Assembly: GCA_000004985.1 (NCBI GenBank)
Contig: GG738911.1
Length of the DNA: 64,000 bases
Reading direction: 5' to 3' (one strand)
DNA from: Naegleria gruberi
Lineage: Eukaryota
In this document: positions 1 to 64,000 of the stretch, piece after piece
How the letters are laid out: every line of letters begins with the position of its first letter
Numbering within the stretch: position 1 is the first letter of the stretch
Translations under genes and position numbers: made by a program
Notes under the pieces: generated by a model
Database searches by the model: none
The model's input: the letters and a program-made list of their open reading frames with translations, nothing else
What the model was told of the DNA's origin: nothing

Positions 1-333
1 CCAAACCCAAACCCAAACCCAAACCCAAACCCAAACCCAAACCCAAACCCAAACCCAAACCCAAACCCAAACCCAAACCCAAACCCAAACCCAAACCCAA
101 ACCCAAACCCAAACCCAAACCCAAACCCAAACCCAAACCCAAACCCAAACCCAAACCCAAACCCAAACCCAAACCCAAACCCAAACCCAAACCCAACCCA
201 AACCCAAACCCAAACCCAAACCCAAACCCAAACCCAAACCCAAACCCAAACCCAAACCCAAACCCAAACCCAAACCCAAACCCAAACCCAAACCCAAACC
301 CAAACCCAAACCCAAACCCAAACCCAAACCCAG
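1..333. repeat. Terminal telomeric tract of about 55 CCCAAA units (G-strand TTTGGG), with occasional CCCAA variants; C-rich strand on top, so this is a left chromosome end.
   Basis: Perfect hexamer periodicity is visible from position 1. The tract abuts unique AT-rich subtelomeric sequence at 334. Confidence 0.9.
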
Positions 334-810
334 AACTAAAAATAGAATTCTTCTAAACCCAACGTTCAAACCCTAGCCCAAAATTATAAACTTATTCAAA
401 TAGTATTAAATTTTATATCATTCGATTGGAAATGATGAGTATAACAATGTGTTATATTTAGTTTTTCAATTTATAAAATATTAACTTTGTAAATAATGTC
501 AGATTACAATTTCATAAATGAAACCATAGGAAGAATAATAATTTCAAAATCCTTTAATGAGATTATATAGTCTATATCATCGTTAACAACATTCATAATC
601 ATCAAAAGTTCATGTCGGTAGGTATAAAAGTATCAAGTGAAAGGGAAGTTGTGAGGTACAATAGGTCAACTATAACTTTTGAGTTTCTAATCAAAACATA
701 TTAAATCCTGACATGAAAATGTTCCATTTGATTAGTAAACAACGAATATCAAATTTATTTTCACTTTCATATTTAAAGATTTCTTCCACCATCATATGGT
801 CAACTATGAT

Positions 811-3800
811 NNNNNNNNNNNNNNNNNNNNNNNNNNNNNNNNNNNNNNNNNNNNNNNNNNNNNNNNNNNNNNNNNNNNNNNNNNNNNNNNNNNNNNNNNN
901 NNNNNNNNNNNNNNNNNNNNNNNNNNNNNNNNNNNNNNNNNNNNNNNNNNNNNNNNNNNNNNNNNNNNNNNNNNNNNNNNNNNNNNNNNNNNNNNNNNNN
1001 NNNNNNNNNNNNNNNNNNNNNNNNNNNNNNNNNNNNNNNNNNNNNNNNNNNNNNNNNNNNNNNNNNNNNNNNNNNNNNNNNNNNNNNNNNNNNNNNNNNN
1101 NNNNNNNNNNNNNNNNNNNNNNNNNNNNNNNNNNNNNNNNNNNNNNNNNNNNNNNNNNNNNNNNNNNNNNNNNNNNNNNNNNNNNNNNNNNNNNNNNNNN
1201 NNNNNNNNNNNNNNNNNNNNNNNNNNNNNNNNNNNNNNNNNNNNNNNNNNNNNNNNNNNNNNNNNNNNNNNNNNNNNNNNNNNNNNNNNNNNNNNNNNNN
1301 NNNNNNNNNNNNNNNNNNNNNNNNNNNNNNNNNNNNNNNNNNNNNNNNNNNNNNNNNNNNNNNNNNNNNNNNNNNNNNNNNNNNNNNNNNNNNNNNNNNN
1401 NNNNNNNNNNNNNNNNNNNNNNNNNNNNNNNNNNNNNNNNNNNNNNNNNNNNNNNNNNNNNNNNNNNNNNNNNNNNNNNNNNNNNNNNNNNNNNNNNNNN
1501 NNNNNNNNNNNNNNNNNNNNNNNNNNNNNNNNNNNNNNNNNNNNNNNNNNNNNNNNNNNNNNNNNNNNNNNNNNNNNNNNNNNNNNNNNNNNNNNNNNNN
1601 NNNNNNNNNNNNNNNNNNNNNNNNNNNNNNNNNNNNNNNNNNNNNNNNNNNNNNNNNNNNNNNNNNNNNNNNNNNNNNNNNNNNNNNNNNNNNNNNNNNN
1701 NNNNNNNNNNNNNNNNNNNNNNNNNNNNNNNNNNNNNNNNNNNNNNNNNNNNNNNNNNNNNNNNNNNNNNNNNNNNNNNNNNNNNNNNNNNNNNNNNNNN
1801 NNNNNNNNNNNNNNNNNNNNNNNNNNNNNNNNNNNNNNNNNNNNNNNNNNNNNNNNNNNNNNNNNNNNNNNNNNNNNNNNNNNNNNNNNNNNNNNNNNNN
1901 NNNNNNNNNNNNNNNNNNNNNNNNNNNNNNNNNNNNNNNNNNNNNNNNNNNNNNNNNNNNNNNNNNNNNNNNNNNNNNNNNNNNNNNNNNNNNNNNNNNN
2001 NNNNNNNNNNNNNNNNNNNNNNNNNNNNNNNNNNNNNNNNNNNNNNNNNNNNNNNNNNNNNNNNNNNNNNNNNNNNNNNNNNNNNNNNNNNNNNNNNNNN
2101 NNNNNNNNNNNNNNNNNNNNNNNNNNNNNNNNNNNNNNNNNNNNNNNNNNNNNNNNNNNNNNNNNNNNNNNNNNNNNNNNNNNNNNNNNNNNNNNNNNNN
2201 NNNNNNNNNNNNNNNNNNNNNNNNNNNNNNNNNNNNNNNNNNNNNNNNNNNNNNNNNNNNNNNNNNNNNNNNNNNNNNNNNNNNNNNNNNNNNNNNNNNN
2301 NNNNNNNNNNNNNNNNNNNNNNNNNNNNNNNNNNNNNNNNNNNNNNNNNNNNNNNNNNNNNNNNNNNNNNNNNNNNNNNNNNNNNNNNNNNNNNNNNNNN
2401 NNNNNNNNNNNNNNNNNNNNNNNNNNNNNNNNNNNNNNNNNNNNNNNNNNNNNNNNNNNNNNNNNNNNNNNNNNNNNNNNNNNNNNNNNNNNNNNNNNNN
2501 NNNNNNNNNNNNNNNNNNNNNNNNNNNNNNNNNNNNNNNNNNNNNNNNNNNNNNNNNNNNNNNNNNNNNNNNNNNNNNNNNNNNNNNNNNNNNNNNNNNN
2601 NNNNNNNNNNNNNNNNNNNNNNNNNNNNNNNNNNNNNNNNNNNNNNNNNNNNNNNNNNNNNNNNNNNNNNNNNNNNNNNNNNNNNNNNNNNNNNNNNNNN
2701 NNNNNNNNNNNNNNNNNNNNNNNNNNNNNNNNNNNNNNNNNNNNNNNNNNNNNNNNNNNNNNNNNNNNNNNNNNNNNNNNNNNNNNNNNNNNNNNNNNNN
2801 NNNNNNNNNNNNNNNNNNNNNNNNNNNNNNNNNNNNNNNNNNNNNNNNNNNNNNNNNNNNNNNNNNNNNNNNNNNNNNNNNNNNNNNNNNNNNNNNNNNN
2901 NNNNNNNNNNNNNNNNNNNNNNNNNNNNNNNNNNNNNNNNNNNNNNNNNNNNNNNNNNNNNNNNNNNNNNNNNNNNNNNNNNNNNNNNNNNNNNNNNNNN
3001 NNNNNNNNNNNNNNNNNNNNNNNNNNNNNNNNNNNNNNNNNNNNNNNNNNNNNNNNNNNNNNNNNNNNNNNNNNNNNNNNNNNNNNNNNNNNNNNNNNNN
3101 NNNNNNNNNNNNNNNNNNNNNNNNNNNNNNNNNNNNNNNNNNNNNNNNNNNNNNNNNNNNNNNNNNNNNNNNNNNNNNNNNNNNNNNNNNNNNNNNNNNN
3201 NNNNNNNNNNNNNNNNNNNNNNNNNNNNNNNNNNNNNNNNNNNNNNNNNNNNNNNNNNNNNNNNNNNNNNNNNNNNNNNNNNNNNNNNNNNNNNNNNNNN
3301 NNNNNNNNNNNNNNNNNNNNNNNNNNNNNNNNNNNNNNNNNNNNNNNNNNNNNNNNNNNNNNNNNNNNNNNNNNNNNNNNNNNNNNNNNNNNNNNNNNNN
3401 NNNNNNNNNNNNNNNNNNNNNNNNNNNNNNNNNNNNNNNNNNNNNNNNNNNNNNNNNNNNNNNNNNNNNNNNNNNNNNNNNNNNNNNNNNNNNNNNNNNN
3501 NNNNNNNNNNNNNNNNNNNNNNNNNNNNNNNNNNNNNNNNNNNNNNNNNNNNNNNNNNNNNNNNNNNNNNNNNNNNNNNNNNNNNNNNNNNNNNNNNNNN
3601 NNNNNNNNNNNNNNNNNNNNNNNNNNNNNNNNNNNNNNNNNNNNNNNNNNNNNNNNNNNNNNNNNNNNNNNNNNNNNNNNNNNNNNNNNNNNNNNNNNNN
3701 NNNNNNNNNNNNNNNNNNNNNNNNNNNNNNNNNNNNNNNNNNNNNNNNNNNNNNNNNNNNNNNNNNNNNNNNNNNNNNNNNNNNNNNNNNNNNNNNNNNN

Positions 3801-6800
3801 NNNNNNNNNNNNNNNNNNNNNNNNNNNNNNNNNNNNNNNNNNNNNNNNNNNNNNNNNNNNNNNNNNNNNNNNNNNNNNNNNNNNNNNNNNNNNNNNNNNN
3901 NNNNNNNNNNNNNNNNNNNNNNNNNNNNNNNNNNNNNNNNNNNNNNNNNNNNNNNNNNNNNNNNNNNNNNNNNNNNNNNNNNNNNNNNNNNNNNNNNNNN
4001 NNNNNNNNNNNNNNNNNNNNNNNNNNNNNNNNNNNNNNNNNNNNNNNNNNNNNNNNNNNNNNNNNNNNNNNNNNNNNNNNNNNNNNNNNNNNNNNNNNNN
4101 NNNNNNNNNNNNNNNNNNNNNNNNNNNNNNNNNNNNNNNNNNNNNNNNNNNNNNNNNNNNNNNNNNNNNNNNNNNNNNNNNNNNNNNNNNNNNNNNNNNN
4201 NNNNNNNNNNNNNNNNNNNNNNNNNNNNNNNNNNNNNNNNNNNNNNNNNNNNNNNNNNNNNNNNNNNNNNNNNNNNNNNNNNNNNNNNNNNNNNNNNNNN
4301 NNNNNNNNNNNNNNNNNNNNNNNNNNNNNNNNNNNNNNNNNNNNNNNNNNNNNNNNNNNNNNNNNNNNNNNNNNNNNNNNNNNNNNNNNNNNNNNNNNNN
4401 NNNNNNNNNNNNNNNNNNNNNNNNNNNNNNNNNNNNNNNNNNNNNNNNNNNNNNNNNNNNNNNNNNNNNNNNNNNNNNNNNNNNNNNNNNNNNNNNNNNN
4501 NNNNNNNNNNNNNNNNNNNNNNNNNNNNNNNNNNNNNNNNNNNNNNNNNNNNNNNNNNNNNNNNNNNNNNNNNNNNNNNNNNNNNNNNNNNNNNNNNNNN
4601 NNNNNNNNNNNNNNNNNNNNNNNNNNNNNNNNNNNNNNNNNNNNNNNNNNNNNNNNNNNNNNNNNNNNNNNNNNNNNNNNNNNNNNNNNNNNNNNNNNNN
4701 NNNNNNNNNNNNNNNNNNNNNNNNNNNNNNNNNNNNNNNNNNNNNNNNNNNNNNNNNNNNNNNNNNNNNNNNNNNNNNNNNNNNNNNNNNNNNNNNNNNN
4801 NNNNNNNNNNNNNNNNNNNNNNNNNNNNNNNNNNNNNNNNNNNNNNNNNNNNNNNNNNNNNNNNNNNNNNNNNNNNNNNNNNNNNNNNNNNNNNNNNNNN
4901 NNNNNNNNNNNNNNNNNNNNNNNNNNNNNNNNNNNNNNNNNNNNNNNNNNNNNNNNNNNNNNNNNNNNNNNNNNNNNNNNNNNNNNNNNNNNNNNNNNNN
5001 NNNNNNNNNNNNNNNNNNNNNNNNNNNNNNNNNNNNNNNNNNNNNNNNNNNNNNNNNNNNNNNNNNNNNNNNNNNNNNNNNNNNNNNNNNNNNNNNNNNN
5101 NNNNNNNNNNNNNNNNNNNNNNNNNNNNNNNNNNNNNNNNNNNNNNNNNNNNNNNNNNNNNNNNNNNNNNNNNNNNNNNNNNNNNNNNNNNNNNNNNNNN
5201 NNNNNNNNNNNNNNNNNNNNNNNNNNNNNNNNNNNNNNNNNNNNNNNNNNNNNNNNNNNNNNNNNNNNNNNNNNNNNNNNNNNNNNNNNNNNNNNNNNNN
5301 NNNNNNNNNNNNNNNNNNNNNNNNNNNNNNNNNNNNNNNNNNNNNNNNNNNNNNNNNNNNNNNNNNNNNNNNNNNNNNNNNNNNNNNNNNNNNNNNNNNN
5401 NNNNNNNNNNNNNNNNNNNNNNNNNNNNNNNNNNNNNNNNNNNNNNNNNNNNNNNNNNNNNNNNNNNNNNNNNNNNNNNNNNNNNNNNNNNNNNNNNNNN
5501 NNNNNNNNNNNNNNNNNNNNNNNNNNNNNNNNNNNNNNNNNNNNNNNNNNNNNNNNNNNNNNNNNNNNNNNNNNNNNNNNNNNNNNNNNNNNNNNNNNNN
5601 NNNNNNNNNNNNNNNNNNNNNNNNNNNNNNNNNNNNNNNNNNNNNNNNNNNNNNNNNNNNNNNNNNNNNNNNNNNNNNNNNNNNNNNNNNNNNNNNNNNN
5701 NNNNNNNNNNNNNNNNNNNNNNNNNNNNNNNNNNNNNNNNNNNNNNNNNNNNNNNNNNNNNNNNNNNNNNNNNNNNNNNNNNNNNNNNNNNNNNNNNNNN
5801 NNNNNNNNNNNNNNNNNNNNNNNNNNNNNNNNNNNNNNNNNNNNNNNNNNNNNNNNNNNNNNNNNNNNNNNNNNNNNNNNNNNNNNNNNNNNNNNNNNNN
5901 NNNNNNNNNNNNNNNNNNNNNNNNNNNNNNNNNNNNNNNNNNNNNNNNNNNNNNNNNNNNNNNNNNNNNNNNNNNNNNNNNNNNNNNNNNNNNNNNNNNN
6001 NNNNNNNNNNNNNNNNNNNNNNNNNNNNNNNNNNNNNNNNNNNNNNNNNNNNNNNNNNNNNNNNNNNNNNNNNNNNNNNNNNNNNNNNNNNNNNNNNNNN
6101 NNNNNNNNNNNNNNNNNNNNNNNNNNNNNNNNNNNNNNNNNNNNNNNNNNNNNNNNNNNNNNNNNNNNNNNNNNNNNNNNNNNNNNNNNNNNNNNNNNNN
6201 NNNNNNNNNNNNNNNNNNNNNNNNNNNNNNNNNNNNNNNNNNNNNNNNNNNNNNNNNNNNNNNNNNNNNNNNNNNNNNNNNNNNNNNNNNNNNNNNNNNN
6301 NNNNNNNNNNNNNNNNNNNNNNNNNNNNNNNNNNNNNNNNNNNNNNNNNNNNNNNNNNNNNNNNNNNNNNNNNNNNNNNNNNNNNNNNNNNNNNNNNNNN
6401 NNNNNNNNNNNNNNNNNNNNNNNNNNNNNNNNNNNNNNNNNNNNNNNNNNNNNNNNNNNNNNNNNNNNNNNNNNNNNNNNNNNNNNNNNNNNNNNNNNNN
6501 NNNNNNNNNNNNNNNNNNNNNNNNNNNNNNNNNNNNNNNNNNNNNNNNNNNNNNNNNNNNNNNNNNNNNNNNNNNNNNNNNNNNNNNNNNNNNNNNNNNN
6601 NNNNNNNNNNNNNNNNNNNNNNNNNNNNNNNNNNNNNNNNNNNNNNNNNNNNNNNNNNNNNNNNNNNNNNNNNNNNNNNNNNNNNNNNNNNNNNNNNNNN
6701 NNNNNNNNNNNNNNNNNNNNNNNNNNNNNNNNNNNNNNNNNNNNNNNNNNNNNNNNNNNNNNNNNNNNNNNNNNNNNNNNNNNNNNNNNNNNNNNNNNNN

Positions 6801-9800
6801 NNNNNNNNNNNNNNNNNNNNNNNNNNNNNNNNNNNNNNNNNNNNNNNNNNNNNNNNNNNNNNNNNNNNNNNNNNNNNNNNNNNNNNNNNNNNNNNNNNNN
6901 NNNNNNNNNNNNNNNNNNNNNNNNNNNNNNNNNNNNNNNNNNNNNNNNNNNNNNNNNNNNNNNNNNNNNNNNNNNNNNNNNNNNNNNNNNNNNNNNNNNN
7001 NNNNNNNNNNNNNNNNNNNNNNNNNNNNNNNNNNNNNNNNNNNNNNNNNNNNNNNNNNNNNNNNNNNNNNNNNNNNNNNNNNNNNNNNNNNNNNNNNNNN
7101 NNNNNNNNNNNNNNNNNNNNNNNNNNNNNNNNNNNNNNNNNNNNNNNNNNNNNNNNNNNNNNNNNNNNNNNNNNNNNNNNNNNNNNNNNNNNNNNNNNNN
7201 NNNNNNNNNNNNNNNNNNNNNNNNNNNNNNNNNNNNNNNNNNNNNNNNNNNNNNNNNNNNNNNNNNNNNNNNNNNNNNNNNNNNNNNNNNNNNNNNNNNN
7301 NNNNNNNNNNNNNNNNNNNNNNNNNNNNNNNNNNNNNNNNNNNNNNNNNNNNNNNNNNNNNNNNNNNNNNNNNNNNNNNNNNNNNNNNNNNNNNNNNNNN
7401 NNNNNNNNNNNNNNNNNNNNNNNNNNNNNNNNNNNNNNNNNNNNNNNNNNNNNNNNNNNNNNNNNNNNNNNNNNNNNNNNNNNNNNNNNNNNNNNNNNNN
7501 NNNNNNNNNNNNNNNNNNNNNNNNNNNNNNNNNNNNNNNNNNNNNNNNNNNNNNNNNNNNNNNNNNNNNNNNNNNNNNNNNNNNNNNNNNNNNNNNNNNN
7601 NNNNNNNNNNNNNNNNNNNNNNNNNNNNNNNNNNNNNNNNNNNNNNNNNNNNNNNNNNNNNNNNNNNNNNNNNNNNNNNNNNNNNNNNNNNNNNNNNNNN
7701 NNNNNNNNNNNNNNNNNNNNNNNNNNNNNNNNNNNNNNNNNNNNNNNNNNNNNNNNNNNNNNNNNNNNNNNNNNNNNNNNNNNNNNNNNNNNNNNNNNNN
7801 NNNNNNNNNNNNNNNNNNNNNNNNNNNNNNNNNNNNNNNNNNNNNNNNNNNNNNNNNNNNNNNNNNNNNNNNNNNNNNNNNNNNNNNNNNNNNNNNNNNN
7901 NNNNNNNNNNNNNNNNNNNNNNNNNNNNNNNNNNNNNNNNNNNNNNNNNNNNNNNNNNNNNNNNNNNNNNNNNNNNNNNNNNNNNNNNNNNNNNNNNNNN
8001 NNNNNNNNNNNNNNNNNNNNNNNNNNNNNNNNNNNNNNNNNNNNNNNNNNNNNNNNNNNNNNNNNNNNNNNNNNNNNNNNNNNNNNNNNNNNNNNNNNNN
8101 NNNNNNNNNNNNNNNNNNNNNNNNNNNNNNNNNNNNNNNNNNNNNNNNNNNNNNNNNNNNNNNNNNNNNNNNNNNNNNNNNNNNNNNNNNNNNNNNNNNN
8201 NNNNNNNNNNNNNNNNNNNNNNNNNNNNNNNNNNNNNNNNNNNNNNNNNNNNNNNNNNNNNNNNNNNNNNNNNNNNNNNNNNNNNNNNNNNNNNNNNNNN
8301 NNNNNNNNNNNNNNNNNNNNNNNNNNNNNNNNNNNNNNNNNNNNNNNNNNNNNNNNNNNNNNNNNNNNNNNNNNNNNNNNNNNNNNNNNNNNNNNNNNNN
8401 NNNNNNNNNNNNNNNNNNNNNNNNNNNNNNNNNNNNNNNNNNNNNNNNNNNNNNNNNNNNNNNNNNNNNNNNNNNNNNNNNNNNNNNNNNNNNNNNNNNN
8501 NNNNNNNNNNNNNNNNNNNNNNNNNNNNNNNNNNNNNNNNNNNNNNNNNNNNNNNNNNNNNNNNNNNNNNNNNNNNNNNNNNNNNNNNNNNNNNNNNNNN
8601 NNNNNNNNNNNNNNNNNNNNNNNNNNNNNNNNNNNNNNNNNNNNNNNNNNNNNNNNNNNNNNNNNNNNNNNNNNNNNNNNNNNNNNNNNNNNNNNNNNNN
8701 NNNNNNNNNNNNNNNNNNNNNNNNNNNNNNNNNNNNNNNNNNNNNNNNNNNNNNNNNNNNNNNNNNNNNNNNNNNNNNNNNNNNNNNNNNNNNNNNNNNN
8801 NNNNNNNNNNNNNNNNNNNNNNNNNNNNNNNNNNNNNNNNNNNNNNNNNNNNNNNNNNNNNNNNNNNNNNNNNNNNNNNNNNNNNNNNNNNNNNNNNNNN
8901 NNNNNNNNNNNNNNNNNNNNNNNNNNNNNNNNNNNNNNNNNNNNNNNNNNNNNNNNNNNNNNNNNNNNNNNNNNNNNNNNNNNNNNNNNNNNNNNNNNNN
9001 NNNNNNNNNNNNNNNNNNNNNNNNNNNNNNNNNNNNNNNNNNNNNNNNNNNNNNNNNNNNNNNNNNNNNNNNNNNNNNNNNNNNNNNNNNNNNNNNNNNN
9101 NNNNNNNNNNNNNNNNNNNNNNNNNNNNNNNNNNNNNNNNNNNNNNNNNNNNNNNNNNNNNNNNNNNNNNNNNNNNNNNNNNNNNNNNNNNNNNNNNNNN
9201 NNNNNNNNNNNNNNNNNNNNNNNNNNNNNNNNNNNNNNNNNNNNNNNNNNNNNNNNNNNNNNNNNNNNNNNNNNNNNNNNNNNNNNNNNNNNNNNNNNNN
9301 NNNNNNNNNNNNNNNNNNNNNNNNNNNNNNNNNNNNNNNNNNNNNNNNNNNNNNNNNNNNNNNNNNNNNNNNNNNNNNNNNNNNNNNNNNNNNNNNNNNN
9401 NNNNNNNNNNNNNNNNNNNNNNNNNNNNNNNNNNNNNNNNNNNNNNNNNNNNNNNNNNNNNNNNNNNNNNNNNNNNNNNNNNNNNNNNNNNNNNNNNNNN
9501 NNNNNNNNNNNNNNNNNNNNNNNNNNNNNNNNNNNNNNNNNNNNNNNNNNNNNNNNNNNNNNNNNNNNNNNNNNNNNNNNNNNNNNNNNNNNNNNNNNNN
9601 NNNNNNNNNNNNNNNNNNNNNNNNNNNNNNNNNNNNNNNNNNNNNNNNNNNNNNNNNNNNNNNNNNNNNNNNNNNNNNNNNNNNNNNNNNNNNNNNNNNN
9701 NNNNNNNNNNNNNNNNNNNNNNNNNNNNNNNNNNNNNNNNNNNNNNNNNNNNNNNNNNNNNNNNNNNNNNNNNNNNNNNNNNNNNNNNNNNNNNNNNNNN

Positions 9801-12800
9801 NNNNNNNNNNNNNNNNNNNNNNNNNNNNNNNNNNNNNNNNNNNNNNNNNNNNNNNNNNNNNNNNNNNNNNNNNNNNNNNNNNNNNNNNNNNNNNNNNNNN
9901 NNNNNNNNNNNNNNNNNNNNNNNNNNNNNNNNNNNNNNNNNNNNNNNNNNNNNNNNNNNNNNNNNNNNNNNNNNNNNNNNNNNNNNNNNNNNNNNNNNNN
10001 NNNNNNNNNNNNNNNNNNNNNNNNNNNNNNNNNNNNNNNNNNNNNNNNNNNNNNNNNNNNNNNNNNNNNNNNNNNNNNNNNNNNNNNNNNNNNNNNNNNN
10101 NNNNNNNNNNNNNNNNNNNNNNNNNNNNNNNNNNNNNNNNNNNNNNNNNNNNNNNNNNNNNNNNNNNNNNNNNNNNNNNNNNNNNNNNNNNNNNNNNNNN
10201 NNNNNNNNNNNNNNNNNNNNNNNNNNNNNNNNNNNNNNNNNNNNNNNNNNNNNNNNNNNNNNNNNNNNNNNNNNNNNNNNNNNNNNNNNNNNNNNNNNNN
10301 NNNNNNNNNNNNNNNNNNNNNNNNNNNNNNNNNNNNNNNNNNNNNNNNNNNNNNNNNNNNNNNNNNNNNNNNNNNNNNNNNNNNNNNNNNNNNNNNNNNN
10401 NNNNNNNNNNNNNNNNNNNNNNNNNNNNNNNNNNNNNNNNNNNNNNNNNNNNNNNNNNNNNNNNNNNNNNNNNNNNNNNNNNNNNNNNNNNNNNNNNNNN
10501 NNNNNNNNNNNNNNNNNNNNNNNNNNNNNNNNNNNNNNNNNNNNNNNNNNNNNNNNNNNNNNNNNNNNNNNNNNNNNNNNNNNNNNNNNNNNNNNNNNNN
10601 NNNNNNNNNNNNNNNNNNNNNNNNNNNNNNNNNNNNNNNNNNNNNNNNNNNNNNNNNNNNNNNNNNNNNNNNNNNNNNNNNNNNNNNNNNNNNNNNNNNN
10701 NNNNNNNNNNNNNNNNNNNNNNNNNNNNNNNNNNNNNNNNNNNNNNNNNNNNNNNNNNNNNNNNNNNNNNNNNNNNNNNNNNNNNNNNNNNNNNNNNNNN
10801 NNNNNNNNNNNNNNNNNNNNNNNNNNNNNNNNNNNNNNNNNNNNNNNNNNNNNNNNNNNNNNNNNNNNNNNNNNNNNNNNNNNNNNNNNNNNNNNNNNNN
10901 NNNNNNNNNNNNNNNNNNNNNNNNNNNNNNNNNNNNNNNNNNNNNNNNNNNNNNNNNNNNNNNNNNNNNNNNNNNNNNNNNNNNNNNNNNNNNNNNNNNN
11001 NNNNNNNNNNNNNNNNNNNNNNNNNNNNNNNNNNNNNNNNNNNNNNNNNNNNNNNNNNNNNNNNNNNNNNNNNNNNNNNNNNNNNNNNNNNNNNNNNNNN
11101 NNNNNNNNNNNNNNNNNNNNNNNNNNNNNNNNNNNNNNNNNNNNNNNNNNNNNNNNNNNNNNNNNNNNNNNNNNNNNNNNNNNNNNNNNNNNNNNNNNNN
11201 NNNNNNNNNNNNNNNNNNNNNNNNNNNNNNNNNNNNNNNNNNNNNNNNNNNNNNNNNNNNNNNNNNNNNNNNNNNNNNNNNNNNNNNNNNNNNNNNNNNN
11301 NNNNNNNNNNNNNNNNNNNNNNNNNNNNNNNNNNNNNNNNNNNNNNNNNNNNNNNNNNNNNNNNNNNNNNNNNNNNNNNNNNNNNNNNNNNNNNNNNNNN
11401 NNNNNNNNNNNNNNNNNNNNNNNNNNNNNNNNNNNNNNNNNNNNNNNNNNNNNNNNNNNNNNNNNNNNNNNNNNNNNNNNNNNNNNNNNNNNNNNNNNNN
11501 NNNNNNNNNNNNNNNNNNNNNNNNNNNNNNNNNNNNNNNNNNNNNNNNNNNNNNNNNNNNNNNNNNNNNNNNNNNNNNNNNNNNNNNNNNNNNNNNNNNN
11601 NNNNNNNNNNNNNNNNNNNNNNNNNNNNNNNNNNNNNNNNNNNNNNNNNNNNNNNNNNNNNNNNNNNNNNNNNNNNNNNNNNNNNNNNNNNNNNNNNNNN
11701 NNNNNNNNNNNNNNNNNNNNNNNNNNNNNNNNNNNNNNNNNNNNNNNNNNNNNNNNNNNNNNNNNNNNNNNNNNNNNNNNNNNNNNNNNNNNNNNNNNNN
11801 NNNNNNNNNNNNNNNNNNNNNNNNNNNNNNNNNNNNNNNNNNNNNNNNNNNNNNNNNNNNNNNNNNNNNNNNNNNNNNNNNNNNNNNNNNNNNNNNNNNN
11901 NNNNNNNNNNNNNNNNNNNNNNNNNNNNNNNNNNNNNNNNNNNNNNNNNNNNNNNNNNNNNNNNNNNNNNNNNNNNNNNNNNNNNNNNNNNNNNNNNNNN
12001 NNNNNNNNNNNNNNNNNNNNNNNNNNNNNNNNNNNNNNNNNNNNNNNNNNNNNNNNNNNNNNNNNNNNNNNNNNNNNNNNNNNNNNNNNNNNNNNNNNNN
12101 NNNNNNNNNNNNNNNNNNNNNNNNNNNNNNNNNNNNNNNNNNNNNNNNNNNNNNNNNNNNNNNNNNNNNNNNNNNNNNNNNNNNNNNNNNNNNNNNNNNN
12201 NNNNNNNNNNNNNNNNNNNNNNNNNNNNNNNNNNNNNNNNNNNNNNNNNNNNNNNNNNNNNNNNNNNNNNNNNNNNNNNNNNNNNNNNNNNNNNNNNNNN
12301 NNNNNNNNNNNNNNNNNNNNNNNNNNNNNNNNNNNNNNNNNNNNNNNNNNNNNNNNNNNNNNNNNNNNNNNNNNNNNNNNNNNNNNNNNNNNNNNNNNNN
12401 NNNNNNNNNNNNNNNNNNNNNNNNNNNNNNNNNNNNNNNNNNNNNNNNNNNNNNNNNNNNNNNNNNNNNNNNNNNNNNNNNNNNNNNNNNNNNNNNNNNN
12501 NNNNNNNNNNNNNNNNNNNNNNNNNNNNNNNNNNNNNNNNNNNNNNNNNNNNNNNNNNNNNNNNNNNNNNNNNNNNNNNNNNNNNNNNNNNNNNNNNNNN
12601 NNNNNNNNNNNNNNNNNNNNNNNNNNNNNNNNNNNNNNNNNNNNNNNNNNNNNNNNNNNNNNNNNNNNNNNNNNNNNNNNNNNNNNNNNNNNNNNNNNNN
12701 NNNNNNNNNNNNNNNNNNNNNNNNNNNNNNNNNNNNNNNNNNNNNNNNNNNNNNNNNNNNNNNNNNNNNNNNNNNNNNNNNNNNNNNNNNNNNNNNNNNN

Positions 12801-15800
12801 NNNNNNNNNNNNNNNNNNNNNNNNNNNNNNNNNNNNNNNNNNNNNNNNNNNNNNNNNNNNNNNNNNNNNNNNNNNNNNNNNNNNNNNNNNNNNNNNNNNN
12901 NNNNNNNNNNNNNNNNNNNNNNNNNNNNNNNNNNNNNNNNNNNNNNNNNNNNNNNNNNNNNNNNNNNNNNNNNNNNNNNNNNNNNNNNNNNNNNNNNNNN
13001 NNNNNNNNNNNNNNNNNNNNNNNNNNNNNNNNNNNNNNNNNNNNNNNNNNNNNNNNNNNNNNNNNNNNNNNNNNNNNNNNNNNNNNNNNNNNNNNNNNNN
13101 NNNNNNNNNNNNNNNNNNNNNNNNNNNNNNNNNNNNNNNNNNNNNNNNNNNNNNNNNNNNNNNNNNNNNNNNNNNNNNNNNNNNNNNNNNNNNNNNNNNN
13201 NNNNNNNNNNNNNNNNNNNNNNNNNNNNNNNNNNNNNNNNNNNNNNNNNNNNNNNNNNNNNNNNNNNNNNNNNNNNNNNNNNNNNNNNNNNNNNNNNNNN
13301 NNNNNNNNNNNNNNNNNNNNNNNNNNNNNNNNNNNNNNNNNNNNNNNNNNNNNNNNNNNNNNNNNNNNNNNNNNNNNNNNNNNNNNNNNNNNNNNNNNNN
13401 NNNNNNNNNNNNNNNNNNNNNNNNNNNNNNNNNNNNNNNNNNNNNNNNNNNNNNNNNNNNNNNNNNNNNNNNNNNNNNNNNNNNNNNNNNNNNNNNNNNN
13501 NNNNNNNNNNNNNNNNNNNNNNNNNNNNNNNNNNNNNNNNNNNNNNNNNNNNNNNNNNNNNNNNNNNNNNNNNNNNNNNNNNNNNNNNNNNNNNNNNNNN
13601 NNNNNNNNNNNNNNNNNNNNNNNNNNNNNNNNNNNNNNNNNNNNNNNNNNNNNNNNNNNNNNNNNNNNNNNNNNNNNNNNNNNNNNNNNNNNNNNNNNNN
13701 NNNNNNNNNNNNNNNNNNNNNNNNNNNNNNNNNNNNNNNNNNNNNNNNNNNNNNNNNNNNNNNNNNNNNNNNNNNNNNNNNNNNNNNNNNNNNNNNNNNN
13801 NNNNNNNNNNNNNNNNNNNNNNNNNNNNNNNNNNNNNNNNNNNNNNNNNNNNNNNNNNNNNNNNNNNNNNNNNNNNNNNNNNNNNNNNNNNNNNNNNNNN
13901 NNNNNNNNNNNNNNNNNNNNNNNNNNNNNNNNNNNNNNNNNNNNNNNNNNNNNNNNNNNNNNNNNNNNNNNNNNNNNNNNNNNNNNNNNNNNNNNNNNNN
14001 NNNNNNNNNNNNNNNNNNNNNNNNNNNNNNNNNNNNNNNNNNNNNNNNNNNNNNNNNNNNNNNNNNNNNNNNNNNNNNNNNNNNNNNNNNNNNNNNNNNN
14101 NNNNNNNNNNNNNNNNNNNNNNNNNNNNNNNNNNNNNNNNNNNNNNNNNNNNNNNNNNNNNNNNNNNNNNNNNNNNNNNNNNNNNNNNNNNNNNNNNNNN
14201 NNNNNNNNNNNNNNNNNNNNNNNNNNNNNNNNNNNNNNNNNNNNNNNNNNNNNNNNNNNNNNNNNNNNNNNNNNNNNNNNNNNNNNNNNNNNNNNNNNNN
14301 NNNNNNNNNNNNNNNNNNNNNNNNNNNNNNNNNNNNNNNNNNNNNNNNNNNNNNNNNNNNNNNNNNNNNNNNNNNNNNNNNNNNNNNNNNNNNNNNNNNN
14401 NNNNNNNNNNNNNNNNNNNNNNNNNNNNNNNNNNNNNNNNNNNNNNNNNNNNNNNNNNNNNNNNNNNNNNNNNNNNNNNNNNNNNNNNNNNNNNNNNNNN
14501 NNNNNNNNNNNNNNNNNNNNNNNNNNNNNNNNNNNNNNNNNNNNNNNNNNNNNNNNNNNNNNNNNNNNNNNNNNNNNNNNNNNNNNNNNNNNNNNNNNNN
14601 NNNNNNNNNNNNNNNNNNNNNNNNNNNNNNNNNNNNNNNNNNNNNNNNNNNNNNNNNNNNNNNNNNNNNNNNNNNNNNNNNNNNNNNNNNNNNNNNNNNN
14701 NNNNNNNNNNNNNNNNNNNNNNNNNNNNNNNNNNNNNNNNNNNNNNNNNNNNNNNNNNNNNNNNNNNNNNNNNNNNNNNNNNNNNNNNNNNNNNNNNNNN
14801 NNNNNNNNNNNNNNNNNNNNNNNNNNNNNNNNNNNNNNNNNNNNNNNNNNNNNNNNNNNNNNNNNNNNNNNNNNNNNNNNNNNNNNNNNNNNNNNNNNNN
14901 NNNNNNNNNNNNNNNNNNNNNNNNNNNNNNNNNNNNNNNNNNNNNNNNNNNNNNNNNNNNNNNNNNNNNNNNNNNNNNNNNNNNNNNNNNNNNNNNNNNN
15001 NNNNNNNNNNNNNNNNNNNNNNNNNNNNNNNNNNNNNNNNNNNNNNNNNNNNNNNNNNNNNNNNNNNNNNNNNNNNNNNNNNNNNNNNNNNNNNNNNNNN
15101 NNNNNNNNNNNNNNNNNNNNNNNNNNNNNNNNNNNNNNNNNNNNNNNNNNNNNNNNNNNNNNNNNNNNNNNNNNNNNNNNNNNNNNNNNNNNNNNNNNNN
15201 NNNNNNNNNNNNNNNNNNNNNNNNNNNNNNNNNNNNNNNNNNNNNNNNNNNNNNNNNNNNNNNNNNNNNNNNNNNNNNNNNNNNNNNNNNNNNNNNNNNN
15301 NNNNNNNNNNNNNNNNNNNNNNNNNNNNNNNNNNNNNNNNNNNNNNNNNNNNNNNNNNNNNNNNNNNNNNNNNNNNNNNNNNNNNNNNNNNNNNNNNNNN
15401 NNNNNNNNNNNNNNNNNNNNNNNNNNNNNNNNNNNNNNNNNNNNNNNNNNNNNNNNNNNNNNNNNNNNNNNNNNNNNNNNNNNNNNNNNNNNNNNNNNNN
15501 NNNNNNNNNNNNNNNNNNNNNNNNNNNNNNNNNNNNNNNNNNNNNNNNNNNNNNNNNNNNNNNNNNNNNNNNNNNNNNNNNNNNNNNNNNNNNNNNNNNN
15601 NNNNNNNNNNNNNNNNNNNNNNNNNNNNNNNNNNNNNNNNNNNNNNNNNNNNNNNNNNNNNNNNNNNNNNNNNNNNNNNNNNNNNNNNNNNNNNNNNNNN
15701 NNNNNNNNNNNNNNNNNNNNNNNNNNNNNNNNNNNNNNNNNNNNNNNNNNNNNNNNNNNNNNNNNNNNNNNNNNNNNNNNNNNNNNNNNNNNNNNNNNNN

Positions 15801-18800
15801 NNNNNNNNNNNNNNNNNNNNNNNNNNNNNNNNNNNNNNNNNNNNNNNNNNNNNNNNNNNNNNNNNNNNNNNNNNNNNNNNNNNNNNNNNNNNNNNNNNNN
15901 NNNNNNNNNNNNNNNNNNNNNNNNNNNNNNNNNNNNNNNNNNNNNNNNNNNNNNNNNNNNNNNNNNNNNNNNNNNNNNNNNNNNNNNNNNNNNNNNNNNN
16001 NNNNNNNNNNNNNNNNNNNNNNNNNNNNNNNNNNNNNNNNNNNNNNNNNNNNNNNNNNNNNNNNNNNNNNNNNNNNNNNNNNNNNNNNNNNNNNNNNNNN
16101 NNNNNNNNNNNNNNNNNNNNNNNNNNNNNNNNNNNNNNNNNNNNNNNNNNNNNNNNNNNNNNNNNNNNNNNNNNNNNNNNNNNNNNNNNNNNNNNNNNNN
16201 NNNNNNNNNNNNNNNNNNNNNNNNNNNNNNNNNNNNNNNNNNNNNNNNNNNNNNNNNNNNNNNNNNNNNNNNNNNNNNNNNNNNNNNNNNNNNNNNNNNN
16301 NNNNNNNNNNNNNNNNNNNNNNNNNNNNNNNNNNNNNNNNNNNNNNNNNNNNNNNNNNNNNNNNNNNNNNNNNNNNNNNNNNNNNNNNNNNNNNNNNNNN
16401 NNNNNNNNNNNNNNNNNNNNNNNNNNNNNNNNNNNNNNNNNNNNNNNNNNNNNNNNNNNNNNNNNNNNNNNNNNNNNNNNNNNNNNNNNNNNNNNNNNNN
16501 NNNNNNNNNNNNNNNNNNNNNNNNNNNNNNNNNNNNNNNNNNNNNNNNNNNNNNNNNNNNNNNNNNNNNNNNNNNNNNNNNNNNNNNNNNNNNNNNNNNN
16601 NNNNNNNNNNNNNNNNNNNNNNNNNNNNNNNNNNNNNNNNNNNNNNNNNNNNNNNNNNNNNNNNNNNNNNNNNNNNNNNNNNNNNNNNNNNNNNNNNNNN
16701 NNNNNNNNNNNNNNNNNNNNNNNNNNNNNNNNNNNNNNNNNNNNNNNNNNNNNNNNNNNNNNNNNNNNNNNNNNNNNNNNNNNNNNNNNNNNNNNNNNNN
16801 NNNNNNNNNNNNNNNNNNNNNNNNNNNNNNNNNNNNNNNNNNNNNNNNNNNNNNNNNNNNNNNNNNNNNNNNNNNNNNNNNNNNNNNNNNNNNNNNNNNN
16901 NNNNNNNNNNNNNNNNNNNNNNNNNNNNNNNNNNNNNNNNNNNNNNNNNNNNNNNNNNNNNNNNNNNNNNNNNNNNNNNNNNNNNNNNNNNNNNNNNNNN
17001 NNNNNNNNNNNNNNNNNNNNNNNNNNNNNNNNNNNNNNNNNNNNNNNNNNNNNNNNNNNNNNNNNNNNNNNNNNNNNNNNNNNNNNNNNNNNNNNNNNNN
17101 NNNNNNNNNNNNNNNNNNNNNNNNNNNNNNNNNNNNNNNNNNNNNNNNNNNNNNNNNNNNNNNNNNNNNNNNNNNNNNNNNNNNNNNNNNNNNNNNNNNN
17201 NNNNNNNNNNNNNNNNNNNNNNNNNNNNNNNNNNNNNNNNNNNNNNNNNNNNNNNNNNNNNNNNNNNNNNNNNNNNNNNNNNNNNNNNNNNNNNNNNNNN
17301 NNNNNNNNNNNNNNNNNNNNNNNNNNNNNNNNNNNNNNNNNNNNNNNNNNNNNNNNNNNNNNNNNNNNNNNNNNNNNNNNNNNNNNNNNNNNNNNNNNNN
17401 NNNNNNNNNNNNNNNNNNNNNNNNNNNNNNNNNNNNNNNNNNNNNNNNNNNNNNNNNNNNNNNNNNNNNNNNNNNNNNNNNNNNNNNNNNNNNNNNNNNN
17501 NNNNNNNNNNNNNNNNNNNNNNNNNNNNNNNNNNNNNNNNNNNNNNNNNNNNNNNNNNNNNNNNNNNNNNNNNNNNNNNNNNNNNNNNNNNNNNNNNNNN
17601 NNNNNNNNNNNNNNNNNNNNNNNNNNNNNNNNNNNNNNNNNNNNNNNNNNNNNNNNNNNNNNNNNNNNNNNNNNNNNNNNNNNNNNNNNNNNNNNNNNNN
17701 NNNNNNNNNNNNNNNNNNNNNNNNNNNNNNNNNNNNNNNNNNNNNNNNNNNNNNNNNNNNNNNNNNNNNNNNNNNNNNNNNNNNNNNNNNNNNNNNNNNN
17801 NNNNNNNNNNNNNNNNNNNNNNNNNNNNNNNNNNNNNNNNNNNNNNNNNNNNNNNNNNNNNNNNNNNNNNNNNNNNNNNNNNNNNNNNNNNNNNNNNNNN
17901 NNNNNNNNNNNNNNNNNNNNNNNNNNNNNNNNNNNNNNNNNNNNNNNNNNNNNNNNNNNNNNNNNNNNNNNNNNNNNNNNNNNNNNNNNNNNNNNNNNNN
18001 NNNNNNNNNNNNNNNNNNNNNNNNNNNNNNNNNNNNNNNNNNNNNNNNNNNNNNNNNNNNNNNNNNNNNNNNNNNNNNNNNNNNNNNNNNNNNNNNNNNN
18101 NNNNNNNNNNNNNNNNNNNNNNNNNNNNNNNNNNNNNNNNNNNNNNNNNNNNNNNNNNNNNNNNNNNNNNNNNNNNNNNNNNNNNNNNNNNNNNNNNNNN
18201 NNNNNNNNNNNNNNNNNNNNNNNNNNNNNNNNNNNNNNNNNNNNNNNNNNNNNNNNNNNNNNNNNNNNNNNNNNNNNNNNNNNNNNNNNNNNNNNNNNNN
18301 NNNNNNNNNNNNNNNNNNNNNNNNNNNNNNNNNNNNNNNNNNNNNNNNNNNNNNNNNNNNNNNNNNNNNNNNNNNNNNNNNNNNNNNNNNNNNNNNNNNN
18401 NNNNNNNNNNNNNNNNNNNNNNNNNNNNNNNNNNNNNNNNNNNNNNNNNNNNNNNNNNNNNNNNNNNNNNNNNNNNNNNNNNNNNNNNNNNNNNNNNNNN
18501 NNNNNNNNNNNNNNNNNNNNNNNNNNNNNNNNNNNNNNNNNNNNNNNNNNNNNNNNNNNNNNNNNNNNNNNNNNNNNNNNNNNNNNNNNNNNNNNNNNNN
18601 NNNNNNNNNNNNNNNNNNNNNNNNNNNNNNNNNNNNNNNNNNNNNNNNNNNNNNNNNNNNNNNNNNNNNNNNNNNNNNNNNNNNNNNNNNNNNNNNNNNN
18701 NNNNNNNNNNNNNNNNNNNNNNNNNNNNNNNNNNNNNNNNNNNNNNNNNNNNNNNNNNNNNNNNNNNNNNNNNNNNNNNNNNNNNNNNNNNNNNNNNNNN

Positions 18801-21800
18801 NNNNNNNNNNNNNNNNNNNNNNNNNNNNNNNNNNNNNNNNNNNNNNNNNNNNNNNNNNNNNNNNNNNNNNNNNNNNNNNNNNNNNNNNNNNNNNNNNNNN
18901 NNNNNNNNNNNNNNNNNNNNNNNNNNNNNNNNNNNNNNNNNNNNNNNNNNNNNNNNNNNNNNNNNNNNNNNNNNNNNNNNNNNNNNNNNNNNNNNNNNNN
19001 NNNNNNNNNNNNNNNNNNNNNNNNNNNNNNNNNNNNNNNNNNNNNNNNNNNNNNNNNNNNNNNNNNNNNNNNNNNNNNNNNNNNNNNNNNNNNNNNNNNN
19101 NNNNNNNNNNNNNNNNNNNNNNNNNNNNNNNNNNNNNNNNNNNNNNNNNNNNNNNNNNNNNNNNNNNNNNNNNNNNNNNNNNNNNNNNNNNNNNNNNNNN
19201 NNNNNNNNNNNNNNNNNNNNNNNNNNNNNNNNNNNNNNNNNNNNNNNNNNNNNNNNNNNNNNNNNNNNNNNNNNNNNNNNNNNNNNNNNNNNNNNNNNNN
19301 NNNNNNNNNNNNNNNNNNNNNNNNNNNNNNNNNNNNNNNNNNNNNNNNNNNNNNNNNNNNNNNNNNNNNNNNNNNNNNNNNNNNNNNNNNNNNNNNNNNN
19401 NNNNNNNNNNNNNNNNNNNNNNNNNNNNNNNNNNNNNNNNNNNNNNNNNNNNNNNNNNNNNNNNNNNNNNNNNNNNNNNNNNNNNNNNNNNNNNNNNNNN
19501 NNNNNNNNNNNNNNNNNNNNNNNNNNNNNNNNNNNNNNNNNNNNNNNNNNNNNNNNNNNNNNNNNNNNNNNNNNNNNNNNNNNNNNNNNNNNNNNNNNNN
19601 NNNNNNNNNNNNNNNNNNNNNNNNNNNNNNNNNNNNNNNNNNNNNNNNNNNNNNNNNNNNNNNNNNNNNNNNNNNNNNNNNNNNNNNNNNNNNNNNNNNN
19701 NNNNNNNNNNNNNNNNNNNNNNNNNNNNNNNNNNNNNNNNNNNNNNNNNNNNNNNNNNNNNNNNNNNNNNNNNNNNNNNNNNNNNNNNNNNNNNNNNNNN
19801 NNNNNNNNNNNNNNNNNNNNNNNNNNNNNNNNNNNNNNNNNNNNNNNNNNNNNNNNNNNNNNNNNNNNNNNNNNNNNNNNNNNNNNNNNNNNNNNNNNNN
19901 NNNNNNNNNNNNNNNNNNNNNNNNNNNNNNNNNNNNNNNNNNNNNNNNNNNNNNNNNNNNNNNNNNNNNNNNNNNNNNNNNNNNNNNNNNNNNNNNNNNN
20001 NNNNNNNNNNNNNNNNNNNNNNNNNNNNNNNNNNNNNNNNNNNNNNNNNNNNNNNNNNNNNNNNNNNNNNNNNNNNNNNNNNNNNNNNNNNNNNNNNNNN
20101 NNNNNNNNNNNNNNNNNNNNNNNNNNNNNNNNNNNNNNNNNNNNNNNNNNNNNNNNNNNNNNNNNNNNNNNNNNNNNNNNNNNNNNNNNNNNNNNNNNNN
20201 NNNNNNNNNNNNNNNNNNNNNNNNNNNNNNNNNNNNNNNNNNNNNNNNNNNNNNNNNNNNNNNNNNNNNNNNNNNNNNNNNNNNNNNNNNNNNNNNNNNN
20301 NNNNNNNNNNNNNNNNNNNNNNNNNNNNNNNNNNNNNNNNNNNNNNNNNNNNNNNNNNNNNNNNNNNNNNNNNNNNNNNNNNNNNNNNNNNNNNNNNNNN
20401 NNNNNNNNNNNNNNNNNNNNNNNNNNNNNNNNNNNNNNNNNNNNNNNNNNNNNNNNNNNNNNNNNNNNNNNNNNNNNNNNNNNNNNNNNNNNNNNNNNNN
20501 NNNNNNNNNNNNNNNNNNNNNNNNNNNNNNNNNNNNNNNNNNNNNNNNNNNNNNNNNNNNNNNNNNNNNNNNNNNNNNNNNNNNNNNNNNNNNNNNNNNN
20601 NNNNNNNNNNNNNNNNNNNNNNNNNNNNNNNNNNNNNNNNNNNNNNNNNNNNNNNNNNNNNNNNNNNNNNNNNNNNNNNNNNNNNNNNNNNNNNNNNNNN
20701 NNNNNNNNNNNNNNNNNNNNNNNNNNNNNNNNNNNNNNNNNNNNNNNNNNNNNNNNNNNNNNNNNNNNNNNNNNNNNNNNNNNNNNNNNNNNNNNNNNNN
20801 NNNNNNNNNNNNNNNNNNNNNNNNNNNNNNNNNNNNNNNNNNNNNNNNNNNNNNNNNNNNNNNNNNNNNNNNNNNNNNNNNNNNNNNNNNNNNNNNNNNN
20901 NNNNNNNNNNNNNNNNNNNNNNNNNNNNNNNNNNNNNNNNNNNNNNNNNNNNNNNNNNNNNNNNNNNNNNNNNNNNNNNNNNNNNNNNNNNNNNNNNNNN
21001 NNNNNNNNNNNNNNNNNNNNNNNNNNNNNNNNNNNNNNNNNNNNNNNNNNNNNNNNNNNNNNNNNNNNNNNNNNNNNNNNNNNNNNNNNNNNNNNNNNNN
21101 NNNNNNNNNNNNNNNNNNNNNNNNNNNNNNNNNNNNNNNNNNNNNNNNNNNNNNNNNNNNNNNNNNNNNNNNNNNNNNNNNNNNNNNNNNNNNNNNNNNN
21201 NNNNNNNNNNNNNNNNNNNNNNNNNNNNNNNNNNNNNNNNNNNNNNNNNNNNNNNNNNNNNNNNNNNNNNNNNNNNNNNNNNNNNNNNNNNNNNNNNNNN
21301 NNNNNNNNNNNNNNNNNNNNNNNNNNNNNNNNNNNNNNNNNNNNNNNNNNNNNNNNNNNNNNNNNNNNNNNNNNNNNNNNNNNNNNNNNNNNNNNNNNNN
21401 NNNNNNNNNNNNNNNNNNNNNNNNNNNNNNNNNNNNNNNNNNNNNNNNNNNNNNNNNNNNNNNNNNNNNNNNNNNNNNNNNNNNNNNNNNNNNNNNNNNN
21501 NNNNNNNNNNNNNNNNNNNNNNNNNNNNNNNNNNNNNNNNNNNNNNNNNNNNNNNNNNNNNNNNNNNNNNNNNNNNNNNNNNNNNNNNNNNNNNNNNNNN
21601 NNNNNNNNNNNNNNNNNNNNNNNNNNNNNNNNNNNNNNNNNNNNNNNNNNNNNNNNNNNNNNNNNNNNNNNNNNNNNNNNNNNNNNNNNNNNNNNNNNNN
21701 NNNNNNNNNNNNNNNNNNNNNNNNNNNNNNNNNNNNNNNNNNNNNNNNNNNNNNNNNNNNNNNNNNNNNNNNNNNNNNNNNNNNNNNNNNNNNNNNNNNN

Positions 21801-24800
21801 NNNNNNNNNNNNNNNNNNNNNNNNNNNNNNNNNNNNNNNNNNNNNNNNNNNNNNNNNNNNNNNNNNNNNNNNNNNNNNNNNNNNNNNNNNNNNNNNNNNN
21901 NNNNNNNNNNNNNNNNNNNNNNNNNNNNNNNNNNNNNNNNNNNNNNNNNNNNNNNNNNNNNNNNNNNNNNNNNNNNNNNNNNNNNNNNNNNNNNNNNNNN
22001 NNNNNNNNNNNNNNNNNNNNNNNNNNNNNNNNNNNNNNNNNNNNNNNNNNNNNNNNNNNNNNNNNNNNNNNNNNNNNNNNNNNNNNNNNNNNNNNNNNNN
22101 NNNNNNNNNNNNNNNNNNNNNNNNNNNNNNNNNNNNNNNNNNNNNNNNNNNNNNNNNNNNNNNNNNNNNNNNNNNNNNNNNNNNNNNNNNNNNNNNNNNN
22201 NNNNNNNNNNNNNNNNNNNNNNNNNNNNNNNNNNNNNNNNNNNNNNNNNNNNNNNNNNNNNNNNNNNNNNNNNNNNNNNNNNNNNNNNNNNNNNNNNNNN
22301 NNNNNNNNNNNNNNNNNNNNNNNNNNNNNNNNNNNNNNNNNNNNNNNNNNNNNNNNNNNNNNNNNNNNNNNNNNNNNNNNNNNNNNNNNNNNNNNNNNNN
22401 NNNNNNNNNNNNNNNNNNNNNNNNNNNNNNNNNNNNNNNNNNNNNNNNNNNNNNNNNNNNNNNNNNNNNNNNNNNNNNNNNNNNNNNNNNNNNNNNNNNN
22501 NNNNNNNNNNNNNNNNNNNNNNNNNNNNNNNNNNNNNNNNNNNNNNNNNNNNNNNNNNNNNNNNNNNNNNNNNNNNNNNNNNNNNNNNNNNNNNNNNNNN
22601 NNNNNNNNNNNNNNNNNNNNNNNNNNNNNNNNNNNNNNNNNNNNNNNNNNNNNNNNNNNNNNNNNNNNNNNNNNNNNNNNNNNNNNNNNNNNNNNNNNNN
22701 NNNNNNNNNNNNNNNNNNNNNNNNNNNNNNNNNNNNNNNNNNNNNNNNNNNNNNNNNNNNNNNNNNNNNNNNNNNNNNNNNNNNNNNNNNNNNNNNNNNN
22801 NNNNNNNNNNNNNNNNNNNNNNNNNNNNNNNNNNNNNNNNNNNNNNNNNNNNNNNNNNNNNNNNNNNNNNNNNNNNNNNNNNNNNNNNNNNNNNNNNNNN
22901 NNNNNNNNNNNNNNNNNNNNNNNNNNNNNNNNNNNNNNNNNNNNNNNNNNNNNNNNNNNNNNNNNNNNNNNNNNNNNNNNNNNNNNNNNNNNNNNNNNNN
23001 NNNNNNNNNNNNNNNNNNNNNNNNNNNNNNNNNNNNNNNNNNNNNNNNNNNNNNNNNNNNNNNNNNNNNNNNNNNNNNNNNNNNNNNNNNNNNNNNNNNN
23101 NNNNNNNNNNNNNNNNNNNNNNNNNNNNNNNNNNNNNNNNNNNNNNNNNNNNNNNNNNNNNNNNNNNNNNNNNNNNNNNNNNNNNNNNNNNNNNNNNNNN
23201 NNNNNNNNNNNNNNNNNNNNNNNNNNNNNNNNNNNNNNNNNNNNNNNNNNNNNNNNNNNNNNNNNNNNNNNNNNNNNNNNNNNNNNNNNNNNNNNNNNNN
23301 NNNNNNNNNNNNNNNNNNNNNNNNNNNNNNNNNNNNNNNNNNNNNNNNNNNNNNNNNNNNNNNNNNNNNNNNNNNNNNNNNNNNNNNNNNNNNNNNNNNN
23401 NNNNNNNNNNNNNNNNNNNNNNNNNNNNNNNNNNNNNNNNNNNNNNNNNNNNNNNNNNNNNNNNNNNNNNNNNNNNNNNNNNNNNNNNNNNNNNNNNNNN
23501 NNNNNNNNNNNNNNNNNNNNNNNNNNNNNNNNNNNNNNNNNNNNNNNNNNNNNNNNNNNNNNNNNNNNNNNNNNNNNNNNNNNNNNNNNNNNNNNNNNNN
23601 NNNNNNNNNNNNNNNNNNNNNNNNNNNNNNNNNNNNNNNNNNNNNNNNNNNNNNNNNNNNNNNNNNNNNNNNNNNNNNNNNNNNNNNNNNNNNNNNNNNN
23701 NNNNNNNNNNNNNNNNNNNNNNNNNNNNNNNNNNNNNNNNNNNNNNNNNNNNNNNNNNNNNNNNNNNNNNNNNNNNNNNNNNNNNNNNNNNNNNNNNNNN
23801 NNNNNNNNNNNNNNNNNNNNNNNNNNNNNNNNNNNNNNNNNNNNNNNNNNNNNNNNNNNNNNNNNNNNNNNNNNNNNNNNNNNNNNNNNNNNNNNNNNNN
23901 NNNNNNNNNNNNNNNNNNNNNNNNNNNNNNNNNNNNNNNNNNNNNNNNNNNNNNNNNNNNNNNNNNNNNNNNNNNNNNNNNNNNNNNNNNNNNNNNNNNN
24001 NNNNNNNNNNNNNNNNNNNNNNNNNNNNNNNNNNNNNNNNNNNNNNNNNNNNNNNNNNNNNNNNNNNNNNNNNNNNNNNNNNNNNNNNNNNNNNNNNNNN
24101 NNNNNNNNNNNNNNNNNNNNNNNNNNNNNNNNNNNNNNNNNNNNNNNNNNNNNNNNNNNNNNNNNNNNNNNNNNNNNNNNNNNNNNNNNNNNNNNNNNNN
24201 NNNNNNNNNNNNNNNNNNNNNNNNNNNNNNNNNNNNNNNNNNNNNNNNNNNNNNNNNNNNNNNNNNNNNNNNNNNNNNNNNNNNNNNNNNNNNNNNNNNN
24301 NNNNNNNNNNNNNNNNNNNNNNNNNNNNNNNNNNNNNNNNNNNNNNNNNNNNNNNNNNNNNNNNNNNNNNNNNNNNNNNNNNNNNNNNNNNNNNNNNNNN
24401 NNNNNNNNNNNNNNNNNNNNNNNNNNNNNNNNNNNNNNNNNNNNNNNNNNNNNNNNNNNNNNNNNNNNNNNNNNNNNNNNNNNNNNNNNNNNNNNNNNNN
24501 NNNNNNNNNNNNNNNNNNNNNNNNNNNNNNNNNNNNNNNNNNNNNNNNNNNNNNNNNNNNNNNNNNNNNNNNNNNNNNNNNNNNNNNNNNNNNNNNNNNN
24601 NNNNNNNNNNNNNNNNNNNNNNNNNNNNNNNNNNNNNNNNNNNNNNNNNNNNNNNNNNNNNNNNNNNNNNNNNNNNNNNNNNNNNNNNNNNNNNNNNNNN
24701 NNNNNNNNNNNNNNNNNNNNNNNNNNNNNNNNNNNNNNNNNNNNNNNNNNNNNNNNNNNNNNNNNNNNNNNNNNNNNNNNNNNNNNNNNNNNNNNNNNNN

Positions 24801-25061
24801 NNNNNNNNNNNNNNNNNNNNNNNNNNNNNNNNNNNNNNNNNNNNNNNNNNNNNNNNNNNNNNNNNNNNNNNNNNNNNNNNNNNNNNNNNNNNNNNNNNNN
24901 NNNNNNNNNNNNNNNNNNNNNNNNNNNNNNNNNNNNNNNNNNNNNNNNNNNNNNNNNNNNNNNNNNNNNNNNNNNNNNNNNNNNNNNNNNNNNNNNNNNN
25001 NNNNNNNNNNNNNNNNNNNNNNNNNNNNNNNNNNNNNNNNNNNNNNNNNNNNNNNNNNNNN
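811..25061. other. Assembly gap of 24,251 N.
   Basis: Continuous run of n. The ORF-track 'proteins' of >8000 aa spanning it are artefacts of translating N. Confidence 0.99.
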
Positions 25062-25150
25062 TACAAAATCAAAAACTACTACCAAGAACTTTCTTTTTTA
25101 ATTATTTAAAGGATAGTTTCAAATTTTTAAATTGTTCGGATTCTAGAGGA

Positions 25151-26093
25151 ATGCGTTGGTCTTCTGATATGTTGTGTTTTGCTCAAGATTTATTATCTTC
25201 TATGGGATATAATTTGTATGATGCAATTGGAAGAGGATCAATTGGTAAAGAGAAGTTCCAAACCAATTCCAGTGCTTGTAATTTAATTCTGCCCTGTTCC
25301 ACAACTCTTGACAATCATTTCCATATACCAAATTTCGGATATGGTGATACTTCAATTGACGAAAAGGAATTTGAATTATTCCAATCATCTATGGGTATTT
25401 CTAATACAACCCTTGGTGTTTTACAAGTTGATGCAATGGATTTATTTCCGTGTTTGAGTATTAATACACGTACTGGATTTTTAGTTGGTGCAATACAAGG
25501 ATTAATTCCAATTTCTCAATCAAACACTATCACAGAGGAAATAATTAATAATAACTTTCTAGCTGAAAAGGTAATTCAAACATTATTTTTGGATGTTGAG
25601 GGGAAAATTAGAATACCTGGAAATTTTCAATTTTGTAAATCTGAAACTAGTGAATTGATTGAAAAAGTAGTTGAAAAATTCAAGGAAGTCTATACTGACA
25701 ACATTTGTTGCACTGTTTCTGATGCAGGATCTGCTAATTGGACATATTTTACAAATTTAAAAAGTGAGAAAACTTTTCATCACTTCTGTTACTCTCACTT
25801 GGCTAAAAATATTAGAAATGCTATTGATTCAAAACCCAAACTGTTTCCAATTGAACACAGAAAGATAACAGAACCTAGTATTTTGACTAAGGAAACCTCA
25901 AACACTTATTCTACACACAAAGGTGTATGTCATTTATTTAGAATTCAATTTAAAAAGACAAGTAATATCACCATCCACTTATCAATTGTGATAGAAGATA
26001 AGAAAATTGATATATTCTGGAATAATCGTTCAAATACAACAGTACACAACTACAGTACATTATCTTCCTTTTATTCAGTTAATGATAAAACGT
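25151..26093 (+). CDS. hAT-like DDE transposase fragment. The 3' end is truncated by a gap and the 5' end is uncertain (first ATG after the gap).
   Basis: Open frame of about 314 codons. It contains ...CCTVSDAGSANW...(16 aa)...FCYSHLAKNIRNAID, which resembles the hAT blocks TDNASNM and CxAHxLNL. It lies in a subtelomeric contig. Confidence 0.35.
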
Positions 26094-26143
26094 NNNNNNN
26101 NNNNNNNNNNNNNNNNNNNNNNNNNNNNNNNNNNNNNNNNNNN
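26094..26143. other. Scaffold gap of 50 N.
   Basis: Run of n. Confidence 0.99.
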
Positions 26144-26769
26144 ATCATATCAATAATAATCATCATGACCATCCAAATATCACTCTTTCCAATAAAATTC
26201 AACCAAGTAATAGTTGAAGAATATTCATTCGAAAAATCCAGCACCGAATTAAATTCCTTCTCACCCTGTGCAGTCTCCATATATAATGCTCTATGAACAA
26301 GTACTCCAATCATGATCTTTTCCATCAAACTCGACAAGACGAAAAGTCCAAACAAGAGATTGACCCAGAGTGCTCTCTTATCAAATCTCCAAAATAATTT
26401 AACAAAGGCCACAACTATAAACAAGGCTACTCCTTGATACATTATATGATGATACCTTCCTTCTTCTCCCATTTGATGAAGTAAACTCCAAACCTTCTCC
26501 GATGACATCCATCCCCATCCAAATCTCGTTCCCAACGTTAAATGTATCCACGATGATTCATATATTTGTACATAATGATAGAAAGCATATGGAAGGGAGA
26601 GAATTAAACCAAGAAACCAATAAAACAAGGAATTTGATCTTAAATTGGTTAAAATTGATTTCTTATTGTTGTATTTTACATATCCACTCGATGATGATGA
26701 TGATGTAGCCGAGAATAATTTATTGGATGATGCAAAAGTTGAAGTGGAAGGCAAGGTTGTCGGTAACAT
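26144..26769 (-). CDS. Small multi-pass membrane protein, paralogue copy A; its C-terminus is lost in the gap. Possibly EXPERA/TMEM97-like.
   Basis: ATG at 26769 (MLPTTLPSTSTF...). At least 3 hydrophobic helices. About 97% identical to the complete 225-aa copy at 59183-59860. Start of FYWFLGLILSLPYAFYHYVQI weakly resembles the sigma-2/TMEM97 N-terminus. Confidence 0.55.
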
Positions 26770-26983
26770 TTGTAATTCGAATATTTTTTAAATCAAAAAA
26801 AATAATAATATAAAATATTATTTTTTATTCCGTGATGAAAATCAAATTAGGAAAGGGGAATAATTTCCATCATTTCAAAGAAAAAAAAAAGCGCCAACTA
26901 AGCAAAATAATTATTGGCTTTGAAAAAGTCCGGCTAAAAGTGATACAAGAATACTCATAGATTAGTTGAATCCAATCATCATC

Positions 26984-27435
26984 ATGATCAGTTTATTTAT
27001 TGCTGCCTTGTTCGGATCAAATAGCAGAAATTTAGATAAAACTTCCAATCAACAATTATTTGGCTATGAACAACAACAACAACAACCAGTAAATCATCAT
27101 CATCCTCCTCATCAACAACAACAGCCTCCACAACAACCACAACAACAATATTATGTAAATAATCCGCAGCCTCTACCACCAAATTATCAACCTTCAATTC
27201 CGCCACCCAATCATAGAAATTCAATCATTAGTAATAATAATAATATTAATAATAATATTAATTATCATCTACAACAACAACCAGTAAATCAACAGCCTCC
27301 TCCTTCTTCTACCTCTAATTCCTTCAAAGTTAATAATAATAATTATCCTAATGTAATAACAACAACATATCCGCCACAACAACAACAAGCAAATACTACT
27401 GGTTATCCACAATCACAAATTGTAGATCACAATCA
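26984..27435 (+). CDS. Secreted Q/N/P-rich protein, paralogue copy A; truncated at a contig end.
   Basis: ATG at 26984 gives MISLFIAALFGS, which looks like a signal peptide (the track start at 26966 is TTG). Poly-Q, poly-N and PPxY-like low complexity. Near-identical to 60063-60499 of copy B. The frame then runs into a gap and telomere repeat; the QTQT/PKPK translation there is spurious. Confidence 0.55.
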
Positions 27436-27485
27436 NNNNNNNNNNNNNNNNNNNNNNNNNNNNNNNNNNNNNNNNNNNNNNNNNN
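27436..27485. other. Scaffold gap of 50 N.
   Basis: Run of n. Confidence 0.99.
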
Positions 27486-27786
27486 CCCAAACCCAAACCC
27501 AAACCCAAACCCAAACCCAAACCCAAACCCAAACCCAAACCCAAACCCAAACCCAAACCCAAACCCAAACCCAAACCCAAACCCAAACCCAACCCAAACC
27601 CAAACCCAAACCCAAACCAAAAACCCAAACCCAAACCCAAACCCAAACCCAACCCAAACCCAAACCCAAACCCAAACCCAAACCCAAACCCAAACCCAAA
27701 CCCAAACCCAAACCCAAACCCAAACCCAAACCCAAACCCAAACCCAAACCCAAACCCAAACCCAAACCCAAACCCAAACCCAACCC
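27486..27786. repeat. Second (CCCAAA)n telomeric tract, internal to the scaffold, in the same orientation as the terminal one; minor CCCAA and CCAAAAA variants.
   Basis: About 50 hexamer units begin immediately after a gap and are followed by unique AT-rich sequence (27787-28485). Confidence 0.9.
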
Positions 27787-28485
27787 ACGACTAAGGTCAG
27801 ACCCAACATTTTGACTTTTATTCATCTTAATTCATTATCTCAATAAATACTCATTATAAATCAATATATTATATATCAATATACTCCAAATTGAATATAT
27901 AATCATATTATAACATAATATTATATCATTATAATGACTTATATAAGTTAATTTCAAATAATAGATTAGACAATTAGAATATCAATGAAACCATTTCAAA
28001 ACCATTTCAAATCAATATATCACATTATAAATCATGTTAGCAACAATGTATATCAATTTCAGATACTTTGGTATCATTTCAGGATATTTGCTATTCAACT
28101 TGTCAACTGACCAATACTAACATTGAAGATAGAAATCTTTACCACTTCAATTCACTTCCAATACATATATACATGATAATTAAATACATTAATATCATTT
28201 TGACATTCATCCATATTATACATGGTACATGGCTGTTCCACTTGATACCTACAGGGATGTGACAATGACATCCACTATACAGATCATTATGAAATTGTTA
28301 CAGTACCTTACTTATGGTGAATAAACACTACTGTATCAGTTTCATGACAATTTGAAATCATCCAACATGTCAGGAGTGTAATCATGAGAACTATGAATGT
28401 CAGTATAATGAAATCATATTAATTTTGAAATCTTTCAATTATATCATCGTAGATAGATCAATTAACCATGGTATATCAATAATTG

Positions 28486-31400
28486 NNNNNNNNNNNNNNN
28501 NNNNNNNNNNNNNNNNNNNNNNNNNNNNNNNNNNNNNNNNNNNNNNNNNNNNNNNNNNNNNNNNNNNNNNNNNNNNNNNNNNNNNNNNNNNNNNNNNNNN
28601 NNNNNNNNNNNNNNNNNNNNNNNNNNNNNNNNNNNNNNNNNNNNNNNNNNNNNNNNNNNNNNNNNNNNNNNNNNNNNNNNNNNNNNNNNNNNNNNNNNNN
28701 NNNNNNNNNNNNNNNNNNNNNNNNNNNNNNNNNNNNNNNNNNNNNNNNNNNNNNNNNNNNNNNNNNNNNNNNNNNNNNNNNNNNNNNNNNNNNNNNNNNN
28801 NNNNNNNNNNNNNNNNNNNNNNNNNNNNNNNNNNNNNNNNNNNNNNNNNNNNNNNNNNNNNNNNNNNNNNNNNNNNNNNNNNNNNNNNNNNNNNNNNNNN
28901 NNNNNNNNNNNNNNNNNNNNNNNNNNNNNNNNNNNNNNNNNNNNNNNNNNNNNNNNNNNNNNNNNNNNNNNNNNNNNNNNNNNNNNNNNNNNNNNNNNNN
29001 NNNNNNNNNNNNNNNNNNNNNNNNNNNNNNNNNNNNNNNNNNNNNNNNNNNNNNNNNNNNNNNNNNNNNNNNNNNNNNNNNNNNNNNNNNNNNNNNNNNN
29101 NNNNNNNNNNNNNNNNNNNNNNNNNNNNNNNNNNNNNNNNNNNNNNNNNNNNNNNNNNNNNNNNNNNNNNNNNNNNNNNNNNNNNNNNNNNNNNNNNNNN
29201 NNNNNNNNNNNNNNNNNNNNNNNNNNNNNNNNNNNNNNNNNNNNNNNNNNNNNNNNNNNNNNNNNNNNNNNNNNNNNNNNNNNNNNNNNNNNNNNNNNNN
29301 NNNNNNNNNNNNNNNNNNNNNNNNNNNNNNNNNNNNNNNNNNNNNNNNNNNNNNNNNNNNNNNNNNNNNNNNNNNNNNNNNNNNNNNNNNNNNNNNNNNN
29401 NNNNNNNNNNNNNNNNNNNNNNNNNNNNNNNNNNNNNNNNNNNNNNNNNNNNNNNNNNNNNNNNNNNNNNNNNNNNNNNNNNNNNNNNNNNNNNNNNNNN
29501 NNNNNNNNNNNNNNNNNNNNNNNNNNNNNNNNNNNNNNNNNNNNNNNNNNNNNNNNNNNNNNNNNNNNNNNNNNNNNNNNNNNNNNNNNNNNNNNNNNNN
29601 NNNNNNNNNNNNNNNNNNNNNNNNNNNNNNNNNNNNNNNNNNNNNNNNNNNNNNNNNNNNNNNNNNNNNNNNNNNNNNNNNNNNNNNNNNNNNNNNNNNN
29701 NNNNNNNNNNNNNNNNNNNNNNNNNNNNNNNNNNNNNNNNNNNNNNNNNNNNNNNNNNNNNNNNNNNNNNNNNNNNNNNNNNNNNNNNNNNNNNNNNNNN
29801 NNNNNNNNNNNNNNNNNNNNNNNNNNNNNNNNNNNNNNNNNNNNNNNNNNNNNNNNNNNNNNNNNNNNNNNNNNNNNNNNNNNNNNNNNNNNNNNNNNNN
29901 NNNNNNNNNNNNNNNNNNNNNNNNNNNNNNNNNNNNNNNNNNNNNNNNNNNNNNNNNNNNNNNNNNNNNNNNNNNNNNNNNNNNNNNNNNNNNNNNNNNN
30001 NNNNNNNNNNNNNNNNNNNNNNNNNNNNNNNNNNNNNNNNNNNNNNNNNNNNNNNNNNNNNNNNNNNNNNNNNNNNNNNNNNNNNNNNNNNNNNNNNNNN
30101 NNNNNNNNNNNNNNNNNNNNNNNNNNNNNNNNNNNNNNNNNNNNNNNNNNNNNNNNNNNNNNNNNNNNNNNNNNNNNNNNNNNNNNNNNNNNNNNNNNNN
30201 NNNNNNNNNNNNNNNNNNNNNNNNNNNNNNNNNNNNNNNNNNNNNNNNNNNNNNNNNNNNNNNNNNNNNNNNNNNNNNNNNNNNNNNNNNNNNNNNNNNN
30301 NNNNNNNNNNNNNNNNNNNNNNNNNNNNNNNNNNNNNNNNNNNNNNNNNNNNNNNNNNNNNNNNNNNNNNNNNNNNNNNNNNNNNNNNNNNNNNNNNNNN
30401 NNNNNNNNNNNNNNNNNNNNNNNNNNNNNNNNNNNNNNNNNNNNNNNNNNNNNNNNNNNNNNNNNNNNNNNNNNNNNNNNNNNNNNNNNNNNNNNNNNNN
30501 NNNNNNNNNNNNNNNNNNNNNNNNNNNNNNNNNNNNNNNNNNNNNNNNNNNNNNNNNNNNNNNNNNNNNNNNNNNNNNNNNNNNNNNNNNNNNNNNNNNN
30601 NNNNNNNNNNNNNNNNNNNNNNNNNNNNNNNNNNNNNNNNNNNNNNNNNNNNNNNNNNNNNNNNNNNNNNNNNNNNNNNNNNNNNNNNNNNNNNNNNNNN
30701 NNNNNNNNNNNNNNNNNNNNNNNNNNNNNNNNNNNNNNNNNNNNNNNNNNNNNNNNNNNNNNNNNNNNNNNNNNNNNNNNNNNNNNNNNNNNNNNNNNNN
30801 NNNNNNNNNNNNNNNNNNNNNNNNNNNNNNNNNNNNNNNNNNNNNNNNNNNNNNNNNNNNNNNNNNNNNNNNNNNNNNNNNNNNNNNNNNNNNNNNNNNN
30901 NNNNNNNNNNNNNNNNNNNNNNNNNNNNNNNNNNNNNNNNNNNNNNNNNNNNNNNNNNNNNNNNNNNNNNNNNNNNNNNNNNNNNNNNNNNNNNNNNNNN
31001 NNNNNNNNNNNNNNNNNNNNNNNNNNNNNNNNNNNNNNNNNNNNNNNNNNNNNNNNNNNNNNNNNNNNNNNNNNNNNNNNNNNNNNNNNNNNNNNNNNNN
31101 NNNNNNNNNNNNNNNNNNNNNNNNNNNNNNNNNNNNNNNNNNNNNNNNNNNNNNNNNNNNNNNNNNNNNNNNNNNNNNNNNNNNNNNNNNNNNNNNNNNN
31201 NNNNNNNNNNNNNNNNNNNNNNNNNNNNNNNNNNNNNNNNNNNNNNNNNNNNNNNNNNNNNNNNNNNNNNNNNNNNNNNNNNNNNNNNNNNNNNNNNNNN
31301 NNNNNNNNNNNNNNNNNNNNNNNNNNNNNNNNNNNNNNNNNNNNNNNNNNNNNNNNNNNNNNNNNNNNNNNNNNNNNNNNNNNNNNNNNNNNNNNNNNNN

Positions 31401-31839
31401 NNNNNNNNNNNNNNNNNNNNNNNNNNNNNNNNNNNNNNNNNNNNNNNNNNNNNNNNNNNNNNNNNNNNNNNNNNNNNNNNNNNNNNNNNNNNNNNNNNNN
31501 NNNNNNNNNNNNNNNNNNNNNNNNNNNNNNNNNNNNNNNNNNNNNNNNNNNNNNNNNNNNNNNNNNNNNNNNNNNNNNNNNNNNNNNNNNNNNNNNNNNN
31601 NNNNNNNNNNNNNNNNNNNNNNNNNNNNNNNNNNNNNNNNNNNNNNNNNNNNNNNNNNNNNNNNNNNNNNNNNNNNNNNNNNNNNNNNNNNNNNNNNNNN
31701 NNNNNNNNNNNNNNNNNNNNNNNNNNNNNNNNNNNNNNNNNNNNNNNNNNNNNNNNNNNNNNNNNNNNNNNNNNNNNNNNNNNNNNNNNNNNNNNNNNNN
31801 NNNNNNNNNNNNNNNNNNNNNNNNNNNNNNNNNNNNNNN
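28486..31839. other. Assembly gap of 3,354 N.
   Basis: Run of n. Confidence 0.99.
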
Positions 31840-32149
31840 GCAAATCAACCTGATTCAATCTACAAAGGTTGGTAGTTGCACCACTTCGTGGCGAAACTAC
31901 CCATCCACGATGAATCAACATGTGATTCACTTCCATTCAACTCAATTTGACCGTTATATTCAATAAATCAATGAAATGTTCCTTTATTAGCAATACCTAT
32001 TCAATCTAATGAGTAGATTCACGTCCCAAACATTTGACTTCTCAAAGTCCATAATTCAAAAGTTAGTACTGACCTGACCTTTAAATATCTATCAATGCAA
32101 GAAATGAAACCATCAAATTTACATCATTTATAGATGATAAGAAATATAA

Positions 32150-33319
32150 TCAATGATATAAATCTTCACTAAGTAATATATTAAATAACCCAAATAAATC
32201 AACTCTGAATCCTAACCAAACCCAAACCCCCCCACCCAAACCCAACCCAAACCCAACCCCAAACCCTGAAACATAATCATCACATTGCATATCAGATAAG
32301 GTTGAATATTGCATCAAATTCTTAGTTCTGGTTGAGGCAATTTCAAAGGTTTTAACTTGGGCAACCTTTTCAGAGGATGTTTCATTGTGAATGAGTTTAA
32401 GCAAATCATCCATTCCCAAATTATTGACCTTCTCTTCTCCCAATTCTTTAATTTTTTTAGCAACAAGATTGTCCATATCTTCATCTTCCACACAACCATT
32501 AATCACCAAATTTGGAATCTTATTAGCATCTGTTAAGAGTAAACATTTACCATCAGTTTTAGTTGTCAAATAATCCATAAACAAGGTCAATTGTTGATCA
32601 TCCTTAGCTCTTTCACACAAAATTCCATAAAAGACAACATTCTTCTCCTGGAGAGCAGATCCCAATTTGATCCAATCAATGACATTTCCTTGTTGATCCT
32701 TACATCCTTCTGGATAGCTATCAGATGATGTTTTCATTCCATGTGGAGGAGCATCAGCAACCCAAACAACAATCTTCTTTCCCTTCTTATTAAATGGCAT
32801 TTCATTAATGACATAGAGAGCTGATGCCAAAGCTTCTGGATGATCACCTCCACCTTGAGCTGACATTGTATTGATATAACCCTTTGCCTTATTTAAATCC
32901 TTTGTAAATGGGAATTCCTTAACTGCATAATCATCAGTGTGATCTCTATAACTGACAGCTGAAAATCTCAAATCAGATTGAAACTTTTCATGAAGTGTTG
33001 AGATGATAGTAGTGACAGTTCGTTTGGCAACTTCAATTTCACCAGACATTGATCCAGTACAATCCATTACAATAACCAAATCAACAATATTTTCACTGTG
33101 GTCAACCAATTCTTGATCATAACCTTCTTCTTCCAAATGTTTAGCACGAATCCAAGCACCAGGTCTTTGAGAATTGCTGTTGTGTTTGTGTTCATCATCA
33201 TGACGATCCACAATTGACAAATCATCCATTCTTCTTCCTAATTTTTCTTCGACTGGCAACATTTCGTCAAAACAATCATCATCACAATTGTTTAAATCTG
33301 AAGGAATGTAGAGATCCAT
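32150..33319 (-). CDS. von Willebrand factor A (vWA) domain protein. The C-terminal ~40 codons are read from the telomere-like tract, so the true 3' end is uncertain.
   Basis: ATG at 33319. VIVMDCTGSMSGEI is a MIDAS-type D-x-[ST]-G-S-M motif, and VVWVADAPPHG also fits a vWA fold. The tail GFGVGFGLGLGGG is a translation of the G-rich telomeric strand. Confidence 0.6.
   Translation of the reverse strand: MDLYIPSDLNNCDDDCFDEMLPVEEKLGRRMDDLSIVDRHDDEHKHNSNSQRPGAWIRAKHLEEEGYDQELVDHSENIVDLVIVMDCTGSMSGEIEVAKRTVTTIISTLHEKFQSDLRFSAVSYRDHTDDYAVKEFPFTKDLNKAKGYINTMSAQGGGDHPEALASALYVINEMPFNKKGKKIVVWVADAPPHGMKTSSDSYPEGCKDQQGNVIDWIKLGSALQEKNVVFYGILCERAKDDQQLTLFMDYLTTKTDGKCLLLTDANKIPNLVINGCVEDEDMDNLVAKKIKELGEEKVNNLGMDDLLKLIHNETSSEKVAQVKTFEIASTRTKNLMQYSTLSDMQCDDYVSGFGVGFGLGLGGGVWVWLGFRVDLFGLFNILLSEDLYH
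32211..32266. repeat. Degenerate interstitial telomere-like tract.
   Basis: Sequence cctaaccaaacccaaacccccccacccaaacccaacccaaacccaaccccaaaccc. It lies 370 bp right of the gap edge and inside the 3' end of the vWA ORF. Confidence 0.7.
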
Positions 33320-33595
33320 TATTTTTGATAGTGTAGGTTATTAAAGTTTCTGTTTTTTTTGATTTTGTTTGGATATGAACTTTTTGTTGGTTTGATTTAA
33401 ACCTTGTGTGAAGAATAGCAAGTTCATTGTTCAAAAGTTTAGTTGGCAATGACGAAGAAGTTCCAATGCACAGGGAGATACAGTTTGCAATTCTAGAATA
33501 AACTCAATATTCAATGAATTAGTACACTTTCGAATAGAATAGAATAGAATAAACGAAACCTGAGAATAAAATCGAATAAAAGTAAACTGATTTAT

Positions 33596-35590
33596 TTACA
33601 AATTATTTTCACTGTAATAACTTGCTTCCAATTGTAATGAATTTGGATTTCCTCTCCTTACTAATCCAGTTGTCTCTTGTGAATATTGCAAATTATTCTT
33701 CTTCTTCCAATAAATTCCACAAGCAAGGAATAAAATTAAAGTTCCAATTAAAGATAATGTCAATAACACAATAGTTACAATAAATCCAGTAATGCTTTGA
33801 CCAAGTAAGTGTTGAGATGAAGAAGATTTCACATTCAATTGAGTGACAGATGGCAGAAGTGTAAATTGGGAGAAACCTTCACTAGGACCCTCAATTGCAA
33901 TGAAATAAATTTGAGAATTTGATGAAGGATTATCCAATGATTGAATGTGATTTGAAAGCATTCTTACTGAATAGTGTTGATTAGTTGGTTTGAAATTTTG
34001 GCCAACCAGCACAATGACATCTTTTCCAGATAAGGTAGAACATGAAAGAGACAATCTTGAATGAGATGGAATGGTTATTTGATAGAGAGCTGATTCTCCT
34101 GATTGGATTTTCTTGGAAATTGTCGAATCTTGAATGAGTGGAATTCCATTTTCTCTTTCGAATGAAGTTATTGGATTTGGTTGAGGAGATGGAATTGGAT
34201 GTGGACCTTTCGAATAACTAGGAATTGGTCTTGGAATAGATGGCGATGGTTTTGGTGGAACAATAGTTGGTTCAGGTTTTGGTGGAATTACAGAAGGTTC
34301 TGGTCTAGGTCTGGAAGGAGATGGAATTGGTTGAGGTGGAACGGATGGAGAAGGAGTTGGAGTTGGAGGAATGAAAATCTTTTTGGCAACAACATATAGT
34401 TGATACGAGTTGACCATCACATTTTCTTGACAATTCAAATGGAAAGAACCATCCTTAAAAGTGGCCTTTTCTGGAGAAATGTGCAAATTGTCCTTTCCAA
34501 ATGCAAATGCGCATGCAAGTGTTGAATTATCTAATTCCTTATCCAAATTTGAAATTGTGAATTCTCTCCAAGATTTCACACCAAAACTCAATAAATTCTG
34601 AGAAATATCGAATGAGTAAATTGAATAATAATCTGATTTGGAAACTGGATCGATAATTAATTGACCAACTGTCTCATTTCTTACTAGCTTGAATGATGGT
34701 TCAACTTCTTGACTGATTTCAGTATTATCAGTGGTCAATTGGAAAGAAAATTCCAATTTATCTTTTTCTAAACTAAACTCTAACATTCTAGAATAATAAA
34801 TGGAATATTCTTGTTCAAAGTTTGCTGAACTACCCTCAAAGGCGCAAATAGCAAATGTATATGAAGTATCCGAACCGGTTCTCGTGTCAATTTCCAATTT
34901 CCAAGGTCCTTCAAATGGTTGATCATCAAATAAAAGTTCAAAGATTTTCGATTTTGTGTGAACTTTGAATATTCTGAATGATTTTGGATCCACATTGAAA
35001 ATTGAACTAGATTTGATAAATTCAACAGTAATGGCATTGAAATCGAAAACATCACTTGTTGATACTGTAATATGATAAAGATCAAATACTCCTAAAATGG
35101 TTAATGGTTGTTGAATAGTATGTGGAAATATAAAATCTTGATATGAACTGACATCTCTATTAGCTAGAGTGAATTGACCCTTAAGGTCACTATTAGGATT
35201 GACTGTCACTTGCAAAATATCCTTATCTGACCAACCTGTCACAAATTTTGACAAGAAAAATGGATCAATTGTAACTGGTTCTCCAAAATTGATAACATGT
35301 TCTTCTCTCTTGAATTTCTTGGAAATGAGCAAAACAATAAATTCAGTAGCTCTGATATCTTCTGAACAATCTAAAAAGTATTTGGAAACCTTGTCAACTG
35401 GATCTTGTGAAAAGGTTGGTTTGTCATCACTGTATTCAATTGTAGAATAGGCACCATTTGAATCCTTAATTAAATAAGCACATGTCATTTCACTGAATTT
35501 GACATCAATGGCATTTCCATTCTTATCAGAAAATGACATTGAAGGAAGGAATTTGAAAATTCTGCCCTCATCATAATTCATAATTTCCAA
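33596..35590 (-). CDS. The same glycoprotein, C-terminal part: ectodomain, Pro-rich stalk, single TM and a short cytoplasmic tail.
   Basis: Pro-rich stalk PPTPTPSPSVPPQPIPSPSRPRPEPSVIPPKPEP..., then TM ITGFIVTIVLLTLSLIGTLILFLACGIYW and a basic tail. There is no credible independent promoter. It overlaps the upstream ORF by 13 nt in a different frame. Confidence 0.5.
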   Translation of the reverse strand: MEIMNYDEGRIFKFLPSMSFSDKNGNAIDVKFSEMTCAYLIKDSNGAYSTIEYSDDKPTFSQDPVDKVSKYFLDCSEDIRATEFIVLLISKKFKREEHVINFGEPVTIDPFFLSKFVTGWSDKDILQVTVNPNSDLKGQFTLANRDVSSYQDFIFPHTIQQPLTILGVFDLYHITVSTSDVFDFNAITVEFIKSSSIFNVDPKSFRIFKVHTKSKIFELLFDDQPFEGPWKLEIDTRTGSDTSYTFAICAFEGSSANFEQEYSIYYSRMLEFSLEKDKLEFSFQLTTDNTEISQEVEPSFKLVRNETVGQLIIDPVSKSDYYSIYSFDISQNLLSFGVKSWREFTISNLDKELDNSTLACAFAFGKDNLHISPEKATFKDGSFHLNCQENVMVNSYQLYVVAKKIFIPPTPTPSPSVPPQPIPSPSRPRPEPSVIPPKPEPTIVPPKPSPSIPRPIPSYSKGPHPIPSPQPNPITSFERENGIPLIQDSTISKKIQSGESALYQITIPSHSRLSLSCSTLSGKDVIVLVGQNFKPTNQHYSVRMLSNHIQSLDNPSSNSQIYFIAIEGPSEGFSQFTLLPSVTQLNVKSSSSQHLLGQSITGFIVTIVLLTLSLIGTLILFLACGIYWKKKNNLQYSQETTGLVRRGNPNSLQLEASYYSENNL

Positions 35591-37386
35591 CCTTGATAAT
35601 AATCTAATTTGAAACTTTCCAAAATATTATACGATTCGTCAACTACATTATTAGAATCTCCTTCAAACTTGTCTAAAACATAAAAAGGTCTCGATTGAGT
35701 TTCTGGTCTAATTTCAACTTTTTCAAAATAAACTGTCACATTCAAATTATCCAAATTATGATATTCAATATTTCTTGCATAATTCACAAACACTGCTTCC
35801 CCTAATACGGCAGTACTCTTATCGTAAATCCACAAACCAAATACTAAATTAGTGTTATTGTAAACTGTTGGATCAAATGCCCATTTAGCTTCTCCTAATT
35901 TAGGAATATCAGGTTGGAATAATTCAAAACTATTGGTTGATTCATTAAGAATTGTGACTCTCATTGAGAACGGATCCACATGTGGTTGCAATGAATTAGT
36001 ATACTCAAAATAAATCATATTATCCGAAACATCCAAACGATGTGCTGTAAAATCAATTGAAAATGCAAACTTTAAACTGAGTGGCTTTTGAATTGTCGAA
36101 GGAGCTGCATACTTTGAATAAATTGCAGTATTTTGATTGTTAATCATAAAACTTCCTGACAATTTGGAATTCTTATCAAAACTTGCAATCAAATTGTCAT
36201 ATTGTTCTCCATTTTTGAGTTCATAACTAGCAATCATGTATGAAGTAATTCCACACTCAGTTCCAAATTTGCATACAGCTCTAGTTCTGTCATCATACTT
36301 TCTGGCAAACATGAACAATGTAAAATCAGAAGTCAATTGTCTATCTGAACATGTCAACACAAACGATTGATAACTATTCACACTATTTCTGGAGGTAACT
36401 TCCAAAACTTGAGAGTTTTCATCCACGACTATTTTTCCATTCTCTTCATATGCACAAACTATTGACATTGGGTCAACAAATTTTGCAGTACGATCTAGTG
36501 ATGAATATGAAACAAATCCTGATTTTTTCGAATAATCAAATGAGATGCTCATTCGTTGATGGAGAGGAGTTGTTCCAACATTGAAAACTGACAGATCGAT
36601 GGCAATCAAATTGTAATCATAAGGTTCTGGAATTTTCACACCACCATCATAAGCATACTCTAATTGAATAGCTGGACTGCTGTCAATTTGATCTGGATCA
36701 ATGACAGGAGCATTGTCATATGACAGGAGAAGAATCATTTGTGAACTGTAATAAAACAATTGTCTTTCGATATCTCGTGGATAACTAATTCTAAGTTTTT
36801 GTTTGAAATCTCCTTCAACAATGGCTTTTACATAATATTGGAAAGCAATATAGTTTCTCTTCATGGATTGAAGTGTTGAAAAGGAAATTTCAAAAGAACT
36901 ATCTAAATGGTATAGTCCAGTATTATTGAAAGGAATAGTTTCCTTCTTGACGAAAGGATTCGACAATTTAACTCCGATTAGTTCCATTTCGTATGGATTG
37001 ATATTCTTCATCAATGCTCTGTTGAGCACCACTTGAACACTGCCATCTGTCATTCCACTTGCCAATGTAACATTTGACATGTCGAGAGTGAATATCCATG
37101 AAGCTAAATATTTTTTGGCATCAAATGGCGGAGTTGGATCGAAAATGTACTGCGTTTTAGTGTTGAGTACATAACTTCCTTGCAAATCTTTAAAATTCAA
37201 GCTCATTGCACCATGCAGGTTTGGAGTGGAAAGTTGGTAAATTGGAAGAATCGAATAATCTATCGGATAGGTGTAAGATAAATGTTGAAAGTGTCGGACA
37301 GGTGTTGAGTCAACTAGATGAAACAACGCTGTGAAGAGAAGCTGCACAACTAATAGGATGTGAGCGAAAGTGTGCACTTGTTTCAT
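35578..37386 (-). CDS. Large secreted/type-I membrane glycoprotein, N-terminal part; ORF 1 of 2.
   Basis: ATG at 37386. The N-terminal MKQVHTFAHILLVVQLLFTALFHLV is signal-peptide-like, followed by a 600-aa N/S/Y-rich ectodomain. It ends at TGA in an ATGA overlap with the next ORF. Confidence 0.55.
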   Translation of the reverse strand: MKQVHTFAHILLVVQLLFTALFHLVDSTPVRHFQHLSYTYPIDYSILPIYQLSTPNLHGAMSLNFKDLQGSYVLNTKTQYIFDPTPPFDAKKYLASWIFTLDMSNVTLASGMTDGSVQVVLNRALMKNINPYEMELIGVKLSNPFVKKETIPFNNTGLYHLDSSFEISFSTLQSMKRNYIAFQYYVKAIVEGDFKQKLRISYPRDIERQLFYYSSQMILLLSYDNAPVIDPDQIDSSPAIQLEYAYDGGVKIPEPYDYNLIAIDLSVFNVGTTPLHQRMSISFDYSKKSGFVSYSSLDRTAKFVDPMSIVCAYEENGKIVVDENSQVLEVTSRNSVNSYQSFVLTCSDRQLTSDFTLFMFARKYDDRTRAVCKFGTECGITSYMIASYELKNGEQYDNLIASFDKNSKLSGSFMINNQNTAIYSKYAAPSTIQKPLSLKFAFSIDFTAHRLDVSDNMIYFEYTNSLQPHVDPFSMRVTILNESTNSFELFQPDIPKLGEAKWAFDPTVYNNTNLVFGLWIYDKSTAVLGEAVFVNYARNIEYHNLDNLNVTVYFEKVEIRPETQSRPFYVLDKFEGDSNNVVDESYNILESFKLDYYQGWKL

Positions 37387-38327
37387 GTTTACTATTTTTT
37401 TTTACAGCGGAAAAACCAAGGAATGCGCTAAAAAATAGTTTTTCCTTGCTCAGTCTCCGGAGAGTTGAACTCCTGTTGTAATGGGCAGATATTTATACTA
37501 TTAAATGAGACTTTTAAGTTTGAACTGTTCAAATAGTCACATCGTTCATGTTAAATGGAAATAGTTTTCAGAATTACTGATCTATTTTCTTTCAACACCT
37601 TGGTCTCCCTCCGATGGTGGTGATAAATCTCAGGGTGGACTTGGGCTTTCATCTCCTGTTGATATAAGTCACGTGGAAAGGATGGCATCTGTCTGTAGGA
37701 TTGTTAATTCCACTCTCCTATTAATCTTGTGTAACCGTACCAATCAAGCCTGTCTCCAACCTAAGAAATGCTATCATTGAAACTCAGCGATACAAAAAAA
37801 TTATCAATGAGTTGGGCCAATGACTACAATTGGCCTAATAGCACTCTCTCCAGGAAACTCTCTCTTGTTTTATTATCAGCAAAGACTCCTCTACTTTAAT
37901 CTCCACCACTCAATTTTACTAAATGTTACTAGGTAATGACAGTATTTGTGAAAATGTAATGTCAAGGAAGATTGGACCCATGTATTCCAAACTTGTCCCA
38001 AATGCAATCCTGAAAAGGATGAACTGTATGCGACATGGGATGCTATCGCCCAGAAATTTAGCCTTAAAAAGATTCGTTTCCCTCCTGATAGCTCAACTAA
38101 GGATAGAATCACAAGATCATTATTGAGGTACATGACAATAACACTAAATTGTATTTGAATTTGAAAAGTGAGCACTGTGAAGCTGGCGATGTTCAAGCAG
38201 TTAGAGATGAGTTTCGTCTTTTGAGTGAGAATTCTTTGGTAATTGCATTTCAGCGACATCCAATAGTCTCGATAAATACCTTAACATGGGCTTTTGAAGA
38301 TAGATTTGATCTAAATAGCTAAAAGAA

Positions 38328-38401
38328 TGCCTCCCTTGGGAATCGAACCCAAGACCTCTGTCTTACTAGGACAGCGCTACTGCCAACTGAGCTAGGAAGG
38401 C
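38328..38401 (-). tRNA. tRNA-Thr (anticodon AGU).
   Basis: Reverse-complement reads GCCTTCCTAGCTCAGTTGGCAGTAGCGCTGTCCTAGTAAGACAGAGGTCTTGGGTTCGATTCCCAAGGGAGGCA. It forms a cloverleaf with a 7-bp acceptor stem, anticodon loop CTAGTAA and a GTTCGATTC T-loop. Confidence 0.85.
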
Positions 38402-39890
38402 TTGTCATTCAAGAATAATATATCTTCAATATATTAGGAATTAGATGTTTTGGATAATAATTAAAAGAGGGCATTCGTATGATTTAGCCTATATGATCAC
38501 AGTCTTGAACTGTTGCTTCTTGTAAATTTCCCTCAATTGTTCAACCTTGTCTTCTATTTGAGAAACTAGTTTAGAGAAACTCCATTGCTTTTCTGGCAAA
38601 CCATTTCCAATAATAATAATAATAATATGGTGTAAATAATATATTCCTTCTTTCCAAAATGTATAATCCTATCAATTATTATCAATAAATATCAATTAAT
38701 CATCCTACCTATAACATTACTGTACCGTTGTATTGGTAATAGGATGATCGATGACTGTCGTTCTTCAGGTACTAGAAAATAGCCTGCATGGTACTTGCTT
38801 ATTTTTAAATGTTCGTTTTTGTAAACTGCTAAAAAATATTTGGGATTTGATATTAAATTATTTATTAAAAAATTTGTGAATGAATCATGATGGATACAGT
38901 ATTTGTTGAATGTTGAAGCCATTCCTTCATATAATTTAAAAAGATTTGATGCACAACATGGAAAGACTAGTATAATGTTGGATTTATTGTTTTTTCTTGA
39001 TTTTATGATCATTTGCGGATTTTTAAAGGGAATTTGTAAATTTTGGAAAAGTATTGTTGCGTTGATGAATTAAAACTCTCACCTATAGCTTCTAACATCA
39101 GTTATAGTATAGTAAAGTGGGTGCGATGGTTTTAGTTCGATACCAATTGCATCAAATTATTAATTTCCAATTTTCACCATCATCAAAGTGATAAGAAACA
39201 GAACAAATCGTCAGAGATTGTTCTACATCATCAATAACATCATCATGGAAAGTGGCGATTTTTACTTTCAAGCATTCACATAGTTTAGCAAGGTCACCAT
39301 GGTTAAATTTCAAAAGCAAAATTTACTTTTGAAAACTTGTTTGATTTCTAATTTAGGCCTCACTGGTAATGTTTATTTACTATGTGTATATTCTCCAATC
39401 AATATTTTGCAATAACTTCTAGTGATTGGGGTTGATTTTTACCTTGCACCCGAACCTCTCTAATTCTTTACCCACATGACCAATCACCCTTTCTACAACA
39501 ATAAACACATCTCTAGTATGTCTACTAACTCTCCTATCTGTCTTGTTTCTTCACTTGAAGTATTTCTCCCAACATTCAACAACTCTCTTCATCACATAAT
39601 ATTATTCCAACAAAAAAATGTACAAAACCCTAGCAAGGCAGAATCAAGCCTTGTTTTCCAATCATCACTTTCGGAAGAGAATATCATATTCATCATCTTT
39701 ATCTTGGAATTATAATTCCAACAACAAGAACATTATTCAATCGTTTTCTTCCACGATACAATCATCTTCATCTTCCTCTATTATAAATAATAATAATCCA
39801 TTCTATTCTCATCATCATCCACTTCCAACTTCATCACCATTCAATAGTAGTAATGGAAGTAGTAACAAGAAAAATCAGAGAAAAAACAAG

Positions 39891-41027
39891 ATGAAAATAC
39901 TATTCGGATTATTATGCCTCTCTTGCTTTTTATTTGAATATTCGATGGAGAATTGGAATAACAAGGTGATTAAATCGTATATTGCTTTCAATTCTTTGGA
40001 GAGGAAGAGATTGGAGGAGATGAATTTTGAGCTTTTTGATACAAGGAAATTAATTCCAGATATTATGGAACAAGTGATGAAAACAATACGAGAGAGGATG
40101 ACTTTACGAAATATCGATGAGTTGGATTCTGAGGAAGAGAAGACACAAAATGGATGGGTGAATCGATTGGAAAATTGGCTATTCAATGGTCATGACAATT
40201 GGTGGAGTTCAATTTCTCTTGGATATGTCATCATTCCGAGGAGTGTTGTCCTAACAGCAGGTACATTGCTTTTCCCTCTAGCCTTGTGTTTCACACCTCT
40301 ACATATTCTTACCTATCCACTTGGATTCATTTTGAATGTAGCGATGGAACATGTGGTAAGTGAGGAGGAAAATACCAAGGACAGAGATCAATTTCAAATG
40401 AATTGGAAAATGCAAACATTGGAAGTGATTGCAGATTTAGGACATTTGTATTCCATAATAACGAGAATTCCACAAACATTTTGCGAGCAAGTTGTAAATA
40501 ATTGGCAAGTTCCACAACACGAATGGAAGGAGAAGGAGGATTACCTCTTCTTGAAAATGGCCTACTCCAATCAGGAAAATGAATTATTGAGCCAAGAGGA
40601 AATTCACTCTGTCAACACTTTGATAGGAGATTTGGAATTTTATGATCAATCTCAAAAGTATTGCACTCGATATGATTGGGTCACTCAATCGCCACTCTAC
40701 ATTAACAATAGTACAGAGAGAGCATTTGGTCACTCGTATAATTTGTGGGCCGCTCTTGCATTGAGTAAGAGTGCCATTCTGTGGCTTTGCAATTCTGATT
40801 GTGAAATCAGAGTTGATAAGGACAAGATTGAGGAAAATAAGAAACAACGAAAGAGGAGAATTCAGGTAGCTTTGGAAAATTTTGAAAAGGCAAACAAGAT
40901 TTTTGCATTCATATTGGAAAATCCTTCAAAATCTTTAACAATTGAATCATCCAAAGTGAAGGAACTCAAATCAAAGATTGAGGAAAATATCAAAATTGCC
41001 AATTTTGAATTGGAAAAGCTGGAATAA
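39891..41027 (+). CDS. Hypothetical multi-pass membrane protein. An in-frame ATG at 39618 would add a Ser-rich N-terminal extension.
   Basis: MKILFGLLCLSCFLFEYS is a signal/anchor-like start. TM segments TAGTLLFPLALCFTPLHILTYPLGFIL. C-terminal coiled-coil-like KR/E-rich region. No family recognised. Confidence 0.5.
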   Translation: MKILFGLLCLSCFLFEYSMENWNNKVIKSYIAFNSLERKRLEEMNFELFDTRKLIPDIMEQVMKTIRERMTLRNIDELDSEEEKTQNGWVNRLENWLFNGHDNWWSSISLGYVIIPRSVVLTAGTLLFPLALCFTPLHILTYPLGFILNVAMEHVVSEEENTKDRDQFQMNWKMQTLEVIADLGHLYSIITRIPQTFCEQVVNNWQVPQHEWKEKEDYLFLKMAYSNQENELLSQEEIHSVNTLIGDLEFYDQSQKYCTRYDWVTQSPLYINNSTERAFGHSYNLWAALALSKSAILWLCNSDCEIRVDKDKIEENKKQRKRRIQVALENFEKANKIFAFILENPSKSLTIESSKVKELKSKIEENIKIANFELEKLE

Positions 41028-41273
41028 ATTGTTTTGCCAAAACATTCCGTTAAATTGTAAAATATTCTAAAGTTTAAAAAAATCTCAAAATGTTGAACTG
41101 TAAAACCATACTAACAAAACAGGAGACCATCTCTCTTTCATGAGCCATCATTACACTAATTCCACCATTATAAATTACATTAAAAAAGCAAACAACACGG
41201 TAAACCTTTCGAATAGTAAATACATCAACAACTAAACTAAAATATTAGAAAGTTTTATTATTTAATATCATCA

Positions 41274-44200
41274 ATGATACATACAACACCTTCATCTGGA
41301 ACAAGTGAAACCTCTCACTATTTACTTCCGAACCAAGGTAATGAGAACAATCGAATATTTTCCTCTCCTTCATCATTAGAATATTCTCTTTCATCTCTGG
41401 GAAGTCATAGTCCGCAGTTCTATCACAGTCCACCTACGAGTCCTGAATCTTTGAATTTAATGGAAAATCATAATGAAAATCATCGACTAGTTCAAGATCA
41501 ACATGAAGATTTAAAATATTTGGACGATAATAGTGGACAACATCAATATTCAATGGAAACTGGTCAGAGTTCAATAACAACAGAGAATCATCATAATAAT
41601 TGTGATAGTTATGAAGTTTCGTTGAATATTGATGATGGACACATGAATGGACATGAGACAGATGAGTTTAGAGTAGACACAGGTATTCGGTCAGTGCTTA
41701 GACGATTTTCGTGGCTTACACTTGGGTCCTCTTCGAGTACTACTCCAAGGAGTCGTCATTCCATTGGATTACCCACAACCAACAATTTATTTAGTCCACC
41801 CATTACAGAGACGAGAAAGTTCAGTATTGGGCAAAAGCAACATCCAAATACGGCATTCGTTTTGATGAGTCCACAAAGTCCACGAACCACCACTCCATCA
41901 CCAACTACAAGCTCATCAAGTATGGCTCATGAATTGGAGCAGCAAAATCATGAATCTGTGGAAACTCCAGTGTCTTCATTGGTTGACCAAGATATTGCTC
42001 AATCAGGAGATGTTACTCCAGTTCAGTCCAACAATTATCGAGCAAATACATATTCTCCACCTCCATTCACCAGAACTATTTCTGTAGTCTTAAACGACAT
42101 TACGAATTCACCTGTTGGTGTCGAGAGAAGGAGACGAGATTCAATTGCCTCGAATAAGAAAGTTAATGAACGAGCTAATAGTATTGCATACCGTACTTCG
42201 AATATCACCAATCTGATTAATAACACGTCATTCCACAGCACAAAGAAGCAACTTGAAAAGGAAAAGAAGAGGAGAGGAGAATCATGTTCCAAATTTTGTC
42301 ATTCCTTCTTTACCATTTCAAATATTTTGATGGGAATTTTCATTTTGCAAGCAATTGTTTGCTTGATTTTTGGAATTTCAATTATGAGAGCTGGTGGTGC
42401 CATTTTGGATGTGAAAATTCGTGAATATCAATTCTTACAAATCAGGGCATTTGTAGAGGAACGTATCAGTAGCTTCACCTCAAAATACACAACCATGACT
42501 AATCACATGATGGAAGGTTTGAAGGGAATTCCCATCAATGATAATGTTGCCCTTCTGAGATTCTTTGATTATGTAGCAATTACCTTTGGAACTGATACCT
42601 CACTGAATCGAATGGAATTCTATAGAATGGATGATTCATTCTCCATGCTTAGAGATTTCAATAATGGAAAATCTGTAATTTCAATCAATTCCATTTCGAA
42701 TCCATCCATGTTTTCGACCTATTTGTGGCCTAAGACTCTTACTTTTGTGGAGAACCCAAATGGATACTATGCCTCTTCAAGTGATACTTCCTATTCGATT
42801 TATAAGAATTACATGTATGGACCCATACTCGAATTGAACGAAATATTTAACAATTCGGCCGTGCTCAATAATTTTATTCTCAACAATCAGGAAGTATTTT
42901 GTAAATCACTCTCTAGCAATATTCCATCTAATTACAACAATTTCAAATGGGTACCAAGCAAATCCATTCAAAATTCGAGTATTTTCCTGCATTATCCAGT
43001 TTATATCAGTAACAATTACAATCATACCATTGTGTCTCCCAATACGAGAAAGATGTTCATTGTAAATTCAGATCAAAATTTGGAGAATAGCTACTTGTTT
43101 GGAGTTTTCAGTTTGCACTTTTCAATTGATAGATTTACAACCTTGTTAAATGTTCAGAATGAGAGATTCTACTTGCAATCCGAGTATTCTTCAAATACAA
43201 GTTTTATCATGAATACGTGGGGTGATATTTTGGCTACTAGAGGAGATGGAAACGAATCTCTACACAATATTCAACTCATTTACAAAACCATCATGAAACA
43301 TGGTCTTAAAAAGAATTGTGAAGTTGAGAGTGAAGTTATAGACATTCCAAATACTAGATTGACTGCTAGATTGTCGTATACTTGTGATGGTCATGGATTG
43401 AATTTGGTATTGGTTGTTGAAATGGACAATTCAGATTCTTTCATTCCTCTATTATTGGCAAATAATTCAATTCTTTCGTTTGTGGCATCATTTTTGCTGA
43501 TTATCGTGTCTATCATTGTAATGATTGCAGTTCTGAGAGCTCTCAATACATCAATGGAACGAATGTCGAAGAAATTACACAGAATTACAAGACTAAAACA
43601 AAGGGAAAGCGAGGGAGGCAAATCATTCAGTCAAATCATTTCAGATTTCTTCCCAAACACGTCAATGACTGTTTTCTATGAAGTGAGAGAAATTGAAAAT
43701 CTAATCATGTTATTGGGTCAAGGAATGGATGCTTTGAAAAAGTTTCTTCCCGAACCGTTTGTTAAAGAGATTATACTATCAAAACCACTGCCTTTCAATG
43801 TTGCAACAAAGAAGCACTTGACAATCTTGTTTTGTGAGCTGGCAGGTTGTGATAAGATGGCAGATACTATTGATATTCCTCTCTTTTTGGAAATGATTAC
43901 AGAGTACAGTTCAATAATGTGTAAAATCATTCAGGATCATAAGGGTATGATTGATCGATTTGATGGAGGAACAGCCATGTGCTTATTCTCCTTCCAGGAT
44001 AACACTTTAATTCCAACTGAACAAAATCAAGAAGTAAATGCATGTCATGCTGCCATGGATATCATTTACATGATGGAGGATTTCAAAACCAAGTGGCAAA
44101 AACGTACAGGGCATCCAATTCACATTGAGATTGGAATTAATTCTGGAGAGATTTATTATGGAAATTTCAATTGCACTGATTCTAGATCAAGTTATTCAGT

Positions 44201-44657
44201 GCTCGGTGCAAGCTTAGATATTGCCTCTACTTTGCAACGTTTCAATTTTTCATACTCTACACAGGTTCTCATTGGAGAGGAGACATTCTTGAAAGTTAAG
44301 GATATTTTCGTGTGTTATTTTGTGGATTTGGTGAGATTTTCTGGCTACAAGAAAAGGAGGGGAATGAAAATATATTCATTAGAATGTCCAGTTCGAGAGA
44401 GCACCGATTTGGAGAGGAAGATTGCACTGGATTTGGAACAAGTTCAGCAAAAAATCATGGAAAAGAGTTATGCCTCTGCTTTGAGTTTATGTGGACAAGT
44501 CATGCTGTTCAATGATAGACCACAAGTGAGTTATTTGCACAATCGATTGAGCCATGCAAAAGAAGAGAGCGAAAAGGTGATTCCCAATGATAATGATCTT
44601 TTTTCTACAGTGGCAAACTTTGGTATTGATCCAGAGGAGATTTTATCATTCTTGTAA
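41274..44657 (+). CDS. Receptor-type class III nucleotidyl (adenylyl/guanylyl) cyclase-like protein: S/T/Q-rich N-terminus, TM1, ~400-aa extracytoplasmic domain, TM2, C-terminal cyclase homology domain.
   Basis: ATG at 41274, TAA at 44655-44657. TMs FFTISNILMGIFILQAIVCLIFGISIM and ILSFVASFLLIIVSIIVMIAVL. Cyclase homology domain LTILFCELAGCD...IDRFDGGTAMCLF...IGINSGEIYYGNF...YSVLGASLDIASTLQ with a class-III-like order of motifs but substituted key residues. Confidence 0.75.
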   Translation: MIHTTPSSGTSETSHYLLPNQGNENNRIFSSPSSLEYSLSSLGSHSPQFYHSPPTSPESLNLMENHNENHRLVQDQHEDLKYLDDNSGQHQYSMETGQSSITTENHHNNCDSYEVSLNIDDGHMNGHETDEFRVDTGIRSVLRRFSWLTLGSSSSTTPRSRHSIGLPTTNNLFSPPITETRKFSIGQKQHPNTAFVLMSPQSPRTTTPSPTTSSSSMAHELEQQNHESVETPVSSLVDQDIAQSGDVTPVQSNNYRANTYSPPPFTRTISVVLNDITNSPVGVERRRRDSIASNKKVNERANSIAYRTSNITNLINNTSFHSTKKQLEKEKKRRGESCSKFCHSFFTISNILMGIFILQAIVCLIFGISIMRAGGAILDVKIREYQFLQIRAFVEERISSFTSKYTTMTNHMMEGLKGIPINDNVALLRFFDYVAITFGTDTSLNRMEFYRMDDSFSMLRDFNNGKSVISINSISNPSMFSTYLWPKTLTFVENPNGYYASSSDTSYSIYKNYMYGPILELNEIFNNSAVLNNFILNNQEVFCKSLSSNIPSNYNNFKWVPSKSIQNSSIFLHYPVYISNNYNHTIVSPNTRKMFIVNSDQNLENSYLFGVFSLHFSIDRFTTLLNVQNERFYLQSEYSSNTSFIMNTWGDILATRGDGNESLHNIQLIYKTIMKHGLKKNCEVESEVIDIPNTRLTARLSYTCDGHGLNLVLVVEMDNSDSFIPLLLANNSILSFVASFLLIIVSIIVMIAVLRALNTSMERMSKKLHRITRLKQRESEGGKSFSQIISDFFPNTSMTVFYEVREIENLIMLLGQGMDALKKFLPEPFVKEIILSKPLPFNVATKKHLTILFCELAGCDKMADTIDIPLFLEMITEYSSIMCKIIQDHKGMIDRFDGGTAMCLFSFQDNTLIPTEQNQEVNACHAAMDIIYMMEDFKTKWQKRTGHPIHIEIGINSGEIYYGNFNCTDSRSSYSVLGASLDIASTLQRFNFSYSTQVLIGEETFLKVKDIFVCYFVDLVRFSGYKKRRGMKIYSLECPVRESTDLERKIALDLEQVQQKIMEKSYASALSLCGQVMLFNDRPQVSYLHNRLSHAKEESEKVIPNDNDLFSTVANFGIDPEEILSFL

Positions 44658-44682
44658 AAGAGAAATAAAACTAAAATGAATC

Positions 44683-44754
44683 CTCCCGTGCCGGGAATTG
44701 AACCCGGATCTCCTGGGTGAGAGCCAGGTATCTTAGCCATTGGACCACACGGGA
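44683..44754 (-). tRNA. tRNA-Glu (anticodon CUC).
   Basis: Reverse-complement reads TCCCGTGTGGTCCAATGGCTAAGATACCTGGCTCTCACCCAGGAGATCCGGGTTCAATTCCCGGCACGGGAG, closely matching eukaryotic tRNA-Glu. It starts about 25 nt after the cyclase stop codon, on the opposite strand. Confidence 0.85.
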
Positions 44755-44946
44755 TTCTTGTTAACTTCTTGAAAATATTGTTCATAACCACATCCATGAC
44801 CTAAGGCACTAAGGTAGCTCAGTTAATGTTGTTTCCAATTCATAACTGTGTTGTGCTGATTGACAAGTAAATCATCTTTGGAGTATGTAATCAACCGCCA
44901 AAATCACCCGCCAAAATCTTAAACAATAAAATAAAAAAAAAAATTG

Positions 44947-45788
44947 ATGAGCACATCAACTAGGAACGACAGAGGATGTCCAGAACAAATAGGAAAATCC
45001 TCTTCAAGGAGTAACTATACGGCATCTATTGATGAGATGGCAACAGCAAGTAAACCTCATTCCTCTCTACATCGGAGTAGCAGCGTTCCAAAACGATCTT
45101 CTCCTCTTGTGGAGCAGCAACTATCATCATCTTCAAATCAAAGATCATCTTCTGGAAATCATCATCGGAAATCATCATCAGCAACACCAGTAACACCATC
45201 ACCATCGGAAGATCACCAATTAACCTACGAGGAAGCAGTTAAAAAATTAGATGAATTATCGCCCAAATCTAAAGGAATACTCAAATCAATAATGAAAATG
45301 ATGAGTCCTTCAAATAATAATGCAATAGAAAATGGAAATAATAATATTAATGCAAATCAAAATAATAATAACAAAAATAATATTGTAACTTCAACAACTA
45401 GGGAACAAAATAGAGAAAAACAACAACCAAATAGAGAACCACCATCATCTAGGACAATTAATAATTTAAATGAAATTGAAAAAATGGCAACAGTGAATTT
45501 TGCTAATGAACCACAATCATCATCTTCTAGAGGAGTAATTACAGGAGAAGAAAAACCAAGTTTGAGGAGGACTGTTTCATCAATACCCGAAGTAACAAAA
45601 CCAAAGAGGACTTCAAGTAATCGGGTAGTGACGCTTAATGTTGGAGGTCAAATATTTCAAACTACAAGCAAGACACTACGAGGGTGCGAATCACTTTTTT
45701 CATTAGTATTTTCGGAGAAGGATACAGTGCTGAGAGATGACAATGGTCATGTATTTATAGATAGAGATCCAAAATATTTTAGATACAT
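44947..45788 (+). CDS. KCTD-type BTB/POZ (potassium-channel tetramerisation T1-like) protein, exon 1.
   Basis: ATG at about 44947 (the track starts one codon earlier at TTG). S-rich and N-rich N-terminus, then VVTLNVGGQIFQTTSKTLRG...DRDPKYFRY. The exon ends in phase 2 at a GTAGGT donor. Confidence 0.65.
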
Positions 45789-45866
45789 GTAGGTTTTGAA
45801 TTAAGGAAAATCAATAATAATTAATATTTATTTTACCTTCAAATAATGAATAATAATTTAACACAG
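45789..45866 (+). other. Intron of the KCTD gene (78 nt, GTAGGT...ACAG).
   Basis: Splicing restores the canonical BTB motif FIDRDPKYFRY|ILNYIRDGKL across the junction. The unspliced frame hits TAG. Confidence 0.65.
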
Positions 45867-46521
45867 ATTAAATTACATACGAGATGGAAAGTTAATTGGA
45901 AAATGGAATGAAATTACTTCCGATACGCTGGAAAAAATTACTCATGAAGCTAAATACTTTAAATTACCTGGAATAATTAATGATATTGAAGAGTGTCGAG
46001 TATTGAATGCAAGTTTTGATCCAAGAACATTGGAAGAGGAATGTCAACTTCGATTCTACAATCAAGAGGTTGTTAAAAAATCAGAGTCAGGTTCTCTATT
46101 TGCCTGCCTCGATTATCACATTAATAAGCAGCTAGTCGAGTGTTGCAAAGATCCATTCAGATATTTTGTGAAATTCCTGCTGAGATATGGAGAATCCAGT
46201 AATTTAGCAATTGGAGTTACTTGCAAACAGACCAATCGTTGGAACCGTTTTGAAGTAATGAAAAAGATTAAGGAAAAGGATACAATTGCAATTTGGTACA
46301 ATTACCAAACAGAACATCTGGTTCTTTACTGGAACGACGTGGAAGTTCAACGAAAGACCTTCAAAATCAACTCACACGACTGGGTCTTTCATGTGGAAAT
46401 GTTTGCCGATGATAATTTCTGTGGTTTGAGATTGGTTCAACATCAAGGAATTCATCCCTCACAAATAGTACATCAACATGAGGAATCTGAAGAAGAAGAT
46501 GCTGAAGAGCATTCTCAATAA
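45867..46521 (+). CDS. KCTD-type BTB protein, exon 2 and C-terminal domain.
   Basis: Continues ...LNYIRDGKLIGKWNEITSDTLEKITHEAKYFKLPG... and ends in an acidic tail before TAA at 46519-46521. In frame with track ORF 46003..46521. Confidence 0.65.
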
Positions 46522-46996
46522 TAAACTAATGCCAAACACTTCATTATTGCCAGTTGGCTGGGCAGAGCTCCATTTAAATAAGGTCTCTTAAAGACCAAAT
46601 AAGGAGATTGCTTCCGTTATGAATATTGAAAAACTTTGTTGCATCTCGGCATCACACATAACGAAGAATAGCAATATTCTTCACCTGAAAAAAACCGTAA
46701 ATTTGTTTGAGGGCAAAACTGTACATTTCTCTCCCTCTCTGAAACCAACATCAATTTTCATCTCTCAACAACAACAACAACAGTAACAACTCTGCGATTA
46801 CTCTTCTATAACACCTTTGTTCTAGTATTAAAAGAGAAGATTTATAACAATATTAGCTTTTATTAGTAAGAAGAAGAAGAATTTCAAATTGTCGAACCAG
46901 AACAACAATCATCATCCGAATCACAACAACACTCTCATTACAGTATTATAATATAATGCAAATAACAACAACTCATAGAAGAAATATAATAACATC

Positions 46997-48967
46997 ATGA
47001 TAAAACCAACATCTTATTCCGCTCCGGCAGCATTTGAGGTGGTAATTCCACCTCCCCTCAATCTATTGAATAGAAGAGAGTCTTGCATTGAGAATTGTTA
47101 TGGAAGTAATCAAAACTCTGCTCGATCCAACAAGTCAGTGAAGAGAGCATCAGAACATCCAACATATAATTCTAGCAAATCTTCAGAAGCTGATGATACC
47201 AATAATCAAGCTCAAGCCAGGGGAATACCCAGGAGGAAGTTGTTAGTTCTCAATATTCTGCAACATCAATTGGCAGAAACGAGACAGAAACGATTGGAGG
47301 AACAACAGCAAGAATACATTAAGAATGTATATCATCAACAACAACACAAACCAAACAAGATGACTATTAATCATGACTTGATTGTGGATGAAAAACAAGT
47401 GAATAATGGAATGTTTTCAGAATTGAAGAGTTTTCTGCATGATGATTCGGTGCAGTTTCCATTGCTTAATACACATTCGCAACCAGTCATTGGTCAACAA
47501 CAACAATTGTCAACTCCACCACCACTCCTCTCCACTCAATCTCTCAATCAAGTCATTGGAAATTCAACAATGGCAGCATCAACTTCCAATATAGAACCAA
47601 CAAAAGCTCCAATTCTTCCATTCAATATTGATTTGGATCTCAATCCAAAAAAGCAAGAAAAGAAACACAAACAATCCAAAGAATTCTGCGCCAAAATTAT
47701 TGGTGTGCCCTCAAGTTACACAATTTCCGACATTCATGACCTAGTTCTGGAAAGATGTAGTATTATTTGTAATCAAATATGTATTAAGGAGAAACGAGGA
47801 AAACGAACAGCCATTCTGGATATGAAATCTAAAAAAGAGGCACAAGAAGTGAAAAAGAATATTGAAGGAATTAAGGTTGAACTTCATGAATTGAAAGTGA
47901 GAGTAATCATGAAGAAGAAGAATCAAGCAGCCAATTCCTCATTATCAACTACCGAAAACACCAAACAATCAAATAATTTACAAATTGATTACAAAATTAC
48001 CGAATCTGTAGAGGATATTATTGGATATACATTCTCTAACAAGTCCTATCTTATGATTGCCCTCACTCATGGTCATCCAACCTCTCAAACATGGATACCC
48101 TTAGGAAAGAAACTCTTACATACCTATTTGGATGAAAATATTTTCGAGGAGAGTTCGTCCTTTAGTAAACTTGTTGCTGAGAAGAATGACATTGAGCAGG
48201 GAGTAATACTATCTACACTGATGAGACTTCACACCATCAATAGATATCTCCGAAAGCATGGAACCAATTATCAAGTAGTTTCTGCAACAGACATGGCAGA
48301 TTGCTTTCTCTCACTCATGTACTCTATTAAGGAAGATTGTCATGGAGCTGAAGAGGAGATTAAAATTTCACTCATGAGAATGTATCACCCATTGGGATGT
48401 CTTGTTTGTGCAAACATTACCGAGGAAGAAATTGAGAAATTGAAAAGAGGAGCCACAGCTGATTTCAAACCAAGTGTTTCTGCTCTTCCAAAAGATGTGG
48501 GAAATCTCTTAACTTTAGGAAATGAAATTAATTACGAGTTACTAATCTCTGAGGAGTATTTAGGAAAAGGATTACATTTTGCTGCGAGAAAAACCAATTC
48601 ACCCTCTTCCATCAAGACCATTATAAGGAAGGGTGCTGATCCAGATTATAGAATTGGAGGATACACCCCTCTCATGGTTGCCAAATCTCCTGCCCATTTG
48701 AAGGTTCTCATACAAGCAGGAGCTAGACTCGAGGAAGTTTCACAACCACACAAACTTTCAGTTATGGCCTGTGCTGTGGAAAGAAAGAGTCACTCCATTG
48801 TGAAATATCTAATCAATCACCATGATTATGCTGTGGATGATCAGGTGAGACCAGCTTGTGAGCATGCATTAAGTATGCTTTCAAAAATGACGGATGAAAA
48901 GAAGAAGAGTAAAATGTCTCTAATCATCGAGACATTACAATCTTTTCTCTCAGATAGAGAGTTGTAA
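46997..48967 (+). CDS. Ankyrin-repeat protein with a Q-rich N-terminal region.
   Basis: ATG at 46997. C-terminal ankyrin repeats GLHFAARKTNSPSSIKTIIRKGADPD..GYTPLMVAKSPAHLKVLIQAGARLE... Confidence 0.6.
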   Translation: MIKPTSYSAPAAFEVVIPPPLNLLNRRESCIENCYGSNQNSARSNKSVKRASEHPTYNSSKSSEADDTNNQAQARGIPRRKLLVLNILQHQLAETRQKRLEEQQQEYIKNVYHQQQHKPNKMTINHDLIVDEKQVNNGMFSELKSFLHDDSVQFPLLNTHSQPVIGQQQQLSTPPPLLSTQSLNQVIGNSTMAASTSNIEPTKAPILPFNIDLDLNPKKQEKKHKQSKEFCAKIIGVPSSYTISDIHDLVLERCSIICNQICIKEKRGKRTAILDMKSKKEAQEVKKNIEGIKVELHELKVRVIMKKKNQAANSSLSTTENTKQSNNLQIDYKITESVEDIIGYTFSNKSYLMIALTHGHPTSQTWIPLGKKLLHTYLDENIFEESSSFSKLVAEKNDIEQGVILSTLMRLHTINRYLRKHGTNYQVVSATDMADCFLSLMYSIKEDCHGAEEEIKISLMRMYHPLGCLVCANITEEEIEKLKRGATADFKPSVSALPKDVGNLLTLGNEINYELLISEEYLGKGLHFAARKTNSPSSIKTIIRKGADPDYRIGGYTPLMVAKSPAHLKVLIQAGARLEEVSQPHKLSVMACAVERKSHSIVKYLINHHDYAVDDQVRPACEHALSMLSKMTDEKKKSKMSLIIETLQSFLSDREL

Positions 48968-49055
48968 TGAAATTAAACCCAATTAATGTATATATTTAAC
49001 TATTTTTTATTATATTTAATTTGTTAATATGGTACAGAGCTACTAATGAATTAGG

Positions 49056-50126
49056 TCACTTCTTAAATTTAACAATCAATGCAACGACAATACAAATAAA
49101 CAATGTTGCAAACATAACCAAATCATACATGATAATAAAATAAAGAGACTTTTTGGCATATTTTGAGAATTTTCGATGTTTTTGATTGTGTGAATTCTTG
49201 AAATTGGCAAAAACCATCACCAATGGTAAAACCGACAAGCAAGGAACAAACCAAAACATAATTGCACAAATCATACTCAAACAATAGAACAATTTGGCAC
49301 GATTACTCTTCTTGAAAAGCAATTTGGAAAGTTTAGATTGCTTTCCATCATTGTAATCCTCCTGTGGAACGAGCAATAGTGAATCCAATCGATGATCTTC
49401 AAATTGAGGAGAAATCAAACTATCCATCGAATAGAGTTGCGGAGTTTGATTTCCAACACTCTTTTGTGTTGTAATGGATGGCATGCTGTTTCTTCTGGTT
49501 TCGTACATTTCCTTAAGTGAGGTCAGAGTTTTAATGTTGTGATAGGGAAATCCTTGAGGCATGGTTTCTAATTCAATTTCAATTTCTTCTGGATTTACAT
49601 TTTTCAAAGGTTTGTAAACGTGATGATCGTGAATTGAGTGAGATGTTTGAGGTTTTAGGTTTGAGGAAGAGAAGGCACCAGTGCTTTCATTGGAATCTTG
49701 TTTTGGAAGAAAGGGTTTCGTCAAATCATTCGAGTTTCCAATAGATTGATATTTTGGAAAGTTATCTGAAAGAATTGGTTCCTTCTTACGATCGAGATAT
49801 TGAAAGTCATTGACGAAATCTTCTCGTTCATCAGTGTAATCGATTTGAATTTCTTCCAATTCTCTATTGTCTTCTTCAATTCTTTCTGGTTGGAAAAAAT
49901 TCGAAACCTTTCCAACAGTTTCTTCTGGTTGAGAATGAAACTCATCGAGAGTAGTCAGGATTTTATTCTCCTCATCTTGTTTACTTTGATCAGATTCGTG
50001 TTGGTTCAGTGCTTCTATTTGTTGATTCGAAATGTTTAGTTTCGAATAATATTGAGAAGGATTCGAAGAGGCAGGTTGGGCAGGTTGATGATTCTCAAGA
50101 AGATTCGAGGTTTCATTAACTGACAT
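49056..50126 (-). CDS. Hypothetical membrane protein with an acidic N-terminal region and two C-terminal TM helices.
   Basis: ATG at 50126 (MSVNETSNLL...). The track start at 50159 is TTG. TMs LFYCLSMICAIMFWFVPCLSVLPLVMVF and LYFIIMYDLVMFATLFICIVVALIV. Confidence 0.5.
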   Translation of the reverse strand: MSVNETSNLLENHQPAQPASSNPSQYYSKLNISNQQIEALNQHESDQSKQDEENKILTTLDEFHSQPEETVGKVSNFFQPERIEEDNRELEEIQIDYTDEREDFVNDFQYLDRKKEPILSDNFPKYQSIGNSNDLTKPFLPKQDSNESTGAFSSSNLKPQTSHSIHDHHVYKPLKNVNPEEIEIELETMPQGFPYHNIKTLTSLKEMYETRRNSMPSITTQKSVGNQTPQLYSMDSLISPQFEDHRLDSLLLVPQEDYNDGKQSKLSKLLFKKSNRAKLFYCLSMICAIMFWFVPCLSVLPLVMVFANFKNSHNQKHRKFSKYAKKSLYFIIMYDLVMFATLFICIVVALIVKFKK

Positions 50127-50570
50127 TTTTTGGAGTGTTTTGATTTGCTCTCCAATCAAATTTAGCCAGAATTTAACATTTGCCTATCTTTGGATATTTT
50201 CCAAATTTGGAGAGTGGATTTTTGAAATTTTAAACGTTCACTTGAATTTTTTTAATATTTTACAAATTACTTGATAGCTTTTATAAGGAAATGTTGGTTA
50301 AATTGGAAAATATTCGAATAAATTATGGAATTTTTGAAACTTGATTTTTGTAATTACATGAATTACAAAGTTTACAATAAATATCTGATCAATTTTAATG
50401 TAATTTAATTTTTCCATATGATAGATCTCCTATTAGAAACTTTGTTAGACACTTGTCCCAGAAACTATTAGAAACTGTCCTATTTCTTTACAGTTCCAAA
50501 ATTAAACTTTACAAAACCTGAGATTCATGATAAATTTGTGGAGTAGCAGTTTAATAATGTACAAAATAAT

Positions 50571-50905
50571 TTAATTGAATGGAGTAACGGTCAATCCTTT
50601 TTGAACTGCAGGTCTTTCACCAACTCTATCAATGTAGGCCTTAATGTGTGGATAGGTTTCCCATTTGAATTGTTCAACAACTGGTTCACCATAGAATGGC
50701 AACACTCTCAACCATGGGAAAATAGCCATATCAGCAATGGTGTATTCATCTCCAATAATATACTTCTTGTCTCCTTCAGCCAAATGCTTTTCCAAAACTC
50801 CCCACAATCGTTGAGTTTCTTTCAAGTATCTTTCCTTTCCAACTGGAACATCAGTTGGGCAGTATTTGTGGAAGAATCCCATTTGTCCAGACATTGGTCC
50901 CAATC
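50571..50905 (-). CDS. GST exon 2, C-terminal alpha-helical domain.
   Basis: ...YIIGDEYTIADMAIFPWLRVLPFYGEPVVEQFKWETYPHIKAYIDRVGERPAVQKG, then a stop. Confidence 0.75.
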
Positions 50906-51033
50906 CTATTATTCATCAATTGATCATTCATATCAGTGCGTAGGATTAAATGTATTGAATATTGTAAAATTATTGAAAATTATTGTAAAATATTAAATAT
51001 TAATCCAAATTGATCAAGTGATTCAAAACATAC
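50906..51033 (-). other. GST intron (128 nt, GTATGT...AATAG).
   Basis: Joining gives ...WLAWQIAG|LGPMSGQMGFFHKY, the conserved GST motif that spans the N- and C-terminal domains. Confidence 0.7.
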
Positions 51034-51427
51034 CAGCAATTTGCCAAGCTAACCATTGCAAACATTGATAATATTCCTTTGATCCTTTTGGAGGAATAAA
51101 CTTTCCACTTTTATCAGCCAAATATTGCAAAATTGCTCCCGATTCAAACAATGCCAATCCATTTTCCTGATCAACAATTGCTGGGATCTTATTATTTGGA
51201 GAAATCTTTAAGAATTCTGGAGAAAATTGTTCTCCTTTTCTAATATCAATGGTGTGTGCCTTATATTCGAGTCCCATTTCTTCCAAAGCAATGGCAATCT
51301 TATGACCATTTGGAGTAGCAAGTGAGTAGAGATCGATCATTTTGTTTCTATATTGTTGTTGGTGTTGTTGATTTTGTAGCAGAGAGCTTTGAGTTTTATT
51401 GCTTCCGATTGCAAATTTCTTGATCAA
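51034..51427 (-). CDS. Glutathione S-transferase (Nu/YfcG-like), exon 1, N-terminal thioredoxin-like domain.
   Basis: IDLYSLATPNGHKIAIALEEMGLEY...NNKIPAIVD...LALFESGAILQYLADK. Ends in phase 1 at a GTATGT donor. Confidence 0.75.
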
Positions 51428-51972
51428 ATTTCTTGATGGCTTAATTTTTGAATTTTTTTTTGATTTTGAAAAATAAACAAATTCCGTGATGAGGACATTT
51501 TAAAGGAAAAATTGAACGCACGCAAAATGTCCTCTGAAATTTGCAACATTGTAAGTTTTGTTGTAAAGTGAAAGAAAATGCATCCTTATGGAGGATGAAT
51601 TGTTCAAAGAGCTTGGCCAGAGGAAGAGCCCAAAGAGGTACATTGAAGATTAGGAAGTTTCTCAACAATCTATGAAGCTTTTGAATAAACATTGAGTTCA
51701 ATGTTGTGCATGGTATTACTATCAATTAAAATAAAAGTGCTGTTAATAATTTGAATCCTTCATCACACCAATTCAGAAATATCGAGTGAAGGGAATTGTT
51801 TAATTTCACTTCGAAACTAGTGGACAAACAAAAAGGACTCATGATTAGAATTATCAACGATTATAAATCATCATTCCCGCCATTTTCTTCTTCAGTTCAT
51901 TATTTCAGTGCTCTTTCGAATAATCGCAACAGCTGACATGTTGAAAGTTTTCCAATAAAAAAAATTCACAAG

Positions 51973-54309
51973 ATGACAACAGACAGCCATCATCACTCGC
52001 TTCTCATACGACAATACATCTTTCTATCCTCCATTCTTCTTCTCCTTTTCGTCTTTTCACAAGTTTCGTCTCAAGATTATTACATTTCGAATACGGGATT
52101 TTTAGCTCCACAACCAGATGGAATAACATACAATGCAGGGAGTTTATATGTAGCCCTGAATGCTACCAATAGAATAGTCAAGTTTGACCTCACCTCGCAA
52201 CAAGTTTCGTATATTGCTGGAACTGGCCAGGAAGGTTTCGGTGGAGAAAACGAAATTGCGACCGAATCTCCTCTCCGAGCTCCATCAATTGCAAAACTGG
52301 CCTCTGATGGTACCATTTACATTACCGATTGTTCAAATGATAGAATTAGAAAGATTGTTGCTGGCAATGTTTCGACTCTAGTTTCGTCTATTTCATTGAG
52401 TCGACCTTTCGGATTAGATATTCATCCAATAAGTGGTGATTTGTACATTTCAGAATTAACTTCACGAATTGTCAAATTGACACCAAGTTCTGGAATAGCA
52501 GAAGCTTTGACTTTGAATGGAAATGGTTACAATGGAGATCAAATTCTAGCAATTTCTGCCAATGTCAACAATCCATTGCATATCCACGTGAAAAGTAATG
52601 GAGAATATTACTTTTTGGATTATGGAAATAATGCTATTCGAAAGGTGGATCTAAATGGATATATTTCTACAATAGTTTTGGGTGCATTTACTGCTATTGG
52701 TGGCGATCCTTTAATTAGTAATGAATTTTATTATGGAGGAGTTGGACAAATTTTCAAATATTCGAATGGATCATCTGTTCTAATTGCTGGTGGAGGAGTT
52801 TTGGATGTGGATGATGTTGATGCTAAAACTGTAATGTTTGGCCAAGTTTTTGGAATTACTTTGGGAGTGAGTGGTGAGGTTTACTTTTCAGATTATGGAA
52901 ATGGAAGAATTAGAAAGTTGGTGACATGTAGTGCAGGAACTTCCTATTCTGGCTATACTCATTCGTGTGTTTCTTGTTTTGGAGCAAGTGGTGCAGGGGC
53001 ATGTTCTGGAAATGGTGTTTGCATTAATAATGATGTTTGCGCATGTACTGTTTCAGGTTTTAGTGGAACTTATTGCAATGTTTCCGTTACTACTTGTTTT
53101 AACATTACAAGCGATCAGCCAACTACTTGTTCAGGTCATGGATCTTGCGTTTCTTTGAATAATTGTTCGTGTCTTTCTGGATATGATGCAATCGATTGCT
53201 CTGTCAACATTTCACCATTTGCAATGAGTACCAGTATTTCTTCAACCTCAGTTTCAGACTCTTCAGCAATTGGCATTCAAGCAATTTACTCTTCAGATGT
53301 TAATCCAACTTATTTCATTTGGGCTTGTACGAATTGTATCTATAAGGATTCGAATAATCAATTGCAATTTAGCAATATATCAAATACTGCCATTATTGAT
53401 GGTTCATTACTCAGTGTAGGAACTTATTCATTTACTGTTTATGGTATTTATGATAATGGACCTTCGTATCCAGCCAGAGTTTCGAATGTTGCCAATTTCC
53501 AAATCACAGTAATCAAATCAGTATTTTCTTCATCTTCGTTGGAGATTTATGGATTGCCATCGGTTGTGGTGGCTACAAACGCATCAAGCTCTCTCAACAT
53601 TATCATTCCACGACTTTCTCTCGATCAAACTCTCATTAATCAATTCTTGTCATGCAGTAACAGCTCAACAACATGTGGATTGTTAATTTCCTACAATGCT
53701 GCTCTGTCAATTACCAAGAACTCAATTACCTCCGTCATTTCAAGTTACAACGGTTACACCATGGCCAGTACAAATTTCATGAATAATACCATCACCTTTA
53801 CTCCATCTTTGAATTTTAAGGATAGTAATGCATATTCTGGCACTGAAATGATTCTCAATTTGGAGCTTACTGGTGCCACCAATTTGACCTTCTCTACTTC
53901 AGTACCAATTTATTCTTCAGCCACTCCACCACAAAGTACATCTGCAAATTCGACAGGTGGCGTGTTGGTTGATGTTTTGGGAATAGTGTCTCCATCATCA
54001 GGTAGAGCCCTCTCTGATCTTTTCACAATTACTTTTTCATCATGGACTGCAGCAGCTCAATTATTACCTTTGAAATATTCTGTTGGATTTGTAGATCCTG
54101 TTACTTCGAATGTGGTGAGAGTTACCGATTATACAGAGACCACTTCAGCTAATTTCATTCTTCCTTATCTTTCTTCGGTTTCTAATAGTAGAGGCCTTTT
54201 AGCTACTAGCTCGGTATCTGTAGTTGTTTTTGTGAATGATTCTATGGGAAATCAATATTCAAGTACTGTTCTCCCTATGCAGGAACAACGACAGAGTTGG
54301 TTTCTCTAA
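51973..54309 (+). CDS. Extracellular NHL-repeat / EGF-like (tenascin-type Cys-rich) / S-T-rich region with a signal peptide. Probably the 5' part of the GPCR gene below.
   Basis: Signal-like LLIRQYIFLSSILLLLFVFSQVSS. NHL repeats (GTIYITDCSNDRIRKI, GDLYISELTSRIVKL, EYYFLDYGNNAIRKV, EVYFSDYGNGRIRKL). EGF-like CSGNGVCINNDVCACTVSGFSGTYC...CSGHGSCVSLNNCSCLSGYDAIDC. The track ORF ends with TAA at 54307-54309 and overlaps the next ORF. Confidence 0.6.
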   Translation: MTTDSHHHSLLIRQYIFLSSILLLLFVFSQVSSQDYYISNTGFLAPQPDGITYNAGSLYVALNATNRIVKFDLTSQQVSYIAGTGQEGFGGENEIATESPLRAPSIAKLASDGTIYITDCSNDRIRKIVAGNVSTLVSSISLSRPFGLDIHPISGDLYISELTSRIVKLTPSSGIAEALTLNGNGYNGDQILAISANVNNPLHIHVKSNGEYYFLDYGNNAIRKVDLNGYISTIVLGAFTAIGGDPLISNEFYYGGVGQIFKYSNGSSVLIAGGGVLDVDDVDAKTVMFGQVFGITLGVSGEVYFSDYGNGRIRKLVTCSAGTSYSGYTHSCVSCFGASGAGACSGNGVCINNDVCACTVSGFSGTYCNVSVTTCFNITSDQPTTCSGHGSCVSLNNCSCLSGYDAIDCSVNISPFAMSTSISSTSVSDSSAIGIQAIYSSDVNPTYFIWACTNCIYKDSNNQLQFSNISNTAIIDGSLLSVGTYSFTVYGIYDNGPSYPARVSNVANFQITVIKSVFSSSSLEIYGLPSVVVATNASSSLNIIIPRLSLDQTLINQFLSCSNSSTTCGLLISYNAALSITKNSITSVISSYNGYTMASTNFMNNTITFTPSLNFKDSNAYSGTEMILNLELTGATNLTFSTSVPIYSSATPPQSTSANSTGGVLVDVLGIVSPSSGRALSDLFTITFSSWTAAAQLLPLKYSVGFVDPVTSNVVRVTDYTETTSANFILPYLSSVSNSRGLLATSSVSVVVFVNDSMGNQYSSTVLPMQEQRQSWFL

Positions 54310-56927
54310 TCGGTTCATATGCCAGCTCTTCTCTTCTCACTGTTTTCAGTTATGACACCTCTCTTTCCGCTGCCAATTCTACTTCCTCAAGTGATGTTGC
54401 ATTGGAAATTGTGAAGAGTGTAGTAATTGATCCAAAGAATCCTACCACAGCTCTCACAGCCATTCAACAAGCTACCTCAAATCCAGAGGCTGTCGATTCT
54501 CGTGTCATTACTGAATTAACTAACAAGATTAATAATTTTGTAGCAACTCTCAATACTAATTACAAAGAAGAGAGAGCTCTTTATGGATTTGTCAAATCTA
54601 AATTGGCAACTGCTGACACAACAAGAACAACAGAAATTATTTCAAATGTTTTGGCAAGTGGAAGAGGAAATCAACAATCTAAGGGAATGGCAGATAATTT
54701 GACCAATTTATTAATTTTGGGAGAAATTGCCACATTATTAACTGGTCAGGATCAATCATCAGATGTTAACGAGTTGACCAAAGTTTCCTTCACATCTTCT
54801 CAATTGGATATTGCTGTTGCCGTCTTTACTTTGGATAAAGAAATGAATGGAACCAATCAAATGATTGGAGGTGATAATTCTGTAACCATGCCATTGTCAC
54901 AAATCACGAAACAATACAATGGATTCTCTAAAGAATCTGCCACTACCATGATCACCTATGATCAAAATATTTACTCTCAATCCAATGTTAGCGTCCTAAC
55001 TTCAACAGTGACTGATTTTAAATATTATCAAAATCAACAAGTTGTAACATTGGAGAATTTATCACAAAATATTGAACTCAAATTCAAAATTACAAATTCT
55101 ACAATTGTAATGGAAAAGATTATGGAATATATCAATAGTACAACTCAATTCAATTCAACCTCAAACAGCACCCAATCCAATTCTACTCTAGTGATGGCTT
55201 GCAAATATTGGGATGAATCTGCACTTGCTTGGAGCAGTAGAGGATGCTATCTGAAAGGATACAATTTGACAAGTCAAGAAATTCTCTGTTCTTGTTCTCA
55301 CACGACAATGTTCACAACCTTTGTGGAACAAAACACTTCGACAATTCCTGCTTCAGTGAAGGAAACAGTTGCTGCCTTTTATTATGGTCAAATTGCGTTG
55401 GGAATTTTCTATTTCTTGACTTCCATTGTCATTCTTTGTTTGTTGATTATTTTCAAGAATGAACAACCAATTTCATCTCGTTTGATTACTCCATACTTGG
55501 GAATGATTGCATTGATTGTGGAATCTCTTCTCGTTTACATTACACAAAGAGGTATTTTAGTGAGACAGTTGACTTCTACTTCAACTCAAATGTGGGAATC
55601 TGGAGATACTGATGCCAACACAATTGCAAACATTGTTCTCATATTTGCGAATACCATTAATTTGACAGCCATTTTATCTTATGTCATGCAAGTGTTGAGA
55701 TTCCAAGTTATGAAATACTTGTACGATTTATTGGCCTCCAGTAGAAATAATGAAAAGAAGAGCGATAGAATTTTGACAGTTTTGAGATTCTTGACATCTT
55801 CCTCATTGTTTTCCGCTATTTTAATTGTATTTGCAGTTATTAATGTATGCTATTGGGTCTTGTGGGTTGTTTTGAGAAGAACTGGAGTCCTTCCACCAGC
55901 AACATACACCTACATTGTTTCCATTTCGTATACGGTTATCATTTTCACATTTGGTGTCATTATTACATTGGTAGCAATCTTTGACTGGGTTGGATCTTCA
56001 GCCAAAGCAGGAATCAAAGCCAAGAGAAACTCCTCACTCACCAGAGAATCCAAATTCAAAATTGAAGAAGAAATTCAGAAGGAAATGGAAAAGTTTGATA
56101 TTTTCGAAAAGATTTACACAATTCTAGTAGGAATTGATGAACCATTGTATTTCAGAACTGAAATGATTATTTATGTGATTAGTTTCGTATTTTTAATCTT
56201 AAATCAAGTTATTGGATTGGTAGGAAATGAACTTAGATATGGAAATGAAGCCTCGTACAAGAAGGCGCTAATATTCGACTCCATTTCATTTATTTTCGAA
56301 GTTCTCTACGTGTTTACCTATTTATTTGTCTTTGGAGGATACTCTCTCATTCTATTACTCATTAGCAAGGTGAAAACATACAGAAATAACAAGGAAATGA
56401 AAAAATCTGCCAAGAAAAACATCAGCCAAGGTAGAGAAATCAACGAGGACATGTCACTTGTCTTTTCCAGCGATGAAGCCACTGAATTATTCGCCAGTTT
56501 CTGCGTTAAGGAATTCTCCTCTGAAAACTTTTATCTCTACTCAGATTTGAAAGAAAATACAGACATTATCGAAGGTAATAACATGCGAAAATTGCATCCA
56601 TATCTTCACTACATTCACGACACGTATGTGAAAGATGGCGCCAACTATCAAGTGAATATTCCAAACAAGTGCAGAACTAGTTTTATGAATCTGTTCAACA
56701 AGTATGCGAATGAGGTTTTGGAAATGTTGGATTCACAACTCAGTGAAAAGATCTCAACGGAAATAAGGAGTAGTTTTGAAATTCTAGTTCAGCAAATATT
56801 TGTCAATTTGGGAGATACCTTTTCAAGATTTGTATTTACTGTGGAATTTAAGGTTTTTAAGAAAGCATATGAACTTAGACAGGATATTTTGGAGGAATCT
56901 AATGTTGTTTTAATTGATGATGAGTAA
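54297..56927 (+). CDS. GPS motif, 7TM domain and C-terminal RGS domain (adhesion-GPCR-like with a built-in GAP). It has no ATG of its own; it is probably spliced to the upstream NHL/EGF ORF.
   Basis: GPS-like CKYWDESALAWSSRGCYLKGYNLTSQEILCSCSHTTMFTTF. Seven hydrophobic helices. RGS box FASFCVKEFSSENFYLYSDL...YQVNIP...LVQQIFVNLGDTFSRFVFT. The frame is open from 54240. Confidence 0.65.
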   Translation: MVSLIGSYASSSLLTVFSYDTSLSAANSTSSSDVALEIVKSVVIDPKNPTTALTAIQQATSNPEAVDSRVITELTNKINNFVATLNTNYKEERALYGFVKSKLATADTTRTTEIISNVLASGRGNQQSKGMADNLTNLLILGEIATLLTGQDQSSDVNELTKVSFTSSQLDIAVAVFTLDKEMNGTNQMIGGDNSVTMPLSQITKQYNGFSKESATTMITYDQNIYSQSNVSVLTSTVTDFKYYQNQQVVTLENLSQNIELKFKITNSTIVMEKIMEYINSTTQFNSTSNSTQSNSTLVMACKYWDESALAWSSRGCYLKGYNLTSQEILCSCSHTTMFTTFVEQNTSTIPASVKETVAAFYYGQIALGIFYFLTSIVILCLLIIFKNEQPISSRLITPYLGMIALIVESLLVYITQRGILVRQLTSTSTQMWESGDTDANTIANIVLIFANTINLTAILSYVMQVLRFQVMKYLYDLLASSRNNEKKSDRILTVLRFLTSSSLFSAILIVFAVINVCYWVLWVVLRRTGVLPPATYTYIVSISYTVIIFTFGVIITLVAIFDWVGSSAKAGIKAKRNSSLTRESKFKIEEEIQKEMEKFDIFEKIYTILVGIDEPLYFRTEMIIYVISFVFLILNQVIGLVGNELRYGNEASYKKALIFDSISFIFEVLYVFTYLFVFGGYSLILLLISKVKTYRNNKEMKKSAKKNISQGREINEDMSLVFSSDEATELFASFCVKEFSSENFYLYSDLKENTDIIEGNNMRKLHPYLHYIHDTYVKDGANYQVNIPNKCRTSFMNLFNKYANEVLEMLDSQLSEKISTEIRSSFEILVQQIFVNLGDTFSRFVFTVEFKVFKKAYELRQDILEESNVVLIDDE

Positions 56928-56953
56928 TAAAATGATTTCTTATGGAAAGCAGA

Positions 56954-57955
56954 TTAGTCATGTTTATTGGCTATTTCGATTGGATTTTCTTCAAGTGGTT
57001 GGGAAGAAAGTTCATTGCGAATAGTTTCGTCTTCATTTACTTTACTTTCGTCTTCGCTGGTTTCCGTAGTTTCTTTGGATTCTTCTTGTGTTGCTTTTTC
57101 AGGAGAGTTTTCCACATTTTCTTGTTCGTTCTCTTCCCTTGTTTCTTCCCTATTATCTGAGCTTTCAATTTCAACATTCGAATTTTCCATTTTGGCTAAT
57201 ATTAAAGTTTCATGGTATGAATTTCGATTATCAGGATCTAATTCCTTTACTTTCGAATGATCATGAACTGCCTTTTCATTTTGATTCAACTTTTGGAAAG
57301 CAAATCCTCTATAATAAAAAGCATGAACATTATTCGAATCTAATTCAATAACATCGGACAAATCTTGCACTGATTTTTCATTCTCTTCTAACAATGCATA
57401 GAATTTACCTCTCTTTTCCAGAGAAACCTTGAACAGGTCATCATTTTCATTCGAAAGTTCAATAACTCTTGTCAAATCAGAAATGGCATCTGAAAGATTA
57501 TCCAAAATTCGGTTCGTAAGTCCTCTATGAAACAGAGCTTGAACATGATCAGGCTCTTTCTCAATAAAAACGTTCAAATCATCGAGAGCTTCATTTTCCT
57601 TTCGAATTCTAATTCTGGAAATTCCTCGATATAGAAATACCATATCTGTTCCACCAAATTCGATAACTTTAGAAAAATCAGAATCTGCCTTCTTAAAATC
57701 CTCAATTTTGAAAAGATTCAATCCTCTATACAAGTAAGCATCCAGAAAAGTTTCGTCTAATTCAATAACTTTCGAATAATCATCAATTGCTTTCTTTCTA
57801 TCAAGTAGACATCCGAAAGCAGTCGCTCTTTGATAATAATTCATTGCATTTTCTTCCAGTTCAATAACTTTGGTAAAATATTCTACAGCTTTCGAATAAT
57901 CTTGCTCATTAAAAAACTTTCGTCCACTTTCTTTCAACGATTGAATGTTTTCCAT
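56954..57955 (-). CDS. TPR-repeat protein with an acidic C-terminal tail.
   Basis: ATG at 57955. About 7 TPR-like units (AVEYFTKVIELEENAMNYYQRA..., AIDDYSKVIELDETFLDAYLYRG..., etc.). The tail is E/D/S-rich. Confidence 0.7.
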   Translation of the reverse strand: MENIQSLKESGRKFFNEQDYSKAVEYFTKVIELEENAMNYYQRATAFGCLLDRKKAIDDYSKVIELDETFLDAYLYRGLNLFKIEDFKKADSDFSKVIEFGGTDMVFLYRGISRIRIRKENEALDDLNVFIEKEPDHVQALFHRGLTNRILDNLSDAISDLTRVIELSNENDDLFKVSLEKRGKFYALLEENEKSVQDLSDVIELDSNNVHAFYYRGFAFQKLNQNEKAVHDHSKVKELDPDNRNSYHETLILAKMENSNVEIESSDNREETREENEQENVENSPEKATQEESKETTETSEDESKVNEDETIRNELSSQPLEENPIEIANKHD

Positions 57956-58276
57956 TTTTTTTTATCGTAATTTTTTCCAAACCTTTCAACCTTAATGACC
58001 AATCAATTCAATCATCCCAAACCATCAACATTGTAAACATTCTAGTGCCCTTCCAATTTCTGCCTTAAATAACTCTATCAATTCTGGCCTTTCGAAAATT
58101 CTTCCAATTCAAAAAGAATTAGGCGCCAAAGAGCAAATCAATAAAAAAAAACATTAAAAAAAAATTAGCGTTAAAACTCGGCAGCGATTTTTTGCGTGTT
58201 GAAAAAAAACCTTGCTTGTGTGATCATCACGAATTTTCATCATCAAAATTAATTTATTTATTAGCGTCTTTGAAAA

Positions 58277-59041
58277 ATGACTTTAACTCATACAAATCAA
58301 CCAAGTTATGGAGCAACTCAATACGGACAACAACCACAATATATGCCTCCACAAGGTTATCCACAACAACCACAATATGCACAACAACCGCAAATGGGAT
58401 ATCAACAACCAATGATGGCTCAAACAACAGTCATTTCAACTCCATCCAATTTACAACAATATCCAAATGGTGGACCTGTTATGGAGACAATTATTGACAC
58501 ACGAATTTCTTCTGGTACTTTCCTCTCTTTGAATTTATCACCACAACTCTTGTCGAACACTTTGGGAGCTTATGGTTTTCCAAATGCTGCCAATGCTCCA
58601 GCCGATATTGAAAATAACATTATTAGACCAATCAATAATTTATTCACTCAATTCTACAACAAATCATCCAATTATGATACCTACTACATGATCTCGTTTA
58701 TTATCTTGATGATTTTAATCATTTTAACAGCTGGTTTGGGTGTAGTATTCATTTTCATCATCTTCGTCTTCCCATATTTGAAGAATAGACACATTTCATC
58801 CTTCAATGAAACTACTCAGATTCAAGTGAGAAACCTTTTACAAAAGGAAAATCAAAACAAGTATATGCCACACGGTTTGGAATGGGTTATTCTCTATGAA
58901 GTGAAACCAGGAACTAGTTCTCTCTTTACTGGTTTCACCTGTATGCAAGAAGCCAGTTTGAAACTCATTCGTGTCAGTAGACAAGTCCCAACTGTCACTA
59001 CAACTGTCACACAACAACAAGACACTTTGGTAATGAACTAA
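58277..59041 (+). CDS. Membrane protein with a prion-like Q/P/Y-rich N-terminus and one TM.
   Basis: ATG at 58277. Repeats of QQPQY / PQGYPQQPQYAQQPQMGYQQP. TM YYMISFIILMILIILTAGLGVVFIFIIFVF. Confidence 0.55.
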   Translation: MTLTHTNQPSYGATQYGQQPQYMPPQGYPQQPQYAQQPQMGYQQPMMAQTTVISTPSNLQQYPNGGPVMETIIDTRISSGTFLSLNLSPQLLSNTLGAYGFPNAANAPADIENNIIRPINNLFTQFYNKSSNYDTYYMISFIILMILIILTAGLGVVFIFIIFVFPYLKNRHISSFNETTQIQVRNLLQKENQNKYMPHGLEWVILYEVKPGTSSLFTGFTCMQEASLKLIRVSRQVPTVTTTVTQQQDTLVMN

Positions 59042-59182
59042 AATTGTAAATATGTATTAAATAATTTATTTATTCCTAGTAGATTTCCTAGATTCTTTTA
59101 GATCAATTCGATTCTCAGTTAAAATTATAAATAATAATTTATAATAATTTATAATATCAATTATCAATTATCATTAATTTGA

Positions 59183-59860
59183 TTAAAATTGATAATTATT
59201 ACGATTAATAGATTGCATCAATTTAGGTTTCACAATCATATCAATAATAATCATCATGACCATCCAAATATCACTCTTTCCAATAAAATTCAACCAAGTA
59301 ATAGTTGAAGAATATTCATTCGAAAAATCCAGCACCGAATTAAATTCCTTCTCACCCTGTGCAGTCTCCATATATAATGCTCTATGAACAAGTACTCCAA
59401 TCATGATCTTTTCCATCAAACTCGACAAGACGAAAAGTCCAAACAAGAGATTGACCCAGAGTGCTCTCTTATCAAATCTCCAAAATAATTTAACAAAGGC
59501 CACAACTATAAACAAGGCTACTCCTTGATACATCATATGATGATACCTTCCTTCTTCTCCCATTTGATGAAGTAAACTCCAAACCTTCTCCGATGACATC
59601 CATCCCCATCCAAATCTCGTTCCCAACGTTAAATGTATCCACGATGATTCATATATTTGTACATAATGATAGAAAGCATATGGAAGGGAGAGAATTAAAC
59701 CAAGAAACCAATAAAACAAGGAATTGGATCTTAAATTGGTTAAAATTGATTTCTTATTGTTGGATTTTACATATCCACTTGATGATGATGATGATGACAT
59801 AGTCGAGAATAATTTATTGGATGATGCAAAAGTTGAAGTGGAAGGCAAGGTTGTCGGCAA
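59183..59860 (-). CDS. Small multi-pass membrane protein, paralogue copy B (complete). The canonical ATG is mutated to ACG; the first in-frame ATG is 20 codons downstream at 59800.
   Basis: Track start at 59860 is TTG. Copy A has ATG TTA CCG at the homologous site; copy B has ACG TTG CCG. Upstream, in-frame, is a TAA. An internal ...STMSSSS supplies an ATG not present in copy A. Confidence 0.55.
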   Translation of the reverse strand: MPTTLPSTSTFASSNKLFSTMSSSSSSSGYVKSNNKKSILTNLRSNSLFYWFLGLILSLPYAFYHYVQIYESSWIHLTLGTRFGWGWMSSEKVWSLLHQMGEEGRYHHMMYQGVALFIVVAFVKLFWRFDKRALWVNLLFGLFVLSSLMEKIMIGVLVHRALYMETAQGEKEFNSVLDFSNEYSSTITWLNFIGKSDIWMVMMIIIDMIVKPKLMQSINRNNYQF

Positions 59861-60499
59861 CGTTTGTAATTCGAATATTTTTTAAAAATAATAATAAAAT
59901 ATTATTTTTCATTCCGTGATGAAAATCAAATTAGGAAAGGGGAATAATTTCCATCATTTCAAAGAAAAAAAAAAGCGCCAACTAAGCAAATTATTTGCTT
60001 TGAAAAAGTCGGCTAAAAGAATTGATAATATACTCATAGTAGATTTGTTGAATCCAATCATCATGATCAGTTTATTTATTGCTGCCTTGTTCGGATCAAA
60101 TAGCAGAAATTTAGATAAAACTTCCAATCAACAATTATTTGGCTATGAACAACAACAACCAGTAAATCATCATCATCCTCCTCATCAACAACAACAGCCT
60201 CCACAACAACCACAACAACAATATTATGTAAATAATCCGCAGCCTCTACCACCAAATTATCAACCTTCAATTCCGCCACCCAATCATAGAAATTCAATCA
60301 TTAGTAATAATAATATTAATAATAATAATAATTATCATCTACAACAACAACCAGTAAATCAACAACCTCCTTCTTCTACCTCTAATTCTTTCAAAGTTAA
60401 TAATAATAATTATCCTAATGTAATAACATATCCGCCACAACAGCAACAAGCAAATACTACCAATGGTTATCCACAATCACAAATTGTAGATCACAATCA
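59235..60499. repeat. Segmental duplication copy B, embedded in continuous sequence.
   Basis: Same as copy A. The real extent of the duplication is at least this long and possibly longer; copy A is cut by gaps. Confidence 0.85.
59861..60062. promoter_or_regulatory. Short bidirectional intergenic/promoter region of the duplicated divergent gene pair.
   Basis: About 200 bp AT-rich spacer between divergent CDSs. It is conserved with indels in copy A (26770-26983). Confidence 0.35.
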
Positions 60500-61607
60500 A
60501 CAACAACAACAACCTTTCTGTCCTCCTACACACCATGATCCAAATTATAATGCAATTTCTTTGGAAAGACCTAATTTACAACCTATTGATACAGATAGTA
60601 AACCATCAGCTCCTACGGAATCATTTTGTAATGGAAAACCTTCTCTCAATGAAACAATTAATGGAAATTTGAATTTTGTACCAACATTTAATGAGCATTA
60701 CCAAATTCCACCACAACAAGAATCAATTCAATTTCAACAAAATCAACAAACAATTACTCCTCCACCTCAACAAACTCAGCCAACCATGCAAACTATCAAC
60801 ATGAATATTGCAGGTATTCCACTAACTTTGCAAAAACCACTAGCTCAACCAACAGGACAACCAAACGCTCAACCTGTTACAATGAATGCTACTGTTTCTG
60901 GAGGAAATTTCAATGGTTTTGGACTTCAACCATCCAATAATGTCGACATTACAAAACCATTTACTCCAATTTCTAACACACAAATCATTTCAACAACACC
61001 AGGATTTGGACAAACATTGTGTTATCAACAAGGATATAATAATGGAATTAGAGTTAATCAGAGAGTAGTTCAAACAGGTGATCAATGGTCAACTGAACAT
61101 GAATACGGAACTTATAATGTTTGTTTTAGAATTTCACCAAAATCAGGAGAACATGCCAATAATCCATTTAGTGGACTCGTTCTAGGAGTTACTGGTATTG
61201 CAAATCATAAACCTCCTGCAGGCCATACTCACTTTATCGTATTCAACAATGTACAGCAACGAATTGAAAAGAGAGCATATCCTAATGATTGTCGCCCAGC
61301 AATAGCCGGAGCCAGATACATGCTCATGGAAAGTGTTGCCATTCCTTATAATCTAATTGCATCCTTTGAGGTTGATTGTGTTGGAGGAAGAGTCAATAAG
61401 CAAAGTCTTTCATGTGTAATTTGCATGCTAACAAATGGACATTCAATCAGAATCAACCAAGACGAAATGGATACAGTCTCATTGTCAGCAGAGAAGGCCA
61501 AATGGTTGTATCAGGCTCTGAATTATAGTCTAGCCATGTTAAAACACAAACAACAGCAACAACAAAATAATACTATACTCTCTCAAGACAATATTCAAAA
61601 TATTTAA
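60063..61607 (+). CDS. Secreted Q/N/P-rich protein with a C-terminal ~250-aa Cys-containing globular domain, paralogue copy B (complete).
   Basis: ATG at 60063 (MISLFIAALFGS signal peptide; the track start upstream is GTG). The low-complexity N-terminal half is collinear with copy A. C-terminal ...CYQQGYNNGIRVNQRVVQTGDQWSTEHEYGTYNVCFRISP... Confidence 0.6.
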   Translation: MISLFIAALFGSNSRNLDKTSNQQLFGYEQQQPVNHHHPPHQQQQPPQQPQQQYYVNNPQPLPPNYQPSIPPPNHRNSIISNNNINNNNNYHLQQQPVNQQPPSSTSNSFKVNNNNYPNVITYPPQQQQANTTNGYPQSQIVDHNQQQQQPFCPPTHHDPNYNAISLERPNLQPIDTDSKPSAPTESFCNGKPSLNETINGNLNFVPTFNEHYQIPPQQESIQFQQNQQTITPPPQQTQPTMQTINMNIAGIPLTLQKPLAQPTGQPNAQPVTMNATVSGGNFNGFGLQPSNNVDITKPFTPISNTQIISTTPGFGQTLCYQQGYNNGIRVNQRVVQTGDQWSTEHEYGTYNVCFRISPKSGEHANNPFSGLVLGVTGIANHKPPAGHTHFIVFNNVQQRIEKRAYPNDCRPAIAGARYMLMESVAIPYNLIASFEVDCVGGRVNKQSLSCVICMLTNGHSIRINQDEMDTVSLSAEKAKWLYQALNYSLAMLKHKQQQQQNNTILSQDNIQNI

Positions 61608-61748
61608 TTCTTTATTCTTTTGAATAAAGGAAATTTTCTGTAATGTGGAGACAGTCTAAATACTCATAGTTGAACATAAGACTTTGAGATATTTTTGTAA
61701 TGAGTTCAACCTGATGTAAACAGTTAAGAAGAAAGAAAACAAAAAAAA

Positions 61749-61874
61749 ATGTCTGGTGATCAACTCAATGCCGAGTTTGAAACTGCCTGTAGGAGAGGAA
61801 ATTTAAATGGTTTTCTAACAATAATGAATATTATTTCCAATCAAGAAGATAGATTTACCTTGATTAACACACCA
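61749..61874 (+). CDS. Small ankyrin-repeat protein, exon 1 of 3.
   Basis: ATG at 61749. MSGDQLNAEFETACRRGNLNGFLTIMNIISNQEDRFTLINTP. Donor GTTTTT. Confidence 0.55.
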
Positions 61875-61938
61875 GTTTTTAGAAATTTTTCTGTAGGTTT
61901 TGAAAATTAAAATTAGGATCGGAATTGACCATTGACAG

Positions 61939-62040
61939 CCACCACCAATGTATACAGTTTGGAATGGACACTTTTCAATGTTTTCCTATTTGATAGATCA
62001 TAATTTGGTAAATTTTGAAATGACTGATGAAACTGGAAAT
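61939..62040 (+). CDS. Small ankyrin-repeat protein, exon 2.
   Basis: PPPMYTVWNGHFSMFSYLIDHNLVNFEMTDETGN (ankyrin consensus TPLxxAxxxGHxxxVxxLL). Bounded by a ...GACAG acceptor (intron 1 is 61875-61938) and a GTGAGT donor. Confidence 0.6.
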
Positions 62041-62095
62041 GTGAGTTTTTAAGAATTGAATTAGAGAAATGAAATGTTTCGAAAATACTTAATAG

Positions 62096-62350
62096 ACATA
62101 TCTGCATATTGCTGCATTGAAAGGAGATTTGAATTTCATTAACAAGCTACTCAATTTAGATGAAGCTGATGTTCTTGTTAATAAGAAAGATTTTGTGGGA
62201 AAAACTGCTTTCGAATTGGCAGAACAACGAAACCGAATGGACATTGCAACCATGATTCGTTCCATCAAATATTCAAAGAAACTCCATACAGCTTTATTTA
62301 ACCAATTTTCAAAAGGAAATTTATCAGATATTCAATTTATTGTGGAATAA
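62096..62350 (+). CDS. Small ankyrin-repeat protein, exon 3.
   Basis: Intron 2 is 62041-62095 (55 nt, GTGAGT...AATAG). Exon reads TYLHIAALKGDLNFINKLLNLDEADVLVNKKDFVGKTAFELAEQRNRMDIATMIRS... Confidence 0.6.
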   Translation, partial: TYLHIAALKGDLNFINKLLNLDEADVLVNKKDFVGKTAFELAEQRNRMDIATMIRSIKYSKKLHTALFNQFSKGNLSDIQFIVE

Positions 62351-62911
62351 TTTTTATGGAAATTAGGATTTTGAAAATAAATCGAGAGTAAATTTACATC
62401 AATTAAGAGGATTTCCTGCATTGGTGGTAAGTTTCATCAACTATACATCACAAACAAGAGGATTTTCAAAAATTAGCAAAAATTATTGAAACCACTTTTG
62501 ATCTCCAAAAATTCTAAAAATGAAATTCCCAATTCTCAATCCAATTAATCTTGTCCGATGATATGATTCCTCATCAGACAAATTTAATTTCTGGAGACTA
62601 TCAATTCGTTTACACAAATTATGGAAAGTCATATGATAACAAGGAGTCTGATGTTTATGTCTTTGTGAAACGACCAAAATTCAAATTTTCATTCGAAACT
62701 TGTTATGATATTCATCAAATTTATTTTCTACATGTCGAATATGGGAATTATTTCGAAACTAGTTTCTATTTTTCAAACTTAACGCGTATGATAAGAAAAT
62801 TTTGATTTGGACTCATAAGAAATAAACAATACTTTCTGCCAATGAGCACCAACACAACACAATTAAGCAAAATCTTGAATTAATTATGTCCTCGTTTCTC
62901 CTTAATGTGAA

Positions 62912-62992
62912 GCAGGGGTTCCCGAGTGGTCAAAGGGGGTAGACTCAAGTTCTACTGCGCAAGCTTCGTGGGTTCAAATCCCACCTTCTGCA
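62912..62992 (+). tRNA. tRNA-Leu (anticodon CAA), type II with a long variable arm.
   Basis: GCAGGGGTTCCCGAGTGGTCAAAGGGGGTAGACTCAAGTTCTACTGCGCAAGCTTCGTGGGTTCAAATCCCACCTTCTGCA. Closely resembles eukaryotic tRNA-Leu. No intron. Confidence 0.85.
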
Positions 62993-63338
62993 GTTTTGCT
63001 TTTAATTTTTTACCTTAATGAGTTAATATAATTTTTGAATTAAAATATCTTGAATATAATGTCTACTAGATACCTCGAAAAGATGGAATTTTCTTTTCAA
63101 ATGTTCAAAGAGTAAATCAACAATGATGACATGGTCCTCTCCATGCCAAGCTAAAAATATCAGTAAAAAGTTTAATAATTCTTTCGACTTGTTACATACC
63201 ATAATAGGATTGTTCTTTAACTGTTCCTTTATCATTGATTGTTCGAGTTGAACTTCAAGTTTAAATGTTAATAAATAAAGCTAAAATCTATTAGCAAATG
63301 TATATGCCATTTGTATTATCTTAAGGTAATGGATGTAA

Positions 63339-63411
63339 GGGGACTTGGCGCAGTCGGTAGCGCGTAGGTCTCATAATCCTAAGGTCGTGAGTTCGATCCT
63401 CACAGTCCCCA
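63339..63411 (+). tRNA. Elongator tRNA-Met (anticodon CAU).
   Basis: GGGGACTTGGCGCAGTCGGTAGCGCGTAGGTCTCATAATCCTAAGGTCGTGAGTTCGATCCTCACAGTCCCCA. D-arm through T-arm nearly identical to animal elongator tRNA-Met. The T-loop GTTCGATCC has T54, so it is not an initiator. Confidence 0.85.
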
Positions 63412-63558
63412 AGATTTTGCTCTTTTGAAAATCCTTATTCATTCCTACTCCAATATCACCTTGTTGCCTTAAAAAAAATTTAACAATAAAAAATTACCAG
63501 GCTCAAAGTAGCTGCTACTTGGGCGATTCACAAATAACCAATTACTTTTAAATTTAGC

Positions 63559-63810
63559 ATGCTGATGATGAATTCCTCATCACCCACTACTTCCTCACAA
63601 CTCGTAGTAGATGATCATGAGGGATCGACACCAAATTCCAGCACTGAAATTAACTTCCTCTCACCTACCACTCTCTCGGATGGTCCATTTACTTCATCTA
63701 CATTAACTTCCCCAACAAATTCTCTATCTATTCTTTCCAGTCAGCAACTAACTTCACAACAATTAATTGCCTCATCAAATTCTTCAACCTCTGATCAACA
63801 ACATATCTGA
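63559..63810 (+). CDS. Small S/T-rich ORF of 83 aa; possibly a 5' exon or low-complexity leader of a gene continuing beyond the window.
   Basis: ATG at 63559. A second frame, open from 63767 to the window end, encodes non-low-complexity sequence (...PYVLSPHSTVLIHEYPNGPIREKLVEMVYSPLDTQQYLRFAGGRAI) with no ATG. This suggests a spliced gene. Confidence 0.25.
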   Translation: MLMMNSSSPTTSSQLVVDDHEGSTPNSSTEINFLSPTTLSDGPFTSSTLTSPTNSLSILSSQQLTSQQLIASSNSSTSDQQHI

Positions 63811-64000
63811 GAGACTTCCCAGAACAAGTTTTATAGCTCAACGAAAGGAAGAATCAGAGAGACCATATGTTCTCTCTCCACACTCAACAGTGTTGATTCA
63901 TGAATATCCGAATGGTCCTATCAGGGAGAAATTAGTTGAAATGGTTTATTCTCCATTGGATACTCAACAATATTTGAGATTTGCTGGTGGGAGAGCAATT

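Follow-up and report, generated by a model that had tools for sequence, protein, structure and literature searches.

Telomere repeat tracts at a Naegleria gruberi scaffold end: two candidate chromosome termini and a probable buried healed break

The 64-kb window (the whole stretch of DNA analysed) comes from the Sanger-era draft assembly of Naegleria gruberi NEG-M, where it forms the left end of a 261-kb scaffold; three of its ORFs are identical to NEG-M proteins of one 261,328-bp record. Within positions 1-31,839, 27,705 bases (87%) are N, and the 4,134 sequenced bases form only four contigs of ~1 kb each. We refer to these as c1 (1-810), c2 (25062-26093), c3 (26144-27435) and c4 (27486-28485), and to the long contig that follows as c5 (~32 kb, N-free from 31840 onward). 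The features of the contigs and gaps are given in Table 1. A 24,251-N gap at 811-25061 had been left out of an earlier note on this DNA, which listed 50-N and 3.3-kb gaps. To judge from the frames they interrupt, both 50-N gaps are placeholders and not literal distances, as each cuts a reading frame that needs >1 kb to finish.

Table 1. Telomere tracts, genes, flanks and gaps of the scaffold end, in window coordinates.
Feature	Position	Strand	Remarks
Tract 1, (CCCAAA)n, candidate terminal telomere array	1..332	+	55.5 copies, 99% matches
Unique AT-rich flank of tract 1, GC 25.5%	333..810		AATGAAACCAT at 517
N gap, 24,251 N	811..25061		
Putative mid-gene fragment, P-element/THAP9-like (TNP-like) transposase, predicted protein XP_002670793.1	25062..26093	+	1,032-bp contig (c2), one open frame
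50-N placeholder gap	26094..26143		transposase frame of c2 enters gap, at least 460 aa still missing
Contig (c3) copying 59235-60499, parts of two divergently transcribed genes	26144..27435	+	1,292 bp, whole length matched
50-N placeholder gap	27436..27485		+ strand c3 gene enters gap, ~1.1 kb still missing by comparison with 563-aa ORF 59916-61607
Tract 2, (CCCAAA)n	27486..27787	+	50.7 copies, 96% matches
Unique AT-rich flank of tract 2, GC 26%	27788..28485		AATGAAACCAT at 27984
N gap, 3,354 N	28486..31839		
Unique non-coding sequence distal to tract 3, 374 bp	31840..32213		contiguous with tract 3; AATGAAACCAT at 32103
Tract 3, degenerate interstitial telomeric tract, 53 bp	32214..32266	+	C and A only
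3′-truncated vWA-domain gene copy and ~200 bp upstream	32267..33525	-	start codon 33319, homology through codon ~352
Partner copy of c3 in the long contig	59235..60499	+	covers XP_002670853.1 (minus strand) and 563-aa ORF 59916-61607

Tandem Repeats Finder and regex scans found three (CCCAAA)n tracts, the third of them degenerate, all with the C-strand on top, and no tract with TTTGGG on top anywhere in the window. A 15-mer scan allowing up to 2 mismatches gave 108 matches, all on the + strand and all within the three tracts, against 0.1 expected from shuffles. The unique flanks of the tracts have no significant similarity to one another within the window. The scans and flank comparison confirm what had been described earlier, three tracts of the same orientation with different unique sequence beside each. 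The 11-mer AATGAAACCAT occurs in all three unique flanks. A survey of genome assemblies gives TTTGGG as the candidate N. gruberi telomere repeat and notes that genomes with arrays at their ends mostly have internal stretches, too (Fulneckova et al., 2013, PMC3622300). Tracts 1 and 2 consist of this repeat, in the orientation expected at a scaffold or contig end; individual N. gruberi internal tracts or junctions are not analysed in the main text of the survey. Tract 1 has 53 of 56 canonical units and starts the 810-bp contig c1. With the window start taken as the scaffold end, it is the candidate terminal telomere array of the scaffold.

Tract 3 begins 374 bp past the gap that ends at 31839, and three of its nine units are canonical. 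Its G-strand carries G/T run-length variants only, without A or C substitutions. The non-telomeric sequence on both sides is free of N (374 bp distal, 31.7 kb proximal), and tract 3 is a genuine interstitial telomeric sequence. Proximally it meets a vWA-domain gene copy transcribed toward it. The naive ORF of this copy (33319..32150) matches XP_002670847.1 exactly, and the last ~37 aa of that protein are translated telomere repeat and spacer. The copy and the NEG-M paralogue XP_002680825.1 share 94% protein identity up to ...DDYVS, after which there is no similarity. At the DNA level the comparator was L001, a full-length copy from an environmental relative and not from NEG-M, the NEG-M paralogue being compared as protein only. 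By blastn, homology to L001 spans 33504-32266 and ends at the edge of tract 3, and L001 shares nothing with the window outside the vWA block. At the break at 32266 the window reads ...GTTTCAG/GGTTTGGGG where L001 reads ...GTTTCAG/CTCAGAATG, the full junction of gene and tract in the window being ...GATTATGTTTCAG/GGTTTGGGG. On the minus strand the truncated gene continues into tract 3 as GGGTTTGGGGTTGGG..., passing from vWA sequence to GGGTTTGGGG... toward window position 1, and the G-strand of the tract runs 5′ to 3′ outward, as expected of a healed centromere-proximal fragment.

The 11 family members, which come from several Naegleria species and from metagenomes, share a conserved C-terminus (~43-45 aa) that this copy has lost; among the family members compared, the window copy alone is without it. 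The 43 missing codons were not found elsewhere in the window. The truncated copy is the derived state and the lost part ancestral. Copies of the 1.26-kb vWA block found at c5's left end are present in three or more NEG-M records (scaffolds of 261, 939 and 18 kb), and next to tract 3 the block is 98.7% identical to a full-length copy over 860 bp.

Because the contig is uninterrupted and the tract abuts exactly on the truncation point of the vWA gene, we read tract 3 as a genuine interstitial healing relic. Its signature is that of a break in the vWA gene which telomerase probably healed and which new distal DNA later covered. In the history that we propose, the 1.26-kb gene copy would have been broken after codon ~352, and telomerase would have added TTTGGG-type repeats to the broken 3′ end, in the direction of the chromosome end. 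New DNA would then have been attached distal to the short tract, via recombination or end joining, leaving the 53-bp irregular relic. With such a history behind tract 3, the arm would record at least one past break-and-heal event. The 98.7% identity of the adjoining 860 bp sits ill with so irregular a tract, and the two can be reconciled only by assuming recent gene conversion or repeats that were irregular from the start.

The junction resembles de novo telomere addition in subtelomeric genes of Plasmodium falciparum (PMC5550746), in which a gene breaks off at an arbitrary base within it and telomere repeats set in at once, overlapping by no more than 1 nt; the G-strand faces the chromosome end, and all distal sequence is gone. 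Healing in that species competes with homologous recombination that copies other chromosome ends (PMC5550746), and such copying is a plausible route by which new distal DNA may have come to lie beyond tract 3. In contrast to the P. falciparum cases (PMC5550746), tract 3 is no longer terminal, being a 53-bp irregular relic with unrelated DNA beyond it. The Naegleria event is also read from a fossil junction, known from sequence alone, unlike healing in P. falciparum.

Subtelomeric interstitial telomeric sequences mark the boundaries of duplicated blocks at the X/Y′ junctions of yeast and in human subtelomeres. Like them, tract 3 is short, degenerate and oriented as a terminal array would be, lies exactly at the edge of the 1.26-kb vWA copy, and is within a few tens of kb of a chromosome end. 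It differs in that the present scaffold gives no evidence of a distal block common to other ends.

Tract 2 (302 bp, 46 of 52 units canonical) resembles tract 1 (332 bp, 53 of 56) and not tract 3 (53 bp, 3 of 9). It begins the 1,000-bp contig c4 at the first base after the gap at 27436-27485, with not a single base of non-telomeric sequence joined to its left in the contig, and no ORF of at least 75 aa was found in 27788-28485. Variant units lie at positions different from those in tract 1, which argues that tract 2 is an end independent of tract 1. Since the order c2-c3-tract 2 is a placement and not sequence evidence, tract 2 most likely forms the end of some molecules, judged by the anatomy of the assembly only. 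It could come from the other homologue of a heterozygous diploid, from a subclone that had healed a terminal deletion, or from another chromosome, and may represent the same break-and-heal process caught in a polymorphic state. We infer that c1 and c4 are two separately cloned chromosome termini on read-sized contigs placed by scaffolding alone; the scaffolder would have hung them ~32 kb and ~4.4 kb outside the first long contig. The whole account, with tracts 1 and 2 as separate cloned termini and tract 3 as a buried healed break, seems to us moderately probable. Several points stand against tract 2 as a terminus: the scaffolder set c2 and c3 to its left and c1 another 25 kb out, the orientation is consistent, the same picture would arise from one molecule carrying a 300-bp array internally, and contig breaks at repeat edges would equally explain a contig that starts in the tract.

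Draft assemblies scaffolded with mate pairs can contain telomere-bearing contigs, chained or alternative, as an artefact. The present scaffold end has read-sized contigs that start with telomere repeat, N runs between them and two identical 50-N placeholders, all in one orientation and set outside a long unique contig. It departs from a plain artefact in that the contigs may truly lie where they are placed, but on different homologues, and in that one of the three tracts, tract 3, is demonstrably no artefact.

Between tracts 1 and 2 lie c2 and c3. The c2 frame (25064-26092) encodes 343 aa and is open at both ends. Its score against Pfam PF21787 (TNP-like RNase H N-terminal domain) is 13.9 bits (E=0.067), below the cutoff of 24.6. 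HMMER found 28 relatives, from Willaertia magna and metagenomes. The fragment aligns to ~aa 256-510 (of 1080) of relatives with lengths of 950-1,390 aa, and the long relatives exceed the PF21787 cutoff, scoring 25.0, 34.8 and 51.8 bits in the part covered by the alignment. The transposase fragment named in the earlier note is thus supported by transitive homology, through relatives that carry PF21787, whereas the c2 frame itself stays below the Pfam threshold. No other NEG-M protein matching the fragment was found.

The match behind the duplication that had been proposed for c3 is real: over its whole length c3 matches 59235-60499 in the same orientation (blastn, 94.9% over 1,304 columns). Global alignment reduces the differences to ~14 substitutions (~1.1%) and indels, most of which either have lengths divisible by 3 or fall in A-runs, the coding ones all in frame; the first 560 bp contain 1 mismatch. 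The gene copy in c3 ends at codon ~156 of the 563-aa gene, for which the NEG-M proteome lists one annotated copy, that on the present scaffold. Both ends of c3 are contig ends, so that no duplication boundary is visible, and divergence is at the allelic level. Caution about gene order in the first 32 kb, urged in the earlier note, is justified, and even more strongly given 87% N and two non-literal 50-N gaps. The cause suggested there, chaining through shared subtelomeric repeats, is not demonstrated, as the flanks are unique and the c3 gene is single-copy in the annotation; of the sequences close to the join, the 1.26-kb vWA block alone is demonstrably multi-copy. The choice that the earlier note posed for all tracts jointly, a scaffolding chain or interstitial arrays, therefore splits. 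Tract 3 is interstitial, as that note's alternative of a true interstitial array from a healing event had it, on the evidence of the uninterrupted contig and the exact vWA truncation point, and for tracts 1 and 2 the caution about order holds.

The scaffold might instead be essentially correct for one molecule, which we hold to be unlikely. Tract 2 would then be a real interstitial array of 300 bp, and tract 3 would be older, both of them nested former ends, each buried as new DNA joined the existing telomere: the c5-distal/c4 flank sequence, then c3, c2, the 24 kb and c1. Tract 3 argues that such burial has happened on the present arm, the three tracts have one orientation with all pieces consistently placed, and the breaks that flank c3 could be repeat-boundary breaks, given its near identity to 59235-60499. 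However, no non-telomeric base adjoins tract 2 on the left, and single Sanger reads would span a 302-bp tract, as they do the 53-bp one. Tract 2 also matches the terminal tract in length and purity, which the internal relic does not, and a telomere fused or extended after losing its cap should be short. The c3/tract 2 junction cannot be a healing product, because CCCAAA would then lie 3′ of the broken gene on the + strand, and the 50-N gaps cannot be literal. The main reading of the earlier note, in which c1 and/or c4 (and c2 and c3) come from other chromosomes and were drawn in by mate pairs in repeated sequence, is a special case of tract 2 being terminal. The recurrence of the vWA block from the long contig's left end in the three or more NEG-M records named above, its 98.7% identity to a full-length copy over 860 bp, the near identity of c3 to an internal segment and the 24-kb hole, which in a Sanger draft suggests unplaced or repeated DNA, lend this some weight. 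We find it somewhat unlikely: all three tract flanks are unique in this window, the c3 gene has its single annotated NEG-M copy on the present scaffold, the c2 transposase fragment has no further NEG-M protein match, and L001, a full-length vWA locus, is otherwise unlike the window.

For c3, a tentative alternative, on balance improbable, is that it is the second haplotype of 59235-60499, left unmerged because of indels and then misplaced. Heterozygous diploidy has been described for Naegleria (PMC9928731), and the low substitution divergence (~1.1%) and in-frame coding indels fit two alleles. The environmental relative L002 shares variants with both copies, which is equally expected of two paralogues each accumulating changes. 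Mates of an allelic contig would place c3 at 59 kb, not 33 kb away, and its neighbour c2 has no counterpart at 58-59 kb. Tract 3, for its part, may never have been a chromosome end, if the break in the vWA copy received a short telomerase patch followed by immediate end joining. Short interstitial telomeric sequences in mammals are thought to arise in this way. The tract is short (53 bp) and lies at a junction of unrelated sequences, and irregular synthesis accounts for its exclusively G/T run-length variants as well as decay does; its orientation, the loss of everything distal and its position within ~4-32 kb of telomere-bearing contigs fit terminal healing, and we regard the patch as doubtful. 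The key step, telomerase at the vWA break, is common to both, and sequence by itself cannot separate them. In the preferred reading of tract 3 as a healed and later buried break, the translated telomere repeat that ends XP_002670847.1 would be a known kind of event, apparently undescribed so far in Naegleria.

Three (CCCAAA)n telomere arrays, all with the C-strand on top, had been reported from the window. Tandem Repeats Finder and a 15-mer scan both confirmed them, with one-base corrections shifting their ends (see table). When the whole window was scanned for the telomere 15-mer with up to 2 mismatches (≤2), all 108 matches fell on the + strand within these tracts (0.1 expected from shuffles), and no reverse-orientation telomere tract was found within the 64 kb. 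A survey of genome assemblies, which weighed where candidate repeats lie and how they are oriented, had already put forward TTTGGG as the telomere repeat of N. gruberi; it also noted internal stretches in most genomes with terminal arrays (PMC3622300).

Sequenced pieces, N gaps and telomere tracts at the left end of the NEG-M scaffold
Feature	Position	Strand	Description
c1	1-810		
c2	25062-26093		
c3	26144-27435		
c4	27486-28485		
c5	31840-64000		N-free, single contig
N gaps, c1 to c5 in order			24,251, 50, 50 and 3,354 N
Tract 1	1-332	+	Tandem Repeats Finder: 55.5 copies, 99% matches
Tract 2	27486-27787	+	Tandem Repeats Finder: 50.7 copies, 96% matches
Tract 3	32214/6-32266	+	Tandem Repeats Finder: ~8 copies, 75% matches

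Tract 3 is internal to c5: 374 bp of unique sequence lie distal to it. It begins where homology ends in a truncated copy of a vWA-domain gene (32267-33525, minus strand). A minus-strand ORF (33319..32150) passes through the tract, and the annotated vWFA-domain protein XP_002670847.1 is exactly this naive frame; TTTGGG repeats are stop-free in every frame of the strand that encodes it. The protein is 94% identical to the NEG-M paralogue XP_002680825.1 (395 aa, encoded on a 939-kb scaffold) up to ...SDMQCDDYVS, where similarity ends: the window continues with GFGVGFGLGLGGGVWVW..., a translated telomere repeat, and the paralogue with AQNVMTRNDD.... The paralogue was compared as protein; the full-length comparator at the DNA level was L001, a contig of an environmental relative. 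DNA homology to L001 spans 33504-32266 and stops at the first base of tract 3. After the shared ...GATTATGTTTCAG, the window reads GGTTTGGGGTTGGG and L001 reads CTCAGAATG. Conservation of the ~43 lost codons in 11 members of the family, drawn from N. gruberi, N. fowleri, N. lovaniensis and metagenomes, indicates that the window copy is the derived, truncated state; the lost 3′ part was not found anywhere else in the window. The G-strand of tract 3 extends the 3′ end of the vWA fragment toward the scaffold end.

In combination, the abrupt end of the protein similarity, the abrupt end of the DNA homology, the derived truncation and the outward G-strand mark a break that was healed by adding a telomere de novo. 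Tract 3 is thus genuinely internal and apparently the remnant of a healed break, and for this tract the suggestion in the earlier note of a genuine interstitial array marking a past healing event was well placed. We propose that a double-strand break in the vWA gene copy was healed by de novo telomere addition, in which case the repeats would have been made by telomerase and the site would once have been a functional end. Only 3 of the 9 units in tract 3 are canonical and its bases are only C and A, so the irregularity represents run-length variation and not random substitution. Its length (53 bp, far below the ~300 bp of the terminal tracts) fits a healed telomere that eroded before new distal DNA was attached, and fits equally well a short telomerase patch laid down at the break and captured by end joining.

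Counterparts are known for every element of the locus: the N. gruberi repeat, break healing, edge tracts (short degenerate internal tracts are known at the edges of subtelomeric duplications) and chained contigs (known for telomere contigs in mate-pair scaffolds). De novo telomere addition at breaks is on record for subtelomeric genes in Plasmodium falciparum (PMC5550746), and the tract 3 junction resembles those healed breaks. Apart from the 2013 repeat survey, the literature searched yielded nothing on healed breaks or interstitial telomere tracts in Naegleria, and the junction is apparently the first sequence-level sign in that literature of telomere-addition healing and later burial in a heterolobosean. 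Neither the junction nor the conserved vWA breakpoint region had a match among the JGI metagenome contigs scanned. The value of the junction is mainly corrective, as it bears on two gene models and on the order of the scaffold, and it provides a concrete, testable locus: 32100-32400 is a specific, PCR-sized target for comparing N. gruberi strains. One of the two models is XP_002670847.1, whose last ~37 residues (GFGVGFGLGLGGGVWVWLGFRVDLFGLFNILLSEDLYH, window 32150-32266) are not vWA sequence; it should be corrected to a 3′-truncated vWA copy ending in translated telomere repeat.

The vWA block at the left end of c5 is a 1.26-kb partial gene copy found in at least three NEG-M records. Its proximal edge lies near 33505-33525, adjoining a (GAATA)n microsatellite. 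Compared with L001 (positions 1723-2975), the copy shares 98.7% identity over the 860 bp adjoining tract 3 and only ~90% over the 5′ 380 bp, a mosaic that suggests later gene conversion, stopping where homology ends. A third NEG-M copy, XP_002668746.1 (P0018), is encoded on an 18,311-bp scaffold and is identical to XP_002680825.1 for 196 residues, then stops; it may represent an allelic mini-scaffold or another truncated copy.

Of the window's 64,000 bases, 27,705 are N. Of the N gaps, the 50-N and 3.3-kb ones had been named before, but the largest (24 kb) had gone unmentioned, as had the overall extent of missing sequence: the first 31,839 bases are 87% N, with 4,134 sequenced bases in four small contigs. 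The frame of c2 is open throughout and runs open into a 50-N gap. It aligns to ~residues 256-510 of relatives that span 950-1,390 aa and carry the TNP-like RNase H domain PF21787; the transposase fragment noticed earlier between the tracts holds through this transitive homology. The second gene model to be corrected, XP_002670793.1, reads as a mid-gene transposase fragment. The c3 frame stops at codon ~156, also running into a 50-N gap, and the gene is 563 aa in its other copy. As two identical round-number gaps each cut a frame that needs >1 kb, we infer that 50 N is the assembler's placeholder convention. The contigs left of tract 2 cannot abut as drawn, and the c2-c3-c4 order is the scaffolder's estimate, not sequence evidence. 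The earlier distrust of gene order was justified by the 87% N and the non-literal gaps; neither the gene order nor the distances within the first 32 kb of the NEG-M scaffold are fit for use.

Each tract is flanked by different, unique AT-rich sequence, as had been stated. Local alignments among the three flanks were no better than shuffles, which argues against a shared subtelomeric element, and no structure stood out in them. The proposal that shared subtelomeric repeats chained the contigs was not supported, given the lack of a common flank element and that c3 is not multi-copy among annotated NEG-M proteins. The 11-mer AATGAAACCAT has three exact copies in the window, all on the + strand (517-527, 27984-27994 and 32103-32113) and confined to these flanks: 185 bp inside tract 1, 197 bp inside tract 2 and, on the distal side of tract 3, 101 bp away. 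Shuffles predict 0.16 occurrences, and the chance of any 11-mer being common to the three flanks is ~0.0016. It is the sole such 11-mer and no extended similarity was found around its copies; it may be a subtelomeric motif.

Tracts 1 and 2 each start a contig the size of roughly one Sanger read (810 and 1,000 bp) and are nearly pure repeat (332 bp with 53 of 56 units canonical, and 302 bp with 46 of 52), followed by unrelated AT-rich non-coding DNA. Their variant positions differ, indicating independent ends. AAACCC and CCCAA fragments scattered ~20-50 bp past the clean arrays (333-385 and 27779-27806) resemble the degenerate basal zone that telomeres usually have. Left of tract 2 there are zero attached non-telomeric bases. 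Because tract 2 is like a terminal tract and unlike the proven internal relic, we cautiously favor a real terminus on some molecules over an internal array, which we consider rather unlikely. Naegleria is described as a heterozygous diploid (PMC9928731). The molecules in question may be those of the other homologue, of a subclone or of another chromosome. If the terminus proved allele-specific, it would mean that terminal truncation is ongoing in a clonal amoeba long kept in culture. Tract 2 could instead come from another chromosome, misjoined by mate links that the vWA block, with its several NEG-M records, could have attracted; against this, the tract flanks are unique, the c3 gene is annotated only once in NEG-M, and nothing else in NEG-M matched the c2 transposase. 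It is improbable that all three tracts lie on one molecule, with arms growing outward by attachment of DNA onto existing, even full-length, telomeres. If so, they would form a ladder of former ends (a 53-bp relic, a 300-bp array and the current terminus). That reading makes AATGAAACCAT, which recurs ~100-200 bp away from every tract, a conserved motif within a subtelomeric element, which seems similarly doubtful.

The duplication noted earlier is real in that c3 copies 59235-60499, with ~1.1% substitution divergence, in-frame coding indels and one mismatch in the first 560 bp. A multi-copy subtelomeric family is ruled out for annotated proteins by the single NEG-M match. On both sides c3 stops at a contig edge, which leaves the duplication boundary out of view. 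The c3 copy may have arisen by duplication, very recent or gene-converted, or may represent a second haplotype. L002, another contig of the environmental relative, shares variants with both copies, a mosaic expected under both the allele and paralogue readings. In some long relatives of the c2 frame (25064-26092; P0037, P0040 and its cluster), a C-terminal RNase_T exonuclease domain accompanies the TNP-like RNase H domain, an unusual architecture, and one also has a SAP domain. The RNase_T-bearing relatives are from metagenomes, and a shorter relative occurs in Willaertia magna.

Three window ORFs are identical to NEG-M proteins XP_002670795.1, XP_002670797.1 and XP_002670799.1, all on the 261,328-bp record, and a first protein search of window ORFs returned Naegleria proteins only. 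The Paramecium telomere repeat is TTTGGG/TTGGGG, and a ciliate macronuclear chromosome was considered for this reason; it is ruled out, as the standard genetic code fits the long ORFs and all best matches are Naegleria. Contig c5 is ordinary gene-dense DNA encoding cyclase, ankyrin, NHL/EGF, GPS-RGS and TPR proteins and four tRNAs, the only Rfam matches in the window. Two same-strand pairs of long ORFs overlap by 13 bp (33596-35590 with 35578-37386, minus strand; 51973-54309 with 54297-56927, plus strand). Each pair is probably a single large gene split by a short intron or frameshift, and joining the plus-strand pair would link NHL/EGF to GPS and RGS domains.

Follow-up and report, generated by a model that had tools for sequence, protein, structure and literature searches.

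A near-identical second copy of a divergent gene pair at a Naegleria gruberi scaffold end is more likely a misplaced allele than a recent duplication

Introduction

Segmental duplications are known at the chromosome ends of yeast, human, Plasmodium and trypanosomes, where genes can occur in several high-identity copies close to telomere repeats. The locus studied here raises the question of whether a block of about 1.3 kb that is found twice near one end of a Naegleria gruberi scaffold is a duplication of this kind, or whether the assembly has set two versions of a single locus apart. The sequence analysed, a stretch of 64,000 nucleotides that we call the window, is the left end, and probably the first 64 kb, of one scaffold of 261,328 bp from strain NEG-M. 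The block occupies positions 26144-27435 (copy A) and recurs at 59235-60499 (copy B). A sequence-only reading had regarded the two copies as a recent subtelomeric segmental duplication, and had itself named the scenario that would overturn this view, in which one copy is an allelic contig. We judge that scenario to be more likely than duplication, and regard the second copy as more probably created by the assembly, which would thereby reveal a locus that is heterozygous and hypervariable.

The N. gruberi assembly from the JGI is a Sanger-era draft, presumably built with JAZZ. It comprises 1,977 contigs in 784 scaffolds (PMC6125883). Nanopore data have also been produced for N. gruberi (PMC12695648). 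N. gruberi has been reported to be heterozygous, and the genus Naegleria to be mainly heterozygous diploid (PMC9928731).

False duplications of this type have been described in detail for other draft genomes. Where haplotypes have diverged, a second short contig can form from the heterozygous core and be scaffolded near the first (PMC2864568). What results is a ‘duplicated contained contig’, a short contig whose entire length is matched by a longer one placed within 50 kb (Kelley & Salzberg 2010, Genome Biol 11:R28, PMC2864568). The published criteria are an alignment that covers >93% of the short contig, a longer contig within 50 kb and an identity >95%, and the assemblies tested were made with Celera Assembler, Arachne and PCAP (PMC2864568). 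Most of the false duplicates were shorter than 2 kb, with a median identity of 98.1% and few above 99.5%. Mate pairs proved 42-52% of these contigs false in chicken and chimpanzee. One false duplicate kept its position through one mate pair only, all its other mates being stretched by about 61 kb (PMC2864568).

Results

The N-run map of the window revealed that only about 36 kb is real sequence, the rest being runs of N. Four gaps are present in the window, each to the left of the main contig: 811-25061 (24,251 N), 26094-26143 (50 N), 27436-27485 (50 N) and 28486-31839 (3,354 N). Between them lie a piece of real sequence at 1-810, a contig of 1,032 bp on the plus strand at 25062-26093, copy A, and a contig of 1,000 bp at 27486-28485 that starts with (CCCAAA)n. 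The main contig is gap-free from 31840 to 64000 and beyond, and contains copy B on the plus strand, with both of its genes complete. A gene at 58277-59041 flanks copy B on one side. Together with the alignment described below, the map identifies copy A (plus strand) as a complete contig of 1,292 bp. It is enclosed by 50-N runs, the second of which separates it from the contig that bears the telomere-type tract. The limits of the block coincide with the ends of the contig and, with a 50-N gap on each side, they are assembly breaks rather than the ends of a duplicon. The reading of the locus as a demonstrated segmental duplication is therefore not supported, copy A being a free-standing contig between two gaps.

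An annotated protein, XP_002670793.1 (NAEGRDRAFT_74101; P0004), matches an open reading frame on the 1,032-bp contig and belongs to a record of 261,328 bp, as do the proteins of copy B. Its exon 1 (25151-25924, plus strand) is directly followed by GTATGT, and its exon 2 (26339-26434, plus strand) lies inside copy A, antisense to a gene for a hydrophobic membrane protein. As the two exons are on opposite sides of the first 50-N run, the annotated intron spans this gap, and the gene model is almost certainly chimeric. The same two exons place both the 1,032-bp contig and copy A in the record of copy B. Searches with exon 1, an orphan ORF, gave neither a Pfam match nor a paralogue. The fact that both long telomere tracts start right after a boundary had first given rise to a reading of the 50-N runs as separators of independent records. 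We rejected this reading, given that the exons of XP_002670793.1 flank the first of these gaps and that this protein and copy B share one record.

Local alignment matched the full length of copy A to 59235-60499 in direct orientation, at a distance of 33,091 bp, with 1238 matches, 14 substitutions and 53 gap columns in 15 indels. The similarity was confirmed to be far above chance. Identity amounts to 98.9% on aligned bases, to 94.9% when every gap column is counted (94.9% over 1304 columns by BLASTN) and to 97.7% (1238/1267) when each indel is treated as one event. The earlier estimate of a block of at least 1.29 kb with about 97-98% identity is in agreement with this last figure, the words ‘at least’ holding only because the contig ends.

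The differences between the copies can be grouped into 28 events, of which 14 involve substitutions, nine are indels in the spacer between the two genes and six are coding indels. All 28 fall within a divergent core of 958 bp (26443-27400), and the leftmost 299 bp of copy A are identical to copy B; under a uniform model, the probability of zero events in this left end is 6e-4. The part of the block within the membrane-protein gene (626 bp) carries seven substitutions and a single 3-bp indel. The spacer (214 bp) carries three substitutions and nine indels of 8, 2, 4, 1, 3, 4, 1, 3 and 3 bp, and the part within the second gene, which encodes a Q/N-rich protein (452 bp), four substitutions and five indels of 6, 3, 3, 6 and 3 bp. 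Changes of repeat number in coding sequence had been held to make up most of the differences, which the counts contradict, as only six of the 28 events are coding indels.

All six coding indels are multiples of three, versus three of the nine in the spacer. Five of the six are whole-unit changes in runs of CAA, AAT, ACA or CCT, and the sixth is a 3-bp change beside a TCA run. Comparison of the translations confirmed each of the peptide examples given earlier (QQQQQPV/QQQPV, PPPSS/PPSS and TTGYP/TTNGYP) and added two more, NNNNINNNI/NNNINNNNN and VITTTYPP/VITYPP. Markers of the A type in the coding parts are QQQQQ, PPP and the (CAA)5 that precedes CCAGTA. The description of microsatellite slippage within the ORFs, tolerated in frame, was accurate in that every coding indel is in frame and lies in or beside a trinucleotide run. 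However, the slipping units are trinucleotides and the slippage mechanism itself preserves the reading frame, so we dropped the in-frame indels as a sign of selection because they are uninformative on this point. Length polymorphism of trinucleotide repeats through replication slippage is a known property of Q/N-rich coding regions, and the whole-unit, frame-preserving changes seen here resemble it without any distinctive feature. The in-frame variation in repeat length is real under either reading of the locus, and ordinary. It would look alike between alleles and between young paralogues, and has for this reason no bearing on the question of duplication.

The alignment and the ORFs agree that the window holds two diverged versions of one divergent gene pair. 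The pair had been described as carried by each copy; both genes are indeed present in both copies, but in copy A both are truncated. The minus-strand gene extends over 59183-59863 in copy B (NAEGRDRAFT_74114 / XP_002670853.1, annotated model 59183-59800), and the annotated protein of 205 amino acids is 100% identical to the one encoded by copy B. In copy A the gene occupies 26144-26769 on the minus strand, with its ATG at 26767-26769, and lacks the last 17 codons and the stop as a result of the contig end. The start codons are complementary. Copy A has M1 and no Met21, whereas in copy B the first ATG is mutated to ACG (59861-59863), Met21 is present and the annotation starts at this codon (59798-59800). 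The protein is a small, multi-pass one with three to four hydrophobic segments, and its AlphaFold model is all-helical with low confidence (pLDDT 60). We found no Pfam match and no PDB sequence match for it, and a metagenome scan gave no relative. The membrane protein is an orphan of N. gruberi-like genomes.

The spacer, which is the divergent promoter of the pair, measures 214 bp in copy A (26770-26983) and 199 bp in copy B (59864-60062), as expected from the approximately 200 bp reported before. Beyond it, on the plus strand, the gene for the Q/N-rich protein is complete in copy B (60063-61607; NAEGRDRAFT_59591 / XP_002670800.1), and the annotated product of 514 amino acids is 100% identical to the protein encoded there. 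Copy A contains only the first 150 of about 514 codons (26984-27435, plus strand) and ends just before a (CAA)5 run. The N-terminal 310 residues of the protein are disordered and rich in Q, N and P, whereas its C-terminal part forms a conserved domain (about 190 residues, 60996-61604). The protein had also been labelled as secreted. A hydrophobic N-terminal stretch of 10 residues is present, but it is the sole basis for the label, which amounts to a guess.

A full HMMER scan of 1.84 billion representatives identified as relatives of the Q/N-rich protein only FDP41_011353 of N. fowleri (49% identity), two environmental proteins and a fragment. Together they make up a small heterolobosean family, in which a hydrophobic N-terminus of short length is joined to the conserved C-terminal domain by a linker that is variable and rich in Q, N and P. 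Neither Pfam nor the PDB sequences gave a match. The C-terminal domain itself (60996-61604; L002:5861-7348; P0005-P0009) occurs only in Naegleria and environmental heteroloboseans, with four representatives among 1.84 billion proteins, and constitutes an uncharacterised lineage-specific domain family. A structural model of this domain shows several strands and then a long helix, at a confidence (pLDDT 42) that is too low for use. In another Naegleria genome (Logan contig L002), the orthologue of the Q/N-rich gene is present but its upstream neighbours are unrelated, which indicates that the divergent pairing is specific to N. gruberi; synteny with this genome gives no help in interpreting the block.

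In a set of 5.8 billion proteins (annotated proteins only), N. gruberi is represented by one entry for either protein, and the 90%-identity clusters of both contain no further N. gruberi member. The proposal that other chromosome ends might carry the block accordingly finds no counterpart at the protein level, and there is no sign of a multi-copy subtelomeric family among annotated genes. Exact-protein look-ups for independent assemblies of the locus returned nothing on record.

The cluster of the membrane protein does contain one more member (P0003), which is encoded on L001, a contig of 813 bp from an environmental metagenome (ENA ERZ929261). At the DNA level, L001 is 98.2% identical to copy A over 740 bp and 97.3% identical to copy B over 816 bp, so that its distance to the two copies is about the same. 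It covers 11 of the A/B differences, at about six of which it is B-like and at about five A-like, and it has four private changes. The A-like states include the 8-bp AAATCAAA insertion and the ATG start, and the contig has both M1 and Met21. Since L001 carries variants of both copies, the A-type variants are biological rather than read errors, and both haplotypes are real. Its identity of 97-98% to the locus indicates that N. gruberi-like amoebae with a third haplotype were present in the ERZ929261 sample.

The candidate telomere repeat published for N. gruberi is TTTGGG/CCCAAA (PMC3622300), and the tandem CCCAAA tracts in the window match it. The window contains 107 matches to tandem CCCAAA/TTTGGG versus 0.06 expected by chance, all on one strand. 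One long (CCCAAA)n tract with left-end polarity occupies 1-333 on the plus strand, where the window and probably also the scaffold begin. The other, of 305 bp, opens the 1,000-bp contig (27486-27790, plus strand); being C-rich on the plus strand it also has left-end polarity, with the chromosome body to its right and copy A on its distal, outer side across the 50-N gap. A further telomere-type tract, degenerate, about 55 bp long and oriented like both long tracts, is found in the main contig at 32213-32268, within a minus-strand ORF (32150-33319). One copy of the block had been said to abut a telomere tract. This description is not supported, as copy A adjoins the tract only across an N gap and on its outer side, with no contiguous base linking the two. 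We found no copy directly internal to the terminal telomere tract, copy A being distal to 27486-27790. With copy A outside a left-end telomere tract, one or more of the contigs clustered at 25-28.5 kb must be misplaced or represent an alternative haplotype.

Discussion

We propose, with a probability of a little under 60%, that copy A is the misplaced other haplotype of a single locus at 59.2-60.5 kb in strain NEG-M, and not a second locus. That the A and B versions occupy the same locus is what we infer from the contig structure, the containment of one copy in the other contig, the pattern of variants, the shared scaffold and the natural occurrence of A-type variants. The two alleles would differ by 14 substitutions and 15 indels in about 1 kb, made up of an A/T-rich spacer and the trinucleotide-repeat 5' ends of two coding regions. 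This divergence may have been too high for a Sanger-era assembler to merge the alleles. Reads spanning the core would then have formed a 1.3-kb contig of their own, while the near-identical flanks would have collapsed into the main contig. As the main contig has no gap at 59 kb, the orphan contig would have been parked, in the correct orientation, in the cluster of gaps just to the left. The A/B differences would accordingly represent allelic SNPs and repeat-length variants rather than divergence after duplication.

Copy A resembles the duplicated contained contigs described above. It is shorter than 2 kb, has gaps at both ends and comes from a heterozygous source, and the longer contig to which it is about 98-99% identical lies less than 50 kb away on the same scaffold and has the same orientation. 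The alignment covers 100% of its 1,292 bp, and copy B is 33,091 bp away. Measured against the 95% identity threshold, copy A lies above it with 98.9% on aligned bases and slightly below it with 94.9% when all 53 gap columns are counted, owing to the many microsatellite indels, so that the outcome hangs on how indels are scored. The heterozygosity of N. gruberi is taken from the literature (PMC9928731). Unlike the published cases, copy A presumably comes from a different assembler, and it is known here from the assembly alone rather than from mate pairs.

Several observations argue for a misplaced allele. Copy A is an entire N-bounded contig that aligns to copy B from its first to its last base, at a length, distance and aligned-base identity that fit the definition of a duplicated contained contig. 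All differences are confined to its core of 958 bp, with none in the first 299 bp (6e-4), A and B have one orientation on one scaffold, and the gap cluster at 26-32 kb contains the nearest gaps to copy B within the window. The position of copy A distal to a left-end telomere tract suggests that placements of contigs of about 1 kb at 25-28.5 kb are unreliable. NEG-M has been reported to be heterozygous (PMC9928731), and N. gruberi is without a further annotated copy. Recombination between the alleles of a single locus would be the simplest explanation for the mosaic of A and B states in L001, which leans slightly in the same direction, although gene conversion between paralogues or bubble-popping by a metagenome assembler could also have produced it. 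On the other side, the official scaffold puts copy A 33 kb from B, whereas the plasmid (short-insert) mates of a misplaced allele would fall at 51-68 kb, and a scaffolding error must be assumed. The gapped identity is just under the published cut-off, and the statement about the nearest gap applies to the window, that is, up to 64 kb. Real duplications do accumulate at chromosome ends, and the degenerate interstitial tract at 32.2 kb is another sign of rearrangement.

Alternatively, a real and recent local duplication may have placed the gene pair, or at least its 5' halves, a second time some 33 kb distal to B, as scaffolded; we regard this as possible but on balance doubtful. The near-identical parts of the duplicon would have collapsed into the main contig, only the divergent core would have survived as a separate contig, and later point mutation and replication slippage would account for the differences. 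The official scaffold does set copy A there, in the record of copy B, and a chromosome end with three telomere-type tracts in the same orientation suggests a dynamic structure. The adjacent 1,032-bp contig is unique, which indicates that the region is not a mere dump of redundant fragments. A duplicon larger than 1.3 kb with outer parts nearly identical to B would collapse and leave such an island, and for this reason the anatomy of the contig alone is compatible with an allele as well as with a duplication. Complementary start codons, with M1 in A only and M21 in B only, are possible in diverging paralogues. The ORFs have been kept open in both copies with six of six coding indels in frame, but this is expected anyway when the slipping units are trinucleotides. 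A genuine duplication is expected to have contiguous, distinct flanks for each copy; here copy A is N-bounded, the contigs on either side of it have no similarity to the flanks of B, and we found no overhang into a duplicon and no contiguous flank that would back a second locus. The stated order would also set copy A outside the telomere tract, and the annotated proteome lacks another copy. Moreover, a shared orientation, a shared scaffold and a distance below 50 kb are required for a misplaced allele and merely optional for a duplication. Subtelomeric duplications elsewhere likewise involve high-identity copies, tens of kb from a telomere-repeat tract, of lineage-specific membrane-protein and low-complexity genes. 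In contrast to them, the present case has two copies only, none annotated elsewhere, with 1.3 kb visible, no contiguous junction and a position on the wrong side of the tract.

The placement of copy A in a cluster of contigs of about 1 kb with minimal 50-N gaps is evidently unreliable, and it could on these grounds be a real paralogue from elsewhere, for example from another chromosome end, that was pulled in by a few spurious or repeat-mediated mate links. We consider this to be highly improbable: a true duplication and an error in scaffolding would both be required, the matching orientation and the closeness to B would be a coincidence, and there is no other annotated copy. A technical artefact, whether from reads of poor quality, from a chimeric clone or from contaminating DNA of another strain, is hardly credible. 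The contig of copy A is only a few reads long, and some of the single-base indels in A/T runs of the spacer could be read errors. However, states specific to A (the 8-bp insertion, the ATG start and a T at 26764) recur independently in L001, which largely refutes an artefact, and the coding differences are whole-codon repeat changes rather than random errors. A very unlikely account takes the order of the scaffold literally. Here the chromosome end would have grown stepwise, the tracts at 32.2 kb, at 27.5 kb and at the terminus would be successive ends, and copy A would be a fragment of an internal gene pair that was captured outside a former telomere. A related possibility is that the homologues end differently, with healing at 27.5 kb in one of them, while the other extends 27 kb further and carries the extra copy.

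Our preferred reading, a misplaced allele, would make the locus a small and clean case of heterozygosity for indels and repeat lengths in N. gruberi, including alternative start codons. A real duplication would amount to a small segmental duplication of the ordinary kind, affecting two lineage-restricted genes, and current understanding is unchanged by either outcome. The case nevertheless calls for caution, as a gap-bounded contig of 1.3 kb in a draft assembly can mimic a recent subtelomeric gene duplication, and this contig has already yielded a chimeric gene model across a gap.

The stack of telomere-type tracts in the same orientation at the chromosome end is the only by-product of possible interest. 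The tract at 32213-32268 makes up the last ~40 codons (…GFGVGFGLGLGGGVWVWLGF…) of an ORF with a vWA domain. It looks as if the chromosome had long ago broken within the vWA gene, the break had been healed by the addition of a telomere, and the tract had come to lie in an interstitial position afterwards. The two long tracts (1-333 and 27486-27790) are near-perfect and lie 27 kb apart on one scaffold, with different unique sequence after each. Homologues that end at different points, an interstitial inner tract or a misplaced 1,000-bp contig are possible explanations.

The main contig also encodes a signalling protein (54297-56927) with a GPS motif and a C-terminal RGS domain, with several hydrophobic stretches visible by eye between them, and a large membrane protein with an adenylate/guanylate cyclase domain (41274-44657). 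Both are ordinary signalling genes.

Follow-up and report, generated by a model that had tools for sequence, protein, structure and literature searches.

A vWA gene of Naegleria gruberi NEG-M breaks off within its C-terminal subdomain and continues, in frame, as a degenerate tract of GGGTTT repeats. The repeat unit is that of the candidate telomere of the species, the tract begins exactly where similarity to an intact paralogue ends, its G-rich strand continues the retained strand of the gene, and the conserved C terminus of the protein family is gone. We consider this probably to be a genuine internal tract, made by telomerase at the breakpoint that truncated the gene. Both the action of telomerase and the manner in which the tract became internal are what we infer from these features. 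The best reading is that the gene broke in codon 351/352 and that telomere repeats were added to the broken end, a step common to the two routes set out below.

The window, meaning the whole stretch of DNA analysed here, is a 64-kb (64,000-nucleotide) part of a gapped draft scaffold (GC ~34%). Positions 1-810, 25062-26093, 26144-27435, 27486-28485 and 31840-64000 are sequenced, and the rest consists of gaps. The features used in the argument are these.

1..332, plus strand: terminal-type telomere array, (CCCAAA)~55, which opens the window on an 810-bp contig
27486..27787, plus strand: terminal-type telomere array, (CCCAAA)~50, which opens a 1000-bp contig
31840..32210, no strand assigned: distal flank, from the gap to the tract, AT-rich and G-poor on the plus strand
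32150..32210, minus strand: read-through of the gene's frame into unrelated flank, 19 codons that give the last Phe of ...WLGF and RVDLFGLFNILLSEDLYH, and then the first in-frame stop, TGA at 32152-32150
32211..32266, G-rich strand on the minus strand: degenerate telomere-repeat tract of 56 bp, ~8-9 GGGTTT units
32267..33319, minus strand: retained part of the vWA gene, codons 1-351, comprising the vWA domain and about half of the C-terminal subdomain
33320..33543, minus strand: upstream region (promoter / 5' leader) of the duplicated block, 91.7% identity excluding gaps, with several indels

The vWA gene and its repeat-encoded tail

The open reading frame at 32150..33319 (minus strand) encodes 389 residues and ends ...SDMQCDDYVS-GFGVGFGLGLGGGVWVWLGF-RVDLFGLFNILLSEDLYH*. 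Pfam places a vWA domain at residues 80-247 (VWA_4, VWA_2 and VWA, E values of 2e-12 to 9e-9). Codon 351 (Ser) ends at 32267, and the tail codons 352-389 occupy 32266-32153, directly ahead of the stop. These 38 tail residues are made up of the 56-bp tract (residues 352-371) and 18 codons of flanking DNA; the codon of the last Phe in ...WLGF straddles the tract edge (32211-32209), just before RVDLFGLFNILLSEDLYH. The initial annotation had described a well-formed vWA frame that gives way to an in-frame (GGGTTT)n tract at 32211-32266, and both the description and the coordinates are confirmed.

The tail peptide alternates between GF, GL and VW, which GGGTTT encodes in its three frames, and every change from one to another coincides with a frame-shifting indel of the tract. 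Running as it does through all three repeat frames, the tail is a plain read-out of the repeat and no selected protein segment. There is no in-frame stop in the open reading frame upstream of the tract, that is, before 32266, so gene callers continue for 38 codons and produce the Gly/Phe/Leu/Val/Trp tail of XP_002670847.1. This tail is an annotation error and not an evolved protein segment. None of the aligned homologues has a G/F-rich tail, and a search with the last 72 residues found the tail in no other protein cluster. Residue for residue, the window frame is identical to XP_002670847.1 / EFC38103.1 / D2VYF5 (NEG-M, 261,328-bp scaffold), and the odd tail is therefore already in public protein databases. 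The 38-residue tail of XP_002670847.1 / D2VYF5, an artefact, resembles a transmembrane segment and could mislead analyses of topology or family.

The intact paralogue and the breakpoint

Protein searches with the window frame return only Naegleria vWFA proteins (from N. gruberi, N. fowleri and N. lovaniensis, together with a few metagenome proteins); no solved relatives of this family were found by sequence. The closest homologue is an N. gruberi paralogue, XP_002680825.1 (P0001, 395 residues), which is 94% identical and is located on another scaffold, of 938 kb. An intact gene near-identical to this paralogue is present on a 3.8-kb metagenome contig, L001, as one uninterrupted 395-codon frame. 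By blastn, L001 has one real match in the window, pairing L001 1723-2975 with window 33504-32266 at 93.9% identity. The two are identical up to ...GATGATTATGTTTCAG, beyond which the window reads GGTTTGGGGTTGGG... and L001 reads CTCAGAATGTCATG...; after the common ...GTTTCAG, L001 continues CTCAGAATGTC... and the window GGTTTGGGG... The match between paralogue and window runs to ...GATTATGTTTCA(G) and stops exactly at the first repeat. One G is common to both, so the junction is 32266/32267 with one base of ambiguity, and junction microhomology amounts to one nucleotide only.

On the 5' side, homology reaches ~33543, which is ~224 bp upstream of the ATG and ~50 bp short of the stop codon (33596) of a neighbouring 664-codon open reading frame (33596-35590). 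The window copy and the L001 copy have different neighbours; the window therefore holds a small duplicate of ~1.28 kb, composed of the upstream region and codons 1-351, with the tract as its 3' edge.

At the protein level, the window copy follows P0001 only as far as ...SDMQCDDYVS, where P0001 goes on with AQNVMTRNDDCEAESDSFDDYGGVYYKAPTMEKVAKAYSRNLRK. The initial annotation had proposed aligning orthologous vWA proteins to locate the proper C terminus, and an alignment of homologues places it ~44 conserved residues further on: each of the 12 Naegleria homologues (12/12) continues for about this length to a conserved end, ...KAxxRN. Near-invariant positions of the lost segment are F369, G373, P380, K387, A388 and R391 (P0001 numbering). 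The conserved end of the family reads ...YGG.YYKAP..KVAKAYSRNLRK (also written ...KAxSRNLRK), and this segment (...KA..RN..K) is missing from the window protein, with the repeat-encoded tail in its place. A tblastn search with the last 60 residues of 16 homologues found the lost 44 residues in none of the sequenced parts of the window; these C termini match nothing but the 16 residues that precede the tract. The AlphaFold model of P0001, whose mean pLDDT is 78.6, shows residues 352-395 as ordered, forming strands at 354-358 and 375-378 and a helix at 382-394 (pLDDT 81-90). Because this segment is both ordered and conserved, the window copy has lost structured, conserved sequence; judged by the predicted fold, it is without part of its structured C-terminal subdomain.

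Comparison of the window copy with L001 over codons 56-351 gives 8 synonymous and 3 non-synonymous changes (dS 0.046, dN 0.004) and a dN/dS of ~0.09; neutral evolution would yield that many synonymous changes with a probability of ~3e-4. At most one residue (N337Q) is assignable to the window lineage. From this comparison of sequences, codons 56-351 look constrained. The low dN/dS could mean that the truncation is recent relative to the duplication, that the copy is still used, or that there has been gene conversion from the paralogue. Codons 16-53 are far more diverged, with 17 non-synonymous versus 2 synonymous codon differences, and part of this divergence looks like a compensated frameshift.

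If the window protein is made, its last ~32 residues, GFGVGFGLGLGGGVWVWLGFRVDLFGLFNILL, would be strongly hydrophobic, with a mean Kyte-Doolittle value of +1.4 versus -1.1 in the normal end. Expression of the truncated copy, with GFGVGFGLGLGGGVWVWLGFRVDLFGLFNILL acting as a new hydrophobic membrane anchor or as an aggregation-prone tail on the vWA domain, would be compatible with the low dN/dS of codons 56-351 and with the single replacement, at most, on the window lineage. We regard it as quite improbable; if true, it would mean that telomere repeats have been co-opted as coding sequence.

The telomere-like tract and its setting

Read on the minus strand, the tract is GGGTTT GGGGTT GGGTTT GGGTT GGGTTT GGGT GGGGGGGTTT GGGTTT GGTTAGG, with GGGGTT, GGGTT, a G7 run and GGTTAGG as variants of the unit. 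TRF assigns it a period of 6, with 8.3 copies and 75% matches. Over its 56 nt, 8 edits separate it from a perfect (GGGTTT)n array; 56-mers taken at random from its contig need 23 or more, and both terminal-type arrays need 0.2-0.9. A scan of the window for (CCCAAA)3 with three or fewer mismatches, for which the chance expectation is 0.06, returns only 1-340, 27486-27784 and 32229-32269, all on the plus strand. The unique sequence of the window (32 kb) contains no further dimers of the CCCAAA/TTTGGG unit.

For N. gruberi, a survey of eukaryotic telomeres lists TTTGGG as the candidate repeat (PMC3622300). The unit of the tract matches this candidate and the arrays at 1-332 and 27486-27787, and the variant GGGTT is present in the terminal arrays too. 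Both of these arrays are near-perfect, at least 300 bp long and followed by AT-rich unique DNA. Beyond that 2013 survey naming TTTGGG (PMC3622300), a literature search returned nothing on Naegleria telomeres, interstitial tracts or healing.

The G-rich strand of the tract is the 3' continuation of the retained gene DNA (on the minus strand, the gene runs 5' to 3' and GGGTTT follows). This is the polarity expected of telomerase extending the broken 3' end of a centromere-side fragment. The tract and both terminal-type arrays share one orientation. Neither an inverted partner array nor (TTTGGG)n on the plus strand was found, G-strand dimers being absent from the plus strand of the window. With one array, one orientation and no inverted partner, a head-to-head telomere fusion is excluded.

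Within the assembled contig, non-telomeric DNA flanks the tract on both sides, for 370 bp distally (to the draft contig edge) and for at least 31.7 kb proximally. In the assembly the tract is thus not a chromosome end; beyond it come 370 bp of unrelated DNA, followed by a gap, which makes it at most a former healing site. The decay of the repeats argues against a freshly made functional telomere. In the distal flank, a 41-codon plus-strand frame enters from the gap and stops at 31964-31966, its stop overlapping an AATAAA; no homologue of this frame was found in the protein database. The flank (31840-32210) resembles neither the paralogue locus, including the 685 bp downstream of the paralogue, nor the rest of the window, and the portion read through by the gene's frame (32150..32210) has no homology to the 3' end of the paralogue. 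Compared with the DNA beside both terminal arrays, the flank shows no significant similarity, even at word size 7. A 'ATGAAACCAT' motif, noticed by eye in the flank and in both array neighbourhoods, is not supported as homology by that comparison. The 5-bp sequence TTCAG is present both proximal and distal to the tract.

Between the tract and the contig edge, where a 3.35-kb gap adjoins, there are only 370-430 bp, and the internal position of the tract rests on one draft assembly. Searching metagenome contigs with a junction 20-mer gave three unrelated bacterial chance matches and no independent copy of the junction; an exact-protein search of the contig index with the window frame and P0001 gave no match. 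In the scaffold, 27 kb of other sequence precede the terminal-type array 27486-27787, and contig 26144-27435 duplicates 59235-60499 of that scaffold at 94.9% identity; on both counts, local scaffold structure is unreliable. By the scaffold gap estimate, the inner end of the array (27787) is ~4.4 kb distal to the tract. A weak transposase-like fragment is present elsewhere in the scaffold. In the reference assembly, the region stands out as a chromosome end that is badly scaffolded.

Origin of the tract and comparison with known systems

In the explanation that we prefer, a block of ~1.28 kb (32266 to ~33543), carrying the complete vWA gene and its upstream region, would have been duplicated from or to the XP_002680825.1 locus. 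A double-strand break would then have struck the window copy in codon 351/352, and telomerase would have added GGGTTT repeats to the 3' end ...GATTATGTTTCA(G). The last 44 codons would have been removed in the process; in the intact protein they encode two strands and the terminal helix of the C-terminal subdomain. Two routes could lead from this step to an internal tract. By route (a), the healed end may have eroded and then gained distal DNA by recombination or break-induced replication, as a new subtelomere. By route (b), telomerase may have supplied filler during one repair, in which the repeat-tipped end was rejoined to a distal piece and the 3' end of the gene was lost. The array would since have decayed to its present 8 edits in 56 nt. 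The same-orientation arrays a few kb away and the 95% internal duplicate distal to the tract favour route (a). Replacement of the gene's 3' end by telomere healing, later made interstitial, had been among the suggestions of the initial annotation, and it is supported by the further 44 codons of the paralogue and by the fitting polarity. The evidence for route (a) depends on scaffold links across gaps, and nothing else in the window resembles the part of the distal flank that is sequenced.

Four other accounts of the tract bear on how much of this explanation should stand. If telomerase inserted the repeats while an internal break was being repaired, and the 3' end of the gene was deleted, the flank would be the original downstream DNA and the chromosome would never have ended here. 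We think this unlikely, although a serious contender, and its probability forms part of that given to the best explanation, from which it departs in the last step only. The short (56 bp), single-orientation tract, its sharp proximal junction and the TTCAG on either side would all suit such an event, as would a distal flank that looks like ordinary gene-end and intergenic DNA and unlike a repeated subtelomeric element. However, the flank does not resemble the 685 bp downstream of the paralogue, so an accompanying deletion must be assumed, and scaffold links put same-orientation arrays a few kb away, which is the setting of a chromosome end. It is rather unlikely, in turn, that the neo-telomere is real but that the chromosome ends at 32266, the 370 bp at 31840-32210 having been joined on by a chimeric clone or a mis-assembled read. 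Break and telomere addition might then be confined to one homologue or to some cells of the culture, and only the internal position would be false. The closeness of the tract to the contig end and the adjoining gap are consistent with such a join, and so are a flank that matches nothing else and a scaffold that misplaces a terminal-type array and holds a 95% duplicate contig. Against it, terminal arrays here are at least 300 bp long and near-perfect, whereas the tract has the 56 bp and 8 edits expected of an old internal remnant; the 370 bp beyond it read cleanly, with a plausible gene end and AATAAA; and the join would have to coincide with the very tip of an array that is decayed and unusually short. 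The initial annotation had suggested a small misplaced end fragment. As put, this is unsupported since the tract sits inside a contig (31840-64000) of at least 32 kb, and what is left of the idea is a possible chimeric join in its last 430 bp.

The two remaining accounts dispense with the truncation or with telomerase. Were the tract intronic, the mRNA would be spliced after ...DDYV to the MEVNH frame, MEVNHMLIHRGWVVSPRSGATTNLCRLNQVDL, or to an exon hidden in the gap, and a normal C terminus would be restored. The initial annotation had pointed to a donor-like GTTTCA, and there is indeed a GT dinucleotide at the right place; the open frame that it named as a possible downstream exon is also present, sharing the frame of the tail and running from 31936 to 31840 into the gap. 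Yet the paralogue has no intron here, its GTT TCA being Val-Ser coding sequence within a single uninterrupted exon, and DNA homology to the paralogue stops at the tract, with no exon edge there. No sequence for the 44 conserved residues exists in 31840-32210 or in other sequenced parts of the window. As for the frame, it is short (32 codons), directly follows a stop and is unremarkable by chance at 0.056 stops per codon; unrelated to the family and unlike the lost C terminus, it does not qualify as a downstream exon. An intron is accordingly very improbable. There is just as little to commend an origin without telomerase, as a C3A3 microsatellite that arose by chance or as a mobile-element end, with truncation by ordinary rearrangement. 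Nothing speaks for it directly, beyond the degenerate state of the tract and the weak transposase-like fragment noted above. The unit, its variants (with GGGTT also in the terminal arrays) and the polarity are those of a telomere, the tract starts exactly at the homology breakpoint, and the unit forms no further dimer in the 32 kb of unique sequence, the chance expectation being 0.06.

If confirmed, a telomerase-made tract at the breakpoint would be direct sequence evidence for the addition of TTTGGG to broken Naegleria ends, and would support TTTGGG as a functional telomere repeat. It would also show that the gene families of a heterolobosean are shaped by breakage and repair at chromosome ends, in an organism about whose telomere biology almost nothing has been described.

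De novo telomere addition inside genes is known from human terminal deletions at 16p13.3 that cause alpha-thalassaemia and from Plasmodium falciparum, in truncations of KAHRP and Pf11-1. As in such chromosome healing, the window has coding sequence joined abruptly to repeats, a G-strand that continues the retained strand, little or no junction microhomology and loss of the distal part of the gene. The difference lies in the array, which is terminal and long in healed chromosomes; in the window, 56 decayed bp are followed by other DNA. Neotelomeres are also described in cancer genomes (PMC11293586). Our literature search found no published healing events in Naegleria, a heterolobosean.

A parallel to route (a) is the right end of chromosome V in the Caenorhabditis elegans strain CB4856, where the old telomere, shortened tenfold, is succeeded by a new subtelomere, itself a copy of an internal region at 91% identity (PMC6581047). 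By this route, both cases would have a short remnant of a former telomere, in the orientation of the present end, with DNA added distally. The window contig 26144-27435, distal to the tract and 95% identical to 59235-60499, recalls the internal duplicate of CB4856. Unlike in CB4856, continuity between the tract and an array is given in the window only by scaffolding across gaps, the sequenced flank matches nothing, and no TALT-like template element was seen in the window. Subtelomeric interstitial telomere tracts at the boundaries of duplicons are known in yeast and human.

For route (b), a counterpart is the class of short interstitial telomeric sequences that, reportedly (Nergadze et al.), telomerase inserted during break repair in primate and rodent genomes. 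These, like the tract, are short, single-orientation tracts at a repair junction that later decay. Their flanks were contiguous ancestrally, whereas the window flank is not the continuation of the gene, so that a deletion or a foreign join must be added. Human 2q13, the site of a head-to-head telomere fusion, likewise has internal telomere repeats, but such fusion sites consist of two inverted arrays and the window has one array in one orientation. What the window probably holds is a known class of event, a healed break with a subtelomeric or short interstitial telomere tract, in a heterolobosean in which it had not been described before and which belongs to a little-studied lineage.

N-terminal divergence and family membership

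Differences between the vWA ORF (32150-33319, minus strand) and its intact paralogue (XP_002680825.1) are concentrated in the low-complexity N-terminal part. Codons 16-53 (33160-33275) carry 17 non-synonymous and 2 synonymous codon differences, and the gene is almost identical to the paralogue elsewhere. Around codons 42-47 the two DNAs have AAACACAACA in common, offset by one base, an arrangement that suggests a compensated frameshift.

A third N. gruberi entry in the family, P0018 (XP_002668746.1, 198 aa), is located outside the window on an 18,311-bp scaffold. Residues 1-196 of the intact paralogue recur in it unchanged, after which it stops. The probable origin of P0018 is a haplotig, or a gene model truncated where a contig ends, so that the reference proteome probably overstates the number of vWA family members.

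Flanks of the vWA copy

Sequence features on either side of the vWA copy and its telomere-like tract:

32205-32210 and 32267-32271, minus strand: TTCAG pentamers directly flanking the tract (32211-32266) on both sides
33532-33590: (GAATA)4 and a 27-bp unit repeated twice
31841-31966, plus strand: frame of 41 codons (QINLIQSTKVGSCTTSWRNYPSTMNQHVIHFHSTQFDRYIQ, then a stop) entering from the assembly gap

The TTCAG pair has the look of a short direct repeat, arising perhaps by chance or perhaps from microhomology used in rejoining. The repeats at 33532-33590 separate the block common to the paralogue locus, at its 5′ edge, from the stop codon of the next gene. On the gap side, the stop of the 41-codon frame overlaps an AATAAA motif, and a protein database search found no homologue of the frame. 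It may form the 3′ terminus of a gene inside the gap, oriented convergently to the vWA copy.

Small contigs and scaffold order

The small contig 26144-27435 is a same-orientation copy of internal segment 59235-60499 (94.9% identity over 1,304 aligned bp, with indels), which holds two divergently transcribed genes, one of them Q/N/P-rich. This pair has diverged about as far as the two vWA copies have (93.9% identity). Either a paralogous duplication or a divergent haplotype put into the gap could account for the contig. Contig 25062-26093 (1,032 bp) is a single plus-strand open frame throughout (343 codons, ...LQVDAMDLFPCLSINTRTGFLVG...HFCYSHLAKNIRN...). Its sole Pfam match, the TNP-like RNase H N-terminal domain, has an E-value of 0.067 and, at 13.9 bits, falls below the family cut-off of 24.6 bits; the contig may represent part of a P-element/THAP9-like transposase.

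Contig 27486-28485, exactly 1,000 bp long, opens with a terminal-type array of about 50 CCCAAA units; in the scaffold it comes after a gap of 50 Ns and, before that, 27 kb of other sequence. The window itself begins, in contig 1-810, with another such array in the same orientation. As no DNA is possible beyond a chromosome end, at least one contig within 1-27435 is mis-scaffolded, or part of another chromosome end or haplotype.

At these native ends, scattered degenerate repeat remnants adjoin the regular terminal arrays (333-385 and 27788-27810; for example, CCCAGAAC...AAACCCAACGTTCAAACCCTAGCCCAAAA). The tract at 32211-32266 differs from them, its gene-side edge being sharp and its distal edge more decayed.

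Follow-up and report, generated by a model that had tools for sequence, protein, structure and literature searches.

Two long reading frames on the + strand overlap in a 64,000-nt stretch of Naegleria gruberi DNA (the window), and the question is whether they form one gene and, if so, how the two halves are connected and what they encode. ORF1 (51973–54309; 778 aa) begins with ATG and ends with TAA; ORF2 (54297–56927; 876 aa) overlaps it by 13 nt and has no nearby ATG, the earliest in its frame being at 54687. These features are exactly as given in an initial annotation, which had read the locus as one gene with an NHL and EGF ectodomain, a stalk, a GPS, a 7TM domain and a C-terminal RGS domain, joined by a short intron and uncommon in its architecture. 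The single gene and its domain content are borne out by the present analysis; the intron and the rarity are not. In all probability 51973–56927 holds one gene, an N. gruberi member of the heterolobosean ‘7TM RGS’ receptors, whose two ORFs are split by a frameshifting indel and not by splicing. The stop codon, read from the sequence, is at 56925..56927, and a convergent TPR gene ends at 56954, 26 nt downstream of it.

Relatives of the encoded protein

The matches of the encoded protein to its homologues range from E = 0 to 1e-170, and the likeness is therefore not due to chance. A phmmer search returned 191 matches, with 99 cluster representatives at E ≤ 1e-10 and 66 at E ≤ 1e-30; most of the representatives listed align in one stretch over nearly the whole query. 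The named matches that were sampled come from N. gruberi, N. lovaniensis and Willaertia magna, and P0002, the N. fowleri member, matches query residues 7–583 of 587 with E = 2e-172. Trimmed sequences were used for the wider family alignment. A word-indexed homologue search with ORF2 alone gave three matches, probably because low-complexity words had saturated the candidates. The window gene shares homology with the family across GAIN/GPS, 7TM and RGS, and has seven TM segments followed by a C-terminal RGS box.

P0002 and Nf 7TM RGS1 are the same protein: NKDMSI and NVVYLC-stop are encoded by the published primers, and the 180-aa fragment corresponds to P0002 residues 2453–2632. Nf 7TM RGS1 is the best match of the window gene, with 45–53% identity over GAIN-7TM-RGS. 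Nevertheless, the window gene is a paralogue in the same clade and not the orthologue, because P0121 (NAEGRDRAFT_57455) is closer to Nf 7TM RGS1 (64.8% identity, against 47.7% for the window gene). Another paralogue, P0123, was considered as a tandem duplicate beside the window gene; it shares the 261-kb scaffold but lies outside the window.

Twenty-eight N. fowleri ‘7TM RGS’ proteins have been described, and EGF or lectin ectodomains occur in several of them, along with GPS motifs (Bosch, Jeck & Siderovski 2022, J Biol Chem, PMC9283941). GAP activity was demonstrated for the RGS domains of Nf 7TM RGS2–4, while assays of the RGS domain of Nf 7TM RGS1, the closest characterised relative, were uninterpretable (PMC9283941). 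What had been taken for an uncommon architecture is thus that of a large heterolobosean family, with the 99 representatives at E ≤ 1e-10 and a published N. fowleri branch; the intact N. gruberi paralogue P0004 is built alike, with NHL, GPS and RGS. Looking for the same fusion in related genomes, as the initial annotation had suggested, recovered relatives with GPS-7TM-RGS, N. fowleri P0002 among them.

The junction between the reading frames

More than 30 full-length relatives are collinear with the encoded protein across the ORF1/ORF2 junction, in agreement with the earlier view that the locus is one gene. The frame changes within 54253..54269, a zone located by tblastn HSPs, junction alignment and three-frame translation. 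Frame 1 is conserved to about 54252 and frame 0 is conserved from 54270, and the sequence therefore carries a frameshift or indel of 3n + 1 nt. Each of P0002, P0121, P0122, P0123, P0003 and P0004 gave two tblastn HSPs, which follow one another directly in the homologue and meet or overlap in the DNA at 54243–54285. For P0002, residues 1259–1736 match frame 1 up to 54282 and residues 1738–2631 match frame 0 from 54270. Residues 1736 and 1738 thus fall on overlapping DNA, and an intron has no place between them. When 12 homologues were aligned with MAFFT, conservation was found on both sides of the junction, as ‘SVSVVVFVNDSMGN’ in frame 1 and ‘SPYAGTTTELV’ in frame 0, and a gap of 5–7 residues at the junction was present in the window sequence only. 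As judged from this alignment, the passage from frame 1 to frame 0 needs 3n + 1 nt that the window lacks, and some 5–7 codons that every homologue has are missing. A single deletion of roughly 16–22 nt would account for both the missing codons and the frame shift.

Two other ways of reading the junction dispense with an indel. As assembled, ORF1 begins with a start codon of its own, encodes a signal peptide and runs to a stop codon, as would be expected if the locus held two separate genes, one for a secreted NHL-EGF protein (ORF1) and one for a GAIN-7TM-RGS protein (ORF2). This is barely credible: ORF2 overlaps ORF1, so that no promoter could fit between them; the earliest ATG available to ORF2 falls within the helical part of the GAIN domain, with no signal peptide after it; and the stalk and the GAIN domain are in one polypeptide in every full-length relative. 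A single gene joined by a short spliceosomal intron is only slightly less improbable. The initial annotation had proposed 54188–54282 or 54214–54296 for it, and the public JGI model has an intron at ∼54004–54282. These candidates are all GT...AG with lengths of 2 mod 3, so the frame would be restored; a short run of pyrimidines is present in the acceptor ...CTCCCTATGCAG, which is the one used in the public model P0001. Every one of them, however, would lose ‘SVSVVVFVNDSMGN’, which is conserved in all 12 of the aligned homologues; 54188–54282 and the JGI intron would also delete the ‘SPYAG’ block, and the JGI intron would further cost 93 aa, with the conserved ‘LLPLKYSVGF’ block among them. The candidates have an exon-like GC content of 37–39%, whereas a genuine intron of the neighbouring gene 1 kb away (50906–51033; 128 nt) has 21%. 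A 20-nt GT...AG stretch at 54263–54282 would also restore the frame, but it deletes ‘SPYAG’ and is far shorter than the 128 nt of the nearby real intron. By homology and base composition, splicing at the junction appears to be excluded.

An indel may have arisen in the cell or in the assembly. It is possible, as a serious though not the preferred reading, that errors of assembly or sequencing alone produced the frameshift, the true gene being an intact ORF of ∼1,650–1,660 codons with a naturally shorter junction loop. The two halves are long and stop-free, 48 of the 51 positions conserved at ≥85% in the family are present, the scaffold is gap-rich in the window (N = 27.7 kb), and the run ATGGGAAAT could hold the shift. 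On the other hand, the missing 5–7 codons fall exactly at the frame switch, and one real 3n + 1 deletion is simpler than a natural in-frame deletion combined with a separate 1-nt error. We lean slightly towards a true deletion that arose very recently in the haplotype sequenced. Exact-protein look-ups with P0001 and ORF1 returned no contigs, and hence no second copy of the locus against which a real mutation could be told from an artefact. The receptor gene is not decayed: its ORFs are stop-free outside the junction, and its retention of family-conserved positions is within the range of intact paralogues.

The ectodomain

From its N-terminus, the product of the frameshifted gene has a signal peptide, an NHL propeller of six blades, a pair of EGF modules and a glycosylated stalk; these are followed by a GAIN-like domain that carries the GPS, a 7TM domain of GPCR fold and a cytoplasmic RGS box. 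The ATG and the predicted signal peptide are at 51973..52071 (+), with the predicted cleavage between MTTDSHHHSLLIRQYIFLSSILLLLFVFSQVSS and QD; reading of the sequence shows a basic n-region, then a hydrophobic core and then a c-region of small residues. The propeller, of the teneurin-NHL type, occupies 52075..52947 (+). Pfam TEN_NHL (E = 5.6e-11) and NHL (E = 4.8e-6) both match ORF1 over the gathering score, in keeping with the NHL domain called before; the four repeats then counted become six, because the blade signature xRI[RV]K occurs at aa 66, 123, 164, 220, 258 and 311. The EGF modules had also been called before, and two of them are placed at 52966..53199 (+) by Pfam, by their cysteine spacing and by tblastn, in which the EGF arrays of paralogues align to this interval. 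EGF_2 (E = 3.7e-6) and EGF_Teneurin (E = 3.8e-6) each match two stretches above the gathering score.

The Ser/Thr-rich, N-glycosylation-rich extracellular stalk (53200..54252, +) was delimited by family collinearity. It is collinear with P0002, P0121, P0122 and P0123, is conserved in the family and ends in the conserved block ‘...LLPLKYSVGF...VVVFVNDSMGN’. The interval has no Pfam match of its own and no REJ match. It is possibly a divergent REJ-like module: in the remote family member P0194 a true REJ domain (E = 4e-28) stands at the stalk position, before GPS-7TM-RGS.

The GAIN-like domain and the GPS

A GAIN-like juxtamembrane domain, consisting of a helical and then a beta subdomain with the GPS at its end, was recognized at 54270..55313 (+) by AF2 modelling and Foldseek. 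The model has helices at aa 7–150 and strands at aa 219–354, the beta subdomain having a pLDDT of only 30–55, and the best Foldseek matches are the GAIN and 7TM domains of CD97 (8ikj, E = 6.4e-5) and the GAIN/HormR crystal structure of BAI3 (4dlo_A, E = 6.2e-3). The GPS motif, CKYWDESALAWSSRGCYLKGYNLTSQEILCSCSHT/TMF, lies at 55200..55313 (+), where a regular expression finds the string C-x2-W-x6-W-x4-C-x13-C-x-C-x-H-T-T-x-F, in agreement with the canonical C/W/C/C-x-C-x-H pattern. The earlier claim of a GPS is supported by Pfam GPS PF01825, which matches ORF2 with 28.1–29.9 bits against a cutoff of 22.5 (E = 8e-7 to 3e-6).

The putative cleavage site is between T345 and T346 in a translation begun at 54270, T346 being coded from nt 55305. 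The motif is kept in all 31 family members compared, 30 of which have H-T-T and one H-A-T. The His at −2 and the Thr at +1 are thus conserved in the family, while −1 is Thr; as H-T-T replaces the canonical H-L-T/S, self-cleavage is uncertain. After the putative site comes a T-x-F-x-x-F-[VIL] strand, which resembles the tethered-agonist pattern of adhesion GPCRs.

The seven-transmembrane domain

ORF2 has seven hydrophobic segments by hydropathy and seven long helices in the AlphaFold2 model (pLDDT 81.8), as had been read from the sequence before. The 7TM domain, which has a GPCR fold, spans 55350..56402 (+), with helices at approximately 55350–55451, 55488–55574, 55611–55748, 55800–55880, 55896–56039, 56151–56234 and 56247–56402. 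The 7tm_2 match that the initial annotation had led us to expect was not obtained: neither 7tm_2 (PF00002) nor another GPCR family of Pfam matched at E ≤ 10 in any of 17 members (the window protein and 16 relatives). A family profile gave no match among PDB sequences, and fold searches with the 7TM domain had no preference for adhesion receptors. The receptor is adhesion-GPCR-like in layout only, and neither Pfam nor the PDB profile places its 7TM domain in a GPCR class.

The RGS box

The C-terminal cytoplasmic RGS box (FCVKEFSSENFYLY ... YQVNIPNKCR ... NLGDTFSRFVFT) lies at 56463..56864 (+), as found by Pfam, phmmer and family alignment. Pfam RGS PF00615 matches ORF2 with 26.0 bits against a cutoff of 23.9 (E = 1.3e-5), which sustains the RGS call made earlier, and phmmer against the PDB matches the box to RGS16 (E = 0.008). 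E752, N753, N796, D849 and R853 are invariant in the RGS family alignment; they correspond to RGS4 E87, N88, N128, D163 and R167, the Gα switch-contact residues conserved in RGS domain GAPs. In the ‘EVN’ motif, the window RGS has Q in place of the family E.

The public gene model

The public N. gruberi model P0001 (‘predicted protein [Naegleria gruberi]’, 1125 aa) is 100% identical to the query. Its junction intron, ∼54004–54282, is wrong by homology and composition. A second intron, 55551–56469 (about 918 nt), removes TM3–TM7 and causes the RGS box to be read in the wrong frame, so that the gene appears in databases with NHL and EGF alone. The main practical value of the present work is the correction of this annotation, which adds one more member, with the less common NHL-propeller ectodomain, to the family of receptor-GAPs. 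An adhesion-type receptor with its own Gα GAP does exist; its publication for N. fowleri, the sister species, dates from 2022, and it is thus no discovery here.

A possible mode of action

The present analysis shows the domain content of the receptor, its collinearity with relatives, the frameshift, the GPCR fold and the conservation of the RGS contact residues; its topology, self-cleavage at the GPS, GAP activity and control by a ligand we infer. By homology, the protein would span the plasma membrane and expose its propeller, EGF modules and stalk on the outer side, and the RGS box would act as a GTPase-activating protein for one or more of the many Naegleria Gα subunits. A fast-exchanging Gα would thereby be kept off, like that of Arabidopsis AtRGS1 and of N. 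fowleri 7TM RGS2–4. A ligand or contact acting on the ectodomain and the GAIN/7TM module might then alter the GAP activity or the location of the receptor.

It is conceivable, though we think it unlikely, that the heterolobosean GAIN/GPS-7TM is truly homologous to the adhesion-GPCR/polycystin module, and not convergent or shuffled, and that T-x-F-x-x-F-[VIL] is a tethered agonist that switches the fused RGS and not an exchange function. If so, a GAIN-tethered 7TM receptor would be present in Discoba, and so near the eukaryote root, and the protein would be an ‘inverse’ adhesion receptor that signals by GAP release.

Comparison with known systems

Among the Pfam profiles, those of teneurin modules, TEN_NHL and EGF_Teneurin, fit the ORF1 ectodomain best. 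Only isolated modules are shared: the window gene lacks the YD shell and the toxin-like C-terminus, and its membrane topology is different. Polycystin-1 and PKDREJ likewise have a long stretch that is glycosylated and rich in beta structure ahead of the GPS, and P0194 has a genuine REJ domain, unlike the stalk of the window gene. However, their GPS is coupled to an 11-TM channel-associated domain, whereas the window gene has seven TM segments with a GPCR fold and no PLAT.

The metazoan adhesion GPCRs (class B2; CD97/ADGRE5, BAI3/ADGRB3 and the latrophilins) share with the window gene adhesive repeats and a GAIN domain that ends in a GPS directly before TM1, although the beta subdomain is modelled here with low pLDDT. 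The window family differs from them in having no secretin/adhesion-type (7tm_2) match and in its H-T-T motif. A C-terminal RGS domain, present in the window gene, is not listed for these receptors in the literature that we searched.

AtRGS1 and the 7TM-RGS proteins of plants, Trichomonas and other bikonts have, by layout, the same 7TM domain followed by a cytoplasmic RGS box, and for plants and other bikonts a receptor-GAP logic acting on self-activating Gα is presumed (PMC9283941, PMC3971589, PMC8584482). Unlike the window gene, AtRGS1 has, according to the literature, no large ectodomain and no GAIN/GPS.

The closest likeness in sequence is to the N. fowleri 7TM RGS proteins. Nf 7TM RGS1 has an ectodomain of ∼1,250 aa of EGF repeats, whereas the window gene has an NHL propeller and two EGF modules only; P0121, the N. 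gruberi orthologue of Nf 7TM RGS1, has a weak B_lectin match under the Pfam cutoff. The window gene also differs in carrying the frameshift. Nevertheless, they belong to the same family by sequence, and share the layout of an EGF-containing ectodomain, a GPS, a 7TM domain and a C-terminal RGS box.

Domain content and structure of the receptor gene

The two open reading frames have the extents first described for them. ORF1 (51973-54309, + strand; 778 aa) runs from an ATG to a TAA stop; ORF2 (54297-56927, + strand; 876 aa) lies in a frame that is open from about 54237, with its first ATG only at 54687. The NHL, EGF, GPS and RGS domains of the initial annotation all scored above their Pfam gathering scores: TEN_NHL (E=5.6e-11), NHL (E=4.8e-6), EGF_2 (E=3.7e-6) and EGF_Teneurin (E=3.8e-6) in ORF1, and GPS (28.1-29.9 bits, cutoff 22.5) and RGS (26.0 bits, cutoff 23.9) in ORF2. 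The NHL propeller carries six blade signatures, rather than the four originally counted, and there are two EGF modules. Hydropathy reveals seven hydrophobic segments C-terminal to the GPS, and 25 N-glycosylation sequons fall in the predicted ectodomain, compared with one in the C-terminal tail. The observation made on 51973-56927 is confirmed. The gene resembles an adhesion GPCR in layout, yet membership of 7tm_2 was not found when it was tested.

The C-terminal half (885 aa) was modelled with AlphaFold2 from a 7-sequence alignment (mean pLDDT 62.8), giving a helical subdomain, a low-confidence beta subdomain, seven TM helices and, at the C-terminus, a helical domain. Its closest PDB fold in Foldseek was inactive CD97 (GAIN+7TM, 8ikj, E=6.4e-5); the BAI3 GAIN/HormR crystal structure (4dlo_A, E=6.2e-3) was also among the best matches. 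The RGS box can be aligned to RGS16 and retains the residues that do not vary in the family, E752/N753 (S-x-E-N), N796 (V-N), D849 and R853, which we take to be the equivalents of the RGS4–G-alpha-i1 contacts E87/N88, N128, D163 and R167.

The public model of the gene

The window is N. gruberi DNA: the joined ORF1 and ORF2 translation is 100% identical to the GenBank entry P0001, ‘predicted protein [Naegleria gruberi]’. This 1125-aa model contains a second ‘intron’ of ~918 nt (55551-56469) that removes TM3-TM7, after which the RGS region is read out of frame, as the tail ‘AMKPLNYSPVSALRNSPLKTFISTQI’, to a stop near 56548. Consequently, the precomputed Pfam list of P0001 holds NHL and EGF only, and the model conceals in the databases that this is a 7TM-RGS gene. 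We consider the correction of this mis-modelled gene to be the main value of the finding.

The junction between the two reading frames

When six relatives were compared with the region by tblastn, each gave two HSPs, consecutive in the relative and abutting or overlapping in the DNA. For P0002, a N. fowleri relative, residues 1259-1736 matched 52897-54282 in the ORF1 frame, and residues 1738-2631 matched 54270-56915 in the ORF2 frame. This collinearity upholds the proposal that the two ORFs are one gene. In an alignment of 12 relatives, conservation in the first frame continues to ‘...SVSVVVFVNDSMGN’, ending near 54252, and that in the second begins at 54270 with ‘SPYAGTTTELV’, which corresponds to the family's ‘SP-F-N-G-T-S-S-Q-L’. 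Only 17 nt separate the conserved blocks, compared with 11-13 residues in the relatives; the frame switch must therefore lie within about 54253-54269. There, 3n+1 nt are missing, and 5-7 codons common to all 12 aligned relatives are absent. Judged from these alignments, ORF1 and ORF2 form one gene with no intron at the junction.

The short intron by which the ORFs were initially joined does not survive this comparison, because both candidates would delete conserved residues and are exon-like in GC content. That at 54188-54282 would remove the ‘VVVFVNDSMGN’ block and ‘SPYAG’, and that at 54214-54296 the ‘VVVFVNDSMGN’ block; the public model's intron, at about 54004-54282, was rejected for the loss of both. 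Candidate introns at the junction have 37-39% GC, as do the flanking exons. As a local reference for a real Naegleria intron we used that of a two-exon neighbouring gene (50571-51427, - strand; glutathione S-transferase-like by eye), which is 128 nt long (50906-51033, - strand; GTATGT...TAG) with 21% GC.

The missing bases could be an artefact of assembly, or a recent mutation could truly have removed them from the haplotype that was sequenced. An independent copy of the locus was looked for and none was found. Because a single 3n+1 deletion would account for the missing codons as well as the frameshift, we lean slightly towards a real deletion, and hold an artefact to be slightly the less favoured reading. 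Outside the junction the gene shows no decay: neither ORF has internal stops, and 48 of the 51 family positions with a conservation of 85% or more are kept, within the range of intact paralogues. One family-conserved Glu (‘EVN’) in the RGS is replaced by Gln.

Surroundings of the gene

The window has a GC content of about 35%. Runs of N (811-25061, 26094-26143, 27436-27485 and 28486-31839), which are scaffold gaps or masking, total 27,705 of 64,000 bases, so that only the part from about 32 to 64 kb is informative. Two minus-strand ORFs, 33596-35590 (664 aa) and 35578-37386 (602 aa), neither with a Pfam match, overlap by 13 nt in the same geometry as ORF1 and ORF2, and may represent a further gene that an intron or a frameshift interrupts. 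Another signalling gene, a 1127-aa ORF (41274-44657, + strand) with an adenylate/guanylate cyclase catalytic domain (PF00211, E=4.7e-5), lies 7 kb upstream of the receptor gene. A TPR-repeat protein gene (56954-57955, - strand) is convergent with the receptor gene; their stop codons are 26 nt apart, and the 3' UTRs must therefore overlap or be very short.

An expanded family in heteroloboseans

The architecture had been thought uncommon; instead, the adhesion-type layout with an RGS domain is already published as an expanded family in Naegleria. When 1.84 billion cluster representatives were searched exhaustively by phmmer, with the GPS-7TM-RGS part as query, 191 matched at E<=1e-3 (99 at E<=1e-10, 66 at E<=1e-30), and most of the matches listed cover nearly the full query in one stretch. 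The top match was P0002; sampled names among the others were N. gruberi, N. lovaniensis and Willaertia magna, the remainder being metagenome contigs. N. fowleri has 28 ‘7TM RGS’ proteins (Bosch, Jeck and Siderovski 2022, PMC9283941). In Nf 7TM RGS2-4 the RGS domain acts as a GAP on specific Nf G-alpha subunits, self-activating ones among them, and the GAP assay of Nf 7TM RGS1 (NF0014590) was uninterpretable (PMC9283941). Primers for the latter encode NKDMSI... and ...NVVYLC* (PMC9283941), and the 180-aa fragment agrees exactly, in length and ends, with P0002 residues 2453-2632; the best match of our gene is therefore Nf 7TM RGS1. On pairwise identity and in a neighbour-joining tree, N. gruberi P0121 (NAEGRDRAFT_57455; 64.8% identity) is the orthologue of Nf 7TM RGS1, and our gene is a sister paralogue of that pair (47.7% and 45.5%). 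A second member, P0123 (NAEGRDRAFT_74131; 42-50% identical), lies outside the window on the same 261,328-bp scaffold, which suggests local duplication. 7TM-RGS proteins as a class are known in plants and Trichomonas and in many further lineages (PMC3971589).

Proposed function and comparison with known systems

The protein has the domain order, GPCR fold and conserved RGS contact residues described here, and belongs to a family with demonstrated GAP activity. It would act as a plasma-membrane receptor-GAP: the NHL/EGF/stalk ectodomain and GAIN module would sense a ligand or contact, the RGS box would speed GTP hydrolysis on Naegleria G-alpha subunits, after the AtRGS1 paradigm, and signalling would follow relief of GAP activity. 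The strand after a putative GPS cleavage may serve as a tethered ligand.

The GPS (C-x2-W-x6-W-x4-C-x13-C-x-C-x-H-T-T-x-F; 55200-55313, + strand) differs from the canonical type, in which the tripeptide is H-L-T/S. Across 31 aligned family members it is H-T-T, save for one H-A-T, and is followed by T-x-F-x-x-F-[VIL]. The family's ectodomains are modular, including EGF arrays with a weak match to a lectin, NHL arrays with GPS (N. gruberi P0004) and, in two remote members from metagenome contigs, an RCC1 propeller with GPS and RGS (P0146) and REJ with GPS and RGS (P0194). The REJ-GPS pairing of P0194 is otherwise the hallmark of polycystin-1-type proteins.

Follow-up and report, generated by a model that had tools for sequence, protein, structure and literature searches.

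Start-loss variants that are rescued by a downstream in-frame AUG are a familiar kind of event, and the locus described here, a gene of Naegleria gruberi found as copies A and B in a 64,000-nt window (the whole stretch of DNA that was analyzed, to which all coordinates refer), appears to be an ordinary case, i.e., a start-loss substitution with an in-frame fallback AUG. As in such variants, the canonical ATG has become a non-AUG codon in copy B, an upstream in-frame stop bars N-terminal extension, and the next AUG in any frame is in frame, precedes all the predicted membrane segments and is used by the public gene model. Copy B differs from described rescue variants in that use of its downstream AUG is a prediction, and in that the gene is an orphan. 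As in alternative in-frame starts used through leaky scanning, a metagenome haplotype of the gene has both ATGs, the upstream one with C at -3 and the downstream one with A at -3; in contrast to the known leaky-scanning systems, two-start use here is putative. The retention by copies A and B of one of the two ATGs each is like the lineage-specific loss of alternative starts. Copy A, for its part, resembles the uncollapsed or misplaced alternate-haplotype contigs of heterozygous diploids: its contig is short (1292 bp), gap-bounded and wholly homologous to a nearby well-assembled locus, with most of the divergence in intergenic and repeat DNA and near-identity over the last 430 bp. Unlike a typical alternate-haplotype contig, it is found in the same scaffold, 33 kb off and beside unrelated islands, rather than on a small scaffold of its own. 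The biological weight of the case is small, as it concerns one start-loss change in a lineage-restricted gene, with a fallback AUG that is already in the public annotation.

Both copies are read on the minus strand. The parts of copy B and its start region are as follows.

59183..59863, minus strand: open frame of copy B, 226 codons plus stop (stop codon 59185-59183)
59183..59800, minus strand: annotated CDS of the public gene model, NAEGRDRAFT_74114 / XP_002670853.1 / EFC38109.1, 205 aa plus stop
59798..59800, minus strand: internal in-frame ATG, codon 22, A at -3; begins the annotated model
59861..59863, minus strand: ACG at the start codon site; T>C found only in copy B in a three-haplotype comparison
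59882..59884, minus strand: in-frame TAA, 18 nt 5' of the ACG; copy A has the same TAA
59814..59912, minus strand: out-of-frame upstream ORF (uORF) of 32 codons, ATG at 59912-59910; spans the ACG and ends 13 nt before the internal ATG

An earlier note on this DNA had described an ATG-to-ACG change between the copies. At the homologous start site, copy B does read ACG (59863-59861), followed by TTG CCG ACA ACC, and copy A reads ATG (26769-26767), followed by TTA CCG ACA ACC; the in-frame TAA that had been reported just 5' of the ACG is likewise present, at 59884-59882. The site that is now ACG in copy B is the ancestral start position. The note had further pointed to an internal ATG in copy B, 20 codons downstream, where copy A has no Met. 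The ATG and its absence from copy A were found as described: around the site copy B reads TCG ACT ATG TCA (S-T-M-S), and codons 21-22 of copy A are GCT ACA within TCG GCT ACA TCA (S-A-T-S). The distance needed correction, as the ATG is codon 22 and 21 residues are lost. Close to codon 22, copy B has an extra TCA (Ser) codon relative to copy A, and a 3-bp indel is an equally good reading of the site. A further Met-codon difference is found at codon 110, which is ATA in copy A and ATG in copy B, showing that ATG differences are nothing exceptional in a gene so rich in AT (G+C makes up 34% of the window outside the N runs).

A scan of copy B for ATG in all frames found none between relative positions -50 and +62, and the first ATG in any frame 3' of the ACG is the internal one, in frame. 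No AG dinucleotide was found in the copy B sequence between the upstream TAA and the internal ATG, which rules out a splice acceptor that would import an upstream coding exon. At -3, copy B has C at the lost start versus A at the internal ATG. The public model XP_002670853.1 begins at the internal ATG (MSSSSSSSGYVK...) and is identical to copy B from that Met onward. Were the ACG used, the full-length N-terminus of copy B would read (M)LPTTLPSTSTFASSNK, then LFSTMSSS. At the position of the uORF ATG, copy A has ATA; the metagenome haplotype keeps the ATG, which there opens a uORF of 13 codons.

The gene is a strict, lineage-restricted orphan. A search of the protein against Pfam-A (E<=0.01) matched 0 families. 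When 1.84 billion representative proteins were searched exhaustively with HMMER, no match was obtained except the protein itself, and a word-indexed protein search likewise recovered the protein only; its sole database relative is the "predicted protein" of N. gruberi XP_002670853.1, on a 261-kb scaffold. Comparison with orthologues in related species, which had been suggested in the earlier note, came to nothing, since protein searches detected no orthologue in N. fowleri or N. lovaniensis. As an orphan, the gene offers no outgroup for polarizing the changes at the start. An exact look-up of the 205-aa model returned no genomic context, and a look-up of the protein found no transcript-derived copies. 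A hydropathy scan gave clear hydrophobic segments at about residues 109-132, 134-160 and 193-219, and a weaker, aromatic-rich candidate segment near residues 48-70; every hydrophobic segment falls 3' of residue 22. The gene is probably real. Its open frame is unbroken in 3/3 haplotypes, we estimate the chance of a 226-codon open frame at 34% GC as about 4e-8, and pairwise dN/dS among the three haplotypes, calculated from few sites, is 0.17-0.67, the B-to-metagenome value being 0.17.

The third haplotype was found through the 90%-identity cluster of the annotated protein, which has one other member, P0002 (226 aa). The source of its DNA (L001) is contig k127_333345, of 813 bp, in ENA metagenome ERZ929261 (run ERR1078381, PRJEB11402). 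This contig reads ATG TTA CCG ACA ACC ... TCG ACT ATG TCA, i.e., the upstream and internal ATGs are present together. The co-existence of both ATGs in one haplotype means that the internal ATG is not a response to start loss, and the proposal that copy B had "gained" a "compensating" ATG is contradicted by it. A single additional haplotype from a metagenome thus sufficed to overturn the compensatory account. ATG>ACG is private to copy B and the missing internal Met is private to copy A; each is an independent singleton on its own branch. Either copy A lost the internal Met or the lineage of copy B and the metagenome haplotype gained one, a direction of change that we can only infer; the internal ATG would in any case predate, or have arisen independently of, the start loss in copy B.

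Other private changes are scattered among the three sequences. In copy B alone, ATG>ACG at codon 1 is accompanied by TTA>TTG at codon 2, TCG>TCA at codon 28 and a deletion of 11 bp ~25 nt 5' of the start. Private to copy A are Ala21, Thr22, the one-codon deletion, Tyr34, a synonymous change at codon 46 and Ile110, and private to the metagenome contig are a synonymous change at codon 35, His71 and Val178. Over the shared ~735 bp there are 11 differences between A and B, 8 between the metagenome contig and B, and 11 between the metagenome contig and A. With three sequences only, every difference is a singleton and the tree is a star. Recombination had been considered, since A-like sites alternate with B-like ones along the metagenome contig, and was dropped because singletons among three sequences fit a star tree. 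The A-B divergence is of the size of population-level diversity and would fit allelism at least as well as paralogy.

Scans of JGI metagenomes, with the protein and with a degenerate DNA pattern spanning the start, gave no match to further environmental haplotypes. A look-up of the metagenome protein returned only the 813-bp contig, and no mention of PRJEB11402 was found in the literature searched. The environmental metagenome holds a close relative of N. gruberi NEG-M, ~99% identical over the focal gene, and metagenome assemblies of this sort can supply extra haplotypes for Naegleria-specific orphan genes.

On the reading that we consider probable, copy B represents one haplotype of a membrane-protein gene, an orphan specific to N. 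gruberi, in which the substitution ATG>ACG removed the start and initiation now takes place at the in-frame AUG 21 codons on, giving a protein of 205 aa. Scanning ribosomes would pass the ACG and start at the next AUG (59800-59798), the codon whose use we infer. The predicted product would be 21 residues shorter, lacking only a Ser/Thr-rich N-terminal tail and keeping all hydrophobic segments. The downstream AUG would have been already present, or have arisen independently, when copy B lost its start. The earlier note had offered later initiation or a young pseudogene as the explanation of copy B; of these, later initiation seems the likelier, and the position that it assigned to the new start, upstream of the first membrane segment, holds for every hydrophobic segment. 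If transcription starts upstream of 59912, the B-specific 32-codon uORF could depress use of the internal AUG.

An elaboration of this history, which we regard as unlikely, is that the ancestor, like the metagenome haplotype, had two in-frame AUGs, an upstream one in weak context and one in better context 21 codons on, and made two N-terminal isoforms by leaky scanning, with A and B, as alleles or as young paralogues, each losing a different AUG. If true, the start sites would have been partitioned in a reciprocal, "degeneration-complementation"-like way, with the 226-aa and 205-aa isoforms encoded separately in NEG-M.

It is similarly improbable, in our judgment, that copy B is a null allele or young pseudogene, in which the start loss would have put an end to useful translation and the ORF would be unbroken simply because the loss is so recent. 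The private changes at the start of copy B are in keeping with such an allele, as the 11-bp deletion, ATG>ACG and TTA>TTG are clustered within ~40 bp; so are the private, out-of-frame uORF of 32 codons and the fact that the gene is an orphan. Against it, copy B retains 205 codons without a frameshift or stop, the B-to-metagenome dN/dS is low, and the first AUG after the lost start is in frame and well placed, with A at -3. The divergence is nevertheless too small to exclude a recent disabling of copy B.

To set copy B beside copy A, the sequence around copy A has to be considered. A tblastn search of the window with the copy B frame found one other copy, at 26766-26179, 97.5% identical. Its features, and the stretch of the B locus that corresponds to them, are as follows.

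26144..26769, minus strand: copy A partial ORF, 208 codons; a gap cuts the frame 17 codons before the stop expected from copy B
26144..27435, strand not applicable: contig A, 1292 bp, homologous to the B locus over its whole length
26094..26143, strand not applicable: 50-N assembly gap at the low-coordinate edge of contig A
27436..27485, strand not applicable: 50-N assembly gap at the high-coordinate edge of contig A
59235..60499, strand not applicable: stretch of the B locus that aligns with contig A up to both contig ends, by sequence alignment

The N runs of the window are 811-25061, 26094-26143, 27436-27485 and 28486-31839. The segment 811-31839 (~31 kb) is thus mostly gap, its four N runs measuring 24,251, 50, 50 and 3,354 bases, and the only sequence within it is three ~1-kb contigs, 25062-26093, 26144-27435 and 27486-28485. 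Whatever is read from these island contigs, their order and distance included, depends on scaffolding and not on contiguous sequence. The remainder, 31840-64000, which holds copy B, is without any N.

The matching stretch of the B locus takes in most of the focal gene, a divergent intergenic region of ~200 bp and the 5', Q/N-rich part of a neighboring gene. Contig A and 59235-60499 are 94.9% identical when indel columns are included, with about 1.7% substitutions. Mismatches are unevenly distributed: a single one is found in the last 430 bp of the focal gene, and many lie in the start region, the intergenic DNA and the neighbor's repeats. The differences look like real haplotype variation rather than read errors.

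Given these properties, the view of the earlier note that A and B are paralogues remodeled after duplication is unproven: contig A is 1.3 kb of sequence between gaps, matched by the B locus over its full length and without a unique flanking base of its own, and runs of N separate it from everything else. A passage in PMC9928731 describes Naegleria as "mainly a heterozygous diploid", and heterozygosity of N. gruberi is mentioned at second hand in PMC3507753, which cites Fritz-Laylin 2010. Given this diploid heterozygosity of N. gruberi, contig A may carry the other allele at the B locus; the heterozygosity expected of an organism that yields alternate-allele contigs is here taken from the literature alone, in the passages of these two papers (PMC9928731; PMC3507753). 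A search of the literature found no paper on a newer long-read N. gruberi assembly. We consider it about equally likely that A is B's second allele, put in the wrong place during scaffolding, and that it is a real partial duplicate. If A and B are alleles, NEG-M is heterozygous for a start-codon polymorphism, a handy natural test of start-site choice in Naegleria. More generally, what looks like a comparison of "paralogues" in this draft may depend on contigs of about a kilobase, bounded by gaps, that are possibly alternate alleles.

The full duplication scenario, in which a recent segmental duplication produced A and B as true paralogues and the ATG of B was subsequently lost and compensated for by a new internal one, is quite unlikely. 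The copies do lie 33 kb apart on one scaffold in the same orientation, the contigs adjoining A (25062-26093 and 27486-28485) are unlike B's flanks, as would be the case for a separate locus, and the indels between A and B in the neighbor's coding repeats are all of 3 or 6 bp, i.e., multiples of 3. The adjoining contigs are, however, joined to A only via the 50-N gaps, and the placement of A, which has no unique flank, depends on these nominal-size gaps. Further, the A-B divergence is about that seen from an unrelated environmental haplotype (8-11 differences/~735 bp), and the presence of both ATGs in that haplotype makes the internal ATG independent of the loss.

ACG is a known near-cognate initiation codon in eukaryotes, and copy B might initiate there, making the full-length protein alone or beside a shorter isoform. 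In the 21 codons after the ACG, the three haplotypes have one synonymous and one non-synonymous difference and no indel; the upstream non-coding DNA, by contrast, has indels. Near-cognate starts usually reach a few per cent of AUG efficiency, however, and the ACG has a weak context, with C at -3. We hold initiation at the ACG to be very unlikely.

An error of consensus or sequencing in the draft, with ATG as the true reading at the ACG, is highly improbable: both of the other haplotypes (2/2) have ATG and the window is Sanger-era draft with many gaps, but copy B lies within the long N-free stretch, and the nearby private 11-bp deletion and A>G look like haplotype differences, not single-base miscalls. 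The clustering of three private changes of copy B within 40 bp might also come from a consensus of poor local quality, a point against the start-loss reading.

We return to start loss with initiation at codon 22, the reading that we prefer, for the DNA 5' of the gene. The neighboring gene is Q/N/P-rich and divergently oriented relative to the focal gene; its 563-aa ORF is at 59916-61607 (plus strand), with a counterpart in contig A at 26832-27435 (plus strand), and no Pfam family was found for it. The upstream extension of this ORF to 59916/59919 in the B locus is broken in contig A by frame-shifting indels of 1 and 4 bp, which suggests that the neighbor's real start is probably the ATG at 60063-60065, where the protein would begin M-I-S-L-F-I-A-A-L-F-G, a signal-peptide-like sequence. 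The segment 59866-60062 is then probably a shared divergent promoter and 5'-UTR region.

Some further observations concern the rest of the window. A tandem repeat of hexanucleotide type, translating as QTQT.../PKPK..., occurs twice, and the two copies align in many registers at ~98% identity; that at 1-340 lies on the left edge of the window, and that at 27486-27794 forms the beginning of the island contig to the right of contig A. Repeat-rich DNA is a plausible reason for the breakdown of the assembly in this region. The island contig on the other side contains an ORF at 25064-26092 (plus strand, 343 aa) that is open from end to end of the contig and runs into the gap toward copy A. The possibility that this ORF encodes a transposase was dropped, as it had no Pfam match. 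In the N-free part of the window, 54297-56927 (plus strand) encodes a large membrane protein in which a GPS motif (PF01825) and a multi-pass hydrophobic region are combined with an RGS domain (PF00615) at the C-terminus, the architecture of a receptor-RGS fusion. Convergent with this gene is 56954-57955 (minus strand), which encodes a protein of 333 aa with TPR repeats (PF00515 and related families) and an acidic tail at its C-terminus.
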